Shown: positions 1 through 64,000, counted from the stretch's first letter. The stretch: 64,000 nt of DNA from Halobacteriovoraceae bacterium (GCA_963719505.1 CAVRCF010000001.1:1-64000); one strand, 5' to 3'. The notes: generated by a model not told the origin, from the sequence alone. A program made the numbers and translations.

Positions 1-294
1 AAGAAAATTTAACAGATAAAAAGCATGAAAGTTTTTTCGAATATTTTTGGCTTCCCAAATAAGAGACCATTCTTTAGCGATATCCATCGCGGTAATGCCT
101 TTCTTTCTTTTCGGAGCAAAAGTCACCTTCAACATATAACCCAGCTCTAGAATGCTACCTTTTTGCTGTTTTCCTCCGCCGCGTCCGCCATAGAAATACA
201 CATCAATAACCTTTCCTGAACGCAGTAAAAGCTTGCCGATAATATCTCTATCTCGGTAATTGGTTTTGTGAATTAAAATACCTTCTAAGTTCAT
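1..294 (-). CDS. recO: DNA repair protein RecO, N-terminal part (runs off window start)
   Basis: Manual translation from ATG at 294: MNLEGILIHKTNYRDRDIIGKLLLRSGKVIDVYFYGGRGGG..., open to position 1; resembles the RecO N-terminal OB fold. Not in the ORF track because truncated. Confidence 0.65.
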   Translation of the reverse strand, partial: MNLEGILIHKTNYRDRDIIGKLLLRSGKVIDVYFYGGRGGGKQQKGSILELGYMLKVTFAPKRKKGITAMDIAKEWSLIWEAKNIRKNFHAFYLLNFL

Positions 295-1285
295 AGGGAT
301 AGATCATATTTTTTAATTTGATAAAGAGCAAATAGACAAGTGAGTTTAATTTCTCAAAAGCTCCTAAAAACTTGTAATCACAAGTGTAGATATCAAAGAC
401 TTCATCTCTTCTTCCCGCGCGACCAATCATTTGGATAAAAAAATCATAGTTTTTAACAGGATAACCAATATAGACCAGCGAAATTTTAGGAAGATTTACC
501 CCATGACTAATGGCCGTGGTACCGATGATAAAGTCTGGCTTTGGGCAATCTTGAAGCTTCAACCCAAAAATTGAGGTTTCTCCACCGACAGCACTTATAA
601 CTTCAAATCCCTCGCTTCTGAGTGACCTCTCAAGGGCATGAACTTCATTCTTATAAGCGCAGAAGATAAGTTTTGTGTAAGGAACCTTCTTGGCTTTAAT
701 CTCAGGCCAAAAAGTCTGCTTAAAAAGATGAGGCACGTAAAACCTTCTGCGAGGATTATTTTTAAGCGTGTGGTTTTTAAGGTTAATAAGATAATTAGCG
801 TCACAGTTTCTTTGACAATCATTTTTCCAGCTCTCAATAAGAGAGTCATTCATCGTCGCGCTCAAACAAAGAGTACTTGCCTGTGAGATCAAAATGTCCT
901 CAAAGCTTTCACGAAGCTTTGGCCTAAAGCTATCGCCCCAATAGCTGAAAAGATGAATTTCATCAAAGACGACGTTTAGTCTTCCATCAAACTTTTTAAG
1001 AATCTCCTCATTCAAAAGTTCAGGAGTTATAATAATAAGTTTTAAGCTTAAACCACTTTTCGCAAGTTCACGTGCTTCCTTGGCCGTCTTAATATTGAAC
1101 ACACCCGATAGATCTCGCGCTCGAAGGTAAAACTCATTGGCCAGAGCTCTAAGGGGGGCTAGATATATCCAGTACTTATCTGAGTTCTCTATTAATTCCA
1201 ATAACAAAGTCGTCTTTCCCCAACCGGTTGGAGCAATCAGGAGAATATTGGAGTGGTGTTCGAGCATCGTGTTGATTTCTTTCAT
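248..1285 (-). CDS. DEAD/DEAH-box (SF2) helicase
   Basis: APTGWGKT Walker A, PLRALA, DEIH, SAT, TTAISHGVNLP and QMIGRAGR motifs; start chosen at MKEINT (track ORF begins 1330). Confidence 0.85.
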   Translation of the reverse strand: MKEINTMLEHHSNILLIAPTGWGKTTLLLELIENSDKYWIYLAPLRALANEFYLRARDLSGVFNIKTAKEARELAKSGLSLKLIIITPELLNEEILKKFDGRLNVVFDEIHLFSYWGDSFRPKLRESFEDILISQASTLCLSATMNDSLIESWKNDCQRNCDANYLINLKNHTLKNNPRRRFYVPHLFKQTFWPEIKAKKVPYTKLIFCAYKNEVHALERSLRSEGFEVISAVGGETSIFGLKLQDCPKPDFIIGTTAISHGVNLPKISLVYIGYPVKNYDFFIQMIGRAGRRDEVFDIYTCDYKFLGAFEKLNSLVYLLFIKLKNMIYPYELRRYFNSQNQLPR

Positions 1286-1389
1286 GAAAACCCTTGTGCA
1301 AAGGACTAACCAACAAATGTCGCATTGCAAATCATTGGCAAAGAAGATAAAATCAGTTAAATCTGTATAAAAATAGTGAAGGACATATC

Positions 1390-1647
1390 ATGCTTAGAAA
1401 AATTGAAAAAGTACTCGACGATCAAATTAGACCAGCTCTTGCAAGTCACGGTGGAGATATCCAAGTTATCGATTTCGACAACTCTAAGTTATTTGTCAAA
1501 CTCACTGGTGGGTGCCAAGGATGTTCATCTTCAAAAGCAACATTGAAAGATGGAATCGAGAGACTACTGGTTGGAAAATTTCCTGACTTTATTCATGAAG
1601 TTGTTGATCTGACTGACCACGCAGCAGGTGATCAGCCTTTTATGTAA
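1390..1647 (+). CDS. NifU/NfuA C-terminal domain Fe-S scaffold protein
   Basis: IRPALASHGGD ... LTGGCQGCSSS (CxxC) TLKDGIE signature; GAAGGA RBS. Confidence 0.9.
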   Translation: MLRKIEKVLDDQIRPALASHGGDIQVIDFDNSKLFVKLTGGCQGCSSSKATLKDGIERLLVGKFPDFIHEVVDLTDHAAGDQPFM

Positions 1648-2853
1648 CTAATAAAAGCCAATCGGCTTTTCATGAGCATCAAAGATAACATTTTGCGGAG
1701 ATTTAATTTTAGACTTATGGTCTAGATATGGTCCCTTACAATTATTTTGTTGAATCTGAGACCTAAATTCCTCACCTCTATTATTAATACATGTATAGAA
1801 CATTTTATAAAGTGCCTCTAGCTCTAAACCTTTTATTTGTTTTAACGTTCCATTCTCATTAAAACTCATGACCGCTGCTGCATCTTTTAATCCTCTCGAT
1901 CTTAAAAGAAAACTCTCCATCACAAAATTAATTCTTTTGGTAGAGATTTTCAAAGGCATCGTAATGGTGCGAAGTGCGGAGTTGGTAAAACACACATCGG
2001 TAAAGTTAACAGTGGCAAGCCCCCTGTGCCAAGCTCCAATAAAAGCAAGTCTCTTGATATTTGCTCGAATCGTAATTCCATCGGTACAGACTTCTTCTCC
2101 ATTGAACGCGAAACGACTTGATTTTAAGTCTAGCTTCAAAGTTCTATCAAAAAGAAGAGAGCTATTATTTTCAATAATATAATGTTTTTTCTCTGTTGTT
2201 TTTAGCTCTTTTAAATAGTCTGAAAATGAATAAGAACTAAACTGTGATGAAGCGACAAGAGCATTCATATAACGAGTGCCAACAGACTTCGTTGCTCCAT
2301 CTTCAATCATTATTCTATACCAAGCCTCGTGTAAAATAGTCATCGCCTGATCAAGTAGAGAAAGTTGATTCCAAAGAGTAGAATTGAATTCGTACCAATT
2401 ATCACGAAGTCGAACTGGCTTTAACTGAGAAACAAGCTGTCTTAGCTCACATGCCACGGGAAGAGTTCTATGTTCTGAGTCACTAATCTCCCCAACAATG
2501 TCAGGGCTAATATAAATGACCTCACCTTTATAACTCTGTCCTGGTATTCCAAAAATTTTATAGGCTTCAAAATCATTTACCATTTCCATGGAGTAATTAT
2601 AAAGTTTCTTAGCTAGATATTTGTCTCTCGATGAAAGCCTTTTCACGGCCACACCAACATAGGCTCTCAAACTTTTGGCCTTTGCCACTTGATCTAAATC
2701 GATAGTAAAACCAAGTTTTGTGGCCTCATAAGAATCGAGTAGAGTAACTGAACCGTCGTTACACACAACCGCATCACCACCGTTTCCAGCACCTGTACTT
2801 GCAAAAGAGTGAACGCTAATTAAAAGCAAAATTGCACTAAGAGAGAGTTTCAT
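1648..2853 (-). CDS. Secreted hypothetical protein (GNGGD..VC / HExxY family)
   Basis: Signal peptide, GAGNGGDAVVC, LLDSYEA, ILHEAWY; paralogous motifs in 15106-16338. Confidence 0.75.
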   Translation of the reverse strand: MKLSLSAILLLISVHSFASTGAGNGGDAVVCNDGSVTLLDSYEATKLGFTIDLDQVAKAKSLRAYVGVAVKRLSSRDKYLAKKLYNYSMEMVNDFEAYKIFGIPGQSYKGEVIYISPDIVGEISDSEHRTLPVACELRQLVSQLKPVRLRDNWYEFNSTLWNQLSLLDQAMTILHEAWYRIMIEDGATKSVGTRYMNALVASSQFSSYSFSDYLKELKTTEKKHYIIENNSSLLFDRTLKLDLKSSRFAFNGEEVCTDGITIRANIKRLAFIGAWHRGLATVNFTDVCFTNSALRTITMPLKISTKRINFVMESFLLRSRGLKDAAAVMSFNENGTLKQIKGLELEALYKMFYTCINNRGEEFRSQIQQNNCKGPYLDHKSKIKSPQNVIFDAHEKPIGFY

Positions 2854-2946
2854 ATTAAATCCTTTGGGGTTTCTTAACGCAAAACAGTAAAGAAGGGAAG
2901 CTTACTTGTAAATTCTTCAAGAAAAACCTTCCCTAAACACTCGATT

Positions 2947-3849
2947 TTATTTAACTTTTACCTCTTCATAGATTTTTCGCCACCTCTTAAAAGCCTGCTT
3001 AGAAGCCGTACGAAGTTTCCAGTTCTTCCAATCTGTCTGGATCACTCCAGAGTTTGCTGCGGTTTTTAAATCATTTGGTCCCCAGTGGTACATACTGGCA
3101 TATTGAATATGACAAAATTCACGATCATCATTATAAGCGTCAAAGTAGCTGCTAATGTTTTCCATCTTCGCACACCTATACCCTGGAGCATTCATTTTCC
3201 CAGTGAATATTTTTTCCCAATCAGTCGCTGTTTTAGGGACTTTAGTAAACTCTCTATCCATCACAATTTTTTTACCACCCACACTCACCATGGGTGCTAC
3301 GTGATACCACCACTTATCAGAAACTTCTGTTCTAAACTTTTTTGTGTAAAAAATAAAAATTTTCATCGATTTTATTCTATGATTATCCCACATAGATTTT
3401 GACCAAATATGAGCCCGATTAAAACACTGAGAAAATCTTCGAGTTTTTGTCTCTAAACCATTAAACACTTTTGTCGCTGTCTCCATAGAGTCAAGATCCG
3501 TCGCCTCATAGTCGACCATGGGATGTGCGCCCCTTTGAGTTCCTTCGTCATTATTGTCATTTTTTGAAAGACTTAAAACTCTTACATCAATGATTCGCTC
3601 TTTTAGACCCAAAAGATCAAACTGGGCTCCTCGCTCAACTTCTAAGATAACTTCTCGGTTCGCGAACTGAGCCTCCTCTAGAAGATCCAATATCCTCGTC
3701 TGAGACTTCTCCACCTCGAAGACTCTTCCATTCCAATCCACAAGAACATCGAAAGTATTCGGATTTTTCCCGCTCTCGATGGAGATAATATTTGTTTTTA
3801 TATTTGCAAAACTTTGCAGACTTAAAAGTAATAAGATAACTATTTTCAT
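2947..3849 (-). CDS. Secreted protein-glutamine glutaminase family protein
   Basis: Signal peptide; QCFNRAH, WWYHVAP and VMDR match the Cys-His-Asp triad layout of protein glutaminase. Confidence 0.7.
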   Translation of the reverse strand: MKIVILLLLSLQSFANIKTNIISIESGKNPNTFDVLVDWNGRVFEVEKSQTRILDLLEEAQFANREVILEVERGAQFDLLGLKERIIDVRVLSLSKNDNNDEGTQRGAHPMVDYEATDLDSMETATKVFNGLETKTRRFSQCFNRAHIWSKSMWDNHRIKSMKIFIFYTKKFRTEVSDKWWYHVAPMVSVGGKKIVMDREFTKVPKTATDWEKIFTGKMNAPGYRCAKMENISSYFDAYNDDREFCHIQYASMYHWGPNDLKTAANSGVIQTDWKNWKLRTASKQAFKRWRKIYEEVKVK

Positions 3850-3868
3850 TTCCAATCCTTACTGACAT

Positions 3869-4258
3869 TTATAAACATGTATTTGACACAAGTTTAGCTG
3901 TTGATACTTTTTTATTTCTTTTTACTTTTACGATTGCCGAACAACCAAGTTCAGGAATCTGAACCTCCCACTTTGCTTTGTAGGACTGTCGACAATAGTA
4001 CTGAGGCTCATTATTTGGACCAGTACTAAAACAAGAATTTTGCTCATCAAAAAACATTCTTTCAAATAGGTTTGGATAATATTTAACAGATTTTACTTCT
4101 CCTATTTTTGCGTTAAAAACTTTTGAGATAAGTTTTTCGGTTTGTTCTAGTGAGCTTGGGGTTTTAAATTGAAGTGATTGATCGTAATCAAAGTCACAGC
4201 TGCAGGCACTTGCTTTAAAAGTCATCATTGTTGTCATTAAGATAAATAGTGTTTTCAT
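3869..4258 (-). CDS. Small secreted Cys-containing hypothetical protein
   Basis: AAGGAG RBS before ATG 4258; signal peptide ending ASA-CSC. Confidence 0.7.
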   Translation of the reverse strand: MKTLFILMTTMMTFKASACSCDFDYDQSLQFKTPSSLEQTEKLISKVFNAKIGEVKSVKYYPNLFERMFFDEQNSCFSTGPNNEPQYYCRQSYKAKWEVQIPELGCSAIVKVKRNKKVSTAKLVSNTCL

Positions 4259-4326
4259 GTTGAACTCCTTTAAGTTTTCTTGACTATAGAAAAACGAGAG
4301 GAAGTTGGCTTTTAATATGAGAACAA

Positions 4327-4349
4327 ACTGGTCTCGAATTGAGACCAGT
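4327..4349. promoter_or_regulatory. Palindrome ACTGGTCTC-N5-GAGACCAGT, candidate operator
   Basis: Perfect 9-5-9 inverted repeat in the divergent intergenic region 4259-4505. Confidence 0.5.
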
Positions 4350-4505
4350 GTGTAACATTGCCAAAACTCCTTTAAAATCAATACCTTAGTATCAAAACTG
4401 AGACTGTTAGAAAACTAACACTCCCTTGAATATATTTCAGCTCTACAGTTTCTTATCAGGAGACTTGATACCATAGACTTAATTATTAATTTTTTAGGAG
4501 CCACA

Positions 4506-5165
4506 ATGAGAAACCTTGTTCTATTAACCTTTGCCATTGCGTTTTGTTTTCAAGGAATGGCCGCTACCAATAATTTTTGCGATTCAGCTTATCAAAGTAA
4601 AATAGAAAGAATTGAAAGCAAGACTGTTCTTCGAGCTGTGGGAACTTTTGCCACCTCTGGAGCTATTGGTTATGCCGTCTTAGTTTCAGGAATTGGGTTG
4701 CCCTCTTTAGTTTTTGGGGCTGCCGGTGGAGCGGCGGGCTTTGTTACGACTTTGATGGGAAGTGCTTTGGCCCTTCCTTATATCTTAGATGATAAACGAT
4801 TAACTAATAAATTTCTTCCAGCAATAAATCTCAATAGAGAAAAAGGCTTGAGGGCTTCAATGGAGCTTTTTAAACTTCAAGAAAAATCTAAAGAAGAATT
4901 AAAAATGGAAGCCTTTGAAAGTTTCCAACAAATAAATCCAGATGTCTCTTACCAAGATTTTGTTCATGTCACTTTAATGGACGTTATGCTCAAAAAAGTG
5001 AATAAGAAAAGACAGCGTAAAGACAAAAGTAAACTTAGCTATGACCAATTAAGAGAAAAGCTTGTCGATCTGAGTAAGACAGAAGCTTTTTGTCCAATGA
5101 TTGCTGGCAAACACAGACCGAGAACGATTCTTCAGATTAAAAAAATTATCGATGAATTGAACTAA
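4506..5165 (+). CDS. Hypothetical exported/membrane protein with Gly-rich hydrophobic segment
   Basis: 219 aa, TAGGAG RBS, signal peptide, Gly/Ala-rich stretch. Confidence 0.7.
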   Translation: MRNLVLLTFAIAFCFQGMAATNNFCDSAYQSKIERIESKTVLRAVGTFATSGAIGYAVLVSGIGLPSLVFGAAGGAAGFVTTLMGSALALPYILDDKRLTNKFLPAINLNREKGLRASMELFKLQEKSKEELKMEAFESFQQINPDVSYQDFVHVTLMDVMLKKVNKKRQRKDKSKLSYDQLREKLVDLSKTEAFCPMIAGKHRPRTILQIKKIIDELN

Positions 5166-5584
5166 GAAGCTTTCCTTGAATGCCAAAAAGAAGCTAAAAT
5201 CCATATCACAGAAATGATGCTATGGGTGTATCCAACCGCGCTTATATTCTCAGTGGAAACTTGTAGAATATACCCAGAGGCAGTCATAAATATAAAAAGA
5301 AGAATGATAAAGACCCCAGATTTCTTTCTCTTGGGGTTATTTTTTTTTAGTTTTGGGTAGATATGCCTACCATAAAGATATCCAATTGATAAAACGAGAA
5401 GGGGAACGGTGATAATATGAAGGTGAAGGAGGTCTCCTGTGAGTACATGAGGTCTTTGCCCATACTCTGTCTCCACACCAAAGAGATACTTTAAAATTAA
5501 GTACCCAGCGCCAATCGTAGAGATTGTAAAATTGGATAAAATGAAAACTCTTCTTTCAAACTTTGTCATTGAGAATATTATCAA
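5162..5584 (-). CDS. Small multi-TM membrane protein with His residues
   Basis: About four hydrophobic helices with HLH, H and WH; overlaps the FMN-binding gene. Confidence 0.65.
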   Translation of the reverse strand: MIIFSMTKFERRVFILSNFTISTIGAGYLILKYLFGVETEYGQRPHVLTGDLLHLHIITVPLLVLSIGYLYGRHIYPKLKKNNPKRKKSGVFIILLFIFMTASGYILQVSTENISAVGYTHSIISVIWILASFWHSRKAS

Positions 5585-6062
5585 TCACAATATATTTCTC
5601 TACAAGTCTTTTTATTGCATTCTCAGAGATGGTCGCCCCTGTGAGGGCATCGACCTGCATCTCTTTCTTTTTATTCTTAAATTGATTAAGCCATTTCTGA
5701 GGTGGAAGATAATTCTTAGGCTCCATAAAAGAAGCAATTTTAAGTACTTTCACGTCACTGTTTTCAATTTCAATGATGACTGTCTCATTCATTGTTCGAA
5801 CGATGTGCGAATCGACATAAACAAAAGTTTTGTCACATGAATTTTTATAACGAAGAAGAAGGGGAGATACTTTAAAGTTGACCTTCTCTTTTATCTTTTT
5901 GATTTGTTCTTTCGTAAGAAAGACATTCTCTTTATCCAACTTACACTTATAATTTTCTTTCAAAAGGTCTTGATAAGTCTTGTTCTCAAAAGAGCAAAAG
6001 CCCTGAGAAAAACTCAAGGCCCATGCAATTGTTAAAATGGTAATTTTAGTAAACAAAACCAA
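5556..6062 (-). CDS. Extracytoplasmic FMN-binding (flavinylated) protein
   Basis: C-terminal VDALTGATIS matches the Dxx[ST]GAT flavinylation motif; N-terminal signal. Confidence 0.75.
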   Translation of the reverse strand: MVLFTKITILTIAWALSFSQGFCSFENKTYQDLLKENYKCKLDKENVFLTKEQIKKIKEKVNFKVSPLLLRYKNSCDKTFVYVDSHIVRTMNETVIIEIENSDVKVLKIASFMEPKNYLPPQKWLNQFKNKKKEMQVDALTGATISENAIKRLVEKYIVIDNILNDKV

Positions 6063-7257
6063 GTCCTAGGTTGAGTTCATTCACACCTGTTTCACTTGCT
6101 CGGTGCTTATATGTATAATCTGCTTTAAAAACGAGCCTATCAATAGGTTTATATGCAACACCGACAACGGTATTAATTCGATCTAACGTTGAATCACTCG
6201 CTAGATCATCACTATCGAATTCACCTCGAAGGTCGTATTCAGAAAATCTAATAAAGGGAGTGTAGAGGCTACCCTTCGTTCCTTCGATATCGTACTCAAC
6301 TGTAATATAATACCCCTCAAGAGAATCAGCAACATTATTGGTATTCACTTCATTCCAATCATCTGAGTTATCGAACATAACTTTCGTATAAAGAAAGTTC
6401 ATTCCAAACCCTCTATTTTTATAAGTCCCATGCATTTCTGCGATTGTCATCTCTAGGTTTTCGGTTCCCGTACTTGATCCTGACCCTTTTAAAACCGAGC
6501 CTCCAATCATCGACTGAGTATTAAAGTTGTACTGACCATTGAGAACAATAACTCCTGTTGAAGCTGTCTTTTTCCCCCCAGCTCCACCTTTCTTTCTACC
6601 ACCGCGAATCCCATCGCTCGGGTTTGCAGCGATGCCATCTGCATCAGGACCATTAAAAACAAAAGCGTTATAAGAGATATTACCAATTGATCCAAAGGCA
6701 CCAATACCATTTTCTCTCCAAGTTGAAGGAATAAGATATTTTTCAAGTTCTGGTCTATTCACCGAGTTAAAATAAATTGGCTCGTGAAGCTCGTTAACAA
6801 GACCCATTGGAATCAAAGAGAGACCAAAGCGCATATTAAAAGCATCACTGTGGAGATAGTCGACATACATAAACTCGGTGTAAATCTCATTGACGTGCTC
6901 AATTTCAATTTCCGTGTTAAAAATCCAGTTATCGTTGTACTTATAACCAAGATAGATAATATTTCGAAGAGCTTCAGTTTGAGGATCTCTATCAACAGAC
7001 TCACCATCCTCGTCCTCAGTAGATTTTAAATTGTATACAATTTCCCCATATCCACCAATTGATAGACCTTGAGGTATAAAATAAACCTTAGATGCCGACT
7101 GTCCTAAACCAAAAGCTGTCTGCCCCGTTCCAACATTTAACTGAGATGACTTTAATGCCGCTATCTCATCAGCTAAAATATTTACTTTCCTTTCTAATTC
7201 ATCATTTGTCGCTGCTAATGCACTCATGGCCAAAAGCAAGGATACCAAAACTCTCAT
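6046..7257 (-). CDS. Outer-membrane porin-like beta-barrel
   Basis: Signal peptide, coiled coil, SIGGYGE, EIEIEH, HEP, IPSTWRENG motifs, aromatic C-terminus (GLGFVY). Confidence 0.7.
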   Translation of the reverse strand: MRVLVSLLLAMSALAATNDELERKVNILADEIAALKSSQLNVGTGQTAFGLGQSASKVYFIPQGLSIGGYGEIVYNLKSTEDEDGESVDRDPQTEALRNIIYLGYKYNDNWIFNTEIEIEHVNEIYTEFMYVDYLHSDAFNMRFGLSLIPMGLVNELHEPIYFNSVNRPELEKYLIPSTWRENGIGAFGSIGNISYNAFVFNGPDADGIAANPSDGIRGGRKKGGAGGKKTASTGVIVLNGQYNFNTQSMIGGSVLKGSGSSTGTENLEMTIAEMHGTYKNRGFGMNFLYTKVMFDNSDDWNEVNTNNVADSLEGYYITVEYDIEGTKGSLYTPFIRFSEYDLRGEFDSDDLASDSTLDRINTVVGVAYKPIDRLVFKADYTYKHRASETGVNELNLGLGFVY

Positions 7258-7331
7258 TTCTACCTCGTTTGAATTTAATTTGTTCTAATAATAGAGTATC
7301 TGTTCGGTATGTCAAACAATAAAAAAGAAGC

Positions 7332-7361
7332 AAAAAAAACCCAAGGACAATGCCTTGGGTT
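7332..7361 (-). terminator. Rho-independent terminator
   Basis: AACCCAAGG/CCTTGGGTT hairpin with T-run on the minus strand after stop at 7384. Confidence 0.7.
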
Positions 7362-7383
7362 CGTATAATCGATGTATAAGATC

Positions 7384-9827
7384 TTATTTAACTCTGTGGT
7401 CTCTCCACTTTGTTGAGATTGAAGGCGAGAACACTTTTAAAGCTCTTAGATAATGCTTATCTAAACCTCTAATTCTTGCAGATCCTTTGTTATTAACTTT
7501 CTTAGCAAGAAGAAGCGCTAACTTATCGTACTCACCTTGTTCTGAAGAGTTGATAAATCCTCCAGCTTTTGAAGCTCTATACTCAGTTTGAAGGTCACCG
7601 ATAATTGTTTGTGAAACTTCATTTTGTCTCTTCCAAGAAATTCTTTGAGTCTCTAGAGATTTTTGAACTGACTCATCAATCTTTTTCACTAACTCAGAGA
7701 TTCTTTGAGCTCTTGAAGTTCCAGCCGTATTTTGATTTTTACCAGTGATGATTGAATCAAAGTACTTTGCATAAGCTTTACTTGCGTCTCCACGAGTAGA
7801 GATTTTAAAGTCTTGCTTATCAACAACTCTTGCATCGTTTGTTCCTAAAGTAACATAAACTGTTCCTCTGATTTCACCTTTTTTCGATAAGATCGATTGG
7901 ATCAAGTCCAGTAAAGTTAACTGGAACAGATACTGTGTCTCCCGCAGAGATTTTAAGCATATTCTTTTCCATTTGTGCGTTTGCGTTGTGAAGAACAACT
8001 CTCACTTTTGGAAGTGCAGGAGTCTCAACACTTGAAGGGTTTGTGATATCTACCTTAAGGTCGATTTGCCCATCAAGAAGTCTTACATCCGAGTTTACTC
8101 GTGCAACTTCTGTATAGTCTCTGATCATAAGACCTTCAGACTTCGTTACATTTAGTTCCCTAGAAACTTCGTTAAGAAAGCTTGGATTTTCAACGTTCAT
8201 ACTCACATTAACTTGTGATCTCAAAGGAGCATCCAAAGATATTTGCCCAATTAAAGAAGAGTTATACTGTGAGCGCTGTAGTGGAGCTGGAGTAAAAGTG
8301 TAACCAGACTGATTTCCAATCACATTTTGATTGCTGCCAATTCTCATTGTTACAGGAGCCGACACTTCACCAAGGTTTGTCACAGAGAAATCGACTTTAA
8401 CTTGTTCACCTGGGCGAAAGATATTGTCATTGTTATTTCCGATAACATCTACAGCATTAAGCTCAACCACTGGATTGTTTTCAAAAACATTTATTAAATT
8501 TGCAAAGCTATCCATATAAAGCTCTTTTGCAAGTTTGTCATATGCACTTCTAGACTCTACTTTATATTTATCATCATAAGCTTTTTTCTTTGCTAGTGAA
8601 TCAGCGACATCTTCACCGATAAACTGACCAATTGTTTTCGCATGAGCATACTTTGCAAGACCTTCTGACATGGTACTCAAGAGATGCGTACTGCTTAGCA
8701 TAGTATCTATTATAAGCTTCTTTAAAGGCTGTATTATAAATACCTTGAAGTTGATTAACTTCGGCAGTTGTAAGCTTCACTCTCTTTGTCTCTGTATTAT
8801 ATCCAGTGATTCTTTCTTCCATTTGATATTGAGGTTTCCCATCAATCACAACTTGAACACCAGCGGCATCAAGAAGTGGTACTGGACGTCCAGCAGCATC
8901 CAAAACCAGTTCAGAAACTGTGATTGGCGTTGTCACTGTAATCGTTTTTTCTAGGTTTCTAATTTGCTCATAGTTTTGATATTGAGCGATGGTTGCTTCT
9001 TCATTGTGATAGAGCTCATTTGCCCAGTCACCATTTTTCCAACCATATTGTTGAAAGTTAGCTTGCCTTCTTGCTTTGAAATAGTCCCAGATCGTCAGCT
9101 GAGGCATTCCTCGTCTTCCGAAAATAGTTTGATTAATATCACAAAGGCTTTTTGCATGTTGACCTTGTAGGTAATAAGCTTTTCTAGCTGCAAGCTTATC
9201 TTCAAAAGAAGAATTGGAGTCGATATAACCGTCGTTAATGGCACCATTAAAGTCTCCACCTTCAATATTACCATTCATGATATCGTGCTCATACCCATCA
9301 TCATATCCGTTGAAGCTTGGAATTTTTGAAAGGTCAGGAGTCTTATTAGGCAGAACTTGAATACCATTATCTCTTTGTCTTAAAACATCTCTATAGCGAC
9401 CAATAATTTCATCAGCTGATTCAGTAACCGCATTTGATGATGCACGTCCCTCACCTCTTGCAACTGCTGAGGTCATTGTCGCTTGAGCAAGGTAACTTTC
9501 CGCTTCTGCTATCATCTCTTGAGTAGGATTTTTACCAACTAAATAACCATCCCAGATACCTTGATAGAATCCATCAACACAGCCAAGATACTTACCAGCT
9601 CTTTTCGCATATTTTTCGGCCATCCATCTCGATGCACTTACACCATCACGACATACATCTCCTGAGTGCTCATTACCATCATTTTTAGTGTGGGCACAAA
9701 GTGTTCCTTGAATCTCCGCTGGAGGATCAAAGATTGTATTAAGGTCATTTACTGTCCCATTATATTCCTGGGAAAACGCAGCTGGTGAGAGTGACATAAT
9801 TGTCAGAAGCAGAAGGCTTTTTTTCAT
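7384..9827 (-). CDS. Large secreted hypothetical protein (~813 aa) split by two apparent frameshift errors
   Basis: ORFs 8613-9827, 7874-8701 and 7384-7998 join if one base is removed near 8669 and one near 7880; GAGGAG RBS, signal peptide, Ig/CARDB-like PGEQVKVDFSVTNLG segment. Confidence 0.7.
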
Positions 9828-9924
9828 GATAATCTCCTCGATTATTTTTTTTACTCTTTATAGATTTTTTCAATACTAACAGCTTGCAAAACCTCCGCCA
9901 CTCAATAGGAAGCATTTACAGGAC

Positions 9925-9943
9925 GTGTCTATTTTTTAGACAC
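9925..9943. promoter_or_regulatory. Palindrome GTGTCTA-N5-TAGACAC, candidate operator
   Basis: 7-5-7 inverted repeat ~100 bp upstream of ATG 9827; same GTCT-N7-AGAC geometry as 4327-4349. Confidence 0.45.
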
Positions 9944-9956
9944 TCTTTGATTCCTA

Positions 9957-11283
9957 TGTTGTTTCTGGGCAATTATGTCCGGTTAATTTCTGAGCGATTA
10001 TGTCCTATCAGACTTTAAGCGCTTTTTCTGTGTTTCGACTTATCACCATAGTCACTTAATCTTTTCCTATTACTAACTTTACATTGAACTTTTCTGCCCA
10101 TCACATCGAAGCTGTAGCTTCCATCAAGGTGAATATTTATATTGATTTCTCGTCCATAGAAACACCTTTTTTCATCCAACACCCAAGTCACATTCTCCCA
10201 ACTAAATACATTTCCAACCATAATTTTTCGCCTAATCTTTTTACAAAATATAATATCTAGGTCTCCAAAAACATTTTTTCTCCAGGCTTTTTCTTCTTCT
10301 TCTTCGGCTTTGACTGAGAATTGAAAATTGTATGCAGGAATAAAAATCTCTTTTAAGTAATAATTGGCTTCTTCAATATTTGTTATGTGATTAAATTCTA
10401 ACTCCGCTACCAGTCTGTCTTGGAATGTTCTCCAGAGTCTCTCTATTCTTCCCTTTGCTTGAGAAGAACCTGCTAAGATTAATTGAATTCCTGTTTGATC
10501 AAATGCTCTCGAAATTTGTGATTCCCACTCGCGCTCTTTCTTACCATAAATACCTGCTTGGTCCATATAGAAACTTTCTGGCAATCCATAGTTATCAACG
10601 ATCTCCCTAATCACCTTCAGAGAGTTATTTGACGTCTCTCCATAGAAAAATTCAGCACCAACAACAATCCCGGTAGCATCATCAATTCCTCCAATCAAAT
10701 CAGTTCTTTCATCACCGAACCAAGTATGATCACTTCCATCAAACTGAATCATCATCCCTTCTTTTGGAAGTCTTGCTCTTGGTTTATGGCACCGTCTTCC
10801 TCTTCGTTTAGGATGTTTTACAAGGCAATGTTTCCTAGCAATTGAGTGAAGTGCATCTTTTTTGATTTTAATTTCCTCATACTCTTCTATCTTTTCTCGA
10901 AAATGAGTTAGATTAAAGTTTCGATATTGATTTTTTAGAAGAGAGACTATTTTTTCTTCAACTTCGAATGGAGTTTTATTGTGAGGAGTTCGATTAATGT
11001 TTCCATGTAAGACACCAATCGAACCCTTGGCCTTAACTTTATTGATAATTCTCTGAGATTGTCGATACGATTTTCCAATCTGTTCAGAGAAGGAAATTAT
11101 AGTTAACTTACCTTCAATAACATCCATGGCCAGGCGATACTGCTTCAATTCTTTTTGTGACATAGTGACTTTTCCCATTCAATTCCCCTAATAACTGATT
11201 GGAATCAGGGTACATAAATATTATTGAATAGGACATAATCGCTGAGAAATAAGGATAGGACATAATCGTCTAGTTTCTATACA
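9957..11283 (-). mobile_element. IS1202-family (ISNCY) insertion sequence with long target duplication
   Basis: TGT left end; two ATTATGTCC subterminal motifs at each end in inverted orientation; flanking direct repeat ACACTCTTTGATTCCTA at 9940-9956 and 11281-11297 (14-17 bp depending on where the right end is placed). Confidence 0.85.
10015..11178 (-). CDS. IS1202/ISNCY DDE transposase
   Basis: N-terminal HTH, QFDGS, GIDDATG, YMDQ, QAKGRIERLWRTFQDRL. Confidence 0.9.
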   Translation of the reverse strand: MGKVTMSQKELKQYRLAMDVIEGKLTIISFSEQIGKSYRQSQRIINKVKAKGSIGVLHGNINRTPHNKTPFEVEEKIVSLLKNQYRNFNLTHFREKIEEYEEIKIKKDALHSIARKHCLVKHPKRRGRRCHKPRARLPKEGMMIQFDGSDHTWFGDERTDLIGGIDDATGIVVGAEFFYGETSNNSLKVIREIVDNYGLPESFYMDQAGIYGKKEREWESQISRAFDQTGIQLILAGSSQAKGRIERLWRTFQDRLVAELEFNHITNIEEANYYLKEIFIPAYNFQFSVKAEEEEEKAWRKNVFGDLDIIFCKKIRRKIMVGNVFSWENVTWVLDEKRCFYGREININIHLDGSYSFDVMGRKVQCKVSNRKRLSDYGDKSKHRKSA

Positions 11284-11468
11284 CTCTTTGATTCCTACTA
11301 TAAATATCCTTGCAGAGTATTGTTTTATAAAGGGATGGCTATTTTTATTCATCAAAGATTGAAATTTAATAGCTCTTTTGTTTCATTTTCACTTCCAAAG
11401 AGACTCTATTCTTTTTCAAATTCATGATTAATCTTTTTACACATGCAAAATGACAGGACAAAAAATAT

Positions 11469-13219
11469 GTAACTGCTCAATAAAGTGTTCTTCAAATCTT
11501 TAAAAATATTTATTTTGAACTAAACATCAGAAATTGTTTGGCCATCCATCTCTTTTTTGTAAATATATCTCCATGGCATTTGATGAATTAAAAAACATGG
11601 CAATGGGATGGGTAAATACTTGGAATAAAGGCAAACTCAAAAGAAAGTTAAAAGAGACTGCTCAGCGTGCTGTAGACCTTACTATAGAAAATTCAGAGTT
11701 GGAAAAAAAGAATAGTGAACTCATAGATGAAGTTCGTCGTCTCAAAGGTGAAAAAGAAAAACCTAAAATAAAGCCAACAAATACTAGTGACCTAAATCCA
11801 CCTCCGAAGAAAGAACATAAGAAAAAGTCTAAAAAGAAAGATATCGAAGTTGATGAAGAGATTGAAATTTCTCCAGATAAAAATGAACTCCCTAAAGACG
11901 CTAAATTCATCGGTTCTAGAGATGTTGTGGTCCAAGAAATAGTATTTAATCGCAGAAATATAAAATTCTCTATTAAGAGATATTACTCTGAAAGTCTTAG
12001 TAGAGTTATCGAAGGTGAGATACCTTCAGGTTTCAAGCGGCCATCAGTTTGGTCCTAAACTTCGGGCCCACATTCTTTATTTGAATTACAAATTAAGAGT
12101 TCCCCACGAAAAGATTAGAGAAATGCTCTCTGAGCTAAAAATTGATATTAGTGCTGGAACTATAAATTCAATTCTAAATAACCTGACTGATGACTTTCAG
12201 GTTGATCTGGAATCCGCAAGACATGCAGGACTAAAAAGAGATTCGAAAGTTCATATCGATGATACTGGGGCGAAAGTTAATGGAGTAAAAGCTTACACAT
12301 TTGGAGTAAGCCATAAGTACTTTACTAGCTTCACTACGAGTTTTGAAAAGAATCGTTGGGCATCGGTGGGAGCACTCTTTGGAGGTGAGCAAAGGTTTAT
12401 TTTCGATAGAGCTGCAATTGATTTTATTGGTAAGAAACTAAAACGTCCCAAGGTTACAGTATTTTTTAACCTTCTAGAAAAGAAGATAAGTTTTAGTCGA
12501 GAAGAATTAGAGGTCTTTTTTGAAGATTCGACTTTCTCAGATGTAACTAAAAAACAAAAAGATATCGTTAGAACTGCTGGTGCACTTAGTTATGCGAACT
12601 CTAGAGCGAATGGACCACCAATAAGATTTTTAATCTCAGATGAAGGGACAAATTTTAATGGGCTTCATAGGAACCATCAGCTTTGTTGGGTGCATGAGAT
12701 TCGTAAATATAAGCTATGTGAGGTTTTCAAAAGAATAGAGAGTGAAACCCTTGAGAAATTGGTTCGTCAGTGGAGAGCTTTTTATAAGCTCATGAAGAGG
12801 TACAGGAATAATCCTGACACCGTTAAGAGAATACAGATTCGATCAGAATTTGAGAGGATCACGTCTTTAAAAACATTAGTTAAACCACTGGATGCACAGC
12901 TTGGAAGAACAAGAAAGAATAGAGATAAACTTTTACTATTTTTGAAATACCCACAACTTCCTCTGGATAATAACCTTTGCGAAAGAGACCTTCGAGAACG
13001 AGTGATAAAAAGAAAAATCTCACTTCAAAACCGCTCATTGAAAGGAATGAAGTCTTGGGACTTGATGCTTTGACTGGCCTCAACTTGTAGAAAAATAAAT
13101 TTGAGTTTTTGGCGATATTTAGAAGATCGAATCTCCCAACGAGAAGAAATTCCATACCTGGGCAAGCTAGTTCAAGCTATTTAAATCCTATAAATTTAAA
13201 CACAATATTGAGCAGTTAC
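11469..13219 (+). mobile_element. IS66-family element (single-ORF, ISBst12-like)
   Basis: Perfect 14-bp TIRs GTAACTGCTCAATA / TATTGAGCAGTTAC; 8-bp target duplication AAAAATAT at 11461-11468 and 13220-13227. Confidence 0.9.
11573..13184 (+). pseudogene. IS66 transposase, interrupted
   Basis: HIDDTG, LISDE, HQLCWVHE, DNNLCERDLR motifs; +1 break near 12038 and in-frame TGA at 13071-13073, after which the frame continues LASTCRKINLSFWRYLEDR to TAA 13184. Confidence 0.8.
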
Positions 13220-13339
13220 AAAAATATTGTCAATTTTCTAAACAGTAGAGAATTATTTTCAACTCCTCTATTAAGTTTATAAAAGTGAAATAAGATTATT
13301 ATGCAAAACAAAACCATCAGGACCAAACCAGGAGACGTA

Positions 13340-14176
13340 ATGAAGCGAATTTCATTTGTACTAATTTTATCATTTTTATGCTCACTAGGGGCACATGCAA
13401 ACAACTTAAGAACAATTAGAGCTAGTATCGATAGTATTGACTCTCTCGTTAACACAAATGCGAGACGTATCAATAGAAGACAAGCAATTGCATCCGATAT
13501 TAATAATATATTGCAAGAAGCCCAAGTTCTTATCGAACAAAGTCTTGCTAGAAACAATCAAGGCCCAATTGAACAAGTTGACATTCAACTTGTAAATGTA
13601 GCGCTTCAGGCTTGTAGTAATTTAAATACCTACTCTGGTAGAGCGAACTGTTTTAAAGGTTATCTAACTAATATTGGTGGGATTCTTCTTGACCTTAAAA
13701 GTGGTTGTGAAAAAGCGAGCAGCTCTGAAAATAAAAGTAATTGTTACACTTATGGTTTAAAAGCTATTAAGGCCAACAAGTTAGAGATTAATGAAGTTGC
13801 TTTAGCGTCTTGTAGTAACCTAAATACATATTCAGATAGAAAGGCTTGTTATGCTGGTCTTGTTAATGAATCTAACGAAATTGGAATCATCGTTTTGAAA
13901 GACGCTTGTAAGTCAGCGAGCTCAAGTGAAAATATATCGAACTGTTTTAAAGCTGGATTAAACGTAGCCAACGTGGTTGAAAATCCGATTGGAGCAATCC
14001 TAAGTGGGTGTAAGGACTTAAACACTTATAGTGACAGATCAAGCTGTTTTAAAGGTGGAGTTAACTCGACTGAGTCACTAGGTCTAAATATTAAAAGATA
14101 TGTAAATGGTTGTTACAATACTTCTTCAAGTGAACAAGCATCTAACTGTTTTAGAAATGGATTAAACGCTTTATAG
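13340..14176 (+). CDS. Secreted Cys-repeat protein
   Basis: AGGAG RBS, signal peptide; three alternating pairs of C.xLNTYS.R..C and C...SSSE..SNC. Confidence 0.8.
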   Translation: MKRISFVLILSFLCSLGAHANNLRTIRASIDSIDSLVNTNARRINRRQAIASDINNILQEAQVLIEQSLARNNQGPIEQVDIQLVNVALQACSNLNTYSGRANCFKGYLTNIGGILLDLKSGCEKASSSENKSNCYTYGLKAIKANKLEINEVALASCSNLNTYSDRKACYAGLVNESNEIGIIVLKDACKSASSSENISNCFKAGLNVANVVENPIGAILSGCKDLNTYSDRSSCFKGGVNSTESLGLNIKRYVNGCYNTSSSEQASNCFRNGLNAL

Positions 14177-14185
14177 TATTTTTCC

Positions 14186-14206
14186 TCCCCCACTTTCTGT
14201 GGGGGA
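14186..14206. terminator. Terminator hairpin between convergent genes
   Basis: TCCCCCAC/GTGGGGGA inverted repeat. Confidence 0.65.
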
Positions 14207-14208
14207 AT

Positions 14209-15024
14209 TTATTTTGTCAGCGCAAAGAAGTGAATATTAAGCTGATAAGTCTCATCACCTTCTCCTTCCCCTACTTCATACTCTTGAATAATTTGATCGG
14301 AAAGTTCTCTTAGGGACTGCTTAATCTTAGGGATATCTGTCTTTTTAATATTAAAACACACGCCATTATACTCACGAGTCTCGACAGGTTGATTTTCAAT
14401 TTGCTCCGCTGCAAGTTGACACAATTTTTTATGATACTCACGCACCGCCTGATTCATAACATCTTTTGTCGTATAAATATGCTGCACTTTTTTTACTAGT
14501 TTACTCCCCTCTTTAACAAGAAGGCCAAGGCTGTCGAGACGAGCTAAAGTCTCTTCGATACTTTTTAAGTTTGTGCTTTGGACAAGTTTGGATTTGATAT
14601 AACCCAGAGTTGATTTAAATCCCTTTTGCTGACTCATCTCCAAAATAAAACCGTGCATGGGTTCGGAAAAGAATTTGTAGGCTTCAACTTCAGAGACTTC
14701 TCGAGTCTCTTTTGGGCCCATAGCTTTTAATCGTTCACTATACATTTCTTTTTCTTCAATAGACTTTGCCCTTTGCAGATCAACGAGTGCCTCAAAGAAA
14801 TTGGCTTCCTTCTTCTCCATCTTAAAACTTTTGATCAGGAGGGGAACATATTTTTTGGGGATGTTTCTTTGACCTTTAAGCATAGCATGCAGAGGTCCAT
14901 GGGACTTCATTCCCAATTGCTTGGCCCAGGATCTTAACGAGAAGGCTGGATTCTTTAAACGTTTTTGTTCGAAAGCATCGCTTAGATACTTTGCGGGGTC
15001 TTGATAATTAAAGATCGTTAACAT
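14209..15024 (-). CDS. TIGR02147/DUF4423-type putative transcriptional regulator
   Basis: KNPAFSLRSWAKQLG N-terminal HTH, REYH, C-terminal YQLNIHFFALT. Confidence 0.85.
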   Translation of the reverse strand: MLTIFNYQDPAKYLSDAFEQKRLKNPAFSLRSWAKQLGMKSHGPLHAMLKGQRNIPKKYVPLLIKSFKMEKKEANFFEALVDLQRAKSIEEKEMYSERLKAMGPKETREVSEVEAYKFFSEPMHGFILEMSQQKGFKSTLGYIKSKLVQSTNLKSIEETLARLDSLGLLVKEGSKLVKKVQHIYTTKDVMNQAVREYHKKLCQLAAEQIENQPVETREYNGVCFNIKKTDIPKIKQSLRELSDQIIQEYEVGEGEGDETYQLNIHFFALTK

Positions 15025-15030
15025 GGAAAC

Positions 15031-15057
15031 TTATCGGTGGAGTCAGGAATTACTTGA
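15031..15057 (-). promoter_or_regulatory. sigma28 (FliA)-type promoter, likely leaderless transcript
   Basis: Minus strand TCAAG-N14-ACCGATAA, 6 nt before ATG 15024, no RBS. Confidence 0.6.
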
Positions 15058-15078
15058 GACCAGATAAAGAGTAAAAAG

Positions 15079-15099
15079 AGACCGGCTAGGAGCCGGTCT
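15079..15099 (-). terminator. Rho-independent terminator
   Basis: AGACCGGCT/AGCCGGTCT hairpin with T-rich tail on the minus strand. Confidence 0.7.
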
Positions 15100-15105
15100 A
15101 AAGTT

Positions 15106-16338
15106 TTAAATTTTTGGTATTATTGAATCAAGGGCTGCTGGATAAGTACAATTTGGATCAACCTTTGATAGTGTTGGAATCGGGAAAGGTTCGCTTTCTG
15201 CTTCACAAACAACTCCTGATAAAATCTCATCATAAACTTTTTCGTTTAGTTCTTGAGAGCTAAGACCGAGATTAATATTTTGAAAATCTTGATGTAAATA
15301 CAACTCTTCAAAAACGGATGTAAATCTCTCACTAATACTTCTCTTATCTGCACTTGTTGCCCTAGACTCAGTAGAAAGTGTATCTCGGAGATCGTCAGTA
15401 GTGTACCTAATAAAGTCACTAACTTCATTGTAATATTCTAGAGCTGAAATTTCTCTAGCTATAAATCTACTAGCCAATGGATCAAGCTTTTCCTTCATGT
15501 TCCTATTGTAAAAGCGAACATAAGTTAAAGTTGAGCTTGAATAATGAGCTCTAACAATATTAGCCTCTCTATCCTCTTTGTCATAAAAGCCTAAGTTATA
15601 CACAGAGTTTGCTATAAACTTCTCAGTAAAGCTTTCATCATATGATATAAAAAAACGAACTAAGTTCCTGGTGGACGCGGATGACTTATGATCGAAATGT
15701 TTTCTTGCAAGTCCATAGATTAATTCATGTAAAACAAGTGTCGCTTTAGATTGATACGAGTGCTTAGAGTGATTAAAGAGCCTTTGATCAATATGCACCT
15801 CATAAAATCCATTCTCACGACTATCTAGAAACACTTGGGCTGCCATAGTAGATATAACGCAGTTAGAGTTTGGAAGAGTAACTGTGCCTAAATCATTTTG
15901 GTATTTTACAGCGTACTCATGAAAGATAAATTGCGAATCAGGTATTAGCAGTCTTGCCTGAGGAATAGCAAAACTCATCGTCATATTATATTTATCGAAT
16001 CTTTTACCTAATCTATCTATGTACTCGTAGATTCGTTCATCTTCTTTGATCTCTAATATTTCAGGTTTTTTAGAGTTTAAACCTCTTCTTTTTTTCGCTT
16101 CATACAAATCATACATTTCAATAGATTCTATAAAAGGAAGGAATTTGTCTGGAATTGTATTTTGATTTTTCTTGATCTCTGCAACGACATCAAAAAATTC
16201 TTCACCAATTGCAATTCGTCCTTCGGGAAAACACACCAGAGCATTTCCACCTCCACTTCCCCACTCTCCTTTATCGTAATTGATAAAAGCGTGAGCACTG
16301 AAGCTAGTTAAAAGCATAATAGATAATATTAATTTCAT
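15106..16338 (-). CDS. Secreted hypothetical protein (GGGNA..VC / HExxY family)
   Basis: AAGGAG RBS, signal peptide, GSGGGNALVC, YDLYEA, VLHELIY. Confidence 0.75.
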   Translation of the reverse strand: MKLILSIMLLTSFSAHAFINYDKGEWGSGGGNALVCFPEGRIAIGEEFFDVVAEIKKNQNTIPDKFLPFIESIEMYDLYEAKKRRGLNSKKPEILEIKEDERIYEYIDRLGKRFDKYNMTMSFAIPQARLLIPDSQFIFHEYAVKYQNDLGTVTLPNSNCVISTMAAQVFLDSRENGFYEVHIDQRLFNHSKHSYQSKATLVLHELIYGLARKHFDHKSSASTRNLVRFFISYDESFTEKFIANSVYNLGFYDKEDREANIVRAHYSSSTLTYVRFYNRNMKEKLDPLASRFIAREISALEYYNEVSDFIRYTTDDLRDTLSTESRATSADKRSISERFTSVFEELYLHQDFQNINLGLSSQELNEKVYDEILSGVVCEAESEPFPIPTLSKVDPNCTYPAALDSIIPKI

Positions 16339-16460
16339 AGGTTTCTCCTTCCGTTCTTATACCTGTGATCATTTAATCTTTAAAATGGACTTTGGTAAAT
16401 TAAAAGGATATTAATTTATCAATTAAAGTTTCCTAAAAGTTAACTAAGAAGGGTAAAAAT

Positions 16461-17280
16461 TTGAAATTATATGAAAATAAATCATATCAAGAGATAATCA
16501 GCAGCTATATAAGCTTTCAAAAGTCCCTTGGGTTCAAGATTACTTTTCAAAAGATCGCTGAAATCATGCGGATTCAAAAGTCCTACCTCTCAAAAGTGAT
16601 GGCCAAAAAAGCAAGCCTCAGTCGTGACCAGCTTTTTCTCTTTTCAAAAGAAATAGGACTAAGCCACGAACAAATGGAGTATCTCTTCTTACTTTTAGAT
16701 TATGAAAGATGTGCTGTAAGCGAATATAAAGAACACTTAAAAAAGAAAATAGACAAACTCTCTTCTGTTCACACTCAAAGTGATAAGTACTTGCAAAAAG
16801 AGACCGTGGAGATCTCTGATGCTCAAATGAATAAGTATTATCTCAATTGTGAAAACCAACTTATTCATCTCTCTTTATCTATTCCCAAGTACCAAAAAAA
16901 TATTGAACTTTTAAGGGACGACCTAAGACTAAGCTCAAAGCAGTTCTCAGATGCTCTAAGCCTCTTACAAGACCTAGGTCTAATTGAGGTTCTCGACCAC
17001 GAAATTAAGCTTCTAAAATCTAATCTTCACCTCAAGCACGACTCTCCCTATTTTTTTACAATGGAAAAACCAGCTAAGCCTCAAGGCCATGGAATGGGAA
17101 AAAGGGTTGGAGCAAAACGATAAATACAACTTTACGGTGAGTTTTACGGCCAACGAAGAAGCAAAAGAGAAAATCAGGTTGGAGTTTTTAAAGATGTTAA
17201 ATTTTATTGAAAAAGCCGTGACTCAAGCCCCTTCAGAGAAGCTCTATCAGATGAATTTTGATCTTTTCAAATGGCTATAG
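16461..17280 (+). CDS. TIGR02147/DUF4423-type regulator (one apparent frameshift error)
   Basis: HTH (IQKSYLSKV); ORFs 16461-17123 and 17089-17280 join on removing one T from the run near 17051-17057; ends LYQMNFDLFKW. Confidence 0.75.
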
Positions 17281-17320
17281 GCGTTAAAGACAAACCACAG
17301 ACGATTATGTAGAAGAGCCT

Positions 17321-18538
17321 ATGAAAAAATCATGCACTCTCATCCTTTTTATATTATCCCTAAACAGCTTTGCTCAAATAGCGACCAAGGTCTATGAGGT
17401 TGAGTTTAAAGCCCATCTTTTAACATCATCAAAAGACCTGCCGCACGAGATAAATAAACAGATCAATCACTCCTTGGGTCCGGCCATTACAAATCAATAT
17501 ATTGGTAAACGCTCATCTCTAACAGAGAAGTTTAACTATACTATTCTTAATCAAACACTCCTTGAGAATGGATTTTCAAAAATTGAATATTCTTTCAAAG
17601 GCCGATTAGTCACGGAAGTAAACTTGGATATAAACACATATGAAGTTATTCTTCCTCTTAATCCATCCACTATTTACAAACGTGCAAATTATAGATGCGC
17701 TTCAAGATCTGGAGAAGACTACTTCTATCAATCTTGGTCACCCACTTTTAAAAAATGCCGACTGGAAAAAGGAATTGATTTCGACTCTTTCGCTCTTTCA
17801 AGTTTTAGTGAACTTGGGACTCAATCTCTTCACCGGACTGAAGATTTTAAAGTCGGTAACGAGCTAAATCTCTTTTTCTATTTTGGTTCAGACTTTCATT
17901 CAATGAGACGATTTGGTCACGGTGAAACTTCGTATAAACAGTCCATGAAGTCTTATCTCAAAATGGGGTTTCGCTACGAAAACAATGATGCTGAGGAGTT
18001 AGAGATTTTTGGACAAGAAAGATTTATTAGTCGTTATCAAAAACTCACTGGACCTCTCAATGGCATTCAAACAAATGTACACTTTCTTCTAGGAAACCCT
18101 GATGATGCAACTCCAGAGGCTAAGTATGAATTTTTCAAGTTTTTTAAATATGCTTTTGAAAACGGGTCAGGAATTTATTACGGTGGTCATGCAGGTTTAG
18201 GTGAAAACTTAAATTTTGATCTTTTAGAGAAAGAATACAATGAGAAAATCACTTATAACCAAAGTCAAAAGCAGATGATGATCTTTAGTGGGTGCTCAAC
18301 CTATCTTCAGTCCAGTGGTTTCTTCTTTAACAAAAAACCAAAAAATCTTGTTCTTGCAACAAATGGTCTAAGCGTAAAACTCAGAGTGAATAAATATTTA
18401 CCTGTAACTTTTTTAAATATTTTTCAAAGCTCTGAAGCCTTTACCAATGAAGACGTCTTTACAGAAATATATAATCAATTTAGAAACTCTGGTGCAAAAT
18501 GGGGTTACTACCCTATGACCGCGGTTGAATCAAACTAA
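17321..18538 (+). CDS. Secreted hypothetical protein (YGGHAGLG / FSGC motifs)
   Basis: 405 aa, signal peptide; His and Cys motifs spaced like a caspase/gingipain-like fold (inference). Confidence 0.65.
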   Translation: MKKSCTLILFILSLNSFAQIATKVYEVEFKAHLLTSSKDLPHEINKQINHSLGPAITNQYIGKRSSLTEKFNYTILNQTLLENGFSKIEYSFKGRLVTEVNLDINTYEVILPLNPSTIYKRANYRCASRSGEDYFYQSWSPTFKKCRLEKGIDFDSFALSSFSELGTQSLHRTEDFKVGNELNLFFYFGSDFHSMRRFGHGETSYKQSMKSYLKMGFRYENNDAEELEIFGQERFISRYQKLTGPLNGIQTNVHFLLGNPDDATPEAKYEFFKFFKYAFENGSGIYYGGHAGLGENLNFDLLEKEYNEKITYNQSQKQMMIFSGCSTYLQSSGFFFNKKPKNLVLATNGLSVKLRVNKYLPVTFLNIFQSSEAFTNEDVFTEIYNQFRNSGAKWGYYPMTAVESN

Positions 18539-19342
18539 ACTTAAGTTCGGTTTTACATTCATGCGCTTTCTCACTTTTTCGACTTCACTTAGATCAATCT
18601 CAAAAGTCGCAACACCCTCTTTCTCGCCAAGGTCAATTAAAACCTCTCCCCATGGACTTATTAATAAGCTATGTCCGTAGGTTTTAATTTTCTCGTTATG
18701 ATCACCCCACTGATTTGTCGCTACCACATAGGATTGATTCTCAATGGCGCGAGCACGATTTAGAACCTCCCAATGAGCTTTTCCAGTAGGCACAGTAAAA
18801 GCCGATGAGATCGTGAAGAGGTTTACTCCCCGGTCAAAGTAGCTTCTATAAAGCTCAGGAAATCTGAGATCAAAACAAATACTCAAACCCATCTTCCATT
18901 TACCAATCTCAAGAATCTGTGGCTTATTTCCCGCACTGTATACCATGCTCTCATCGATAACAGTTTTGCTTTCAGTTTCACTAAGGTCTACGCTGAAAAG
19001 ATGCATTTTATCATACGAGGTGAGCTCAACTCCCATAGGAGAAAAGTTATAGTTTCTATTGATGACTTTTCCCCCATTTGGATTCTTGGTGGCAGCCGAG
19101 CCGCCAAGAAGATAGACTTTATTCTTTATCGCAAGCTGTCTAATTTTCTCATAGTGGGCATTTCCCTTCTCGACTAAGTAAGAAGTTGGCTCCATGCCAT
19201 TACTCATTGAATAAAACACCTCAGGTAGAAATACAGCCTCTATATCCATCTGAGCTTTGGCTTCATCGATAAATTTTTGAATCTTCCCAAGGTTGACTTC
19301 AGGGTCTAACGCTGAGCAAAGTTGAATGATTGCGATTTTCAT
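18530..19342 (-). CDS. Carbon-nitrogen hydrolase (Nit1 / deaminated glutathione amidase-like)
   Basis: FLPE, YDKMHLF, ICFDLRFPE, GKAHW, RARAIENQ. Confidence 0.9.
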   Translation of the reverse strand: MKIAIIQLCSALDPEVNLGKIQKFIDEAKAQMDIEAVFLPEVFYSMSNGMEPTSYLVEKGNAHYEKIRQLAIKNKVYLLGGSAATKNPNGGKVINRNYNFSPMGVELTSYDKMHLFSVDLSETESKTVIDESMVYSAGNKPQILEIGKWKMGLSICFDLRFPELYRSYFDRGVNLFTISSAFTVPTGKAHWEVLNRARAIENQSYVVATNQWGDHNEKIKTYGHSLLISPWGEVLIDLGEKEGVATFEIDLSEVEKVRKRMNVKPNLSLV

Positions 19343-19390
19343 AGTTTCTACCTTTATATTTTCCTCTATATTCTATAGTATATCAGACAA

Positions 19391-20389
19391 ATGAATCTAC
19401 TAAAGACACTTTTAAAGTTCCTTGTGGCCTTTGCCCTTATATATTGGCTAGTTAATTCTGGAAAGCTTGATTTTTCCATTTTAACTGAAGTCCTAAAGAG
19501 TCCCTTAAGAGTCCTCATCGCAGGGCTTGGGATGCTTTTTGTCTTATGCCTGGTGAATGTACGCTACCGACTTATTCTTTCTCATAAGTCCGAAGTTAAA
19601 ATCCCCTTTTTTAGACTTCTCAAATACAACTGGATAGGCATGTTTTTTAACTCTGTTTTACCTGGAAGTGTGAGCGGAGACTTTGTTAAAATTTTCTATA
19701 TAAAAGATGAAGATCACAGCCTCACGAATAAGTTTATGTTGGGGTCAATCATCATCGATCGCGTGCTGGGACTTTTTGGCCTCATTATTATTTTAGGGCT
19801 CTTTACTGTTTTTAATTATACAGAGCTTTCAAGTTTTTCTCCTGATATTAAAAAGCTTCTGGATTTCAATTTATTTTTATTTTCCTGCGTTATCTTGGGA
19901 CTTCTCTCTCTTTTCTACTTCCAAGATCTTCCCTCCTTAATCGTAAAGCCTTTTCGTCGTTACTCACTATTAGATAAAGTTTCGATCAAGCTTCTTGGAA
20001 TATGGGATGATCTTTGTGACTTTAAAAATAGAATGGTTTATCTCACCTTGATTAGTACCTTCTTACAGCTTTTTGCCGTCATCATTTTCTGGTTTATAAC
20101 CAAAGAATTCGCTCAAGGAGATTTTCCTATCAAGTACGCCTTCTCTATCATTCCGGTGGGATTTGTAGCGATCTCTATTCCGATTGCTCCCTCTGGGCTA
20201 GGTGTTGGACATGCGGTTTTCCACACTCTGTTAGGCTATATAGGTATCAAAAATGGAGCGGATCTCTTTAATATTTATTTCTTTTTAGTTTTAACTTTTA
20301 ATCTGTTAGGAGCTATTCCTTACCTTTTATCAAAGTCTAAAAAACAAATATCTTTTCAAAATTTAGATGACCATAGTGAAGAGATTTAA
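19391..20389 (+). CDS. Lysylphosphatidylglycerol synthase TM-domain (UPF0104) membrane protein
   Basis: GMFFNSVLPGSVSGD, DRVLG, PIAPSGLGVG; multiple TM helices. Confidence 0.85.
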   Translation: MNLLKTLLKFLVAFALIYWLVNSGKLDFSILTEVLKSPLRVLIAGLGMLFVLCLVNVRYRLILSHKSEVKIPFFRLLKYNWIGMFFNSVLPGSVSGDFVKIFYIKDEDHSLTNKFMLGSIIIDRVLGLFGLIIILGLFTVFNYTELSSFSPDIKKLLDFNLFLFSCVILGLLSLFYFQDLPSLIVKPFRRYSLLDKVSIKLLGIWDDLCDFKNRMVYLTLISTFLQLFAVIIFWFITKEFAQGDFPIKYAFSIIPVGFVAISIPIAPSGLGVGHAVFHTLLGYIGIKNGADLFNIYFFLVLTFNLLGAIPYLLSKSKKQISFQNLDDHSEEI

Positions 20390-20951
20390 CTTTTAACCTT
20401 TCAAGAGTCATGAGAAATTCTTCTTCAGCTTCTCTTGAATTTAGTTTTCTTACTTTTTTGGCCTGTTTTTTCAACTGAGTCAAAACTTCTCTTGGCAGAG
20501 TCGTCACACCTTTAAGAAGATAATTTCTATCCTCAAGACTTACTAGTCTTCCAATAAAAAGATCATCTTCTAAAAGAGCAAGATTACACTCTTCTTTTTT
20601 GAGAACATATTTTTCATCATGAAGAATGTCTTTTAAAACGATTTGCTTTTTAAAGTTAATTTTTACAAATTGAAAAAGGGAAAAATTAATATTGTAGAGG
20701 GATTTAGAAAGATCTGCTTCTAATTCAAAGTTTTGAATATAGTCATCAATGATCCTTCTGTTATCAAGACGGCGAAAGTTAAAAATATACCAATCATTGA
20801 AGGTGTTCATTCTCGACTCGTACTCATTAGTCTCTTCGTCTATTTGCCCGGTCAACTTTGTAAAGTCTTCCTTAGCTTTAACGAGAAGGTCATAGTACTC
20901 ACCTTGAGTATAGATATCCATAATTTTGTCGATATGGTTTTCCAAGTTCAT
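20337..20951 (-). CDS. Hypothetical protein downstream of lepA
   Basis: 204 aa ORF; start overlaps the lepA stop (TAATG). Confidence 0.75.
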   Translation of the reverse strand: MNLENHIDKIMDIYTQGEYYDLLVKAKEDFTKLTGQIDEETNEYESRMNTFNDWYIFNFRRLDNRRIIDDYIQNFELEADLSKSLYNINFSLFQFVKINFKKQIVLKDILHDEKYVLKKEECNLALLEDDLFIGRLVSLEDRNYLLKGVTTLPREVLTQLKKQAKKVRKLNSREAEEEFLMTLERLKVKSLHYGHLNFEKIFVF

Positions 20952-22754
20952 TACTCATCAACCTTTAAAACTGCCAAGAAAGCCTCTTGTGGGATCTCAA
21001 CATTACCAACCATTTTCATTCTCTTCTTTCCATCTTTTTGCTTTTCTAAAAGCTTTCTCTTTCTTGAAATATCCCCACCATAACATTTGGCAAGAACGTT
21101 TTTACGAAGGGCTTTTACAGTTTCTCGGGCTATAATTTTCGTCCCTACAGCTGCTTGAATTGCAATATCAAATTGTTGACGATCAATAATCTTTCTTAGC
21201 TTTCCAACAAGATCACGACCTTTATAATAAGCATTTTCATCGTGACAGATCAACGATAAGGCATCTACTGGATCCCCGTTGAGAAGAATATCAAGTTTTA
21301 CAAGCTTAGACTGAACATTGCCTTTAAACTCGTAATCCATACTCGCATACCCTTTAGTAAGGGATTTTAGTTGATCGTAGAAATCAAAAACCATTTCACT
21401 CAAAGGCAGATCATACATAATTTGTACTCTCTCTTTAGTGATGTATTTCATATCCGTTTGAATTCCACGTCTTTCTTGGCACAGCTTAATGATTTGTCCC
21501 ACATAATCATTGGGAACGTGAATTGATATCTCAACCATCGGCTCTTGAATCATTTCAATTTCACCCATCTCTGGAAGACTGACTTGGGTTACTGACGACA
21601 AGCTCTTCTCCAGATTTTGTCATTACAATATAGCGAACACTTGGAGCTGTAGAGATAAGGTTGAGATCAAATTCTCGCTCTAACCTTTCTTGAATAATAC
21701 TCATGTGCAGAAGACCTAAGAATCCACAGCGATACCCAAGACCTAGCGCCTGAGAACTCTCCGGCTCATAAGTAAAAGAAGAGTCATTAAGAGCTAATTT
21801 TTCAAGAGCGTCTTTTAACGTTTCATAGTCTTCACTGGCCACCGGGAAGATTCCACAAAAAACCATGGGCTTTACTTCTTTGTATCCAGCCAGTGACGGA
21901 GTATTTCTCTTCTTATCCATGACTATGGTGTCACCGATTTTTATATCTCTTAGCTCTTTAATCCCACAGATAACCATTCCAACTTCACCTGCTGAGAGTT
22001 CTTGTTTCTCAGTATAAAATGGAGTGTTAACCGCAAGACTAATGATTTCATAAGACTTATCTGAATGCTTAAAATAAATTTTATCTTTATTTCTTAATTC
22101 GACCGTGCATCATTCTGACAAGAATAATAACCCCACGATAGGGATCAAACCAGGAGTCAAAAATAAGTCCTTGTGTATCTTTATCTGCATCTCCCATTGG
22201 AGGAGGAATAACTTCAACAATTTTTTCTAATAACTCAGCAATGCCCAGATCCACTTTTGGCAGACACCAGAGGTGCCTGACTTGCATCAATTCCTATAAT
22301 CTCTTCAATTTCAGCTCTTACACTTTCAGGATCTGCGTGAGGAAGGTCGATTTTATTTAAAACGGGCAAGAATCTCTAAATCATTTTCAATGGCCATATA
22401 AACATTGGCCAGTGTTTGCGCCTCGACACCTTGAGAAGCATCTACGACTAAAAGAGCGCCATCACAAGAGGCAAGAGATCTAGAAACTTCGTACGAGAAA
22501 TCCACGTGACCTGGAGTATCGATAAGATTTAAATCGTACTTCTGACCATCTTTGGCAATGTATTCAATTCTTACGGTTTGGGCTTTAATGGTAATCCCAC
22601 GTTCTTTTTCAATATCCATATTATCGAGAAGACGCTCTTTCATCTCTCTGTCTGTAACGGAGTTAGTCTCTTGGATAAGTCTGTCCGCAAGAGTCGATTT
22701 ACCGTGATCGATATGAGCAATAATTGAAAAATTTCGAATATGTTTATTACTCAC
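20951..22754 (-). CDS. lepA: Elongation factor 4 (LepA), broken by four single-base insertions (probably sequencing errors)
   Basis: [57 protein letters not shown]; frame restored by removing single bases near 22367, 22249, 22089 and 21579. Confidence 0.95.
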
Positions 22755-22846
22755 TAGTGCCTTTTACTGCCTTGATTTGATGCCACAGAATACACGAGGA
22801 GCATGAATTATTCAACTAGAGGAGTGGACTTATTTTTAAGCTGACG

Positions 22847-24026
22847 CTACGCAAACATCTCCGAAGAAAGGATCATCATATAGTAATCCAAAGAAGACTC
22901 TTTCGCTCTAATAGGAATAACATTGGCATACCCGTTAAAGACTTCGACTTCTTTCTCCACTTCAATCGTCTCACCCTCGTCATCTTCCATTTCGGTTTTG
23001 ACTTTGTGAGTAATGATAATCTCAGCGTTGTCTATCTTCGCTCTTCTTTTCAGGGCCAATTCGTAAGCCTCTTTTATTGAGTCTGGGATTGAGGTGTCTT
23101 CCATTTTCTTACTAAGGATATCTTCTGACTCAACATTTAAGATTTTATACATCTGGTTATTGAGATAAATAAGCTCTCCATTAGCATTTGCGATCAGAAC
23201 ATTTTTCTTAATCATATTCGCTAGAATATCAAACTTACTATGCTCAACTGAAATACGATCTGTCCGAAGCTCTTCGAAATATTTCATATTTGAGATCATT
23301 TTATTAATCTCCCCGGCTAAGTTCACCAATCTCATCGTCTTGGTTATAATAGATGGAGACATCAAAGTTACAGTCTTGCAGTTCTCTGACAGCATCATTA
23401 ATTTTTTTAAAAGGCAGTGCAATTCTTCCTGGAATAACAAGACTCATTAAAATGGTAATAAGAAAAGTGATAATCAAAACGATCAACATATACCGTCTGG
23501 TCTCAGAGATAATTGTTTTGATTTGTTTATCTCTTTGTTCGTTTTGATAGTACTGCATATCTTGAAACTCAGAAAATGCATCGAGAATTTTATCTGCCAA
23601 CTCTCCTATCGTATAAATTCCAGCTTTATCTCTTTTACTAAAAAGTGAGACTTTACTCAGTAACGTTTTCAACGAGTCAACGTAGCCAATCATTTTGGAG
23701 ATGGTTGTTTTGACTTCGACTTCGTTATAAAAAGAATCCAATCTTTGCAACTGAGAGTGAAAGCCATCACATAGAGCGTTTAGTTTATCGAGATCTTCTT
23801 CCGTCGCTTGATTGGTAAGAATTTTTTTTTGCATCTTTAAAATTGACACAGCAGAGATTCTAACTTCATCGGTCAAGAGACTGATCTGATTTGTATTAAT
23901 GGTAATATCTTCAATTTGCTTATTTAGAGAATTAAGAAAGTAGAAGACGGTAAAACCAATGGCCAACACCATGGCATTGGCGACAATAAAACTTCCTGAA
24001 ATTCTATTTTTTAACGATAAGTTCAT
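22847..24026 (-). CDS. Membrane sensor with periplasmic helical, HAMP and PAS-like domains, no kinase (one apparent frameshift)
   Basis: Two TM helices, P...DDEIGELA..IN.M HAMP after removing one base near 23319, then VLIANANGELIYLN PAS-like; stops without H-box or ATPase. Confidence 0.7.
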
Positions 24027-24035
24027 TTTATTTCC

Positions 24036-24732
24036 TTAACTTTCCGCTAATTCAGCAAAGAGCTTGTTAAAATTCTCTTCACTTCCCACTAAAACCACAA
24101 TATCGTCAGCTTCAATAACATCCATTGGAAGCGGACTATCATTAATCTCAACTTTGAAAGCTGACTTTCCCTCTTCTGTTATATAAGGAACTCTTTTTTG
24201 TAGAGCCTACTATATTTAATGAATAGTTTTGTCTAATTTGAGACTCAACAAGAGTTTTCCCTTCAAACTTTTTACCAAGTTTAATCTCAACAATAGAATA
24301 ACCAGCAGCAAAGTTATACCGCTGAAGGACGTGAGGAGCAACAATTTTTGAAGCGACAATCTCTCCCATCTCCTCTTCAACTTTGACAATTTCACTGGCC
24401 CCAATCTCTGATAAAACATGCTCATGAAGTTTATTTGTGGCCCTCGCAATAATCTTTCCGACACCCAGTTTTCTCAGCATCGCGACGGCTAGAATACTCA
24501 TTTCAATATCATCACCAATAGCGACGATGGCAACATCGACATCTGAGATATTTGTTGCCCTTATCGACCTCTCCTCGGTGACATCAACACAAATAGCATG
24601 AGTGACTCGGTCTTTGATTTTATCCACTAGTTCTTGATCACTATCAATGGCAATAACTTCAGCTCCTTTTTCAAAGAGTCTGGTCGCTGTTTTAGCTCCA
24701 AATGTACCAAGTCCAATAACTGTAACAATCAT
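24036..24732 (-). CDS. trkA: TrkA/KtrA K+ uptake RCK subunit (one apparent frameshift)
   Basis: VIGLGTFG Rossmann motif; removing one base near 24207 extends the TrkA_C domain to TAA at 24036. Confidence 0.85.
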
Positions 24733-24735
24733 AAC

Positions 24736-26472
24736 TTATCCTATTAAAATCCTACCATCGGGATATTCAATTTTTCCTTCTGCTTTTCTATTGCGTCCAA
24801 TGGCAAGTGCCAAAGTTAATGGACCCACTCTGCCAATAAACATCAGGACTATTAAGCAGAGTTTTCCAGCTGCCGTCAAATATGGTGTCACTCCAAGGGA
24901 GAGACCAACCGTTGCAAAGGCACTTACCATCTCAAAAAAGAGGGACAAGAAGTCGTGTTCCGTCTCAATTCTCATCATTAGAAGAATAAAAAAGGAGACG
25001 ATCATTAAAGAGATAATAATAATGGCCGTTGCCCTTACGACAACAGCATTGGGCACAGTTCGATCAAAAAATTCAACTCGCTCTTTTCCTTTTAAAGTGG
25101 CCTTTACGGACTGAAATAGGATCGCAAAAGTTGTGGTTTTTATTCCGCCACCGGTCGAGCCAGGACTTGCACCAATAAACATAATCAAACAGAATAAATA
25201 AAGAGAGTGTGGATGGAGGTCATTAAGGGGAAGTGTATTAAAGCCCGCTGTTCTCGTTGTAATTGACTGGAACAAAGAGACTTGAATTTGTTCAAATAAA
25301 CTCATTCCATTAAGAGCATGAATATATTCACTAAAGAAAATATAGACCGCGACTCCACCGATGAGTGCCAAACTTGTCGAGAAAACAATCTTTGAATGCA
25401 CTGATAGATTAACGAGTTTTCTTTTTCTAAAAAGAATCGATTCAAGTTCTTTTAAAACAATAAAACCAAGTCCCCCCAAAATGATAAGGGTCGACACTGT
25501 TCCATGAATCAAAGGACTGGATGCAAAATTTTCTAGCGAATTATTAAAAAGTGCAAACCCAGCATTACAAAAAGCGGAGATGCTGTGAAAGATTCCATAA
25601 TAGAGTGATTGTCCAAAATCATAACCTTCCATGGTGAAGCCAATCGTTAAAATAATAGCTCCGAAAAGCTCGATCACAAGAGTGTATTTAATAATATCCA
25701 CAATCATGGCTAGAAGATCTTCAAAAGAAGAAATATCCAAAAGGTCTTGCATCATGACCTGATTTTTTACGGCCAAAGACTTTCCAAGAAGAATTGTCAT
25801 AGAACTTGAAAGGGTCATAAACCCCAGACCACCAATTTGAATGAGTAAAAGAGTGATAACCTGTCCAATAAAACTGAAATTATCTAAAAGGGAGAGAGTT
25901 GATAGACCTGTTACACAAGTCGCACTGGTCGCTGTGAAAAAGGCATCCACCAAACCGATGCTCTTTCCTTCAGCAGCTGAAATAGGAAGTGCTAGTAGCA
26001 AAGTTCCAATTAAGATAATGCCTGAAAAAGATAAAATAACGATTTGAGCAGGCGCAAGTTTCAAGCGATCAATCACTGTAAGATTACCGTCACCTCTTTC
26101 AATAACATTCTTCTTTGCGGTCTTTACTTCATATAAAGACAAAACAGTTGAAAACAGATGAACAGCACTTAACCAGAAACAAAACTCAACATCACCATAG
26201 GTGATCAAAAGCGGGATAAAAATTATCAATGAAAAAATATGTTTTCTTACGAAGTCATCAAAGCCCGAACTATTTCGATAGAAATTAAAGATCGTTCCCA
26301 ACACAAAGATTGGAGCAATATAAGTAAACACCATAAGTGTCGCTTGCAAATGGTCTGAGCTTAAAATAGAGTGGCCAATCTTCCCAGAGTTGGAAAGCGA
26401 ATAGAGCATAAGAAACAGTCCGTTAATTATTAACTCTAAGAGATATGGCAATTTGTGATATAGTCTATTCAT
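24736..26472 (-). CDS. trkH: TrkH/KtrB K+ uptake membrane subunit
   Basis: ATSATCVTGL, SAFCNAGF, TRTAGF, GSTGGGIK, SAFATVGLS pore loops. Confidence 0.92.
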   Translation of the reverse strand: MNRLYHKLPYLLELIINGLFLMLYSLSNSGKIGHSILSSDHLQATLMVFTYIAPIFVLGTIFNFYRNSSGFDDFVRKHIFSLIIFIPLLITYGDVEFCFWLSAVHLFSTVLSLYEVKTAKKNVIERGDGNLTVIDRLKLAPAQIVILSFSGIILIGTLLLALPISAAEGKSIGLVDAFFTATSATCVTGLSTLSLLDNFSFIGQVITLLLIQIGGLGFMTLSSSMTILLGKSLAVKNQVMMQDLLDISSFEDLLAMIVDIIKYTLVIELFGAIILTIGFTMEGYDFGQSLYYGIFHSISAFCNAGFALFNNSLENFASSPLIHGTVSTLIILGGLGFIVLKELESILFRKRKLVNLSVHSKIVFSTSLALIGGVAVYIFFSEYIHALNGMSLFEQIQVSLFQSITTRTAGFNTLPLNDLHPHSLYLFCLIMFIGASPGSTGGGIKTTTFAILFQSVKATLKGKERVEFFDRTVPNAVVVRATAIIIISLMIVSFFILLMMRIETEHDFLSLFFEMVSAFATVGLSLGVTPYLTAAGKLCLIVLMFIGRVGPLTLALAIGRNRKAEGKIEYPDGRILIG

Positions 26473-26522
26473 AATATAATTAGTATTTTACGCTTTTTTA
26501 AATTTTTTACACCCAAGAAAAT

Positions 26523-27614
26523 ATGACTATAATCAATAAGATAGAATTTATAATTGACCATATTGATCCACTAGGACAAGGCGTTTATAAAAAAGATGAT
26601 CAAATCTACTTTATTCCCAAAACACTTACAGGAGAAACAGGATCCGCTGAAATATTAAAGAGAAAAAAAGGTGTCCATTTTTGTAAGGTTATAGAGCTTT
26701 ATAAAGAATCAGTCAAAAGAGTCGCCCCCGCTTGTCCCCATTATGAGATTTGTAATGGCTGTCATTTCCAGCACACTACATATGACCATGAAATAGAGTT
26801 AAAAAAAGCTAGCTTTGAACGAATGCTTGCCCCTTTGCGTTTTTCTGCCCCTATAGAAGTTCTTTTAACGGATCAAAGAACGCAGTATAGAAATCGTATT
26901 CAGCTGCATTATCATAAAAAAGCACAGGTTTTGGGTTTTAAGGACTCTAAAAATAAAATTATTGACGTGAGAAACTGCCTGATCAGTGAGCCCCAAGTTC
27001 AAGTGGAGACTCAAAAGCTTTATCAAGACAATAATTGGCTAAAGATGGCCCCAAAAGAAAACACAGGCCATGTCGAGATCTATCACTCTCCTCAAGGATT
27101 AAAAACCACTTGGAATCAGCGCTATGCCAGTGGTGGCTTTACTCAAGTCAATAAACAAATGAATGAAAAGATGGTCTCTCAACTCAATTTAAATCTTCAA
27201 GAACACTCTATAGAGAATCTTTTAGACCTTTTTGGCGGGGCTGGAAATCTATCGGATATGTATCCAGATAGGAGATCGGTTGTGGACATTTATCAAAAAA
27301 AAATGCCCGATGAGTTTAGCAGCATTGATCTTCACAGTGAAAATGCCCTTTTAGATTTTCAAAAAGAATCTCATCCATCATTTGATACTTTTATTATTGA
27401 TCCTCCAAGATCTGGATTTCCAGATATTTCAAAGTGGACTTCAGATTACAAACCAAAGCATATTCACTATATAAGCTGCCATCCGCAAACAATGGTGAGA
27501 GATTTGCGCTCTCTTTTGGAGCAAAACGAGTACAAAGTTGAAAAAGTCTACCTTATCGATTTATTCCCCAACACCTTTCATTTTGAAGCTTATGTCTACT
27601 TGAAAAAAGCTTAA
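26523..27614 (+). CDS. RlmD/TrmA-family RNA m5U methyltransferase
   Basis: CPHY..CNGC Fe-S motif, YRNR, FTQVN, DLFGGAG, DPPRSG, YISC, DLFPNT.HFE. Confidence 0.88.
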   Translation: MTIINKIEFIIDHIDPLGQGVYKKDDQIYFIPKTLTGETGSAEILKRKKGVHFCKVIELYKESVKRVAPACPHYEICNGCHFQHTTYDHEIELKKASFERMLAPLRFSAPIEVLLTDQRTQYRNRIQLHYHKKAQVLGFKDSKNKIIDVRNCLISEPQVQVETQKLYQDNNWLKMAPKENTGHVEIYHSPQGLKTTWNQRYASGGFTQVNKQMNEKMVSQLNLNLQEHSIENLLDLFGGAGNLSDMYPDRRSVVDIYQKKMPDEFSSIDLHSENALLDFQKESHPSFDTFIIDPPRSGFPDISKWTSDYKPKHIHYISCHPQTMVRDLRSLLEQNEYKVEKVYLIDLFPNTFHFEAYVYLKKA

Positions 27615-27680
27615 ACATTGTTCAAGGTTTTAAGCTTAAAAGGTTTTACAAAGTGCATCGTAAACTCTTAAAATATAAGA

Positions 27681-28511
27681 ATGAAAAAGCTATCAATAAC
27701 TCTAATGATCCTCTTAATATCCCTCTCTTGCGCCACTAAAAAGAACGCCAAGACTTCCGATGAAAGAAAAGCAAATTTGTACTACACTCAAGGAACCCAA
27801 AATCTTCTTGATGCCCAGTATACTGAAGCTTTAAAGAATTTATTAGAATCGTATAAGTACAGACCAGATGATACAAAAACTCTCAATAATCTTGGAATGG
27901 CTTATTATTTTAAAAAGAGTGTGGGCAACGCCAAAAGATTCTTAAAGAGATCCCTTGAAGTTGATCCAAAAAATTCTGATGCACGCATGAATTTGGCCAA
28001 TATTTATATGGAGCAAAATGATTTTGCCGCAGCTGAAACTCAGTATAAGAGAATTTTACAAGACCTTATTTTTGCAAAGCAATTCAAAACCTTTCATAAC
28101 TTGGCCAAACTCGAGCTTAAAAAAAATAACAAAGCTCAAGCAAAGCAGTACTTGGCAAAAAGTATTGAAGCCAACGAAAACTATTGTCCTGCTTTCTTTG
28201 ACCTTGGGACCATGCAAATGGAAGAGGGTGAGTTTGCTAAAGCTGAAAGAAACTTCAAAGAAGCCAGCATGGGTCTTTGCTACAAGAAACCAGAACCTAG
28301 GTTTTTAAGGGCCAAAGCACTGGTTCAAATGAATCAATACTTTGAGGCAACACAAATACTAGAGGCAATGACCGAGACTTTTGCCATGACAAAATGGGAG
28401 CAGATTGCAAGAAAGGGAATAGATAAAATTAAAAAGGCTCATAATAAGAAAGTCTTAAACACTCTTGAGGCAAAAAATACCAAAAAGACAATTCTATCCC
28501 CAGACTTTTAA
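27681..28511 (+). CDS. TPR lipoprotein, PilF/PilW/Tgl-like
   Basis: Lipobox SLSC, tandem TPRs (NNLGMAY, MNLANIY), position upstream of rodZ. Confidence 0.75.
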   Translation: MKKLSITLMILLISLSCATKKNAKTSDERKANLYYTQGTQNLLDAQYTEALKNLLESYKYRPDDTKTLNNLGMAYYFKKSVGNAKRFLKRSLEVDPKNSDARMNLANIYMEQNDFAAAETQYKRILQDLIFAKQFKTFHNLAKLELKKNNKAQAKQYLAKSIEANENYCPAFFDLGTMQMEEGEFAKAERNFKEASMGLCYKKPEPRFLRAKALVQMNQYFEATQILEAMTETFAMTKWEQIARKGIDKIKKAHNKKVLNTLEAKNTKKTILSPDF

Positions 28512-28541
28512 TTCTCCCAATATTTGCTATCATATTGAAAT

Positions 28542-29735
28542 ATGGAAAATAAAATAGTTGGACAGCTTTTAAAAGAAGCGCGCGAAGCAAAAAATTTATC
28601 AATTGAAGACGTTGCTAAAAAAACGAAAATCAATTTAAACCTCTTAAAGCATTTAGAGGCCAATCACTTGGATAAACTTCCAAATAAAACCTATGTTCGT
28701 GGTTTTGTGAAGAACTATGCCAAACTTGTTGGTATCGATAAGGACTTGGCCCTTGCAAGCCTAGATGAAAGTTACGGCGACTCAAAAATTAAAAAACCAA
28801 CTCCTACTATAGAAGAATCCAATAATATTGAAGAAAAACAAAGAAGAGAAGAGAATACCGATATTCAGGATAATCTCAAAAGCATCGTTTCTTCTTTTAT
28901 AAATAAAAAGGTCCTTTACGGGATCGCCGCATTGGTTGTCTTAATCATTGTTGGGAAAAGCCTTGGTGCCTTTTTTACCCAATTAAGTGACGAGCAAGTA
29001 AAAATTGTCAAAGAAGACAAGCCCATCACACCTGAAAGTGAAGATTTGGTTAATCCTGATGTTGTAGCACCAAGCGAAGATGAACTCGTCGCCGACTCTC
29101 CAACTGATCAAGAGGAAAAAGCAAAAGCTCAAGCAGCTCTTGAAGAAAAAAGACTAGCAGAAGAAAAAGCTGCGAAAGAAAAAGAAGAAGAAGAGCAAAG
29201 ATTAAAAGAAGAAGAAGAAAAGAGAGCTCAAGCTGAAGCAGCAAAGAAAAAAGCAGAACAACTAAAGAAAGAACAAAAACTTGACGGCAAATACCCAAAA
29301 GTTGACTTCTACCCTGCCCCTAAAAATATGTATGCAATTGTTCAAGACTCGGAAGAAGCAAAAGATGAAGATATTTTTCCAACCCGCTTTAAACAAGCAA
29401 TGGAAGATAATCTTGAGAATGTTTATATCAAAGCCCAAGATGGTGATTCATGGGTTAGTTATCAATCTGATGAGGATGATATTAAAAGGTTTGTTCTCAA
29501 ACAAGGGCGTTCAGTTCTCATTAAGGGTAAGAAAATTCTTCTTTTTATGGGAAATGTTACAGCATCAAGAATCTTTTATAATGGAAAGTTAATTGAAGTA
29601 AATACAACCTCTGGAGTGAAGTCGCTTATTTTCCCAGAAAGTCTAGCTGCTGAATACCAACTTCCTCTTTTCCCAGCTTATAAAGGCATACCGATCAAAG
29701 CGGATGTCTACAAAGCCAATATGGTTACCGAATAA
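28542..29735 (+). CDS. rodZ: RodZ-like HTH membrane protein
   Basis: GQLLKEARE..LSIEDVA, YVRGFVKNYA, single TM, charged linker, C-terminal DUF4115-like domain. Confidence 0.8.
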   Translation: MENKIVGQLLKEAREAKNLSIEDVAKKTKINLNLLKHLEANHLDKLPNKTYVRGFVKNYAKLVGIDKDLALASLDESYGDSKIKKPTPTIEESNNIEEKQRREENTDIQDNLKSIVSSFINKKVLYGIAALVVLIIVGKSLGAFFTQLSDEQVKIVKEDKPITPESEDLVNPDVVAPSEDELVADSPTDQEEKAKAQAALEEKRLAEEKAAKEKEEEEQRLKEEEEKRAQAEAAKKKAEQLKKEQKLDGKYPKVDFYPAPKNMYAIVQDSEEAKDEDIFPTRFKQAMEDNLENVYIKAQDGDSWVSYQSDEDDIKRFVLKQGRSVLIKGKKILLFMGNVTASRIFYNGKLIEVNTTSGVKSLIFPESLAAEYQLPLFPAYKGIPIKADVYKANMVTE

Positions 29736-29753
29736 AAATTAAAAAATTATTAA

Positions 29754-30620
29754 TTAAGAAATAAGGCGATCTATCTCTTGCATGATTTCTCGTTGAATAT
29801 CAACGGTCTCATCGAGATCAGAGTGCTGTTCTGGACGAAGGAAGTTTTCAACCTTTGTCGTTTTATAATTGATTGCTATATTTGGCCCGTCATCGATAAA
29901 ACTATTATCAGCTGTGAGATAGTTTTTATTGGTTAGGACATTTTGAGGAATAAAGTCATTATTCACGCCAATTGAATTAAGAGTCACAAGAAGATCGACG
30001 GTTCTAAATTTATTTTCAAGTGTATTTAGGTCTTGAGCTATTTCAACTGCTGTATCAGAGCCAAATCCATGCCCTACTAAGATAATAGGCTGATCTTTCT
30101 TTCTCGTTTTTATCTCATCAATCATTTCATTTTTTTGATCCCAGCCATAATATCTGGCTTCGTCAACGGCATCAGTCATTGACTTCATTCCATCTTCTAA
30201 AACATCAAAGTCGAGAGCGCGAAGGCCACCGATAAAAAAGACAGCTGGCTTTTCTACGCTTGCCTTCTCAGCTTTTGGAATTATTTTAGAAGCCTTTTTC
30301 GCTGTATCAACTTTATCAGCAGCCTCTAAAAGATCTGTTGGGTTGGGAATATCTGGAGGCGTTGGAATCTTTTGAAGCTCGACATTTATATCGGAAACTT
30401 CAGACTCAATAGGTGCTGCCTGGGCCACTGGTTTTTCCAAAGGATTAACCTTGGGAGCTTTTATATCTTTACCTAAAAGCTTAGCTTTATCGGATAAGGC
30501 CAGTTTGTAATCAGGATGACTTTTAGGAAGAGCTACTTTTGGACGAAAAGCATTTTTCACTTCTTTTCCATTAATAAGCTTTGTCTTCACCGGTAAATGT
30601 ACATCATCGATTTTACCCAT
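29754..30620 (-). CDS. Hypothetical protein with alpha/beta-hydrolase-like C-terminal domain
   Basis: VFFIGG, ILVGHGFG (GHSxG-like but no Ser), VDLLVTL, C-terminal H; Pro/Lys-rich N-terminus. Confidence 0.6.
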   Translation of the reverse strand: MGKIDDVHLPVKTKLINGKEVKNAFRPKVALPKSHPDYKLALSDKAKLLGKDIKAPKVNPLEKPVAQAAPIESEVSDINVELQKIPTPPDIPNPTDLLEAADKVDTAKKASKIIPKAEKASVEKPAVFFIGGLRALDFDVLEDGMKSMTDAVDEARYYGWDQKNEMIDEIKTRKKDQPIILVGHGFGSDTAVEIAQDLNTLENKFRTVDLLVTLNSIGVNNDFIPQNVLTNKNYLTADNSFIDDGPNIAINYKTTKVENFLRPEQHSDLDETVDIQREIMQEIDRLIS

Positions 30621-30672
30621 AGTCTATTGTAAGCAAAAAGGTCTAGGGTTTTAATAGGGCATAAAATGCTAC

Positions 30673-30694
30673 AAAAAAGCCCTCGATTGAGGGC
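30673..30694 (-). terminator. Rho-independent terminator after parB
   Basis: GCCCTC/GAGGGC hairpin followed by T6 on the minus strand. Confidence 0.7.
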
Positions 30695-30702
30695 CTAAGT
30701 CA

Positions 30703-31566
30703 TTATAAATTCGACATTAATTCTTTGAGAAGAGCTTGAGACTTTTTGTCTAAATTAAGCTCTTTTGATTTTGCCTTCATCGCTTTGAGAAGGTCAATTG
30801 CTGTTGGTTCAGCAGCTTTTTTCTTAACAGTGGTTTTTCTTTTTGCTTTAACAACTCCACCGCCAGTATTGATCGCTCTTTTTAATTGAAGACGTTTTGT
30901 TAGTGATCCTTCAATCATTCTTGCTTTCAATTGGTTTTTTAAATCTCCAGGCTCAAGTGCGCCCCATTCAAGGAGAACATACTTTTCAGTATTGTGAACC
31001 TTAGCCGCTTCCTTAACACTTTTTGGAAGTCTCGCAATAAGAAGACATCTATGAACCTCTGACTTAGAAATTCCAAGAGCCGCTTGAATTTTTCTCTCAC
31101 TAGCACCCGTTAATTTCTTATAACCATAAATAGAATCGGCTTGATCAATATAGTGAAGTTGTTCACGGGCAGAGTTCTCTGAAAACTGAATGGCCATAAG
31201 TTCTTCATCAGTCTTATCTTCTAAGATAAAACAAGGAGCAACCTTCATGTCTTCAATTGTTCCCATCGCTCTAAAACGACGCTCACCACAGATAAGAACA
31301 AACTTGTTTCCTTCTCTGTGAACAACCAGTGGTTGAATCAATCCATTTTCTTGAATGTTTAAAGCTAACTCACGAATTGAATCATTATTAAACTTTGTTC
31401 TCACCTGAGATCTAACAACAATTTTTGATAGATCTAAGTCATCTAATCTTGCACCTTTCAATAGTTTTTCATCATTGAGACGAAAAATTGAATCATCCAG
31501 GTGACTTGCTATATCTTTTTTTACACGGTCTTTCTTCGATACTCTCGATGCAAACTTCTTAGCCAT
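30703..31566 (-). CDS. parB: ParB/Spo0J-family protein
   Basis: QVRTKF, GLIQPLVV, CGERRFRA, ENSAREQL, HTH; ATG overlaps the parA stop (TAATG). Confidence 0.85.
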   Translation of the reverse strand: MAKKFASRVSKKDRVKKDIASHLDDSIFRLNDEKLLKGARLDDLDLSKIVVRSQVRTKFNNDSIRELALNIQENGLIQPLVVHREGNKFVLICGERRFRAMGTIEDMKVAPCFILEDKTDEELMAIQFSENSAREQLHYIDQADSIYGYKKLTGASERKIQAALGISKSEVHRCLLIARLPKSVKEAAKVHNTEKYVLLEWGALEPGDLKNQLKARMIEGSLTKRLQLKRAINTGGGVVKAKRKTTVKKKAAEPTAIDLLKAMKAKSKELNLDKKSQALLKELMSNL

Positions 31567-32345
31567 TACATTAACCCCAACGAATCCCATAGTTTCTTAT
31601 AATCTTTCTTCCCCTTAGACTTTCTGTTCATCATAAAAACAGGTTTTCTAAGAGAGATAGACTCTTGCATGTCTACGAGGTTTCTCACTGCCGGAGTAAC
31701 ATTAAATTGCTGAGCAAGCTCTTCCATTCTTTGTTTCTCAATATTTCTTCTCGAGTTAACCATTGAAGGAATAATATTAAAATCTAGTTTTGGATTTTCA
31801 CTTTCTTTGATAATTTCAAAAGTATCCATCAACTCTTCAAGACCATCGATTGAATAATCTTGAGCCTGAGTAGGAATCAAAATTCTATCACTTGCGACCA
31901 AGGCCATAATGAGTTCATCACCAAGCATTGGAGGAGTATCAATCACGATATAGTCATAGCGATCAGATATTTCTTCAATACGAAGTTTTAAAAGTCTCTC
32001 TTTTCTTCCTGCCGTTTTTCTCACTTCTGCTTCTGAGAGAATCAGAAGTTTTGCAAGGTTTGCAAGGTGTCTACTTGAGGCAATAACATCTAAGTTTTTA
32101 TGAAATTCATGCTTACCTTCACTTGGAGCGATAACATCATCTGGTCCGATATCACCGATAAGCCATTCCGGTATAAGTGTTCTTCTCACGTCAACGCCTA
32201 GAGTCGAACTCAAATTGGCTTGTGAATCAAGGTCAATAACTAAAACCTTGTTTCCTTCATTTGCGAGGTGTGTTGAAAGCTGATAAGCCTGCATCGTTTT
32301 ACCAACGCCGCCCTTATTGTTTGCAATTGTAATTACTTTTGCCAT
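31566..32345 (-). CDS. parA: ParA/Soj-family ATPase
   Basis: NNKGGVGKT, IDLDSQANLS, IDTPP. Confidence 0.9.
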   Translation of the reverse strand: MAKVITIANNKGGVGKTMQAYQLSTHLANEGNKVLVIDLDSQANLSSTLGVDVRRTLIPEWLIGDIGPDDVIAPSEGKHEFHKNLDVIASSRHLANLAKLLILSEAEVRKTAGRKERLLKLRIEEISDRYDYIVIDTPPMLGDELIMALVASDRILIPTQAQDYSIDGLEELMDTFEIIKESENPKLDFNIIPSMVNSRRNIEKQRMEELAQQFNVTPAVRNLVDMQESISLRKPVFMMNRKSKGKKDYKKLWDSLGLM

Positions 32346-32507
32346 GCGAACTCCCTTTCCGACAAAAAAAATCTTATATAGAAAATTGTAGGGGCATTAT
32401 CACACTCCGTCAAAAAAAAATCTAAATAAAATTGGGGGGTTTGCGCAGCACTAAGACTTGAAAGCTTGCAGCATTTATGTTTAAAAGAAACTCTCAAAGG
32501 AACGATT

Positions 32508-33611
32508 ATGATTAACTTTTATGAAGAGCAAGTCCCCCATAAGCCAGCAATTACCGAATCGGAATTGTCGGATGAACAAGTTATGGTTGAATTAAAAAAA
32601 ATTAGAGAAGAGCTCGGTGAAAAGGTAGTGGTCCTAGGACATCACTATCAACAAGACGATGTGATCTCACTTGCTGATAAAACGGGTGACTCCCTTCAAC
32701 TTGCAAAAGATGCTGCGGCTTTAGAAGCTGAATATATTATTTTTTGTGGCGTTCATTTCATGGCCGAAACTGCAGACATGCTCACAGCTCCTCATCAAAA
32801 AGTTATTCTCCCTGATATGAATGCTGGATGTTCAATGGCCGATATGGCCAATAGAATTGAAATAGATAGATGTTGGAAGTATCTGCAAGAAAGTACCAAA
32901 CAGACCATTATCCCTATCACCTATATAAACTGTGCCGCTCTTTTAAAAGATTTTGTCGGTGCTAATGAAGGTGCAATTTGTACCTCTAGTAATGCAAAGA
33001 AAGTTATTCAGTGGGCGTTGAAAAAAGGTGAGAAACTTCTGTTTTTTCCAGACCAACACCTAGGGAGAAATACCTGTTTTGAATTAGGGATCAAGCTCGA
33101 CCAGATGGTCGTTTACAACCCAAACCTTCAAAACGGTGGGTTAACGGCAAAGCAGATTGATGAGGCCAAAGTCATTCTGTGGTATGGGTACTGTTCTGTG
33201 CACCAGGGATTTACTGCGGAACAAGTAAAAGCCATTAAAAAAGATTCTCCAGAGACCACTGTCATCGTCCACCCTGAGTGTAATTTTGAAACCGTTCAAG
33301 CCTCTGACGATAATGGTTCAACCGCTTATATCATTGAAACAATTAAAGCTGCGAAGCCTGGAACAAAGTGGGCCGTGGGAACAGAGATTAACCTGGTCAA
33401 TAGACTGGCCCAGTGGTTTCCAGATAAGGAAATTATTTCTTTATCGCCTTACCAATGTCTTTGCACGACAATGTATCGAGTAAGACCGCGTTGGCTCCTT
33501 GAATCATTTAGATCCATAAAAAGAGGCGAACCAATAAACGTTATAACAGTGCCTGAAAGTGTTAAAAATAACTCTTTAAAAGCTTTGGATAGAATGCTAA
33601 AAATTTCATAA
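32508..33611 (+). CDS. nadA: Quinolinate synthase
   Basis: LGHHYQ, GDSLQL, CGVHFMAE, AGCSMA, CTSSNA, PDQHLGRN, CSVH, HPEC. Confidence 0.95.
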   Translation: MINFYEEQVPHKPAITESELSDEQVMVELKKIREELGEKVVVLGHHYQQDDVISLADKTGDSLQLAKDAAALEAEYIIFCGVHFMAETADMLTAPHQKVILPDMNAGCSMADMANRIEIDRCWKYLQESTKQTIIPITYINCAALLKDFVGANEGAICTSSNAKKVIQWALKKGEKLLFFPDQHLGRNTCFELGIKLDQMVVYNPNLQNGGLTAKQIDEAKVILWYGYCSVHQGFTAEQVKAIKKDSPETTVIVHPECNFETVQASDDNGSTAYIIETIKAAKPGTKWAVGTEINLVNRLAQWFPDKEIISLSPYQCLCTTMYRVRPRWLLESFRSIKRGEPINVITVPESVKNNSLKALDRMLKIS

Positions 33612-33622
33612 GGAAATTATTT

Positions 33623-34783
33623 ATGATTTATGCTGATAATAATGGCTCTTGCCCATTACATCCAAAAGTAATTGAATATTTAAAAACGCGACTGGAAACA
33701 GGTCCTTACGCCAATCCCAATTCTATTCACAGCCTCGGTAGAAAAATGAACTTTGGTTTAGAAAAATGTCGAATGGTTTGTGCAAAGATTCTTGGGGCAA
33801 AGTCCAATCAAGTAACATTTAACTCCGGTGCCAGTGAGGGTGTCTCTCACGTTTTTCATTCAGTGCTTGCCGATAGATCAGACGGAAAAAATATAATTAT
33901 CACTTCAGGCCTTGAGCACGCAGTCGTTGTAAACGCGGCCAAATACTATGCCGAGCACAGAGGCTTTCAGGTTGTCACTGTTGGAGTCAGCCAAGACGGT
34001 ATTATTGATCTTGCTCACCTGGAAGAACTTTTAGGAAAACACAAAAACAAAGTCGCACTTGTGGCATTGATGGCCGCGAATAATGAGACGGGTGTCATTC
34101 AACCTTATAAAGAAATTGGAAAATTAGTTCTAGACCACGATTCAGAATATCTGTGTGACACGACTCAGTTTATTGGTAAAGCTCCTTTTAGTTTTTCTGA
34201 AAGTCATATTGATTACGCCGTTGTCAGTGGCCATAAAGTTGGAGCTATTATTGGTTCAGGGCTTCTCCTGGCCAAGAACCCTCACAACATGAAACCGATG
34301 GTTTTTGGTGGTGCTGTTCAAGAGTATGGAATTCGCGGGGGAACTCAAAACTATATCGGAGCAGAGACATTAGCCGTGGCCCTTGAAGTTTTTCAAAGCA
34401 ATATTGCTGACCTTGAAAGGGTAAGTCTCTTAAGAGAAGAATTTGAAAAAAATATAAAAGCTAAATTTCCTGACGTCGTCGTCATTGGGGATAAAGTGGA
34501 AAGACTTGCTTCAACAACATTAATCTCTAATCCAGGCATCCATGGGCAAGCTGTCCAGATCGAACTTGAATCCAATGAAATTTTTGTCACGACTTCATCA
34601 GCTTGTTCAGATAATGAGCCTGTCACATCAAAAGTCTTAAAGTCTATGGCCATCGATGATAAGGTAGGACGTGGAATTGTACGAATAAGCTTTTGTATGG
34701 GAGTCTCTCAGAAAGCTTATAACGAAGTAGAGGATGCACTTACTAATGCTTACAAGAAACTTGCCAAAATTCATAGTTACTAG
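33623..34783 (+). CDS. Cysteine desulfurase (IscS/NifS family)
   Basis: ANPNSIH, NSGASE, ANNETG, SGHK (PLP Lys), SSACS catalytic Cys. Confidence 0.9.
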   Translation: MIYADNNGSCPLHPKVIEYLKTRLETGPYANPNSIHSLGRKMNFGLEKCRMVCAKILGAKSNQVTFNSGASEGVSHVFHSVLADRSDGKNIIITSGLEHAVVVNAAKYYAEHRGFQVVTVGVSQDGIIDLAHLEELLGKHKNKVALVALMAANNETGVIQPYKEIGKLVLDHDSEYLCDTTQFIGKAPFSFSESHIDYAVVSGHKVGAIIGSGLLLAKNPHNMKPMVFGGAVQEYGIRGGTQNYIGAETLAVALEVFQSNIADLERVSLLREEFEKNIKAKFPDVVVIGDKVERLASTTLISNPGIHGQAVQIELESNEIFVTTSSACSDNEPVTSKVLKSMAIDDKVGRGIVRISFCMGVSQKAYNEVEDALTNAYKKLAKIHSY

Positions 34784-35897
34784 TTTTTCTTTTCTTCTGA
34801 TTGCCTGTTCTTCAACACGAACCCTTATGCATGAAAATGAAACGCAAAGTGGTCACAATAAACTTTACTCCTATCCAGAAAAATTTCCGATGCAATCATT
34901 AACCTCTTCACAGCAGCGAATAATTTTTGCCTCTATTAATGATTTACAAGCCAAACTAAATCCCAAACTTGAAAAGGGAATCAAAGTCGGCGGGAAGGAC
35001 TTATTAAAAAGATACTTAGAGATTTTAAAGGAACAGTACCCCAATGAAGTTATGGTTGTTGATGCTGGAAACTTCACTCATCCAAGCCTTGACCCAGCAC
35101 AAGTCATAGACTTCTATAATAGCATTGATCTCGATGTCGCGGGACTTGGCTACAATGAACTCAACCTCGACCACAGAAAACTAAAGTACCCCTTCATTCT
35201 CACCGGCTCTCTTAGTAAAGCTAAGTTTAAAGCCCTTAATGCTAATCTCTACGATCTAGAGGCATCCAAAAGAACGAACTGGAGACATACAAATAACACG
35301 GCCATTTTCAAACAAGGAAAACTCAAGATTGGTTTTACTAGCGTGATTGGACGAGAGAAAGCTTTAGGATTCACCGATAAAATGAATGGATTTTACGCTA
35401 AAGATATTGCACAGACTATCGTCTCTGAAGCCACTTGGTTAGACAAAAAAGGAGCTGATCTGATTGTAGTCCTTGCTCACACAGATGGAACTTGTGATAA
35501 GAATAAGACTCTTCCCAAAGGAAAATACAACTTTGATCCCAGTGATGACTCAAGTTGTGATAAAGACTCTGAAATATTTAAGGCTTATAAGCTTATTCCA
35601 AAAAACCTTGTCGACATCGTGTTTTTATCAGGATCTGAGTCAAAAGTTGCCAACGCGATCGATGATATAGCAACAGTCCAAAATTTTGGAGATGGTGAGT
35701 ATATCTCTGTTACGGAAGTCATTTTTGATCGAGAATCTAAAAAGCTTGAAGGTATTTACCTCCATCAACCAGTAAGACTTTGTGAAAGCTTTCTCAAAGA
35801 CAACCAAGACTGTTTTGTTGAAAATGGTGATAACTTAGAAATTGTTCCGGCAAAATTTTTAAATAGTAATATTATTCACAATAAAGAGTCCCATTAA
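34734..35897 (+). CDS. 5'-nucleotidase-like metallophosphoesterase lipoprotein (degenerate motifs)
   Basis: Lipobox LIAC; INDLQ, VDAGN, LGYNE, VVLAH correspond to NDxH, DAGD, GNHE, LxH motifs. Start uncertain. Confidence 0.65.
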   Translation: MHLLMLTRNLPKFIVTSFSFLLIACSSTRTLMHENETQSGHNKLYSYPEKFPMQSLTSSQQRIIFASINDLQAKLNPKLEKGIKVGGKDLLKRYLEILKEQYPNEVMVVDAGNFTHPSLDPAQVIDFYNSIDLDVAGLGYNELNLDHRKLKYPFILTGSLSKAKFKALNANLYDLEASKRTNWRHTNNTAIFKQGKLKIGFTSVIGREKALGFTDKMNGFYAKDIAQTIVSEATWLDKKGADLIVVLAHTDGTCDKNKTLPKGKYNFDPSDDSSCDKDSEIFKAYKLIPKNLVDIVFLSGSESKVANAIDDIATVQNFGDGEYISVTEVIFDRESKKLEGIYLHQPVRLCESFLKDNQDCFVENGDNLEIVPAKFLNSNIIHNKESH

Positions 35898-36690
35898 GAC
35901 AGATAACCCGCAATCCTTCTTGGCAAAAACCAACGGGGCTATCATTAACGCAATAAAACCCCATATCCATGCCACTTGTTTCAACGCCCCTGATACAGGC
36001 GACTTCATTTTTTTCTCCGCAGCGATCGATACCGCATATTCTGGAGTAGCCTTGGGAACATTTAGAGTTCACTAAAAAGTAGCTTGCCCCTTCACAACTT
36101 GAGCATCGATCAAAGGTGACTGAGCAATCATCTTCCACTTTTTTACAAATATCTCCCTCTTTGAGAAGAACTGTTTTGGCTTTGGTTAAAATCGGTGCAG
36201 CAAATTCAATAGAGATATCACTTGAAGATTTTAAAACTGTTCGTATTGTGGGCTTTGGAATATTTAAAAGGTCATACTGGATATTTTCCTCATCCATTCG
36301 AAGCATTAAAGATTGACCTTCAAGTTTAATTCCAAAATTATGAATTGAGCTTTTTACTGCATAGGGCTTTTTTAAAAAGAGCTCATTACAATCTAGGTTT
36401 TGAGGGTTTTCAACAATAGAGACCGCTCCATCATTAAGAGTAGAAACCCTATAAAAAAGGCAATCACTTATACCCTTAAAATCACTTTGATAGTAGTGGA
36501 TCCTCAGCAATGGTTGAATCGTTCCTTTTGGTTCTTGAATATCTGAGAGGCTTTCATAGTTTTCGTTTATTTTTTCGACTTTATAGGCCGCAAACCACCT
36601 TTTATTGGTCTTGGCATAAAAAAAATCTTTTTTCACTTCTTGGCATGAAACGAGTAAAAAACAAATAAAGCTTAGTAAGTAAGCATACAT
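35872..36690 (-). CDS. Hypothetical lipoprotein with Cys-rich C-terminus
   Basis: Lipobox LVSC; many Cys in the last 90 aa. Confidence 0.7.
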   Translation of the reverse strand: MYAYLLSFICFLLVSCQEVKKDFFYAKTNKRWFAAYKVEKINENYESLSDIQEPKGTIQPLLRIHYYQSDFKGISDCLFYRVSTLNDGAVSIVENPQNLDCNELFLKKPYAVKSSIHNFGIKLEGQSLMLRMDEENIQYDLLNIPKPTIRTVLKSSSDISIEFAAPILTKAKTVLLKEGDICKKVEDDCSVTFDRCSSCEGASYFLVNSKCSQGYSRICGIDRCGEKNEVACIRGVETSGMDMGFYCVNDSPVGFCQEGLRVICLNGTLYCE

Positions 36691-37706
36691 CGGAATGCCC
36701 CCTTTACCTCTTCTTTCGTTTTAGAGTTTACTCTTAAACCAATTTGATGAACCGGTGAACTCCAAGGATGAAAAAAACTCGACTCGCTTAAGTTTTGATC
36801 CGGATTAAACTTATTCACAACAATTTCGGGATAATTTCCAAGAACATTGTGCAGCCCCATCCATGATACGGCCATTGGCTCTTGGTAAATATATGGCTTT
36901 ACAGATTCACAGTCTTTTGAATAGAGATTTCCACAATCAGTATTTGATAATTTTTCAACATTGATTTTATCTCTTTTGGAAAAGTGATAGCGATGTTTAA
37001 AAAAGTAGGAATCATTTGAGGGAAAAAAACTTGCCGCATCAAGATAGCGTGCCTGTAAAAGCTGTCGACCAATACTACTACAGTACCTCTCTTTCTCTTT
37101 AAGCGTGAGATTGGTGCTTGGAGCATACAGAGGTTCATCAATATTTTGATTCCAATAAGACACATCGAGATTTGTTCGATAATTTTTGTCGATATAAACA
37201 GATTGATTGATATTATCCCAAAGATTATCCACACCCTTAGGCCCTTGTGAATACTTATTTGATGGCAGATAGGTATCCTTACAGGTATCAAGCAGTCTTA
37301 AGCTAAAATTGAGCTTTCCAACTGCGTAAGTGATAATCGGATTTTGTTTTTTATCTAAATAAAAATCCACTCTTTTATATTTTTTCTTACCTATCTCAAC
37401 TGTTCCCACCGAATTGGTCAAACAGTCGATATAAACTGGATTGCAGTGGAGAAAGTCTGGGTGATAAAGTGAGTTTCTTAAGCTGATCTTGTCACATTTA
37501 AAGCTTGTGAGTGGGAAACTTTCTGAACTACCGCTAAGCCAGGCTTTATTGAGTTGTTCACTCAAGTCCTTGACCTCACTAATGTAGTTAATATTCTCTT
37601 CCTCAGCTCCTCGAACCCGAGTAAAATAGTATGCCAAAAGGGCAATTACTATTAGGAGGATAATCCCCCAAGACTTTGATATAATAGAAAAAAGATATTT
37701 AAGCAT
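36672..37706 (-). CDS. Membrane-anchored protein with formylglycine-generating-enzyme (SUMF1)-like domain
   Basis: N-terminal TM; GLHNVLGNYPE and GAFRC resemble GLxDMxGNVxE and GFRC. Confidence 0.55.
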   Translation of the reverse strand: MLKYLFSIISKSWGIILLIVIALLAYYFTRVRGAEEENINYISEVKDLSEQLNKAWLSGSSESFPLTSFKCDKISLRNSLYHPDFLHCNPVYIDCLTNSVGTVEIGKKKYKRVDFYLDKKQNPIITYAVGKLNFSLRLLDTCKDTYLPSNKYSQGPKGVDNLWDNINQSVYIDKNYRTNLDVSYWNQNIDEPLYAPSTNLTLKEKERYCSSIGRQLLQARYLDAASFFPSNDSYFFKHRYHFSKRDKINVEKLSNTDCGNLYSKDCESVKPYIYQEPMAVSWMGLHNVLGNYPEIVVNKFNPDQNLSESSFFHPWSSPVHQIGLRVNSKTKEEVKGAFRCMLTY

Positions 37707-37722
37707 ACTTAAGGAATTTTAT

Positions 37723-39933
37723 ATGGATTGGTTAGGAGAAGTAAACAACGAAAAAGAAACGAGTTCTCAGATATACTCTTTCAATGAGTATATGGACGTC
37801 TTTGAGAAGAATACCAAAAGAGAACTTCGAACGACTGCCCATTATCTAAAAGATATGTTCGACTTCTATGGAAAAGATGAGCACGGTGATTTCAAACTCT
37901 TTAAACGCTCTCATCCAGGGGCTCCTCAAGTTGCAGGGCAATTTAGAACTCAAGAAAAAATTTACGATAACCTCATTAATTTTACTGAAGAGGGCTTCAA
38001 TAATAAATTTATTCTTCTCGTTGGACCCAATGGTTCATCTAAATCATCTCTCATAAAAAAAATTATGAAAACAATGGAGGATTACTCAAAGCTAGAAGAG
38101 GGTGCGCTTTTCACTTTTAGTTGGGTCTTTCCCATTGATAAACATACTAAAGGCAGTCTTGGTCTAAGTTCAAGACAGATTGAAAAGCATATGAGTAGTT
38201 TTGCTCACCTAGAAGATAATGATATATCGGCCATCTTAACCAGTGAGCTTAAAGATCATCCCTTTTTAATTTTACCCCTTAAAACGCGACAAAAAATGAT
38301 TGAGGAGGCTTTAGCAGACGAGCCAGATCTCTTAGAATCAGTGAAGGCCAGTCACCTCTATCATGGTGATCTCTCAAAAAGAAACAGGCTTATTTTTGAT
38401 GCTCTTTTAAAAAATTATCACAATAACTATGAAGAAGTTTTTAAACATATTAGAGTTGAGCAGTTTAACATCGATAAGCGCTACTCTATTGGAGCGTCAA
38501 CTATAGAACCTCAACTTCATGTGGATGCAAGGCTTCAACAAATTACAATGGATAAAAGACTTGCGTCACTTCCACCAAGTCTTCAATCGTTAAATCTCTT
38601 CAACCTCGATGGTGAAGTTATTTTGGCCAATAGAGGAATCTTAGAATTTTCAGACCTTCTGAAAAGACCCCTAGATACTTTTAAATACCTTCTTATGACT
38701 ATGGAGACTAAAACCATTAACCTTCAAGGTATTCTCACAGAATTAGATATTTTCTTTATGGGAAGCTCCAATGAAGTTCACTTCGAAGCTTTTAAACAGC
38801 ATCCTGATTTTAAATCCTTTAAAGGCAGATTTAGCTTTTTAAAAGTTCCCTACCTTCTCGACTTTAGAGAAGAACAAATTATCTATGAAGATCAAGTACT
38901 CAATGTAAAAGAGAAGTCTGTCTTTGAACCTCACGCCCTGGAAGCTCTTTGCTTATGGTCTGTTATGACAAGGATGAGACACCCTCAAGGAAAAAACTAC
39001 CGAGACACAAAGCTTTCAGAAATTGCTGAAAAGCTCACTCCAATAGAGAAAGCTCTTCTTATATCTGAAGATAAAATGCCAGACTATCTCAACCAAGAAG
39101 AGAGACAGATTTTAAAGCTTGGTAAGCGTGACATCATGTTTGAATTTGAAAACGATCAAATGTATGAAGGGAAATTTGGAATCTCTCCTAGAGAGATTAA
39201 GCAAATCATTTATGAGCTATCAAACCAAGAAGAGGTTGTAACCTTTATCGAGGTTTTAGACTATCTCAAAGAGATCTCTGAGATAAAAGCTGAATATGAC
39301 TTTCTCAATATTGGGGCCCAGGGCGACTATCACAATCCTAAAAAGTTTCACTATCAAGTTGAGCAGTACTGTTTAGGTCTTTTTGACAACAAGCTTCGTG
39401 ACTCTTTAGGACTTGTTGATAATAGATCATACGAAGACTATATTCAAAAATACGTTGCTCATATCAATGCTATTATTAAAAATGAGAAAATTAAAAACAA
39501 TGTCACCGGAAAGTACGAAGATCCGGATATGTATTATATCAAAGAGTTTGAGACGAATATTCACCTCAAAGAAAATGCTGATAATTTTCGCTCTCATATT
39601 TTAAGTAAACTTGGTGCCTACTCTTTAGACAATCCAGGAAAGAAAATTATCTACACTGAGGTTCTCGACAATATTACAAAGCTTCTAAAAGAAACTTTCA
39701 GAAACGAGCAAAAAAAGATTATCGACTCTGTCGGTAAGAATCTCGTTTTCTATATGGAAGAGCTGGATAATAAAAAGAACAATAGAACAACTTCATCTGG
39801 CTTAAAAACAGAAGCCAGAACTCAAATTGTTACCATCATGGACCATCTTATCAATAGTCACGGCTATAGCGAGAAGGGTGCCATTAGTTGTTTAAAGTTT
39901 CTCTTGAAAAAAAGATATGACTCCGCTCAGTAA
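37723..39933 (+). CDS. prkA: PrkA-family serine protein kinase / AAA+ protein
   Basis: LVGPNGSSKS, ANRGILEFSDLLKRP, GSSNE, VPYLL, GISPRE. Confidence 0.88.
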   Translation: MDWLGEVNNEKETSSQIYSFNEYMDVFEKNTKRELRTTAHYLKDMFDFYGKDEHGDFKLFKRSHPGAPQVAGQFRTQEKIYDNLINFTEEGFNNKFILLVGPNGSSKSSLIKKIMKTMEDYSKLEEGALFTFSWVFPIDKHTKGSLGLSSRQIEKHMSSFAHLEDNDISAILTSELKDHPFLILPLKTRQKMIEEALADEPDLLESVKASHLYHGDLSKRNRLIFDALLKNYHNNYEEVFKHIRVEQFNIDKRYSIGASTIEPQLHVDARLQQITMDKRLASLPPSLQSLNLFNLDGEVILANRGILEFSDLLKRPLDTFKYLLMTMETKTINLQGILTELDIFFMGSSNEVHFEAFKQHPDFKSFKGRFSFLKVPYLLDFREEQIIYEDQVLNVKEKSVFEPHALEALCLWSVMTRMRHPQGKNYRDTKLSEIAEKLTPIEKALLISEDKMPDYLNQEERQILKLGKRDIMFEFENDQMYEGKFGISPREIKQIIYELSNQEEVVTFIEVLDYLKEISEIKAEYDFLNIGAQGDYHNPKKFHYQVEQYCLGLFDNKLRDSLGLVDNRSYEDYIQKYVAHINAIIKNEKIKNNVTGKYEDPDMYYIKEFETNIHLKENADNFRSHILSKLGAYSLDNPGKKIIYTEVLDNITKLLKETFRNEQKKIIDSVGKNLVFYMEELDNKKNNRTTSSGLKTEARTQIVTIMDHLINSHGYSEKGAISCLKFLLKKRYDSAQ

Positions 39934-41003
39934 TGGGTGAAATCTATAAGAAATTTTCAACCACACTCTACGAAGCTCGCTATAAAGTTGAAGAAGATCA
40001 AAACGGCATGCGACTGGATCAGTACTGCGGTGACTTCTTAGCATCCTTTTCTAGGCAAGCTATTAAAAGAAAAATTGCAAGAGGTGAGGTTCGAATTATT
40101 GATAGACCTTTTCCCCATAAGCCCAGTGTTAAAGTTTATGAAAACGAGCATATTGTTTTCACCACTCCAAGAGGAGATCTTGAAGATGAGTACTGGCGAG
40201 GGGAAAAGCTAGATCTGGTCTTTGATCCAGAAGTCATATTTGAAGACGAAGATATTATCGTTATTGGAAAACCAGCTTATATGACCACTCACCCCTCAGG
40301 AAAACATCTGTTTAACTGTGCGACTGTCTACTTTGAAGAAAAATATGAACACACCATTCATTCCATCCACAGACTCGACAGAGAAACCAGTGGAGTCTTA
40401 GCTTTGGCCAAAAATCCCAAAGCCGCTGGAAAAGTTACGGCCCTTTTTGAAAAAGACCTCGTCTCTAAATGCTACTTTTTTATCGCTCATAATAATAACA
40501 CCAGTGAGTTTCCCTTTACGGCCAAACAAAGAATGGGTGATCTTTCAGACTTTATTCCTAGGCTCTTTGTTCACTGCTTTGATGAAGACTCAAAACAAGG
40601 CAAGCATGCTGAAACTCATTTTAAAAAGTTATACGCAAATGAAGACTACGTTATCGGTTTAGCTTTTCCAAAAACTGGAAGACAGCATCAAATTCGGGTT
40701 CACGCCGCATTTCACGGTTTCCCCCTCGTTGGCGATAAGCTCTACAACGGTGATCCCACGATCTTTATGCGCTTTAAAGACGAAGTGGCCACCGCTGAAG
40801 ATCACGATAAAATGGATCTCTCTCGCCACGCTTTACACGCCACAGGACTATGCTTTCCCTACAATGGCCAGCGCCAGCTCTTTCGTGCAAGTGTTCCCAA
40901 AGACTTGAGACAATGGATGGAAAAAAATATGAAAGAAGTAAACTTAGAAAAAATAGATTTAGAAATCAGCGCTTTGATCAAAGATTTCTTTCAGATGAAA
41001 TAA
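39933..41003 (+). CDS. RluA-family pseudouridine synthase
   Basis: S4-like RLDQY, HRLDRETSG, TGRQHQIRVH, GDKLY, HALHA. Confidence 0.92.
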   Translation: MGEIYKKFSTTLYEARYKVEEDQNGMRLDQYCGDFLASFSRQAIKRKIARGEVRIIDRPFPHKPSVKVYENEHIVFTTPRGDLEDEYWRGEKLDLVFDPEVIFEDEDIIVIGKPAYMTTHPSGKHLFNCATVYFEEKYEHTIHSIHRLDRETSGVLALAKNPKAAGKVTALFEKDLVSKCYFFIAHNNNTSEFPFTAKQRMGDLSDFIPRLFVHCFDEDSKQGKHAETHFKKLYANEDYVIGLAFPKTGRQHQIRVHAAFHGFPLVGDKLYNGDPTIFMRFKDEVATAEDHDKMDLSRHALHATGLCFPYNGQRQLFRASVPKDLRQWMEKNMKEVNLEKIDLEISALIKDFFQMK

Positions 41004-41693
41004 AACACCATTGGCACCGGCGTTTTCTTTTCCTTCGAGAATAATTTTAGGTTTATATTCTAATTCATCTAAAACAGAGATGATATTACTCACACCTACT
41101 GAATTTTGAAAATCCTTAAACATAGATTCATCGTTTAAAGCATCACCATAAAAAATTGATTGATCTGGACTTATATGAGGAAACTGATCTTTCATCAGCG
41201 TTTTTACTCCGCGACTTTTAGAGATATCACCAATCCAAAAATTAATATGAACATTTGACCTAGAGAAGTTTGCGCCTTCTTTTAATAAAAACGCTTCAAC
41301 CTTCTCAACCGCAGCTTTACTCATTTGAGAAAACTCTATGGCCCTATCAGTTCTTCTTCCAAAAGAATCTGCACTTAAAACAACCTGTGGAATTTCACTG
41401 ATAAGTCTACTTGTAAGGTCTTCCAACTGCTTGATCTCAGCAGCACTGACAAGATTTTGTTCAATGATATGACCTTCTCTATTTTTAGAGACGATAACAC
41501 CTCCACCTTCCATCACAACATGCTTTACCGGAAAGTGAGTCACAAAGAAATGTCCCCAAGAAAGTGAGCGTCCTGAGACGATGACGAGTGTAGAATTATT
41601 CTTTTCAATAAGGTCTAAAAGCTCAAAAAAAACGGCACCCAATTTACCGTTAATCGTAAGGGTGCCATCGAAGTCAGAAAATACTAATTTCAT
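40959..41693 (-). CDS. HAD-IIB family hydrolase
   Basis: SDFDGTL, VSGR, SK, YGDALND. Confidence 0.88.
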   Translation of the reverse strand: MKLVFSDFDGTLTINGKLGAVFFELLDLIEKNNSTLVIVSGRSLSWGHFFVTHFPVKHVVMEGGGVIVSKNREGHIIEQNLVSAAEIKQLEDLTSRLISEIPQVVLSADSFGRRTDRAIEFSQMSKAAVEKVEAFLLKEGANFSRSNVHINFWIGDISKSRGVKTLMKDQFPHISPDQSIFYGDALNDESMFKDFQNSVGVSNIISVLDELEYKPKIILEGKENAGANGVLFHLKEIFDQSADF

Positions 41694-41696
41694 TAA

Positions 41697-42305
41697 TTAT
41701 TGAAGTGGTAGTGAAACACCGAAAACCACTGAAGAATAACTATTTCTTAAAGAAAAGTTAGTCTCAACGTTTCCAACAAGATTTTCCATTCCTGCAATAT
41801 TTAATCTACCCGTGATACCAGCAGCTAAAGCAGTTGAAGTCTCATATGTATTTTCGTCTGTGTTTAAACCAACTTGAACTGGTAAAGATAAGAATGGGAA
41901 AGCTTCTCTTCCCCAAAAAGCAAAACCTTTTGAGATAATTGGAGCGACTCCAAAAGAGTTTACTCTATCATCATTAATTCTAGCTGTTTCAAGAAGGGCT
42001 TTAACAGAAATTCTTGGCTGTCTTCCATAATCTGGGATGATTTGAAAATCTGCACCAGCAAAGAGTCTATTTTCTCTTTCACCATCAGTAATTCCAAAAC
42101 CTGCGTCAAAGTTTACCGCTTCATTAAGTCTGTTGAAATATCTAGCTTCGATCCCAGCTCCCGCACCATTAGTGTTGTAACTTGTGAACTCAGTTGTAAT
42201 AACTTGTTTTCTTATTTCGAAAGGGTGAGTTGAAACACCGACTGTAGTTGCTGTTGCAGCGCCTGTAATCAAAAGTGCGCCTAATGCCATGCCTAATCTT
42301 CTCAT
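41697..42305 (-). CDS. Hypothetical outer-membrane beta-barrel protein
   Basis: GAGG RBS, signal peptide, alternating beta-strand pattern. Confidence 0.65.
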   Translation of the reverse strand: MRRLGMALGALLITGAATATTVGVSTHPFEIRKQVITTEFTSYNTNGAGAGIEARYFNRLNEAVNFDAGFGITDGERENRLFAGADFQIIPDYGRQPRISVKALLETARINDDRVNSFGVAPIISKGFAFWGREAFPFLSLPVQVGLNTDENTYETSTALAAGITGRLNIAGMENLVGNVETNFSLRNSYSSVVFGVSLPLQ

Positions 42306-42497
42306 AATAACCTCTTCTCCCACTGGGAAATGTTCTCAATTGTTTGCTAGTCATAGTCTAAAGAAATCGCCATGGGACGTCAATTTTAGAATGGATTTTA
42401 GTCGGGATTGCCGCACAGCAAAGTCTTCAATTTCCTTCAAGTTTAGGTTGACGACTAAGGGGGCTATAATCTATAACACTAATACTGAAATTTCTGC

Positions 42498-42574
42498 GGT
42501 GGGCGTAGTTCAGTTGGTAGAGCAGCAGATTGTGATTCTGTTTGTCGTGGGTTCGAGCCCCATCGTCCACCCCA
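42498..42574 (+). tRNA. tRNA-His (anticodon GTG)
   Basis: G-1, acceptor GTGGGCG/CGTCCAC, D-arm AGTTGGTAGAGC, anticodon arm GCAGA-TTGTGAT-TCTGT, GTTCGAG T-loop, encoded CCA. Confidence 0.97.
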
Positions 42575-42606
42575 TTTTTCAGCATCATTTTATCGAATGC
42601 TTTCAA

Positions 42607-42932
42607 CCCAAATCCGCGAGAATCTTTTCCACTGCTCTGACAATATCCCAAATCCGCGAGAATCTTTTCCACTGCTCTGACAATATTTTTTTCATTCGGC
42701 TCATTTTGAGTTCGCTGGTCCATAGAGGTCGCATAGTTGCGCCTTTTTTTTTGCTCTAGCTCTTTTTTTTCAATTCGGCTCATTTTAAACCCAAATCCGC
42801 GAGAATCTTTTCCACTGCTCTGACAATATTTTTTTCATTCGGCTCATTTTGAGTTCGCTGGTCCATAGAGGTCGCATAGTTGCGCCTTTTTTTTTGCTCT
42901 AGCTCTTTTTTTTCAATTCGGCTCATTTTAAA
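42607..42932 (+). repeat. Nested tandem repeats of the IS1380 terminus (40 bp + 143 bp + 143 bp)
   Basis: Units start at 42607, 42647 and 42790, each with the same first 40 bp; 42647-42789 and 42790-42932 are identical. Confidence 0.9.
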
Positions 42933-43228
42933 TCGCTATCTTTTTTTCCAACATCAAAATTTTCCGCGAGTAAACTCAAAACTCTCTTCAAAAAGCTCCC
43001 AGGTACTTTTTCATCTACTTATTTTGTCGCCAAAACAGCCATTCCCAAACCTTTATTCAAAAGTTGTCCCCTACTTCATTTCCATTCTCTATTTTCCTCC
43101 GATAAAAACACAACCTTTCTTCTCGAGCGTATGTTTTAACTACTCAAAGACGTACTCAAGGCGCACGTCTGCCTTGGTGGCAGTAGTTCAAGCTGGTTTA
43201 CAATATTCATTTTTCAAAGAACACGCGC

Positions 43229-44599
43229 TCAGGTTTGTAAACTAAACTTAAACAATAAATTTTTCATAATCCTGTTAAGCACCACCTCCTGTTTAAAGTA
43301 AATTCTTAACTTTAGTTTCCGAGCACTTCGGATCAACTGCCCCGCAATATTTATGACATGACTTCTAACACTCTTTGAAAAATATCCAAGCTGTTTTACA
43401 CGAATCCTTTCTCCACTTTTTCTATCTCGAACTGTTCGCCACTTCTCTTCCATGCAAAAAGAAATTACTCTCGTTAAATTATGTGCAAACGTTCCTACTA
43501 ATCCAAAAATTTTATTCGCTCTCAAACGACGACAAGGAAAGTTTAAAAAATCAAAGCCGTACTTTTGCTCTCGAATATAGCTCTCTGCTGTTGCTCTATC
43601 TTTATAAAACTCAAAAACTTCTTCATTGTTCATCTCTGAAAAACCAATGTTTGTTATGATAGAATAATGTCTATAGTCGTGTTCTTCAGGATTGTAATTC
43701 TTAAAGAGGTCTCGAGCCTCATTGATATCATCTACGCTCTTTCGGGCTCTAATAAAAACGACTCGCATCTCCCCTAAGCTTTTAATTGGGTAATGAGACA
43801 TCGCTATTTCACACTCTTTTGACTTGAAAAACTCAAGTTCTGTCTTCTCCCAATTCAACATATTTCGATTCTTCTTTCTAACATATCGACTTATATTATC
43901 CCTAAGAACTATTGCAAACTTTGCTCCTTTGGCTTGAAGAGCTTTATAAACTTCTTGCTTTCCATATGCGGAGTCTGCTCTAAACCATCTTTCTAAATGA
44001 CTTGGACAATTCTTAAAAATTTCATGCACCCAGCGCTCAGCATCTTTACCCGAATGAGTATTTCCAGGACGAAGATCGAACAAATAACTAAATCCAAATT
44101 GATCATAAGCATTTTGAGAATCAAGGCACCACATATTTTTATAGTTCCACGCCATCCCTTCCATATTTTTTCCGTAATGTTCATGAGGCGTAGAATCCAT
44201 TGAAAGAATAAACTTTATATCATCTGGAAACATCAAAGCTCTAAGCTCAAAAGTTAGCTCAACTAAAAATTCCTGTAATTTTTCAGCATGTCTATTTCCA
44301 AATGACTTTAAAAAATCACCTTGAGTCCTAGCTGCAACCTTCCCAGTAAGTTCTGCAAACAATGGATCTTTATTTGAATTATCAATATCAGAAAGACAAT
44401 CATTTCCAACAACAAACGAATAAAGTAGAGATTTAAACTTATCTAATTGAGTTGGACCTATGTTTTTCTTTTTGCGGGGCATCTTAGATTTGAGTCTTTT
44501 ATCTAGTTTTAGTTGCTTCCAGAGCTCTTCAAATAAAAATAGACCAGAATGAGAAGAGAATGTTTGAGAAGTTGATTCAATTTTGATAGTTTTGTACAT
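43229..44599 (-). CDS. IS1380-family (DDE_Tnp_1_4) transposase
   Basis: SSHSGL, SMDST, DLRPGNTHS, FRADSA, YKDRATAESYIREQKYG, AHNL. Confidence 0.88.
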   Translation of the reverse strand: MYKTIKIESTSQTFSSHSGLFLFEELWKQLKLDKRLKSKMPRKKKNIGPTQLDKFKSLLYSFVVGNDCLSDIDNSNKDPLFAELTGKVAARTQGDFLKSFGNRHAEKLQEFLVELTFELRALMFPDDIKFILSMDSTPHEHYGKNMEGMAWNYKNMWCLDSQNAYDQFGFSYLFDLRPGNTHSGKDAERWVHEIFKNCPSHLERWFRADSAYGKQEVYKALQAKGAKFAIVLRDNISRYVRKKNRNMLNWEKTELEFFKSKECEIAMSHYPIKSLGEMRVVFIRARKSVDDINEARDLFKNYNPEEHDYRHYSIITNIGFSEMNNEEVFEFYKDRATAESYIREQKYGFDFLNFPCRRLRANKIFGLVGTFAHNLTRVISFCMEEKWRTVRDRKSGERIRVKQLGYFSKSVRSHVINIAGQLIRSARKLKLRIYFKQEVVLNRIMKNLLFKFSLQT

Positions 44600-44913
44600 G
44601 GCAGTTCTTTTGCTAAAAAGCTTTTTTGGTTTGTTTTTTTTTGTTTGGCGATAAAAAGATATCAAAACAAAAAAGCTTTTTCTTTATGCAGGGCCGTAAA
44701 AAAAACACTTTTTTTTCAATTTTTGGGTGAATTTATCAAAATGATGAAAAGCCTTATTACGACTACTTGGAACGCACGATATTAGGTATCATCGTGCGCG
44801 GTTACGTTTCAACATACTTTCAACTATTACTAATCACTTACAAACACGTTGTGAGAAACTATCTAGGTCGAAGTCTTATACCTTTCAACTCATTCCATAT
44901 TATTTCACGAATA

Positions 44914-44944
44914 TGACTGATTTCTGACTGACCCTTGACTGACT
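44914..44944 (+). repeat. Three TGACTGA direct repeats at 11-bp period, candidate integrase arm-type sites
   Basis: TGACTGATT (44914), TGACTGACC (44925), TGACTGACT (44936). Confidence 0.6.
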
Positions 44945-45262
44945 TCTTAAAATCGAAATTGCGGATTGTTAACCTTCAATTAATTTTCTGCGGCGTTTTA
45001 CCCCCCATTCAAGAAGCAAGGTCACCTTTAAAAATAGTTTTACTATTTATTTACTCATGTAAATTTTATTAGAAGGCTGTTCAAATACCTTTCTCTATAT
45101 GAAATATTTAAATTAGAAGAAGGATGTTCTGAAAAAAATAAAGTTTACTTATAAAACCCAAAGTTTCTAATAGACTATGAATTCAGTTCTTTATGACCAA
45201 TCAGTCTTAGAAATGTCACATTCAGTTCTCAGTGTAGATTTTTTATGGAGTAACTAAGCAAT

Positions 45263-45559
45263 TTACATAAGAGCTCTTAATATCCACCCTGAACCATGCC
45301 ACAAAGCAGAGCTAACAAGAGGGAATATAAAGATCAATATAATTAAAATACCTAACCCTTCGCTTACCTTATATCTCTTAGGGACTTTACCTGTCGCATA
45401 AATAATTAACACTATTGCTCCAACAGTAGAAATAAAGCCCCTGAAGATACTTACTAACATTTCCACATTTAAATTATTAGATAGAAAAAGCACAAACGAT
45501 AGTAAAACGACGAGAGCCGCAATACTTATAAGCCCATCTTTAATATCTTTGGATTTCAT
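45263..45559 (-). CDS. Small 3-TM membrane protein
   Basis: 98 aa with three hydrophobic segments. Confidence 0.55.
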   Translation of the reverse strand: MKSKDIKDGLISIAALVVLLSFVLFLSNNLNVEMLVSIFRGFISTVGAIVLIIYATGKVPKRYKVSEGLGILIILIFIFPLVSSALWHGSGWILRALM

Positions 45560-45627
45560 TATTGCTTAAGTAGTGATATCAAAATCAACCTTGAAATTTG
45601 TATAAACATAATTATCAGTCTCTCGGT

Positions 45628-45867
45628 TTAAGCAGCTGAATTTTCGCTTAACAGCTTTTTACCAATTGGTGAATTAGTTGGGACAAGAGTCTGACTGTCA
45701 CAAGCTCTACAGGCTTTATGTCGACTTGTCAGTCTCCAAATAGAGTAAATTACTCCCGGTATAATCATCATGATCCATAAAAAAATCTCAATTAAAAGGC
45801 TACCCTTGGTAATTGTTTTTGGTTTCCCAACAGTTCCGCAAGCTGAGCAAATTAATTCGTTAGCCAT
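45628..45867 (-). CDS. LITAF-like zinc-ribbon membrane protein
   Basis: TAGGAG RBS; CSAC, hydrophobic hairpin (IIPGVIY), CRAC. Confidence 0.7.
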   Translation of the reverse strand: MANELICSACGTVGKPKTITKGSLLIEIFLWIMMIIPGVIYSIWRLTSRHKACRACDSQTLVPTNSPIGKKLLSENSAA

Positions 45868-45898
45868 AAAGTCTCCTAATTAAGTTTTTGTTAATTAC

Positions 45899-45925
45899 TG
45901 CTCGGCTTAGAAATAAACACCTTTA
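45899..45925 (-). promoter_or_regulatory. sigma28-type promoter
   Basis: Minus strand TAAAG-N14-GCCGAGCA upstream of ATG 45867. Confidence 0.5.
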
Positions 45926-45977
45926 GTAACTTTCCAATAATTAAGAAAATGCTTTGGCCCCCAATTCAGTAGACACT

Positions 45978-46852
45978 TTAATTAGCACTCCGGTACTGGA
46001 GTGGACTCATCATCTTTAATGCTGAATGTGGTGCTATTTCATTATAATCCGCAAACCACTCTGGCAACATTTTTAAAACTGTTTCAGCATCCTTACAGTC
46101 TGCGAGATAAGCATAATCTCTTTTGATAGTGTGAACGAAAGATTCTGCCATTCCATTTGAAGAAGGGCTATATGGAGCTGTATAACATGTCAGAAGCCCT
46201 AAGTCTCTGGCCGCATTACGTGTGATGTTTGCTCGATAAATTGTTCCTCTATCTGTTAGCCATTGAATTTTATGTGGCGTCTCAACATCCTTAAATCTAT
46301 TTAAGACTGACTCGCTCATCAAATCTCGAATATCTGTTGCTTGAAGTGGTCGATCTTTGGCCACAAAACTTATTGCTTCCCTGTCCTTACAATCTAAGCT
46401 GAAAGCAACGTAAACTTTTTCTCCGTTAAAGCACTGAAGCTCAAATCCATCAGAGCACCAACGAGTATTTGAATGAAGAGTCATTACCTTTCCAGTTCCA
46501 GGATGCTTTTTTCTTGATGGATATTTTTTAAACAATAAATCGTTCATATCCATAACCCTATATATTCTTTTGCGATTAACAATCGCTTTGTTATGAAGAA
46601 CTCTTTCTCTATTAAGCATCGCTGTAATCCTCTTATATCCGTACGTTGGGCGTTTCTCTTTTAACTCCTTTATGGATTCTAATATTTCAGCATCATCTTT
46701 TTTCCTATATCTTTTCATTTCTAAGCCTTTTGATTTTTTATAAAAAGCTGCCCTTGATACTTTTAAATATCTACAGACGAGACTTACCTTGAATCGTTTT
46801 AACTTAACGATTTCTTTGGCAGCTTCTACTTTTCTTTTTTGGGATTTTTTTT
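45978..46852 (-). CDS. IS3 OrfB (DDE), reached by programmed -1 frameshift
   Basis: After TTT-A8 (46845-46855) the -1 frame reads ...SLVCRYLKVSRAAFY...YGYKRIT...WCSD...LTDRG...NGMAESF. Confidence 0.85.
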
Positions 46853-47158
46853 AAAGATCTCTACCGCTTCATTCAGAATTTCTTTTTCTAAAGAAAGGTC
46901 CCCGACAATCTTTTTGAGTCTTCGGATTTCTTCTTTTTGCTTTTCATTTTCTGAAATTAGCTCTGATTGAGAATGATTCATCTTTGGATTTTTGTCTGAC
47001 ATCTGTCTTTTCCATTGAGCTAGAGTTACTGGGTGTATGCCATGTTTTGTGGCAATACTGATCATTGAATTCTTTTGATCAAAGTACTCTGCTAAGATAG
47101 CACATTTTTGTTCTTTGCTAAAATGCTTACGTTTTTTCGGTGACTTAGTAGTCGTCAT
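46826..47158 (-). CDS. IS3 OrfA (HTH + leucine zipper)
   Basis: RKHFSKEQK, HTH, EIRRLKKIVGDLSLEKEIL. Confidence 0.85.
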   Translation of the reverse strand: MTTTKSPKKRKHFSKEQKCAILAEYFDQKNSMISIATKHGIHPVTLAQWKRQMSDKNPKMNHSQSELISENEKQKEEIRRLKKIVGDLSLEKEILNEAVEIFKKNPKKEK

Positions 47159-47254
47159 AACTTCCCCTTATTGGTTGGAAAAGTGTCTACTTGAAAAGGG
47201 GGTTACAAACAAAAAATTAATATCACTTTTACTGCAAAGCCCCGATAAGTAGCT

Positions 47255-47476
47255 ATGTTTAATAATTTTAAAGAAGTCATCAATTCATTAATAAAACGAG
47301 TCGACCACAATCAAGAAATTATTGAAAGCCAACAGGAGTTGATTCTCAAACTACAACAGCAGCTTGAGAAACTCAGAGGTGATTTAGTCTCAAATTCAGA
47401 GGAAATTAAACACCTCACGTTAATCTTAGAGAACCCTCATTTATTTATTAACCCTTTAATTGATAAAAAATCATAG
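47255..47476 (+). CDS. Small coiled-coil hypothetical protein
   Basis: 73 aa Gln/Glu/Leu heptads; CCCGATAA 6 nt before the ATG. Confidence 0.5.
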   Translation: MFNNFKEVINSLIKRVDHNQEIIESQQELILKLQQQLEKLRGDLVSNSEEIKHLTLILENPHLFINPLIDKKS

Positions 47477-47685
47477 TTGCTAAACAGACTCTAAAAAACA
47501 ATATTTTAAGTTTCACTTTAACACTAGAGAGTTAGTGCTTTGGAGAAATATATCTAGAGCGAAAGGTCTAAAGTAGGCAAATCAAAAAATTATAGTGAGT
47601 CCAAGCGGGCTGATGAACCGTGTGACCGTCTAATACATTACTTTGTATATAGCCACAAAACACGTTGAAATTAATTTATCTTAAG

Positions 47686-47712
47686 TAAAGCCTTACCAGT
47701 AAGTTCCGAAGA
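47686..47712 (+). promoter_or_regulatory. sigma28-type promoter
   Basis: TAAAG-N14-TCCGAAGA upstream of GGAGG RBS and ATG 47751. Confidence 0.45.
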
Positions 47713-47750
47713 GCTAATTATCTAATCTTTACAATTACTATGGAGGACAA

Positions 47751-48752
47751 ATGTTCTGGAAAAAAAAGAAACATAATGTTGAGCTTGAGCAAGCTGTCAA
47801 TGAAGTCTTAGTAGAGGCATTTGGTGGAGATATATTTGAAGTTAATAGCAAGCACATAGAAGCTATTATTGATAAAGCAAAGTTTAGCAACTCCCCCTTG
47901 CTTATCAAATTCCTTAAACTAAATTCTAAGAGCTATGCTAATGATTACAGCATTTACTTTGAATCAAAAGAAAGTCATGTAAGGCACCTTGTTATGAAAG
48001 AGGCTTGTTTATGCGAACAAGCTCACAACAGAGCAATTTCAATAAATAACCAAACATTGGAGATACAGCGAAAACTAGAATTAACTGAGGACTTCCAACT
48101 AAGTACGTCAGCTGACCAAACTTCACTAGAAAATGAAGCTCTTGATAGTTTCTCCAAGAGCCTAGGTAAATACACTTTTAATACTGGTGAATGCAAAGAG
48201 TATATAAAGGCATATTCTGAGGTTGAAAGCTTTTGGGGTACGGAAGAGCATAAGATCATTATTTCAAAACTAAAGGATGTAAACTTTAAGGTTTTTGACC
48301 TTGTGTTTGAACTCTTTGATAATGATCCAGTTGACTTGTCTCCACAACTTATTAAAGCGGGGTCATATATGGCCGAAGAAGCTAAAAAAGCTACAAAGAG
48401 TGGATGGGTAAAAAGAGGAATTGTTGATATCTCTGATAAAGAGTGGCTAAGCAAAAAGCTCAAAGTTGGAGAAATTAAAGAGATTCTTAAGTCTAAAGGC
48501 TTAACAGCTAAGGGAAAAAAAGATGACCTTCTGGTTACACTTACCCCTTCACTATCAATAGATGATCTTAGCAACTATATTGCCTTAAGAGATGTGTATA
48601 AAGTAAATGATGACATCCTATCAGAACTCGAATGGATCAAAGTAGCAAAGATGTATAATTACTCTAATGCTAGTGTCCAACTCATTCAGATCCACCTTAA
48701 CAATATGATTGACTCATTTATTGACTCGGAGGAAAGCAAGAAAGTTGCTTAG
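47751..48752 (+). CDS. SAP-domain-containing hypothetical protein
   Basis: GGAGG RBS; KLKVGEIKEILKSKGLTAKGKKDDLLVTL matches the SAP motif. Confidence 0.7.
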   Translation: MFWKKKKHNVELEQAVNEVLVEAFGGDIFEVNSKHIEAIIDKAKFSNSPLLIKFLKLNSKSYANDYSIYFESKESHVRHLVMKEACLCEQAHNRAISINNQTLEIQRKLELTEDFQLSTSADQTSLENEALDSFSKSLGKYTFNTGECKEYIKAYSEVESFWGTEEHKIIISKLKDVNFKVFDLVFELFDNDPVDLSPQLIKAGSYMAEEAKKATKSGWVKRGIVDISDKEWLSKKLKVGEIKEILKSKGLTAKGKKDDLLVTLTPSLSIDDLSNYIALRDVYKVNDDILSELEWIKVAKMYNYSNASVQLIQIHLNNMIDSFIDSEESKKVA

Positions 48753-48911
48753 AAAGTCAATTCGACCAACAAGATAAATGGACGATACTGTGATCAAAGC
48801 TTTAACAATGCAAAGAATAACTTCAATATTCTAATGAAGTAACGATGGCTTAGGCTGCTTTAATTGGCCTATATATTGCTTCTATTAAGATATCTATACG
48901 AAGGGGAATAT

Positions 48912-49343
48912 ATGAAATTTATTAAAGGTCTTTTTTCAAATTTTAAACAAACGGATGAGGAAAAGCTTAAAAAAGTCGAAGCTGCAATCAAGCCTCAGGT
49001 TGATCAGTACTTAAGTGATGCATTTGTATTATTAATGCCTATCGTTGCAAAATGTAACAAAAGCGAGCTTCCTAAAACTACCACTTCTTATGATTTATAT
49101 TGCTATTGGAGGACTTTGAGCCAAAAGAAAGTTAATGAAAGCCTTTCTTCCATTACAAAGCAAGTATTGGACTTTGGACTCGACCAAGCACTTTATAGCG
49201 TAGACTTAATTATACTGGCGACTTTAAGTGATACCAAGTTGAATAGCAGCTTAAAAACAGAAATTATTCATAAATCCTTACCAATACTTGGAGTAAAAGC
49301 TAAAGACTTCAATGATTTTATAAATATTTTAAATGTAGCCTGA
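48912..49343 (+). CDS. Hypothetical protein
   Basis: AAGGGG RBS before ATG 48912. Confidence 0.6.
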   Translation: MKFIKGLFSNFKQTDEEKLKKVEAAIKPQVDQYLSDAFVLLMPIVAKCNKSELPKTTTSYDLYCYWRTLSQKKVNESLSSITKQVLDFGLDQALYSVDLIILATLSDTKLNSSLKTEIIHKSLPILGVKAKDFNDFINILNVA

Positions 49344-49419
49344 GAATAATAAGCCTAGAGAGTTAAAATTAATCATTAATTATGCTTAAGGTTTTATCAC
49401 TTCACAGCAAGTTAGTAGT

Positions 49420-49447
49420 AAAGTCTAAAGTAGACTCTTTAGACTTT
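49420..49447. repeat. Perfect 11-bp inverted repeat AAAGTCTAAAG-N6-CTTTAGACTTT
   Basis: Read directly; intergenic upstream of 49565. Confidence 0.7.
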
Positions 49448-49564
49448 TAATAAATTTATGGAAGCTAAGTCAATCTTAATGCTCCATTACCTATAATGTA
49501 TAAAGACTATGTAATCCTTTCCTCTGTTCTTCAAAGTATATATAAATTCAGTTATTTATAAATC

Positions 49565-50398
49565 ATGCGAGAAAATAGCAAGACTTTACCATTAATTAAC
49601 GCCATCAAGATTTCTGAAGGTTTTACAGATCTACATAATGACTCCAACTCCTACTTGCATTGTATTATTGAGTGTTGTTTTAAGCTAGAAGTAAGTCTGT
49701 ACGTTTACACTAATGCTTACTTTAGAAGAGTTGACGATGACGACTGTGGAATTATAAATGAATATTCAGAGGAAGTTCAATTCCCACTCGAAAGTGGGGG
49801 CTTTAAATATATGAGGAAAGCACTTTACGCTTTAAATAGATTAGCAATCTTTGAAATTGCCCACAGGAAAATGCCTACCTTTGGGTTTGTAGATCTTTGG
49901 AGTGATGCTTTCATAGGAAAAACCATTACAAGTCAGAGGGTTGAGCCTTTTACAGGCATTTTGAATCTTAATGGAAAGCTAGGTATTCCATACTGTATAA
50001 GCACTAAGAAGCTTCAAAACTTTGAGTTCAGCTTGAATGATCTGTATATAAACATTAAAGATGTAGATAAAGTACTTTTAGAACTCAAAATCACTAAGAG
50101 TAGCCCCACTTTGTCGCTAGAAACCCAATCTACAGTTCCCACAGAGAACAATATCAAGCTAAAGGATGCCATTATTCATACCCTCCTTACACTAATTCAA
50201 TCTGATGCGAACGAAGAAAACTTAAGCATGAACTCTCATATAAGTACCGTTATAACTGACAGTTCTAAGAAAATTCAAGCAAGTAAAATCGCTGACTTGG
50301 TCAACTCAAATGCTATTAAGTATTTTGCGAACAAAGATCAATTTAAGTCATCAACCATAAGTAGAAAAATTAACAAGATATTGAAAGATTTCGAATAG
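49565..50398 (+). CDS. Hypothetical protein with possible C-terminal HTH
   Basis: 277 aa; C-terminal ASKIADLV...SSTISRKINK. Confidence 0.6.
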   Translation: MRENSKTLPLINAIKISEGFTDLHNDSNSYLHCIIECCFKLEVSLYVYTNAYFRRVDDDDCGIINEYSEEVQFPLESGGFKYMRKALYALNRLAIFEIAHRKMPTFGFVDLWSDAFIGKTITSQRVEPFTGILNLNGKLGIPYCISTKKLQNFEFSLNDLYINIKDVDKVLLELKITKSSPTLSLETQSTVPTENNIKLKDAIIHTLLTLIQSDANEENLSMNSHISTVITDSSKKIQASKIADLVNSNAIKYFANKDQFKSSTISRKINKILKDFE

Positions 50399-50487
50399 TC
50401 TGAATATTTATATATTTTAGAAAAATACCGTTTTTTTTATTTATTCAAATTTTAAAGACTAAGTTCCTCTCCAATCAAGGAGATGAA

Positions 50488-51393
50488 ATGAACCTCACAG
50501 CTATATTAAGCACTAAACTCACGTCAAAGAATATACAGCACTCTAATTATTCTGGCTTTATAGATAAGCTTGAATTGAATGCAAAAAGCTTAGAACTAAG
50601 TAAGAGTGACTTAATTTTGCATCTTAGATCTCAAAGTATTCTTTTTCAAGAAGCTTCATTTAGAAAGGGTGGCTTATGCTTAGAAATAACAACACCAATG
50701 AAAGTAAAGGTATACGCGAAGATAAACTATGTCTCTCAGTACATTTCTAAACTAATATTAAATCCAAGTTATTACGAAAACTACAAACAATTCTCTTCAG
50801 ATGCTTTATCTCTGTTCGGAAAGATTTCAACTATTGAATTACTTCCAGTGACTAGGCTTGATAAGTCATTAGATATTGCTTGTTCCTATGAACTAGTATC
50901 AAGAGGATTTGATATCAAAAATAAGAGGTCAGCTAATGCTTATCAATACAGCTCTGGCATAAATACTGGGATTGATATAGGTAAAACTCCAGAAGTAATG
51001 AAACTTTATGATACTTCCCTTAAAGCAAAACTCTCCTTTCCTTGTACTAGGCTAGAGGCATGCCTTACTCGCAATAAAATAAACATAGATAATATCTTTG
51101 AACTTCGACAGCTTTATAACAAAAACTCTAATTATGTTGACCATACATTTTCTAAAACTTCTTTTAACGACATTGAGTTTAGTAATACTAAATCTGAATC
51201 AACCACTAAACTCAGTATTCTATGTGATCACCTCCCCTACCTCTATGTTAGATGCAGGCTTAATCATCACGGTAACTTCCGTAGGGACTATGCAAAACTT
51301 CACATTTTAGTACCTTGGAGAGCGCAACCATCAATCATATTCAACACAGCAATGAGAAAATTTTTCAATGATAGTGCTTCGGGGAGGCAATAG
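50488..51393 (+). CDS. Rep_trans-like rolling-circle initiator/relaxase
   Basis: VTRLDKSLD, TGIDIG, KLYD, TRLE follow the Rep_trans order RxDxAxD, TxYxG, xYDK, RxE; AAGGAG RBS. Confidence 0.6.
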   Translation: MNLTAILSTKLTSKNIQHSNYSGFIDKLELNAKSLELSKSDLILHLRSQSILFQEASFRKGGLCLEITTPMKVKVYAKINYVSQYISKLILNPSYYENYKQFSSDALSLFGKISTIELLPVTRLDKSLDIACSYELVSRGFDIKNKRSANAYQYSSGINTGIDIGKTPEVMKLYDTSLKAKLSFPCTRLEACLTRNKINIDNIFELRQLYNKNSNYVDHTFSKTSFNDIEFSNTKSESTTKLSILCDHLPYLYVRCRLNHHGNFRRDYAKLHILVPWRAQPSIIFNTAMRKFFNDSASGRQ

Positions 51394-51599
51394 TGGCTAA
51401 TATGAAGAAGATCTTTGAAATTCAAAAATGGATGACTACAAAGGAAGCTGCTAATTATCTAAGAATGACTGAGAATGCATTTAGAATCTATGCTTCACGA
51501 TACAAGCTTGATGCTTACACATTGGGTGAAAAATCAGTTAGATATAAGACTTCCGACCTAGATAGACTCATGACCCTAAAAACTAGGAGTCACAAATGA
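51393..51599 (+). CDS. Excisionase-like HTH_17 protein
   Basis: WMTTKEAANYL...VRYKTSDLD; translationally coupled between rep and int. Confidence 0.8.
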   Translation: MANMKKIFEIQKWMTTKEAANYLRMTENAFRIYASRYKLDAYTLGEKSVRYKTSDLDRLMTLKTRSHK

Positions 51600-52738
51600 C
51601 TATCATTAAAAAGAAAAACACGATTGGAGAAACTTACTTTCTCATTCGAGTTCAGTTGCGTTCAAAGATTCAACCTCATATTAGAATACAAAAACAAACT
51701 ACTCTTAAGGGCAAATTAGTTAATGCTAAAAAGGCTAAGCGTAGAGAACAAGAGCTGACTTATACCTGTATGGAGGAACTTAAGAAGCGAGAAGGAAGTG
51801 ATCTCTCATTTCAAGAGTTAATTGACCTTTGGTATTCCTATAAAGTCAGTGAAGAATTTATTACTCTAGAGACTGTTGGTGATTACTATAGAGCTTTACA
51901 GAAGTGGTGTTTCTCAATTTTAACAAAGCCATGTAACGAGATTGCAACTTCTGATGTGAAAGTTATTTTAAAAATGCAAAAAGATGAAGGTATCTCTAGA
52001 AGCTTTCGAAGAAAGTTTAAATCTATGATCAATAACGTCTATAAGTGGGGATTTGAAGAGGGATATCTTCATTCAACTAAATTCTCACCCACTGTGGGAA
52101 TTCAACTTGAAAGACGTGAAGAGAAAAAGCCAGAAATTTTAACCTTACAGCAAACAAGAGAGTTCTTAAATGCTGCTCGGACACTTGAACACCCATGGTA
52201 TCCAGTTTGGGCCTTTGCAATTCTAACAGGTGCACGAAATGGTGAGTTATATGCTCTAAACAAAAATGATGTTGATCTTGAAAATAATAAAATTATAATT
52301 TCGAAATCATTCAACAATAGGCGAGGCGAAATCAAGTCTACAAAAGCCGGTTATTATAGGACGGTTCCTATCAACCCTGAGCTAAAAGAATTGATTCTAG
52401 AGCTTAATAGGGCCAATCTAGACAGTGATTTTTTATTACCTCGACTATCTGGATGGAACAAAGGCTGCCAAGCACAAGTTCTAAGAACATTTCTTACTGG
52501 AATTAATCTACCAAGCGTGAAGTTTCATACATTGAGAGCATGCTTTGCAACTTTGTTACTTCAACAAGGCAAAGCACCCGCAGTAATAATGAAGATTTGT
52601 GGCTGGAGAGATCTAAAGACAATGGAACGTTATATTAGACTTGCAGGTGTTGATGAAAAAGGTGCAACAGACTCACTGAAAGTTCTTCCTCTTAAATCTC
52701 TGGACGAAGAATATTGTTTAAACTTCCCACAAAGATAG
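51596..52738 (+). CDS. Tyrosine recombinase / integrase
   Basis: TGARNGE (R), STK (K), FHTLR (HxxR), CGW, MERY (Y); ends ~100 bp before an att core. Confidence 0.93.
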   Translation: MTIIKKKNTIGETYFLIRVQLRSKIQPHIRIQKQTTLKGKLVNAKKAKRREQELTYTCMEELKKREGSDLSFQELIDLWYSYKVSEEFITLETVGDYYRALQKWCFSILTKPCNEIATSDVKVILKMQKDEGISRSFRRKFKSMINNVYKWGFEEGYLHSTKFSPTVGIQLERREEKKPEILTLQQTREFLNAARTLEHPWYPVWAFAILTGARNGELYALNKNDVDLENNKIIISKSFNNRRGEIKSTKAGYYRTVPINPELKELILELNRANLDSDFLLPRLSGWNKGCQAQVLRTFLTGINLPSVKFHTLRACFATLLLQQGKAPAVIMKICGWRDLKTMERYIRLAGVDEKGATDSLKVLPLKSLDEEYCLNFPQR

Positions 52739-52835
52739 TAACCCACAGCAACAAAAGTCGGTAAAGGTGGGCTCTTTGGCTAACAACAGTCAATAGCTCG
52801 ACTTAAGACATTGTTTTTGATAAGGTTACGAAGAA

Positions 52836-52848
52836 CACCCCATTTTTT
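52836..52848 (+). repeat. att core copy 2 (tRNA-His 3' end)
   Basis: CACCCCATTTTT identical to 42568-42579. Confidence 0.8.
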
Positions 52849-52884
52849 AAAAGCCTTGCGTCTAACCGCCAAGGCTTTTTTTTT
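52849..52884. terminator. Terminator hairpin with GTCTAACC loop
   Basis: AAAAGCCTTG...CAAGGCTTTT followed by T-run. Confidence 0.75.
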
Positions 52885-53014
52885 GCCTACAATTTCGTTG
52901 GGTTAGACGGGCGGTTAAAAATCCTCGTAGGGAAACGAATGACGGGCCATGTGAATCAGGCGAACCGTTAACCACCACTTTGTTATTGACTAATATGGAG
53001 TGTATAAAGGAAAA

Positions 53015-53743
53015 ATGAAAACATTAATCTACACTTCAATGCTTCTATTGCTCATCAGCTGTAACAACTCAACAATGCTATCAGTAAGTAATTGGGCAAT
53101 TGCAATTGCTGCCCTAATTGGATCTTTAGGTGGAGTCGGAAAACTATATTATTCGAATGCTATAAGCAAAGAACAAGAAAAACCCAATCAAAGCAAAATT
53201 CACGAAATAAAATCTGAATATAAAGAATGGATGTTGAATAAAGATTCGCCCATTATCCTAGAGTTAGTTGATCTCCAGTTAAACTTTGGTTTCGAGGCCC
53301 AACTTAATAAAGGCGATCAAATAAACTTTAAAAAATATTTAGACTGGGATATTGATGGAAAGAAACCATTTTTACAATTCAAGGAAGACTGGGACTCAGG
53401 GAAAATTAATCTTGCAGATACTAGTGGAGCACTTCCTATAGTAGGAAAGAAATTTCTTGTAAAAGATATTCATAAGCAATGGGTTTATAGAGATGTCGAT
53501 GACATGGTTGTTACATATAATATTATAAAGCGATATATACTTACTAACACAAATGCACTTCCAAACTCAAAAACAATCAAAGACTTCCAAACGAAAAAAG
53601 TAAAAAGAGTTTTCAATGAAGAAGACTTAGCTCAATTTGATATTCAAGGTAAAAAAATATTTACCTCTAAAGATGAGATTCCAGAGCAGAGTGGAGAAAT
53701 TTTACACTTTAGACTTAAACCTACAATGAAACCAATTAACTAA
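53015..53743 (+). CDS. Hypothetical lipoprotein / membrane protein
   Basis: AAGGA RBS, lipobox-like LLISC followed by a second hydrophobic segment. Confidence 0.6.
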   Translation: MKTLIYTSMLLLLISCNNSTMLSVSNWAIAIAALIGSLGGVGKLYYSNAISKEQEKPNQSKIHEIKSEYKEWMLNKDSPIILELVDLQLNFGFEAQLNKGDQINFKKYLDWDIDGKKPFLQFKEDWDSGKINLADTSGALPIVGKKFLVKDIHKQWVYRDVDDMVVTYNIIKRYILTNTNALPNSKTIKDFQTKKVKRVFNEEDLAQFDIQGKKIFTSKDEIPEQSGEILHFRLKPTMKPIN

Positions 53744-53767
53744 TCTTCTCTTCTCTTCTCTTCTCTT
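53744..53767. repeat. (TCTTC)4-TCTT microsatellite between convergent stops
   Basis: Read directly. Confidence 0.8.
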
Positions 53768-53769
53768 AT

Positions 53770-54447
53770 CTAACCAAAAACAATTGATGGTTCAAATTTC
53801 TCTCCTAACCCCCCAAGGTTTGCAATACATTCTTCAATCTTACTCTTCAGCCTAGGATCATTTTTAAATACCCCCTTTAAAATATGTTCGGCCATATGAA
53901 CATGTTTTGACTTTACACTAAGGAAATGTTTTGCAATCTCTAGCAAAATCTCATCATTTGTTACTAAGTCAACGCTATTCTTAATGGCATCATACAGGAG
54001 CAAATAATCCTCAGGAGAAGGAGCGGAAGTTGATTTGTTTGATCCCTGGAAAATATTTTCTTCTCTCCATTCCTTTTGTAATTGCTTCCTATAATCATCA
54101 AAAACAATTCTCTTCGCTTTAAAGCCATCGTCTCTTAGATTTGCTAAACTTAAAGAGGTCAAATTATCTTTGATAAAACGTTCTATTTTAGGAAAAGTCA
54201 CTTCACCAACATCATCAAAAAAAGAAGGATATCCTCTTTTTTTAGGTCTAGGAGTAAGATTTTTTTCTAGATGGAAAGTTGCAACATCTGACTCAAACTC
54301 TTCCAATACAATTGGATGAAATTCAAGTAACCCCATACCTGGAATGATGATATTGTCTGCAGGTATAATTTCTTTTGATATAAAAAAATAAAGTTTATAT
54401 ACAGAACATGTGTCAGTTAAAAGTATTTCTATTTTTTCAGAGCCCAC
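53770..54447 (-). CDS. PIN-domain nuclease-like protein (putative toxin)
   Basis: LLTDTCSV, PIVLEE, SPEDYLLL, LVTND give the PIN acidic tetrad layout; overlaps the upstream gene. Confidence 0.7.
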   Translation of the reverse strand: MGSEKIEILLTDTCSVYKLYFFISKEIIPADNIIIPGMGLLEFHPIVLEEFESDVATFHLEKNLTPRPKKRGYPSFFDDVGEVTFPKIERFIKDNLTSLSLANLRDDGFKAKRIVFDDYRKQLQKEWREENIFQGSNKSTSAPSPEDYLLLYDAIKNSVDLVTNDEILLEIAKHFLSVKSKHVHMAEHILKGVFKNDPRLKSKIEECIANLGGLGEKFEPSIVFG

Positions 54448-55676
54448 GATGCAAGCTCCTTACTATTAAACTCTTCACTTGACCAAATAGCCTTCAGAAC
54501 ATTTACTTCATGTCTTTTCAAAGAAAATAAATTTGCATAATCAATAGGACTGATTCCACCATTCACAAGTTTATTTCTCAAAGATGTATAGACAGGATAA
54601 TCTCTTGGCTCTTCCCTAATGATAGTATCAAATAATTTTTTGTGTTCTTCAAAAGATGAGTGATCAATATTTATTCTTCCAATTTCTGAAAGTGATTCTG
54701 TATTATCGTTAAAGTAATCATCATACTTTGATGTAAGATCTTGATAAAGATTACTACCTTCAGTTAGTAATTTATTATCAACTAGAGCATTGGCCAATCC
54801 TGATGGAGCCCAAGTTCCATCATCATTGTATTTTTTAATTACAAAATTAACTACATCTTCAGAAGACTTACCAATTTTTCTCAATCTCCCTCCATCGAGA
54901 AAAATATCCTTTAAATATTCTTCAGGGTAAACTAAATCTCCAACAGTTCTGTCGATGAACTTTTCAAGGTCAATTCCTCTTTCAAATAATCCATCTAAAA
55001 TTATATGAATAATCTCATGAAGCAAATCAAAGAAGACAGATGATCGTCTCCTGTCCGCATCAATAAGTATTGCGAACTCACCATCCCTGCTAAATAAAAC
55101 TGCTGACTTTCTATCACCTTCATCGACTTCAAAATCTAAACCAATGCTTTTAAATGACATATAATAGCAATGAACACTTAATAGGTCTAAAATATAGTCA
55201 TGAACAAAGTTTCTCTTAATTGGAAGACTAGGAGGAATAAAAAAGAAACCTCTTATTATCTTTGCAGCCAATTTAAAAGATTCATCACTCTTAATGTTTA
55301 TACTAGATAACTGCTCTCTAATACCATTAAAATCAAAATTGGATTTCTTCATATAGTCGCTGGCAAGCGTCTCGAAAACAAACTCAGTTCTCTCTCTTAC
55401 CTCAGGTGCAACCTCGCACTTATCCATTTCTCTATGATTTCTAGTTCTATAGTGAAATGCCAATGGCGCCCTTCCCATTAAACAATCAATATCATCCCGG
55501 CTCATCTCAAAAATATCTAGCATTTGAGCGACTCTTGAGTGTGGTATTTTTTCAACACCCCTAGTCCATTTTGAAATAGCTGAAGGGTCAACGCCAAGCT
55601 GGCGAGCCAACTCTCTTCCTGCAATTCCTTTAGAATCAATTAACTGGCTTAAAAACTTTCCTGACCTATAAATCAC
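54429..55676 (-). CDS. XRE-HTH + ImmA/IrrE Zn-metallopeptidase fusion (putative antitoxin/sensor)
   Basis: RELARQLGVDPSAISKW HTH, FHYR linker, FDLLHEIIH (HExxH), downstream E in LEKFID. Confidence 0.8.
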   Translation of the reverse strand: MIYRSGKFLSQLIDSKGIAGRELARQLGVDPSAISKWTRGVEKIPHSRVAQMLDIFEMSRDDIDCLMGRAPLAFHYRTRNHREMDKCEVAPEVRERTEFVFETLASDYMKKSNFDFNGIREQLSSINIKSDESFKLAAKIIRGFFFIPPSLPIKRNFVHDYILDLLSVHCYYMSFKSIGLDFEVDEGDRKSAVLFSRDGEFAILIDADRRRSSVFFDLLHEIIHIILDGLFERGIDLEKFIDRTVGDLVYPEEYLKDIFLDGGRLRKIGKSSEDVVNFVIKKYNDDGTWAPSGLANALVDNKLLTEGSNLYQDLTSKYDDYFNDNTESLSEIGRINIDHSSFEEHKKLFDTIIREEPRDYPVYTSLRNKLVNGGISPIDYANLFSLKRHEVNVLKAIWSSEEFNSKELASWALKK

Positions 55677-55865
55677 TAAACAGTATCCTTTACTTTAAAC
55701 TCGTATTCACACACCTCTTCGGTTGATCATACCATTTACTCAATTTTTTATATAATTTCAATATTATATGGCATTTTATTTATCCTTGACACTAAATTTT
55801 ACTCAATTTTTAGTAATATCAACGTACTAGAGATAACTGCTCAACTTAAAGACACTACTTCTTAT

Positions 55866-56273
55866 TTAATTATTAGCTAATATCTGTTGAACCGACTTTG
55901 GTGACCATTTCGCTCTCTTCGTCTTAGTAGTCACCCCCATCACGTTTAAAACATCTGCGATTTTATGATAAGAAAACCCCTGTTCTCTCAACTCCTTGAT
56001 CTTCTCAATCACCTCTTGCTCTTTCTTGTGAACGATAATTTCTCGATCCTTAAACTTCTTCCCATAAGCAAGACCACGCTTTCTATTTTGAACTGTTCCT
56101 GGAACTCGAGTTTCAATTCCAAACTTCTTCATCTGTTTAGAAATAGTTTGACGGGCCACTCCAAACTCTACCGCCAGCTCATTTAGACTTCGCCTTTCTA
56201 CGACGTATTTTTGATATAAAGTCTCTTTATTTCGCCACTCATTTTTGACTGGTAATTGAAAGATATTAGACAT
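55866..56273 (-). CDS. HTH + serine-recombinase DNA-binding (Recombinase) domain protein, no catalytic domain
   Basis: SLNELAVEFGVARQTI HTH; AYGK...EQEVIEKIKELREQGFSYHKIADVLN..G...W.PKSVQQIL. Frame is open upstream to 56336 across the att core. Confidence 0.75.
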   Translation of the reverse strand: MSNIFQLPVKNEWRNKETLYQKYVVERRSLNELAVEFGVARQTISKQMKKFGIETRVPGTVQNRKRGLAYGKKFKDREIIVHKKEQEVIEKIKELREQGFSYHKIADVLNVMGVTTKTKRAKWSPKSVQQILANN

Positions 56274-56313
56274 TTGGACTTGGCGGTTGGACGGACTCCA
56301 ATAAGAAGGTCCA

Positions 56314-56324
56314 CCACCCCATTT
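56314..56324 (+). repeat. att core copy 3
   Basis: CCACCCCATTT identical to 42567-42577. Confidence 0.7.
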
Positions 56325-56349
56325 AAAACTTAACATCCTTCGGGATTTT

Positions 56350-56394
56350 AAATAGAAAGAGCCTAGGTCTAACCCACTTAGGCCTTTTTGTTTC
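56350..56394. terminator. Terminator repeat, copy A
   Basis: GCCTAGGTCTAACCCACTTAGGC + T-run; 43/45 identical to 57457-57501. Confidence 0.75.
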
Positions 56395-56443
56395 TGACAT
56401 TATAAAGTGTTTCAAATATTTCTCTTCATGTTAAACTTAGGGC

Positions 56444-56824
56444 ATGCAAGCAACATTCAATCAAAAAATTCTATTTTTGAAACTATTCACAATATCATTA
56501 ATAACATTCCTACTTTATGACACTGGAGAAAGAATATATTTAGGTATAACTGACGATAAGAAATCTGACATACTACTCTTTGTTACCTCAACCTGGAACT
56601 TAGTAGAGATTTTTGTTTTGATAAAGTTTGTTCTTTGTAGAATCTTTGCCCCTTCAAGAAAGGCTCTCCTCATCATTGGGGCCTTAAAACTTGCACTTTT
56701 TCTATTCGTGATAGATCTACTTATCAAAACTCCACTCATTACTCTTAGGGAGTTATTAATAATTACTGGTTTGCTTGTGTTTGGAAATTTAAACTACAGA
56801 AAATATTCTGATACCACAGAATAA
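56444..56824 (+). CDS. 4-TM membrane hypothetical protein (sole gene of module 3)
   Basis: 126 aa, four hydrophobic segments, between att copies 3 and 4. Confidence 0.55.
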   Translation: MQATFNQKILFLKLFTISLITFLLYDTGERIYLGITDDKKSDILLFVTSTWNLVEIFVLIKFVLCRIFAPSRKALLIIGALKLALFLFVIDLLIKTPLITLRELLIITGLLVFGNLNYRKYSDTTE

Positions 56825-56917
56825 TTATTATTTATTTCGATAGTTTAGCACTCAGTTAGGCTGCTTTTATCTAATTATCAACCAGTGGCAACAGATCTAA
56901 ATGTTAATGTCTGTCTT

Positions 56918-56947
56918 GGGTGGCATTTGCCACCCCATTTTTTTCAG
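56918..56947 (+). repeat. att core copy 4 with palindromic core (attP-like junction)
   Basis: GGGTGGCA-TT-TGCCACCC dyad then CATTTTTTTCAG, matching tRNA end CCACCCCATTTTTCAG. Confidence 0.75.
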
Positions 56948-57069
56948 TAATATTTTAGAATTCAAATTTCAAAGACTCAACTAATTTAAATCACTTACAT
57001 CACTCTTTAAATCTATTCGCCACTCAAAATCTTGTATCTTTCACACCATTTCACATCACGACTTCATCA

Positions 57070-57100
57070 GTACTGATTTTTGACTAACTACTGACTGACA
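57070..57100 (+). repeat. Second set of 11-bp-period arm-type repeats
   Basis: GTACTGATT (57070), TGACTAACT (57081), TGACTGACA (57092). Confidence 0.55.
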
Positions 57101-57218
57101 ATAAAAAAAGACATGTGTATATGAAGCATTCTAAATATGATAGACTAAATGAGAAATTCATATTAGTTTGCCTAGTGTGAATCGAATACTTGCATTGACA
57201 GGTATAATTGAGGAATCT

Positions 57219-57347
57219 ATGAAAAAAATATTAAATGCAATTCTTAAAACTATTGCTGACGGGACAACCATTCTATACGCTGGTTTTTCAATTAAAAACA
57301 TCAGAAAAGTGATCAAAGGTGAAAAAGAACCAATCGATAGTCTTTAA
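57219..57347 (+). CDS. 42-aa small protein (sole gene of module 4)
   Basis: GAGGA RBS, TATAAT upstream; MKKILNAILKTIADGTTILYAGFSIKNIRKVIKGEKEPIDSL; below the ORF-track cutoff. Confidence 0.5.
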   Translation: MKKILNAILKTIADGTTILYAGFSIKNIRKVIKGEKEPIDSL

Positions 57348-57407
57348 ATCAGATAGATTTAACTTAAAAGAATGTGGCAGGCTCGTCAAATGTATACCGC
57401 CTGCTTT

Positions 57408-57428
57408 GGGTGCCATATGCCACCCCAT
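57408..57428 (+). repeat. att core copy 5 with near-palindromic core
   Basis: GGGTGCCATATGCCACCCCAT, two mismatches to copy 4. Confidence 0.7.
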
Positions 57429-57456
57429 CAAAACATTAAGCATCTTAGGGTGAGTA

Positions 57457-57501
57457 AAATAGAAAAAGCCTAGGTCTAACCCACTTAGGCTTTTTTGTTT
57501 C
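57457..57501. terminator. Terminator repeat, copy B
   Basis: 43/45 identical to 56350-56394; also lies just beyond the stop of the convergent kinase gene. Confidence 0.75.
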
Positions 57502-57515
57502 AAATTATTGATATT

Positions 57516-58589
57516 TCATTTTATGATTTTAGATTCTAACAATGCGCTTTTCAACTTTATCGCAGAGAACTCTTTTTCTCTTTTGGTACTATTTCTAACG
57601 TTTATAAAAAACTTAGTCGTAAGCAAAATTGTCTCTTGGTGGTCTTTGATAAACTTAATATAGGAAGGGGTAAGATTAAAGAACCCCTCTTTTTTCAATG
57701 AACTGAGGTTATTAATTATTTTCTCTTGTTTTACAAGATTGGAATCATTACGAGAGAGATCGATAAGCTTTGCCACTTTTAGTTTTCTTCTCTTTGAGAA
57801 GTCATCAAATTCTCCATTAAGCTGTAGCCCCATACTTCCAATGAATTCTCCAAAATCATAATTTCTATGTCTACTAAAGAAAGATTTTTCTTCCGTAGAT
57901 AGATCAAAAGTTTTGTCAAGACCTAGTCCAAAGTCAGTTATGTAAGGACTTGATCCGTCGGTAAGGATATTTAAAAAATGCATATCCATATGAATAATAT
58001 TATTTGATTTTAAGAATTGAATTGCATTAAGAACTTCGTTAGTAATCTTAGCAAACTGACTTTTGTCTTTTTTAAGGTAATCTCTAAAGGTTTGAGGAAT
58101 GTACTCTAAAAAAAGAACCAATTCATATGGCGAATTATCACGGGCCTTGATATAACTTTTTATCGAGCTATTATTTTCCCAATATTTAAAATAGCTTTTA
58201 TAATCTTTTTTACTCGCTTTATTAGTTCTCTTTATTATTCGATAATGGTACATCAACGGAAAATTCAAACATTTTTTGCTGAGGACCCAGTTCGTTGTCT
58301 TTATATGCAAAAAAAGCTCCCTAAATGCCCCAAATCCAGCTGATCCAATTCCATAATTGTAAGTCATCGGTAAGTCGTAGTGATTTTTTGTACTAAATGA
58401 ATTATCGAATTCGACTTGAGTTAAAGGAATCTTTTTAGCAAAAACTTTAGTATTTCCAATTTTTATAATGTGATTGGTTCCCCAGCCTTTCTTGCCAAGA
58501 TCACCCTTTTCTAGCTTGTCACAAATCAATGCATCGCTAGAGTATGAAAGTTTCGTGTTGAGGCTAAAGTACTGATCATTTCTATTCAT
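57516..58589 (-). CDS. Protein-kinase-like protein
   Basis: GWG Gly loop, VFAKKI, AFRE, LFLEYIP, IHMDMHFLNIL, ITDFGL. Confidence 0.8.
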   Translation of the reverse strand: MNRNDQYFSLNTKLSYSSDALICDKLEKGDLGKKGWGTNHIIKIGNTKVFAKKIPLTQVEFDNSFSTKNHYDLPMTYNYGIGSAGFGAFRELFLHIKTTNWVLSKKCLNFPLMYHYRIIKRTNKASKKDYKSYFKYWENNSSIKSYIKARDNSPYELVLFLEYIPQTFRDYLKKDKSQFAKITNEVLNAIQFLKSNNIIHMDMHFLNILTDGSSPYITDFGLGLDKTFDLSTEEKSFFSRHRNYDFGEFIGSMGLQLNGEFDDFSKRRKLKVAKLIDLSRNDSNLVKQEKIINNLSSLKKEGFFNLTPSYIKFIKDHQETILLTTKFFINVRNSTKREKEFSAIKLKSALLESKIIK

Positions 58590-58926
58590 CTTTAAACTCT
58601 ATCAGTCTCAATGTAGAAATCATATGATTATGAGTTGACTCTTTGCTGCAAAAGTCGACACAGATCAATTTTTGCCAGAAAGCCGATTTGTTCTTCCTTG
58701 TGTAGTAACCTAAACAATCTCTATAAAAGCTAATAAGTATCTTCTCAATTATTTTGTCTAAAGTTGTAATGAATCAATTAACTTAGGGGGAACTATTAAA
58801 TTAGCAGAAAACTTATCGAAAAAATTATATATCGACGCTCACGAGTCTATTCTTAGACTAAAAGCAAATATCGAAGATCAAATTGAGTCCGCATTAAAAC
58901 CAATTGCTAAAAGAATAGATAAGAAA

Positions 58927-59130
58927 ATGAAGAGTTTTTCTATAATATCACTCCTACCATCATCTAAAGAGACAAAAAAAGACATTCAAAGTGTAGTTCA
59001 AACTCCGACTATAGCCTTTGAAGATATTACAAAAAAAGATCTCTATGAATTAGCTCAAATCACTGGATTAGAGGGAAGATCTCACATGAATAAAGAGGAA
59101 CTTTACAATAGTTTAAAAACAAAATTATAA
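58927..59130 (+). CDS. Rho-N-terminal-like (DUF7218-type) small protein; may start at ATT 58795
   Basis: TKKDLYELAQ..GLEGRSHMNKEEL motif. Confidence 0.65.
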   Translation: MKSFSIISLLPSSKETKKDIQSVVQTPTIAFEDITKKDLYELAQITGLEGRSHMNKEELYNSLKTKL

Positions 59131-59157
59131 ATATATCCAGGCTGCTCTAAGATTAAA

Positions 59158-59727
59158 ATGAAAAAACTGAAAACAACGGAAATTCTTAAAAAAGATTTTG
59201 TTATCGCTCTAGGCTGTGGGGCAATCGCTACGATTGTAATGCTTCTTGGAACCTACATAATCGGGTTTGTAAGTCAGTATCAAGCTAAAGAACTAATCGG
59301 TGCAATCATGCCCACCATTAGATTCCTGTGTTCAGCGATTATGACAGCGAGTGCAACAATTATTGCTTTAATGCTTACACTGCTGGGCTACTCATTCAAT
59401 ATGGAAAAGAAATTTGCTGACGAGTTCTTTCAGCGAATCAAGGTTATTGCTTTTTACGATACAGTTATTCTCGCTTTTTCCACTTCCTTGCTGGTTCTTC
59501 ACTGCTTTCCCATTATGAAATCTGTTAGCGTACCTTCTTCATGGTACTTTGCTGGATACTACTTTTTACTTATATCCTCTACCATTCTAGGGGGAGGATT
59601 GGTCTCACTTGTCACATTACTTTATTTAACCATCAAAGAGACAATTATATCTTTTGGATATGGTGATGATAATGGACGCTACATGGCCATCGATGAAGAA
59701 AATGAAGAGAAAGGCTCTAGCAAGTAG
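59158..59727 (+). CDS. 4-TM membrane hypothetical protein
   Basis: 189 aa; ASATIIALMLTLL and three other hydrophobic helices. Confidence 0.7.
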   Translation: MKKLKTTEILKKDFVIALGCGAIATIVMLLGTYIIGFVSQYQAKELIGAIMPTIRFLCSAIMTASATIIALMLTLLGYSFNMEKKFADEFFQRIKVIAFYDTVILAFSTSLLVLHCFPIMKSVSVPSSWYFAGYYFLLISSTILGGGLVSLVTLLYLTIKETIISFGYGDDNGRYMAIDEENEEKGSSK

Positions 59728-59848
59728 TTCCAAGAGCGTCTGGATTCCTAAGTTTTACACCATTTTTAAAATATAAAAATTACAACTCATATGACAACTT
59801 GTCTCTCAATTGCTACCAAGATCTAAAAAAAGCTTAAGGGAGTTCTTT

Positions 59849-60607
59849 GTGATGAAGTCAGTTTCAACTTTTATAATTTTGTGTTTGTTTTCTTTTACGG
59901 TTCTTGCTCAACCCTATACTCGAGTAAATTCTAGTGTAGATACTATCTTGAAAAAATATGACTACCTTTTAACAAGTCATCCACAAGCCCATGAAAGTGA
60001 ATTTAAGGCAAAAACTCTCAAAGATTTTACCATAGAGCTGAAGGCATCTTTAGAGAACAGTTCAAAAGAGGACGTCCTTAAAAACTTTGAATCAATTTTA
60101 AACAAAATTCCTCAACAAGAAAAAAGAGAAGCCTATCTTAAAATGATTAAGAATTCTTCAAAAGATGAACTGGCAGCCTTTTTATCTAATCCACAATTAC
60201 TATCTGACTCTCTTCGAGGCGAAGGATCAAACTTTGCTATGATCACTGGAGAGCCGGTTGTTGATGTCATCCTATATGTTGTGGGAGCAGTAATACTTTA
60301 TGCCATTATAGAAAGTATTGTTTTGGCGATTAAATATGAAGATTTTAAAAGCTACCAAACTTATCTAGGATTTGTTGGTATTTGTGATCAGGCCACATTA
60401 AATGCGCAAACGAACTCAACTGAGCGTGAGGCGATGAAAAATGATGCTGCAGCCAAGTGTGATGCAAATGCGAGAAGACCCATTACTTGTGAGTTTTCTG
60501 GGTGGAGCTACTCATTCTCTCAGGGTTCTACCTTCGATCAAGTGGATGAGTATACCAGAGGCGATTGTTACGTAAAAGCGACCTACAGAGCAAAGAAAAG
60601 ATACTAG
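59849..60607 (+). CDS. Secreted/membrane hypothetical protein
   Basis: AAGGGAG RBS, signal peptide, internal TM after GEGSNF, Cys-containing C-terminus. Confidence 0.7.
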   Translation: MMKSVSTFIILCLFSFTVLAQPYTRVNSSVDTILKKYDYLLTSHPQAHESEFKAKTLKDFTIELKASLENSSKEDVLKNFESILNKIPQQEKREAYLKMIKNSSKDELAAFLSNPQLLSDSLRGEGSNFAMITGEPVVDVILYVVGAVILYAIIESIVLAIKYEDFKSYQTYLGFVGICDQATLNAQTNSTEREAMKNDAAAKCDANARRPITCEFSGWSYSFSQGSTFDQVDEYTRGDCYVKATYRAKKRY

Positions 60608-60665
60608 TTCGTCGAAGCTAATAATTATTAGTCATCAACGTAAATTTGATATAGTTTAAAACTAT

Positions 60666-61553
60666 ATGAAACTGACAGATCACCTTGAGAAATTAAAATA
60701 CTTCTATGAAGTTGCTAGTACAGGCTCCCTAAAAGGGGCCTCCAAAGTTGTTCATATTTCTCAACCCTCTTTGACAAAATCGATTAAAATTCTTGAGGAT
60801 GTTGTTGGGAGTAATCTTTTTGTCAGACTACCAAGAGGAATGAAGCTTACTCAAGAAGGTGAAGTTCTCTACCTTTACTGCCAGAACCTTTTTTCTTCAA
60901 TTACTGATATCGAACAAAAACTCGCTCACCCCAATGACTCACTTGCCGGCTCCCTTAGAATCGGAACCTATGACTCTATTGGTATTTATTTTTGGCCTAA
61001 GTTTTTACAAAAATTTCTTCTTAAATATGACAAGCTAGACATACAACTTCTCACTGGAAGAAGTGCAGAAATTCAAGACAAGCTCGATGCCGGTCAGATT
61101 GATATTGCTCTTATCGTGAACCCAAAAAAATCCCCCGGTATTGAAGTCGATATTTTAAATAACGACGCCTTCAAGCTGTATGAAAGTTGCTCGGATAAAG
61201 TTTATAAAAAAGGTAGTGAGGCTCCTATTATAGCGATGCCTACAGCGTCAGTTGGGACAGAAACGATCCGAGATATTTTAAATGGAATCGGATTTGGCGA
61301 AAGAAAAATCTATACAACTTCTACACTGGAGTCAGTAAAAGAGTTAACTCTTCATGGCATCGGTATGGGTCTTCTACCTGAGATGGTCGCCAAGTCCCCC
61401 TTATCTTCTAAAAAGATAAGAGAAGTAAAGCACAAGGGGCTTCCTAAAGAAGGAATTGGCCCCCATGCCATTGGCATTGCCTATCATTCAAATAGACGAA
61501 ATTCAAAGATCATCGAAGTATTAATTAAAGAAATAAAAAATCATAAACTTTAG
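60666..61553 (+). CDS. LysR-family transcriptional regulator
   Basis: GSLKGAS...ISQPSLTKSIKILE...LFVR...LTQEG; GSLRIG; IDIAL. Confidence 0.92.
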   Translation: MKLTDHLEKLKYFYEVASTGSLKGASKVVHISQPSLTKSIKILEDVVGSNLFVRLPRGMKLTQEGEVLYLYCQNLFSSITDIEQKLAHPNDSLAGSLRIGTYDSIGIYFWPKFLQKFLLKYDKLDIQLLTGRSAEIQDKLDAGQIDIALIVNPKKSPGIEVDILNNDAFKLYESCSDKVYKKGSEAPIIAMPTASVGTETIRDILNGIGFGERKIYTTSTLESVKELTLHGIGMGLLPEMVAKSPLSSKKIREVKHKGLPKEGIGPHAIGIAYHSNRRNSKIIEVLIKEIKNHKL

Positions 61554-62158
61554 TAGACATCACTTATCTCCTCAAGCTTCTTACGCATAATATTTGGGAG
61601 TTCATAATTGGGATTCTTACGACCAAGGGCCAAAATAAGAAAAGGCCTCTCATTTTTAGGTCGCCCAAGTGTCGCATTCAAAAACCGCATAGGAGACGGA
61701 GTGTGAGTCAAACTTGATATTCCGAGTCTATGTAGTGCTGTAATAAGAATTCCCGTCGCTATTCCCACTGACTCTTTTGAATAATAGCACTTGCTATTTG
61801 TCTCACTTTCAATTGTTTTTGAGAAAATAACAATAAGAGCAGAAGCCTCTTCCAGATGAGGTTTCTCCCAGTTTGTTTTTAAATGTTTTAAATCCTCTAG
61901 CCAGCTTTTGTTTTGTCGCCTGTGATAGAAATCAAATTCTTCTTTTTCAGCTTCAATTCTTATCTTCTTTTTCATCTCACTACTTCTAATGATGGCGAAA
62001 TACCACGGCTGTTTATTGGCCCCACTTGGAGCCGTTCCAGCAGCCCGAATACAGTGTTGGATAACCTCTAAAGGAATTTCTTCATCGGTGAATCTGCGAA
62101 CAGTCCTTCGCTCATTCATTAGGTTGTAAAAATTTTGGGCGCTTCTCTTTAAATCCAT
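61550..62158 (-). CDS. Nitroreductase, iodotyrosine-deiodinase-like
   Basis: RRTVRRF, AGTAPSGANKQPW, AEKEE..FY, KPHLE, ESVGIA, LTHTPSPM. Confidence 0.85.
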   Translation of the reverse strand: MDLKRSAQNFYNLMNERRTVRRFTDEEIPLEVIQHCIRAAGTAPSGANKQPWYFAIIRSSEMKKKIRIEAEKEEFDFYHRRQNKSWLEDLKHLKTNWEKPHLEEASALIVIFSKTIESETNSKCYYSKESVGIATGILITALHRLGISSLTHTPSPMRFLNATLGRPKNERPFLILALGRKNPNYELPNIMRKKLEEISDVY

Positions 62159-62166
62159 GTTTTTCC

Positions 62167-63285
62167 TCAGTGATATAAATGCATCGTAAGAAATGATCGG
62201 TGCTCGGGATTTCCAGGTTTACTAACAAAACTTCGTCTTTGATACTCGACTTGAAACTCTATATGAGGAAGAGGAAGCAGTTGGAATCCAAGACCTGGGG
62301 AGGTGATCATTGTACTACTCTCTTTAAGGTTACTTTGAGAGTGTTCAAAAATAAAATAGCCTAAGCCACCTTTGAATACCTTGTACCCAAATTGATGATC
62401 CCCATAAATCGCATCAACTTGGCTTTCGTATTCGTCATTACTGTTAAGTAGACTCTTTTGTTCATAATCGATCTCCGATCTCCCTATCCAATTCTGCCCT
62501 AGCGGAATTAGAGCATTTAGGCCATAGATCGCTCTTCTATACTGGTCGGACTTTCCAGTTAATAAACTCGCTCCAACTCTAGAAGAGCCTCCCATATAAT
62601 GGGTGTAGTTGAAGGCAAAATTTCTCTTTGAATCGTCCTCATCCTTTTCTTCAAAGAAGTCTCCCAGACTCACTGAAGTATTAAACTCGCCCCAATCAAA
62701 GTACTGAGAAAATTCAAAATTATAGGTTTCTGAGTTAGAGCCAAACCCTAGGCTTGTTTTAACAAACCTTGTATGATTTGGGTGATTAATTCCAAAGTGT
62801 TGACGAAACTTACCAACTCGAACTCTGGTATTTTCAGAACTCTCCCACAACACATAATGGCGCTCACTTAAAAACTCTCCCTTCTCCTGTGTCTCATCTG
62901 GCCCCTCTTTTGTTCCTACTGTCCCGACTAAGAAAGACTGCATGTACTTCACTGCAAATTCTAAGTTATTTTGCATCACAAATTGTTTTTCTACCTTTAC
63001 TTGGTCATTTTCGGCCTGAAATTGAATCACTCTCAACTGACCACCATATTTTATATTCTCACTATTTTTTACCGCTCCGTAGTAAGGATTCTCCATTCCC
63101 TCATAACCTTTCCAGGTACTCATCAACTCAGATGATAAACCACGTCCGTAGTCAGTTAAAATTCCCCCTCCATTTGGAGAGATATGACAAGCCATACAAT
63201 TTGGATAGCCTTTGGTCGTGTTCTCAACGAATGAATAACTGAGATGAGAAATGAATAAAAAAACGATGATCAATTGAGCTTTCAT
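62167..63285 (-). CDS. Monoheme cytochrome c - porin fusion
   Basis: Signal peptide, GYPNCMACHISPNGGG.LTDYGR, then beta-strand-rich barrel ending MHLYH. Confidence 0.7.
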   Translation of the reverse strand: MKAQLIIVFLFISHLSYSFVENTTKGYPNCMACHISPNGGGILTDYGRGLSSELMSTWKGYEGMENPYYGAVKNSENIKYGGQLRVIQFQAENDQVKVEKQFVMQNNLEFAVKYMQSFLVGTVGTKEGPDETQEKGEFLSERHYVLWESSENTRVRVGKFRQHFGINHPNHTRFVKTSLGFGSNSETYNFEFSQYFDWGEFNTSVSLGDFFEEKDEDDSKRNFAFNYTHYMGGSSRVGASLLTGKSDQYRRAIYGLNALIPLGQNWIGRSEIDYEQKSLLNSNDEYESQVDAIYGDHQFGYKVFKGGLGYFIFEHSQSNLKESSTMITSPGLGFQLLPLPHIEFQVEYQRRSFVSKPGNPEHRSFLTMHLYH

Positions 63286-63818
63286 TAATTGTCTTTAAAC
63301 TGCGTTTTGACATTTAGTTTTACTTTATTTGCTGCCGTTACTCCTTGGAATGAAGGCAGCTCAATACCAAAATCACTAAGCTGTATCTCGAAGCTATTTT
63401 CCATTGATATCTGAGATGAATCTCTAGAAATTCTTGTTTCTAGATCTATTTCTTTTTTTTGGCCGTGCAACTCTAAAACGGCCTTAAGAATTTGTCTTTC
63501 ATCTGTGGGCGAGATCTTTTGTTTGGAGATTGTTAATTTTGCCAAAGGATATTTTTGAGTCTCTAAATATTTACCTTTTAAATGCTCATCTCTTAAATCG
63601 ATACCAGAGTTTAATTTATCCAATTTTACGATGGCACTACCTTCAATAAAGTCTTCTCCAATATTAAATGTTGAATCTCCTAATGGAACTTCTCCACTGG
63701 CCTTAATAAAAGATGGACGCCCAGTTGCCGTAAATTTTATATCGGACTTTGTGATCGCTAAACTAGCAAAGGCACTTGAACTTAAGGCCAAAAGTATTAT
63801 TAAACTTATATTTTTCAT
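63285..63818 (-). CDS. YceI-family periplasmic lipid-binding protein
   Basis: SGIDLRDEHL..YLET.KYP.A, LELHG, LSDFGI. Confidence 0.9.
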   Translation of the reverse strand: MKNISLIILLALSSSAFASLAITKSDIKFTATGRPSFIKASGEVPLGDSTFNIGEDFIEGSAIVKLDKLNSGIDLRDEHLKGKYLETQKYPLAKLTISKQKISPTDERQILKAVLELHGQKKEIDLETRISRDSSQISMENSFEIQLSDFGIELPSFQGVTAANKVKLNVKTQFKDN

Positions 63819-64000
63819 CTTATTTCCCCTTCAGGTAAACCTTTTTCTATCCATTCTAAGACAGTCTTTATTTCTTCTTCATTTAGGCGTTCTATATTGG
63901 ACCATACCGGTGGCATAGGCTCCGTAGGATCTGTAAGAACTTCCATCAAGTAACTGTTTTCAACATCTTCAAAGTTATTTAATAAATAATCTCTTTGTTC
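63815..64000 (-). CDS. c-type cytochrome-like protein, C-terminal part (starts beyond window)
   Basis: Manual translation ...EPMPPVWSNIERLNEEEIKTVLEWIEKGLP; stop overlaps the YceI ATG (ATGA). CxxCH not visible in the window. Confidence 0.55.
   Translation of the reverse strand, partial: EQRDYLLNNFEDVENSYLMEVLTDPTEPMPPVWSNIERLNEEEIKTVLEWIEKGLPEGEIR

Follow-up and report, generated by a model that had tools for sequence, protein, structure and literature searches.

At the tRNA-His locus of this Halobacteriovoraceae bacterium, at least three unrelated lineages of elements have accreted in tandem at the 3' end of the tRNA gene. Our analysis covered a stretch of 64,000 nucleotides (the window), in which an intact tRNA-His gene, the only one in the 3.69-Mb assembly, stands at one end of four modules (Table 1). 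Each module is bounded by same-strand repeats of the tRNA 3' end, the modules carry arms with identifiable homologues, one arm is interrupted by an IS, relatives have the empty site, and two recombinase families occur at this target. The array is probably a stack of integrative elements that were successively inserted at the tRNA-His 3' end and then decayed.

Table 1. Features of the tRNA-His array (positions count from the first base of the window).
Feature	Position	Strand	Remarks
tRNA-His (GTG)	42499-42574	+	Intact; array attB; ARAGORN
Core copy 1	42568-42575	+	Last 7 bases of tRNA-His plus next T
Module 1	42575-52835		~6.8-kb tyrosine-integrase/Xis island plus two IS insertions
Left (integrase-distal) arm, proximal piece	42575-42603	+	Module 1; separated from the distal piece by the IS
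IS, DDE_Tnp_1_4 transposase	about 42604-44811	−	Transposase 43229-44665; inserted in module 1 left arm
Left arm, distal piece	44812-44960	+	Module 1; TCAACTATTACTAATCACTTACA block 44820-44842; TGACTGA repeats
IS3-family element	45940-47221	−	Within module 1; orfA 46826-47158, orfB 45978-46718
301-aa island backbone gene	50488-51393	+	Family unknown; 42% identity to G106 gene in the same place
Excisionase-like HTH_17 gene, 68 aa	51393-51599	+	
Tyrosine integrase, 380 aa	51596-52738	+	R..HxxR..W..Y residues align with XerD/XerC-like structures
Module 1 right arm and core copy 2	52739-52843	+	Core 52836-52843; TTTGGCTAA..CAGTCA motif pair
Module 2	52844-56314		Composite; no recombinase
Terminator hairpin, GTCTAACC loop	52844-52884	+	Left end of module 2
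Module 2 cargo region	53000-55676	both	Three ORFs, no recombinase
247-aa ORF	53000-53743	+	Module 2 cargo; N-terminus MKTLIYTSMLLLLIS
225-aa ORF	53770-54447	−	Module 2 cargo
415-aa protein	54429-55676	−	Module 2 cargo; N-terminal XRE-type HTH
136-aa protein	55866-56276	−	HTH and 'Recombinase' DNA-binding domain, no catalytic domain
Right arm and core copy 3	56277-56322	+	Serine-recombinase-island type; core 56315-56322
Module 3	56323-56930		Small, integrase-less; foreign tRNA-terminator copy at start, dyad arm at end
T1	56323-56394	+	Module 3 left end; small UUCG hairpin and GTCTAACCCA-loop terminator
Module 3 cargo, 126-aa ORF	56444-56824	+	Hydrophobic by eye
Module 3 right arm and core copy 4	56895-56938	+	Dyad GGGTGGCATTTGCCACCC 56918-56935; core 56931-56938
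Module 4	56939-57420		490-nt miniature; module-1-family left arm, dyad right arm
Module 4 left arm	56939-57100	+	Collinear with that of module 1; TCAACTAATTTAAATCACTTACA 56977-56999; TGACTGA-type repeats 57070-57099
59-aa ORF	57168-57347	+	Module 4; doubtful gene
Module 4 right arm and core copy 5	57395-57428	+	Imperfect dyad; core 57421-57428
T1', native 3' flank (B') of tRNA-His	57429-57509	+	Small hairpin degraded here

Core repeats, native flank and empty site

An earlier note on this DNA had proposed that repeats of the 3' end of tRNA-His delimit the segments of a tandem array, and our results bear this out. The five copies of CACCCCAT that it listed (42568, 52836, 56315, 56931 and 57421) are exact and all lie on the plus strand. 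Their start-to-start spacings of 10268, 3479, 616 and 490 nt agree with its module sizes of about 10.3, 3.5, 0.6 and 0.5 kb, and its three types of module end (TGACTGA repeats, GTCTAACC-loop terminators and dyads) were all recovered. Shuffles of the window contained 0.55 copies of CACCCCAT on average, and none of 100 shuffles reached five. The whole 3.69-Mb genome holds 38 copies, distributed over both strands, and five copies on one strand within 15 kb are therefore a strong local excess.

The array places 14.85 kb between the tRNA gene (ending at 42574) and its native terminator flank (57429-57501). Positions 57420-57509 are 91% identical to the sequence directly after tRNA-His in metagenome contigs L118 and L119. 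Since the tRNA is immediately followed by the native flank in these contigs, they represent the empty site; their left flank is 82% identical to the window over 3.6 kb. In contig L120, a related Xis/Int island abuts the same native flank. Further to the right, synteny resumes only at about 67585 on contig C1 of this genome (G000). Genomes G065 and G106 form a second empty/occupied pair, with an integrase 71% identical to that of the window. The GTCTAACC-loop terminators follow the cores at 52836, 56315 and 57421, and this hairpin is the ordinary terminator of tRNA and stable-RNA genes in the family. The tyrosine-integrase island of G106 brings its own copy of the tRNA terminator; islands that carry such copies are one way to account for the repeated terminators.

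The relatives further show a strict strand bias. Across 43 loci (729,429 bases downstream of tRNA-His), the tRNA strand carried 23 occurrences of the motif CACCCCA[TC]T and the opposite strand none, with copies at 17 of the 43 loci, and these same-strand copies often bound small integrase-less modules. Comparison across relatives revealed a variable array, which is empty in L118 and L119 and has the same ends with a different gene in G002.

Origins of the module ends

Module 1 consists of a left arm with TGACTGA repeats, cargo, the 301-aa backbone gene, Xis, Int and a right arm, in that order. The integrase gene lies at the edge of its segment beside an att copy, with its 3' end 97 nt upstream of core copy 2 and Xis upstream of it. 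The G106 island shares Int (71% identity), Xis (70%) and the 301-aa gene (42%), and the right arms of both islands contain a motif pair 57 nt before the core end (CAGTCA at 52787-52792 in module 1). The earlier note saw only one catalytic recombinase in the array, which holds for site-specific recombinases (51596-52738); module 1 also contains two IS transposase genes.

The 2.2-kb IS in the left arm has 143-nt terminal tandem repeats (42647-42932) and four more near-identical copies elsewhere in the genome, and the IS3-family element has two near-identical copies on contig C5. Only because the 2.2-kb IS intervenes does the first TGACTGA set lie as far as 2.3 kb from the tRNA. The three repeats of this set (44914-44943) are spaced by 11 nt and are candidate arm-type integrase sites. 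When the IS was removed in silico, the TGACTGA sets of modules 1 and 4 were both 131-153 nt from the core. The left arms of module 1 (IS removed), module 4 and a G088 module aligned end to end with scores of 139-150, compared with 74-79 on average and at most 104 for shuffled controls, and their conserved blocks are at equal distances from the core. The G088 module is 1.85 kb long and integrase-less, with the same left arm and a '..agaaCACCCCA' right arm. In G106, the left arm has TGGCTGA three times, at +144/155/166. Within the tyrosine-integrase island family, the TGACTGA-repeat arm is the one distal to the integrase.

Module 2 has a right end from another lineage. In relatives, the 136-aa gene is conserved as the final gene of serine-recombinase islands at tRNA-His, and its homologues adjoin the distal junction in G074, G094, G088, G036 and G076. 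An ORF of 513-516 aa abuts the tRNA in the islands of G094, G036 and G076, and the ~513-aa ORFs of G094 and G036 have Resolvase and Recombinase domains. In the window, no ~513-aa recombinase abuts the tRNA, and the distal 136-aa gene and the right arm are the only remnants of such an island. A tblastn search with three of these large serine recombinases gave no match in G000 at E 1e-3, in an assembly that is 83.5% complete, so that a recombinase may have been missed. Besides the non-catalytic 136-aa DNA-binding protein, Pfam, NCBIfam and PHROGs searches found no recombinase domains in modules 2-4. The left part of module 2 is unlike a serine-recombinase island, and its history can therefore be reconstructed in part only.

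Module 3 shares both of its ends with a module of G002: T1 is 88% identical to the sequence directly after tRNA-His in G002, and positions 56901-56942 are 90% identical to the corresponding G002 site. The single genes of the two modules are unrelated, and the only homologue of the 126-aa ORF comes from a metagenome (83%). Simple vertical decay of a single island does not predict such shared ends with unrelated genes. The dyad at 56918-56935 has a 7-bp stem (-14.3 kcal/mol, z -2.7) and scores, together with the following T run, as an intrinsic terminator; the dyad of module 4 (57408-57425) has one mismatch and a z of 0.26. No remnant of an island backbone was found in module 3, and no homologue of the 59-aa ORF in module 4.

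We propose that elements inserted one by one at the core CCACCCCA, usually with the following T, and then decayed. Module 1 is an island of the tyrosine-integrase family to which two IS have been added, and the right end of module 2 is that of the other island family, integrated in relatives by a ~513-aa large serine recombinase. Decay is seen in relatives too: besides the integrase-less G088 module, the G122 arrays contain C-terminal integrase fragments, and the distal core of the G065 mini-module is decayed relative to G106. Modules 3 and 4 may have arisen by internal deletion, or may have entered already reduced. We infer the order of the insertion events. The module 4 left arm is homologous to that of module 1, and the module 2 right end to serine-recombinase islands; descent from autonomous elements by deletion is putative. 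In addition, the long direct repeats of core and terminator could let homologous recombination delete or swap modules.

Alternative readings of the small modules

Integrase-less modules of one or two genes recur in G002, G004, G034, G088, G101 and the arrays of genus g32, with cargo on either strand. These recurrent small modules, and the nearly identical core-plus-terminator repeats (~88 nt) that flank the G101 module, would fit active small elements as well as accretion and decay.

An alternative explanation might be that the small modules are non-autonomous cassettes, which the module 1 integrase (alone or with Xis) or a further integrase of the cell excises, re-inserts and reorders in trans at the tRNA-His core, so that the tRNA-anchored array would behave like an integron. 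We consider this unlikely. In line with it, both ends of modules 3 and 4 retain a core, and the left arm of module 4, with its repeat cluster, is complete. Small modules that lack an integrase and vary in their cargo are found repeatedly in the family, including the G002 module with the same ends and a different gene and the G101 module between its long repeats. Furthermore, a 1057-nt module of G034 is absent from G127 at an otherwise matching site, and cargo homologues in genus g32 occupy differing array positions. However, at least three lineages have contributed module ends, and one of these lineages is associated with a serine recombinase not found here. The attL of module 1 is split by the 2.2-kb IS, and the motif pair common to the module 1 and G106 right arms is missing from those of modules 3 and 4. 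The conserved right-arm profile of genus g32 had no match in the arms of the window or G002, so that there is no family-wide cassette site. Moreover, the long direct repeats permit loss of modules through RecA alone.

In integrons, attC sites lie between the cassettes, and a common promoter beside attI drives their expression. The gene-sized units of the window, their recombination-site-like separators and the single tyrosine recombinase nearby are integron-like. What stands of the integron-like cassette system in the earlier note is a variable array bounded by tRNA copies with one recombinase, but neither a single cassette grammar nor integron features were found. Its reusable end types do not form one grammar and belong to different element lineages, and the 59-aa 'gene' of module 4 has no homologue. 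An IntI-type integron integrase was rejected, since TIGR02249 scored only 32.5 bits against a cutoff of 265, over residues 307-356 only. The attC/common-promoter layout was rejected as well: the separators are tRNA 3'-end copies and intrinsic terminators, there is no attI/Pc arrangement, terminators stand at the upstream end of each unit, and cargo in relatives may have either orientation. Moreover, the integrase gene is situated at the distant end of the island to which it belongs, 3.6 kb upstream of the small modules.

It is rather doubtful, too, that tRNA-His anchors a real array of miniature modules of one or two genes, without an integrase, which integrases encoded at other loci capture, excise and shuffle in trans. 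Such cassettes would begin with a copy of the tRNA 3' end and terminator and finish with a lineage-specific right arm of ~45-55 nt, and modules 3 and 4 would be two examples. If true, they would be an integrative-element counterpart of MITEs, or a tRNA-based analogue of integron cassettes.

Quite improbable is the view that the core copies are now inert and that the locus varies mainly by homologous recombination, with no current site-specific step. The routes would be deletion between core-plus-terminator repeats of 50-100 nt and allelic replacement after DNA uptake, for which the tRNA, the terminator and the right arm would supply the homology. Modules are indeed flanked by direct repeats of 70-90 nt with 80-99% identity, and G002 and the window have the same flanks with different cargo. 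Decayed cores lie beside intact terminators in G114, G116 and G122, and the mini-modules of G065 and G106 are shared within a genus. Yet, inert cores leave the first arrival of modules and the non-tRNA right arms unexplained. Intact integrases are found directly before right arm and core in the window, G106, G074 and G068, and the strict strand bias and the copy positions point to site-specific integration as the origin. Finally, a mere coincidence of G+C-rich terminator stems without mobile DNA, to which the terminator-like dyad at 56918 might lend some credit, is refuted by the shuffles, the empty site, the integrase and Xis adjoining one core copy, and the 23 same-strand against 0 opposite copies in relatives.

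Comparison with known systems and significance

Modules 2-4 correspond to remnants like CIMEs (cis-mobilizable elements), att-bounded and without a recombinase of their own. They have no integration or transfer genes, core copies remain at both ends as putative att sites, and module 4 retains a complete left arm. A review (PMC5704250) that treats CIME accretion, ICESt1/ICESt3-related elements and streptococcal IMEs, and cites Pavlovic 2004 and Bellanger 2011, describes the layout attL-element-att-remnant-attR. There, as in the window, an element integrates at a tRNA 3' end, decays to an att-flanked remnant, and the next element integrates alongside (PMC5704250). In contrast to CIME arrays, no window module has conjugation or mobilisation genes, at least two unrelated recombinase families used the tRNA-His target, and the remnants are very small (0.5-0.6 kb). 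Cis-mobilisation is putative here.

The ssrA islands of Dehalococcoides (PMC3146451) are likewise tandem, downstream of a single-copy stable-RNA gene and bounded by 3'-end direct repeats. They encode a ~540-aa large serine recombinase on the reverse strand adjoining attL and a small one of ~200 aa, and 15 islands without an integration module were proposed to be cis-mobilizable (PMC3146451). G094 and G036 similarly have a 513-aa recombinase and ORFs of 205-212 aa that, by eye, start like small serine recombinases. However, the target in the window is tRNA-His instead of ssrA, no serine recombinase was found, with only the distal end of an island left, and a tyrosine-integrase island family uses the same site. 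The window repeats are also shorter (8-13 nt of tRNA), although often extended by the terminator.

In staphylococci, composite and pseudo-SCC islands form arrays at the 3' end of rlmH/orfX, with short direct repeats as module boundaries, and some modules without recombinase genes depend on the recombinases of a neighbour. The window differs in target and recombinase set, and no resistance cargo was seen. PMC3146451 includes a comparison with CcrB of staphylococcal SCC.

Our results are mostly a clarification, in that the locus follows a known pattern of accretion and decay and the module end types now have concrete origins. Beyond this, the same 8 bases of tRNA-His are the target of unrelated tyrosine and large serine recombinases in many genera of a single family. 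Several genera have small modules at this site, each with one or two genes but no integrase, and these show presence/absence polymorphism. If the small modules move in trans, they would constitute a compact gene-capture system in predatory bacteria.

Core copies and the native flank of tRNA-His

ARAGORN placed one tRNA-His in the window (42499-42574), the sole tRNA-His of the 3.69-Mb assembly. Its final seven bases and the following T constitute the core sequence, CACCCCAT, which occurs five times in the window, always on the + strand, with core-to-core spacings of 10268, 3479, 616 and 490 nt that delimit modules 1 to 4. Shuffled windows contained a mean of 0.55 copies and none of 100 shuffles reached five, which confirms the five positions in the earlier note; the entire genome holds 38 copies, both strands counted. 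The three types of module end described in that note were all present as well, with TGACTGA-type repeats at two sites, GTCTAACC-loop terminators at three and dyads at two (see table). Over the whole window TGACTGAC was not enriched (44 observed vs 38.8 expected), and only its two 11-nt-phased clusters matter.

Features of the tRNA-His locus and of related loci (C1 and C5, contigs of the same genome assembly; g32, a related genus)
Feature	Location	Strand	Remark
Core copies	42568, 52836, 56315, 56931, 57421	+	exact match to CACCCCAT
TGACTGA-type repeats	44914-44943; 57070-57099
GTCTAACC-loop terminators	3' of core copies 52836, 56315, 57421
TAACCC-loop hairpins, window	52855-52877, 56361-56383, 57468-57490
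TAACCC-loop hairpins, genome	C1:265220, C1:951715, C5:1261775, C5:1263623
Dyads	56918; 57408
First IS element	about 42604-44811		143-nt terminal repeats
IS transposase DDE_Tnp_1_4	43229-44665	-	module 1
IS3 element	about 45940-47221
IS3 orfA	46826-47158	-	module 1
IS3 orfB	45978-46718	-	module 1
Excisionase-like HTH_17 gene	51393-51599		module 1
Tyrosine integrase, 380 aa	51596-52738		module 1; end 97 nt before core copy 2
Module 2 ORFs			247 aa; 225 aa; 415 aa with XRE-type HTH
g32 arrays, up to four small integrase-less modules	L127 (G122) 3074-7768; L128 (G133); L124 (G116); L125 (G114)
G+C-rich mini-modules	L078 (G106) 6462-6685; L084 (G065) 484-720; L094 (G100) 19165-19479

Two further occurrences of CACCCCA, at 60927 and at C1:64373, were considered as cores, but both lack a T-rich flank and the former lies within an ORF (60666-61553); they were judged to be chance matches. 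The idea, considered from sequence, that the dyad is a tRNA-His acceptor-stem minihelix or a truncated tRNA was also set aside; the copy in G002, a genome of the same genus, has no hairpin. Rfam searches of window positions 42000-58000 at E up to 1 returned tRNA genes and three chance-level matches (E 0.3-0.87, far below gathering), and searches of three related loci at gathering scores returned tRNA genes only.

The GTCTAACC-loop terminator type is the normal stable-RNA terminator of the family. Across many genera, a two-hairpin flank lies 3' of tRNA-His or of a core copy, with a small UUCG-type hairpin followed by a terminator whose TAACCC loop is invariant, and 8 of the 10 pairs of the terminator stem show compensatory changes (16 sequences). 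The same loop type closes the terminators of at least two other tRNA genes of the genome. The sequence immediately 3' of tRNA-His in G002 matches 56314-56396 at 88% identity and 57420-57501 at 82%. Behind tRNA-His and other stable-RNA genes, the loop reads GTCTAACCCA or GTTTAACCCA and is invariant across many genera while the stem covaries; these hairpins have no Rfam match.

Islands can come with a terminator copy of their own. The island of G106, whose integrase is 71% identical to that of the window, opens with such a terminator, which differs from the one at the empty site of the congeneric G065. Small modules of G101 and G034 are flanked by direct repeats made up of core plus terminator; those of the G101 module are about 88 nt long and almost identical, with sharp boundaries. 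Since the terminator is of the stable-RNA type of the family, islands can carry their own copies and core-plus-terminator repeats flank modules, 'core + T' is the block of att identity in several lineages of elements rather than a cassette signal that is reused.

Two metagenome contigs (L118 and L119) match the left flank of the window at 82% identity over 3.6 kb, and the sequence immediately 3' of their tRNA-His matches window 57420-57509 at 91% identity. In a further related locus, L120, a related Xis/Int island (about 68% DNA identity) abuts that same flank. Because of these two observations, the most distal terminator copy of the window (T1') is taken as the native B' arm, and all of 42575 to 57420 is inserted. 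Sequence comparison shows that the small hairpin of T1' is degraded. Rightward synteny with L118 returns only at C1 about 67585, beyond the window, so the 10 kb after T1' is variable too, but has no core copy as boundary.

Since the insertion of the island, the working tRNA-His has just a weak hairpin (-3.4 kcal/mol) on its 3' side (42575-42603), followed by an IS, in place of the strong family-type terminator. Beyond T1', the 10-kb stretch missing from the closest metagenome relative (57510 to about 67585, C1) includes a gene (57516-58589, - strand) for a protein of 357 aa that contains part of a protein-kinase domain and, in PADLOC, weakly matches mad6, PD-T4-6 and Stk2. Its counterpart in G002 consists of fragments only.

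Composition of the modules

Gene families were assigned with Pfam, NCBIfam and PHROGs. Module 1 combines an excisionase-like gene and a tyrosine integrase with two IS elements and several ORFs without a family assignment. When the integrase is aligned to XerC-like and XerD structures, its R, HxxR, W and Y fall at the catalytic positions. The backbone of the module (301-aa gene, Xis, Int) is common to the G106 island. In BLAST searches against the genome, the IS3 element had two other copies and the first IS had four near-identical ones, repeats included, of which two lie in tandem on contig C3 and two on C5. Because these copies are 98.6-100% identical, the first IS has been active recently. 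At one of its ends lie tandem repeats of 143 nt (and about 40 nt), whose number varies.

The left arms of module 1 (first IS removed) and module 4 and an arm in G088 align end to end with scores of 139-150, whereas shuffled sequences averaged 74-79 and reached at most 104. They have in common a TCAACTA..CACTTACA block at +37 to +39 and 11-nt-phased TGACTGA repeats, which module 1 has at +131/142/153, module 4 at +142/153 and G088 at +144/155; the G106 island has TGGCTGA three times, at +144/155/166. These repeats are putative arm-type integrase sites that would co-vary with the integrase. If so, the 2.2-kb IS that splits the attL of module 1 should impair the excision of this module. The right arms of the window and G106 have in common the motif pair TTTGGCT(A/G)A then CAGTC, 57 nt before the core end. 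Modules 3 and 4 lack this pair in their right arms, which would thus not be obvious substrates of the module 1 integrase.

Module 2 has a different affiliation at its right end. Homologues indicate that the ORF adjoining core copy 3, listed as 156 aa, more likely starts at the ATG of the 55866-56276 reading (- strand), which gives 136 aa. This protein contains an HTH and the 'Recombinase' DNA-binding domain of large serine integrases, without the catalytic domain. In five relatives (G074, G094, G088, G036 and G076), a homologue of its gene is found immediately within the distal junction, which consists of arm, core and terminator. In G094, G036 and G076, islands of 10.4-13.2 kb with this end start with a - strand ORF of 513-516 aa that has its stop against the tRNA end; its products in G094 and G036 combine Resolvase and Recombinase domains. 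As tblastn queries against the genome assembly, the three proteins gave no match. Because its right end is as in these serine-recombinase islands and their recombinase has no match in the genome, module 2 appears to be the orphaned distal end of such an island. Its left part (terminator, 247-aa ORF) has no match to this island family, and module 2 is therefore composite.

In all five relatives the 136-aa type is a stand-alone protein whose gene comes last, just ahead of the distal junction, in the serine-recombinase islands at tRNA-His; the protein may control directionality or act as an accessory factor. Two overlapping genes at 53770-55676 (- strand) encode the 415-aa protein, with its XRE-type HTH at the N-terminus and weak PADLOC matches to RmrA/PDC-M64, and the 225-aa ORF of no family. 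Possibly, this pair is defence or toxin-antitoxin-like island cargo.

Module 3 has a foreign terminator copy (T1) at one end and a dyad arm at the other. In G002 the same pair of ends (88% identity over 83-84 nt, 90% over 42 nt) encloses another gene, which encodes a 183-aa AAA_18 kinase; beyond the second core of G002 follows a further decayed island with a Fic gene. Module 4 joins a left arm of the module 1 type to a dyad arm that resembles the one in module 3 (86% over 28 nt). Because core-overlapping dyads in G074 and G068 also precede the core, behind intact integrases 46-48% identical to that of the window, the dyad arms are plausibly integrase-proximal arms of lost islands. The 126-aa ORF of module 3 has one homologue, the metagenome protein P0003 (83% identity; encoded on a contig of 2,990 nt), and was not found in 236 other genomes of the family; the 59-aa ORF of module 4 had no homologue. 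Homologues of the cargo of modules 2 to 4 were absent from the tRNA-His loci of 43 relatives, and PADLOC gave only weak HTH or kinase matches for the cargo.

tRNA-His loci of relatives

The survey covered up to 20 kb 3' of tRNA-His in these 43 relatives, three of which had <3 kb. The last 8 nt of the tRNA were found 26 times on the tRNA strand vs 4 times on the other (window included), and CACCCCA[TC]T 23 times vs 0 in the relatives, in 17 loci. Small modules without a match to the window integrase were present in G002 (744 nt), G004 (1004), G006 (146, 151, 2169), G034 (1057), G088 (1848, 1019), G100 (296, 2125), G101 (1742) and G106 (202). The G034 module of 1057 nt is absent from G127 at an otherwise matching site, and its cargo is also found in G114 (95% over 112 aa).

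A right-arm motif of 22 nt occurred 13 times in 8 of the 29 genomes of genus g32 vs one control match, always on contigs that also had tRNA-His or core-plus-terminator matches. One g32 genome, G122, has four consecutive modules with diverse cargo and no integrase. Some g32 cargo recurs at other array positions. As to a cognate recombinase of the g32 modules, the examined arrays yielded only C-terminal integrase fragments, in G122. Across the arrays of this genus the right arm is conserved (about 55 nt, GTGATAAA..TTTTGTATATGATTGTCTCC..CA.ATG plus core), and the cargo includes Fic, GNAT, MerR, Bro-N, SLT and a metallopeptidase/TPR protein.

A right arm conserved across the family was considered and rejected: the dyad arms of the window and G002 resembled the g32 arm by eye only, and an nhmmer profile of ten g32 arms without core did not match them even at E 10. 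Right arms are thus lineage-specific.

Directly 3' of tRNA-His or a core copy, some loci have mini-modules, G+C-rich and 200-300 nt long, that contain no evident gene and match nothing in Rfam; two species within a genus share them. In G065, the mini-module has a distal core that is decayed compared with that of G106.

Origin of the array and known systems

The best-supported account of the locus is repeated integration followed by decay. Elements of at least three lineages would have integrated site-specifically at tRNA-His; IS invasion and internal deletion of the integrated elements would then have left att-bounded remnants without recombinase. The interpretation in the earlier note is partly supported. 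Its tandem array of att-delimited modules is upheld by the five + strand cores and the empty site of L118/L119. It had further read the small modules as non-autonomous one-gene cassettes that could be excised or reordered in trans. Identical ends around different single genes would indeed fit mini-elements mobilised in trans, as would recurrent small modules and presence/absence polymorphism. However, homologous recombination between long direct repeats explains the same facts, together with ascertainment, as only remnants still holding cores are seen. The module ends, moreover, belong to several lineages rather than to one system. We consider it unlikely that a real trans-mobilised cassette system operates at tRNA-His here. 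The comparison with integrons fails on the type of integrase, the nature of the separators and the expression logic.

Repeated integration and decay has several counterparts, among them SCC composites. The same pattern of accretion and of att-bounded, recombinase-less remnants (cis-mobilizable elements, CIMEs) is described for streptococcal ICEs and IMEs (PMC5704250). A close parallel is offered by the ssrA islands of Dehalococcoides, which lie in tandem with repeats of the ssrA 3' end at their boundaries and have a large serine recombinase (about 540 aa) adjoining attL; 15 of these islands are without integration module and were proposed to be cis-mobilizable (PMC3146451). The tRNA-His array belongs to an already known kind of locus, probably formed by accretion and holding CIME-like remnants.
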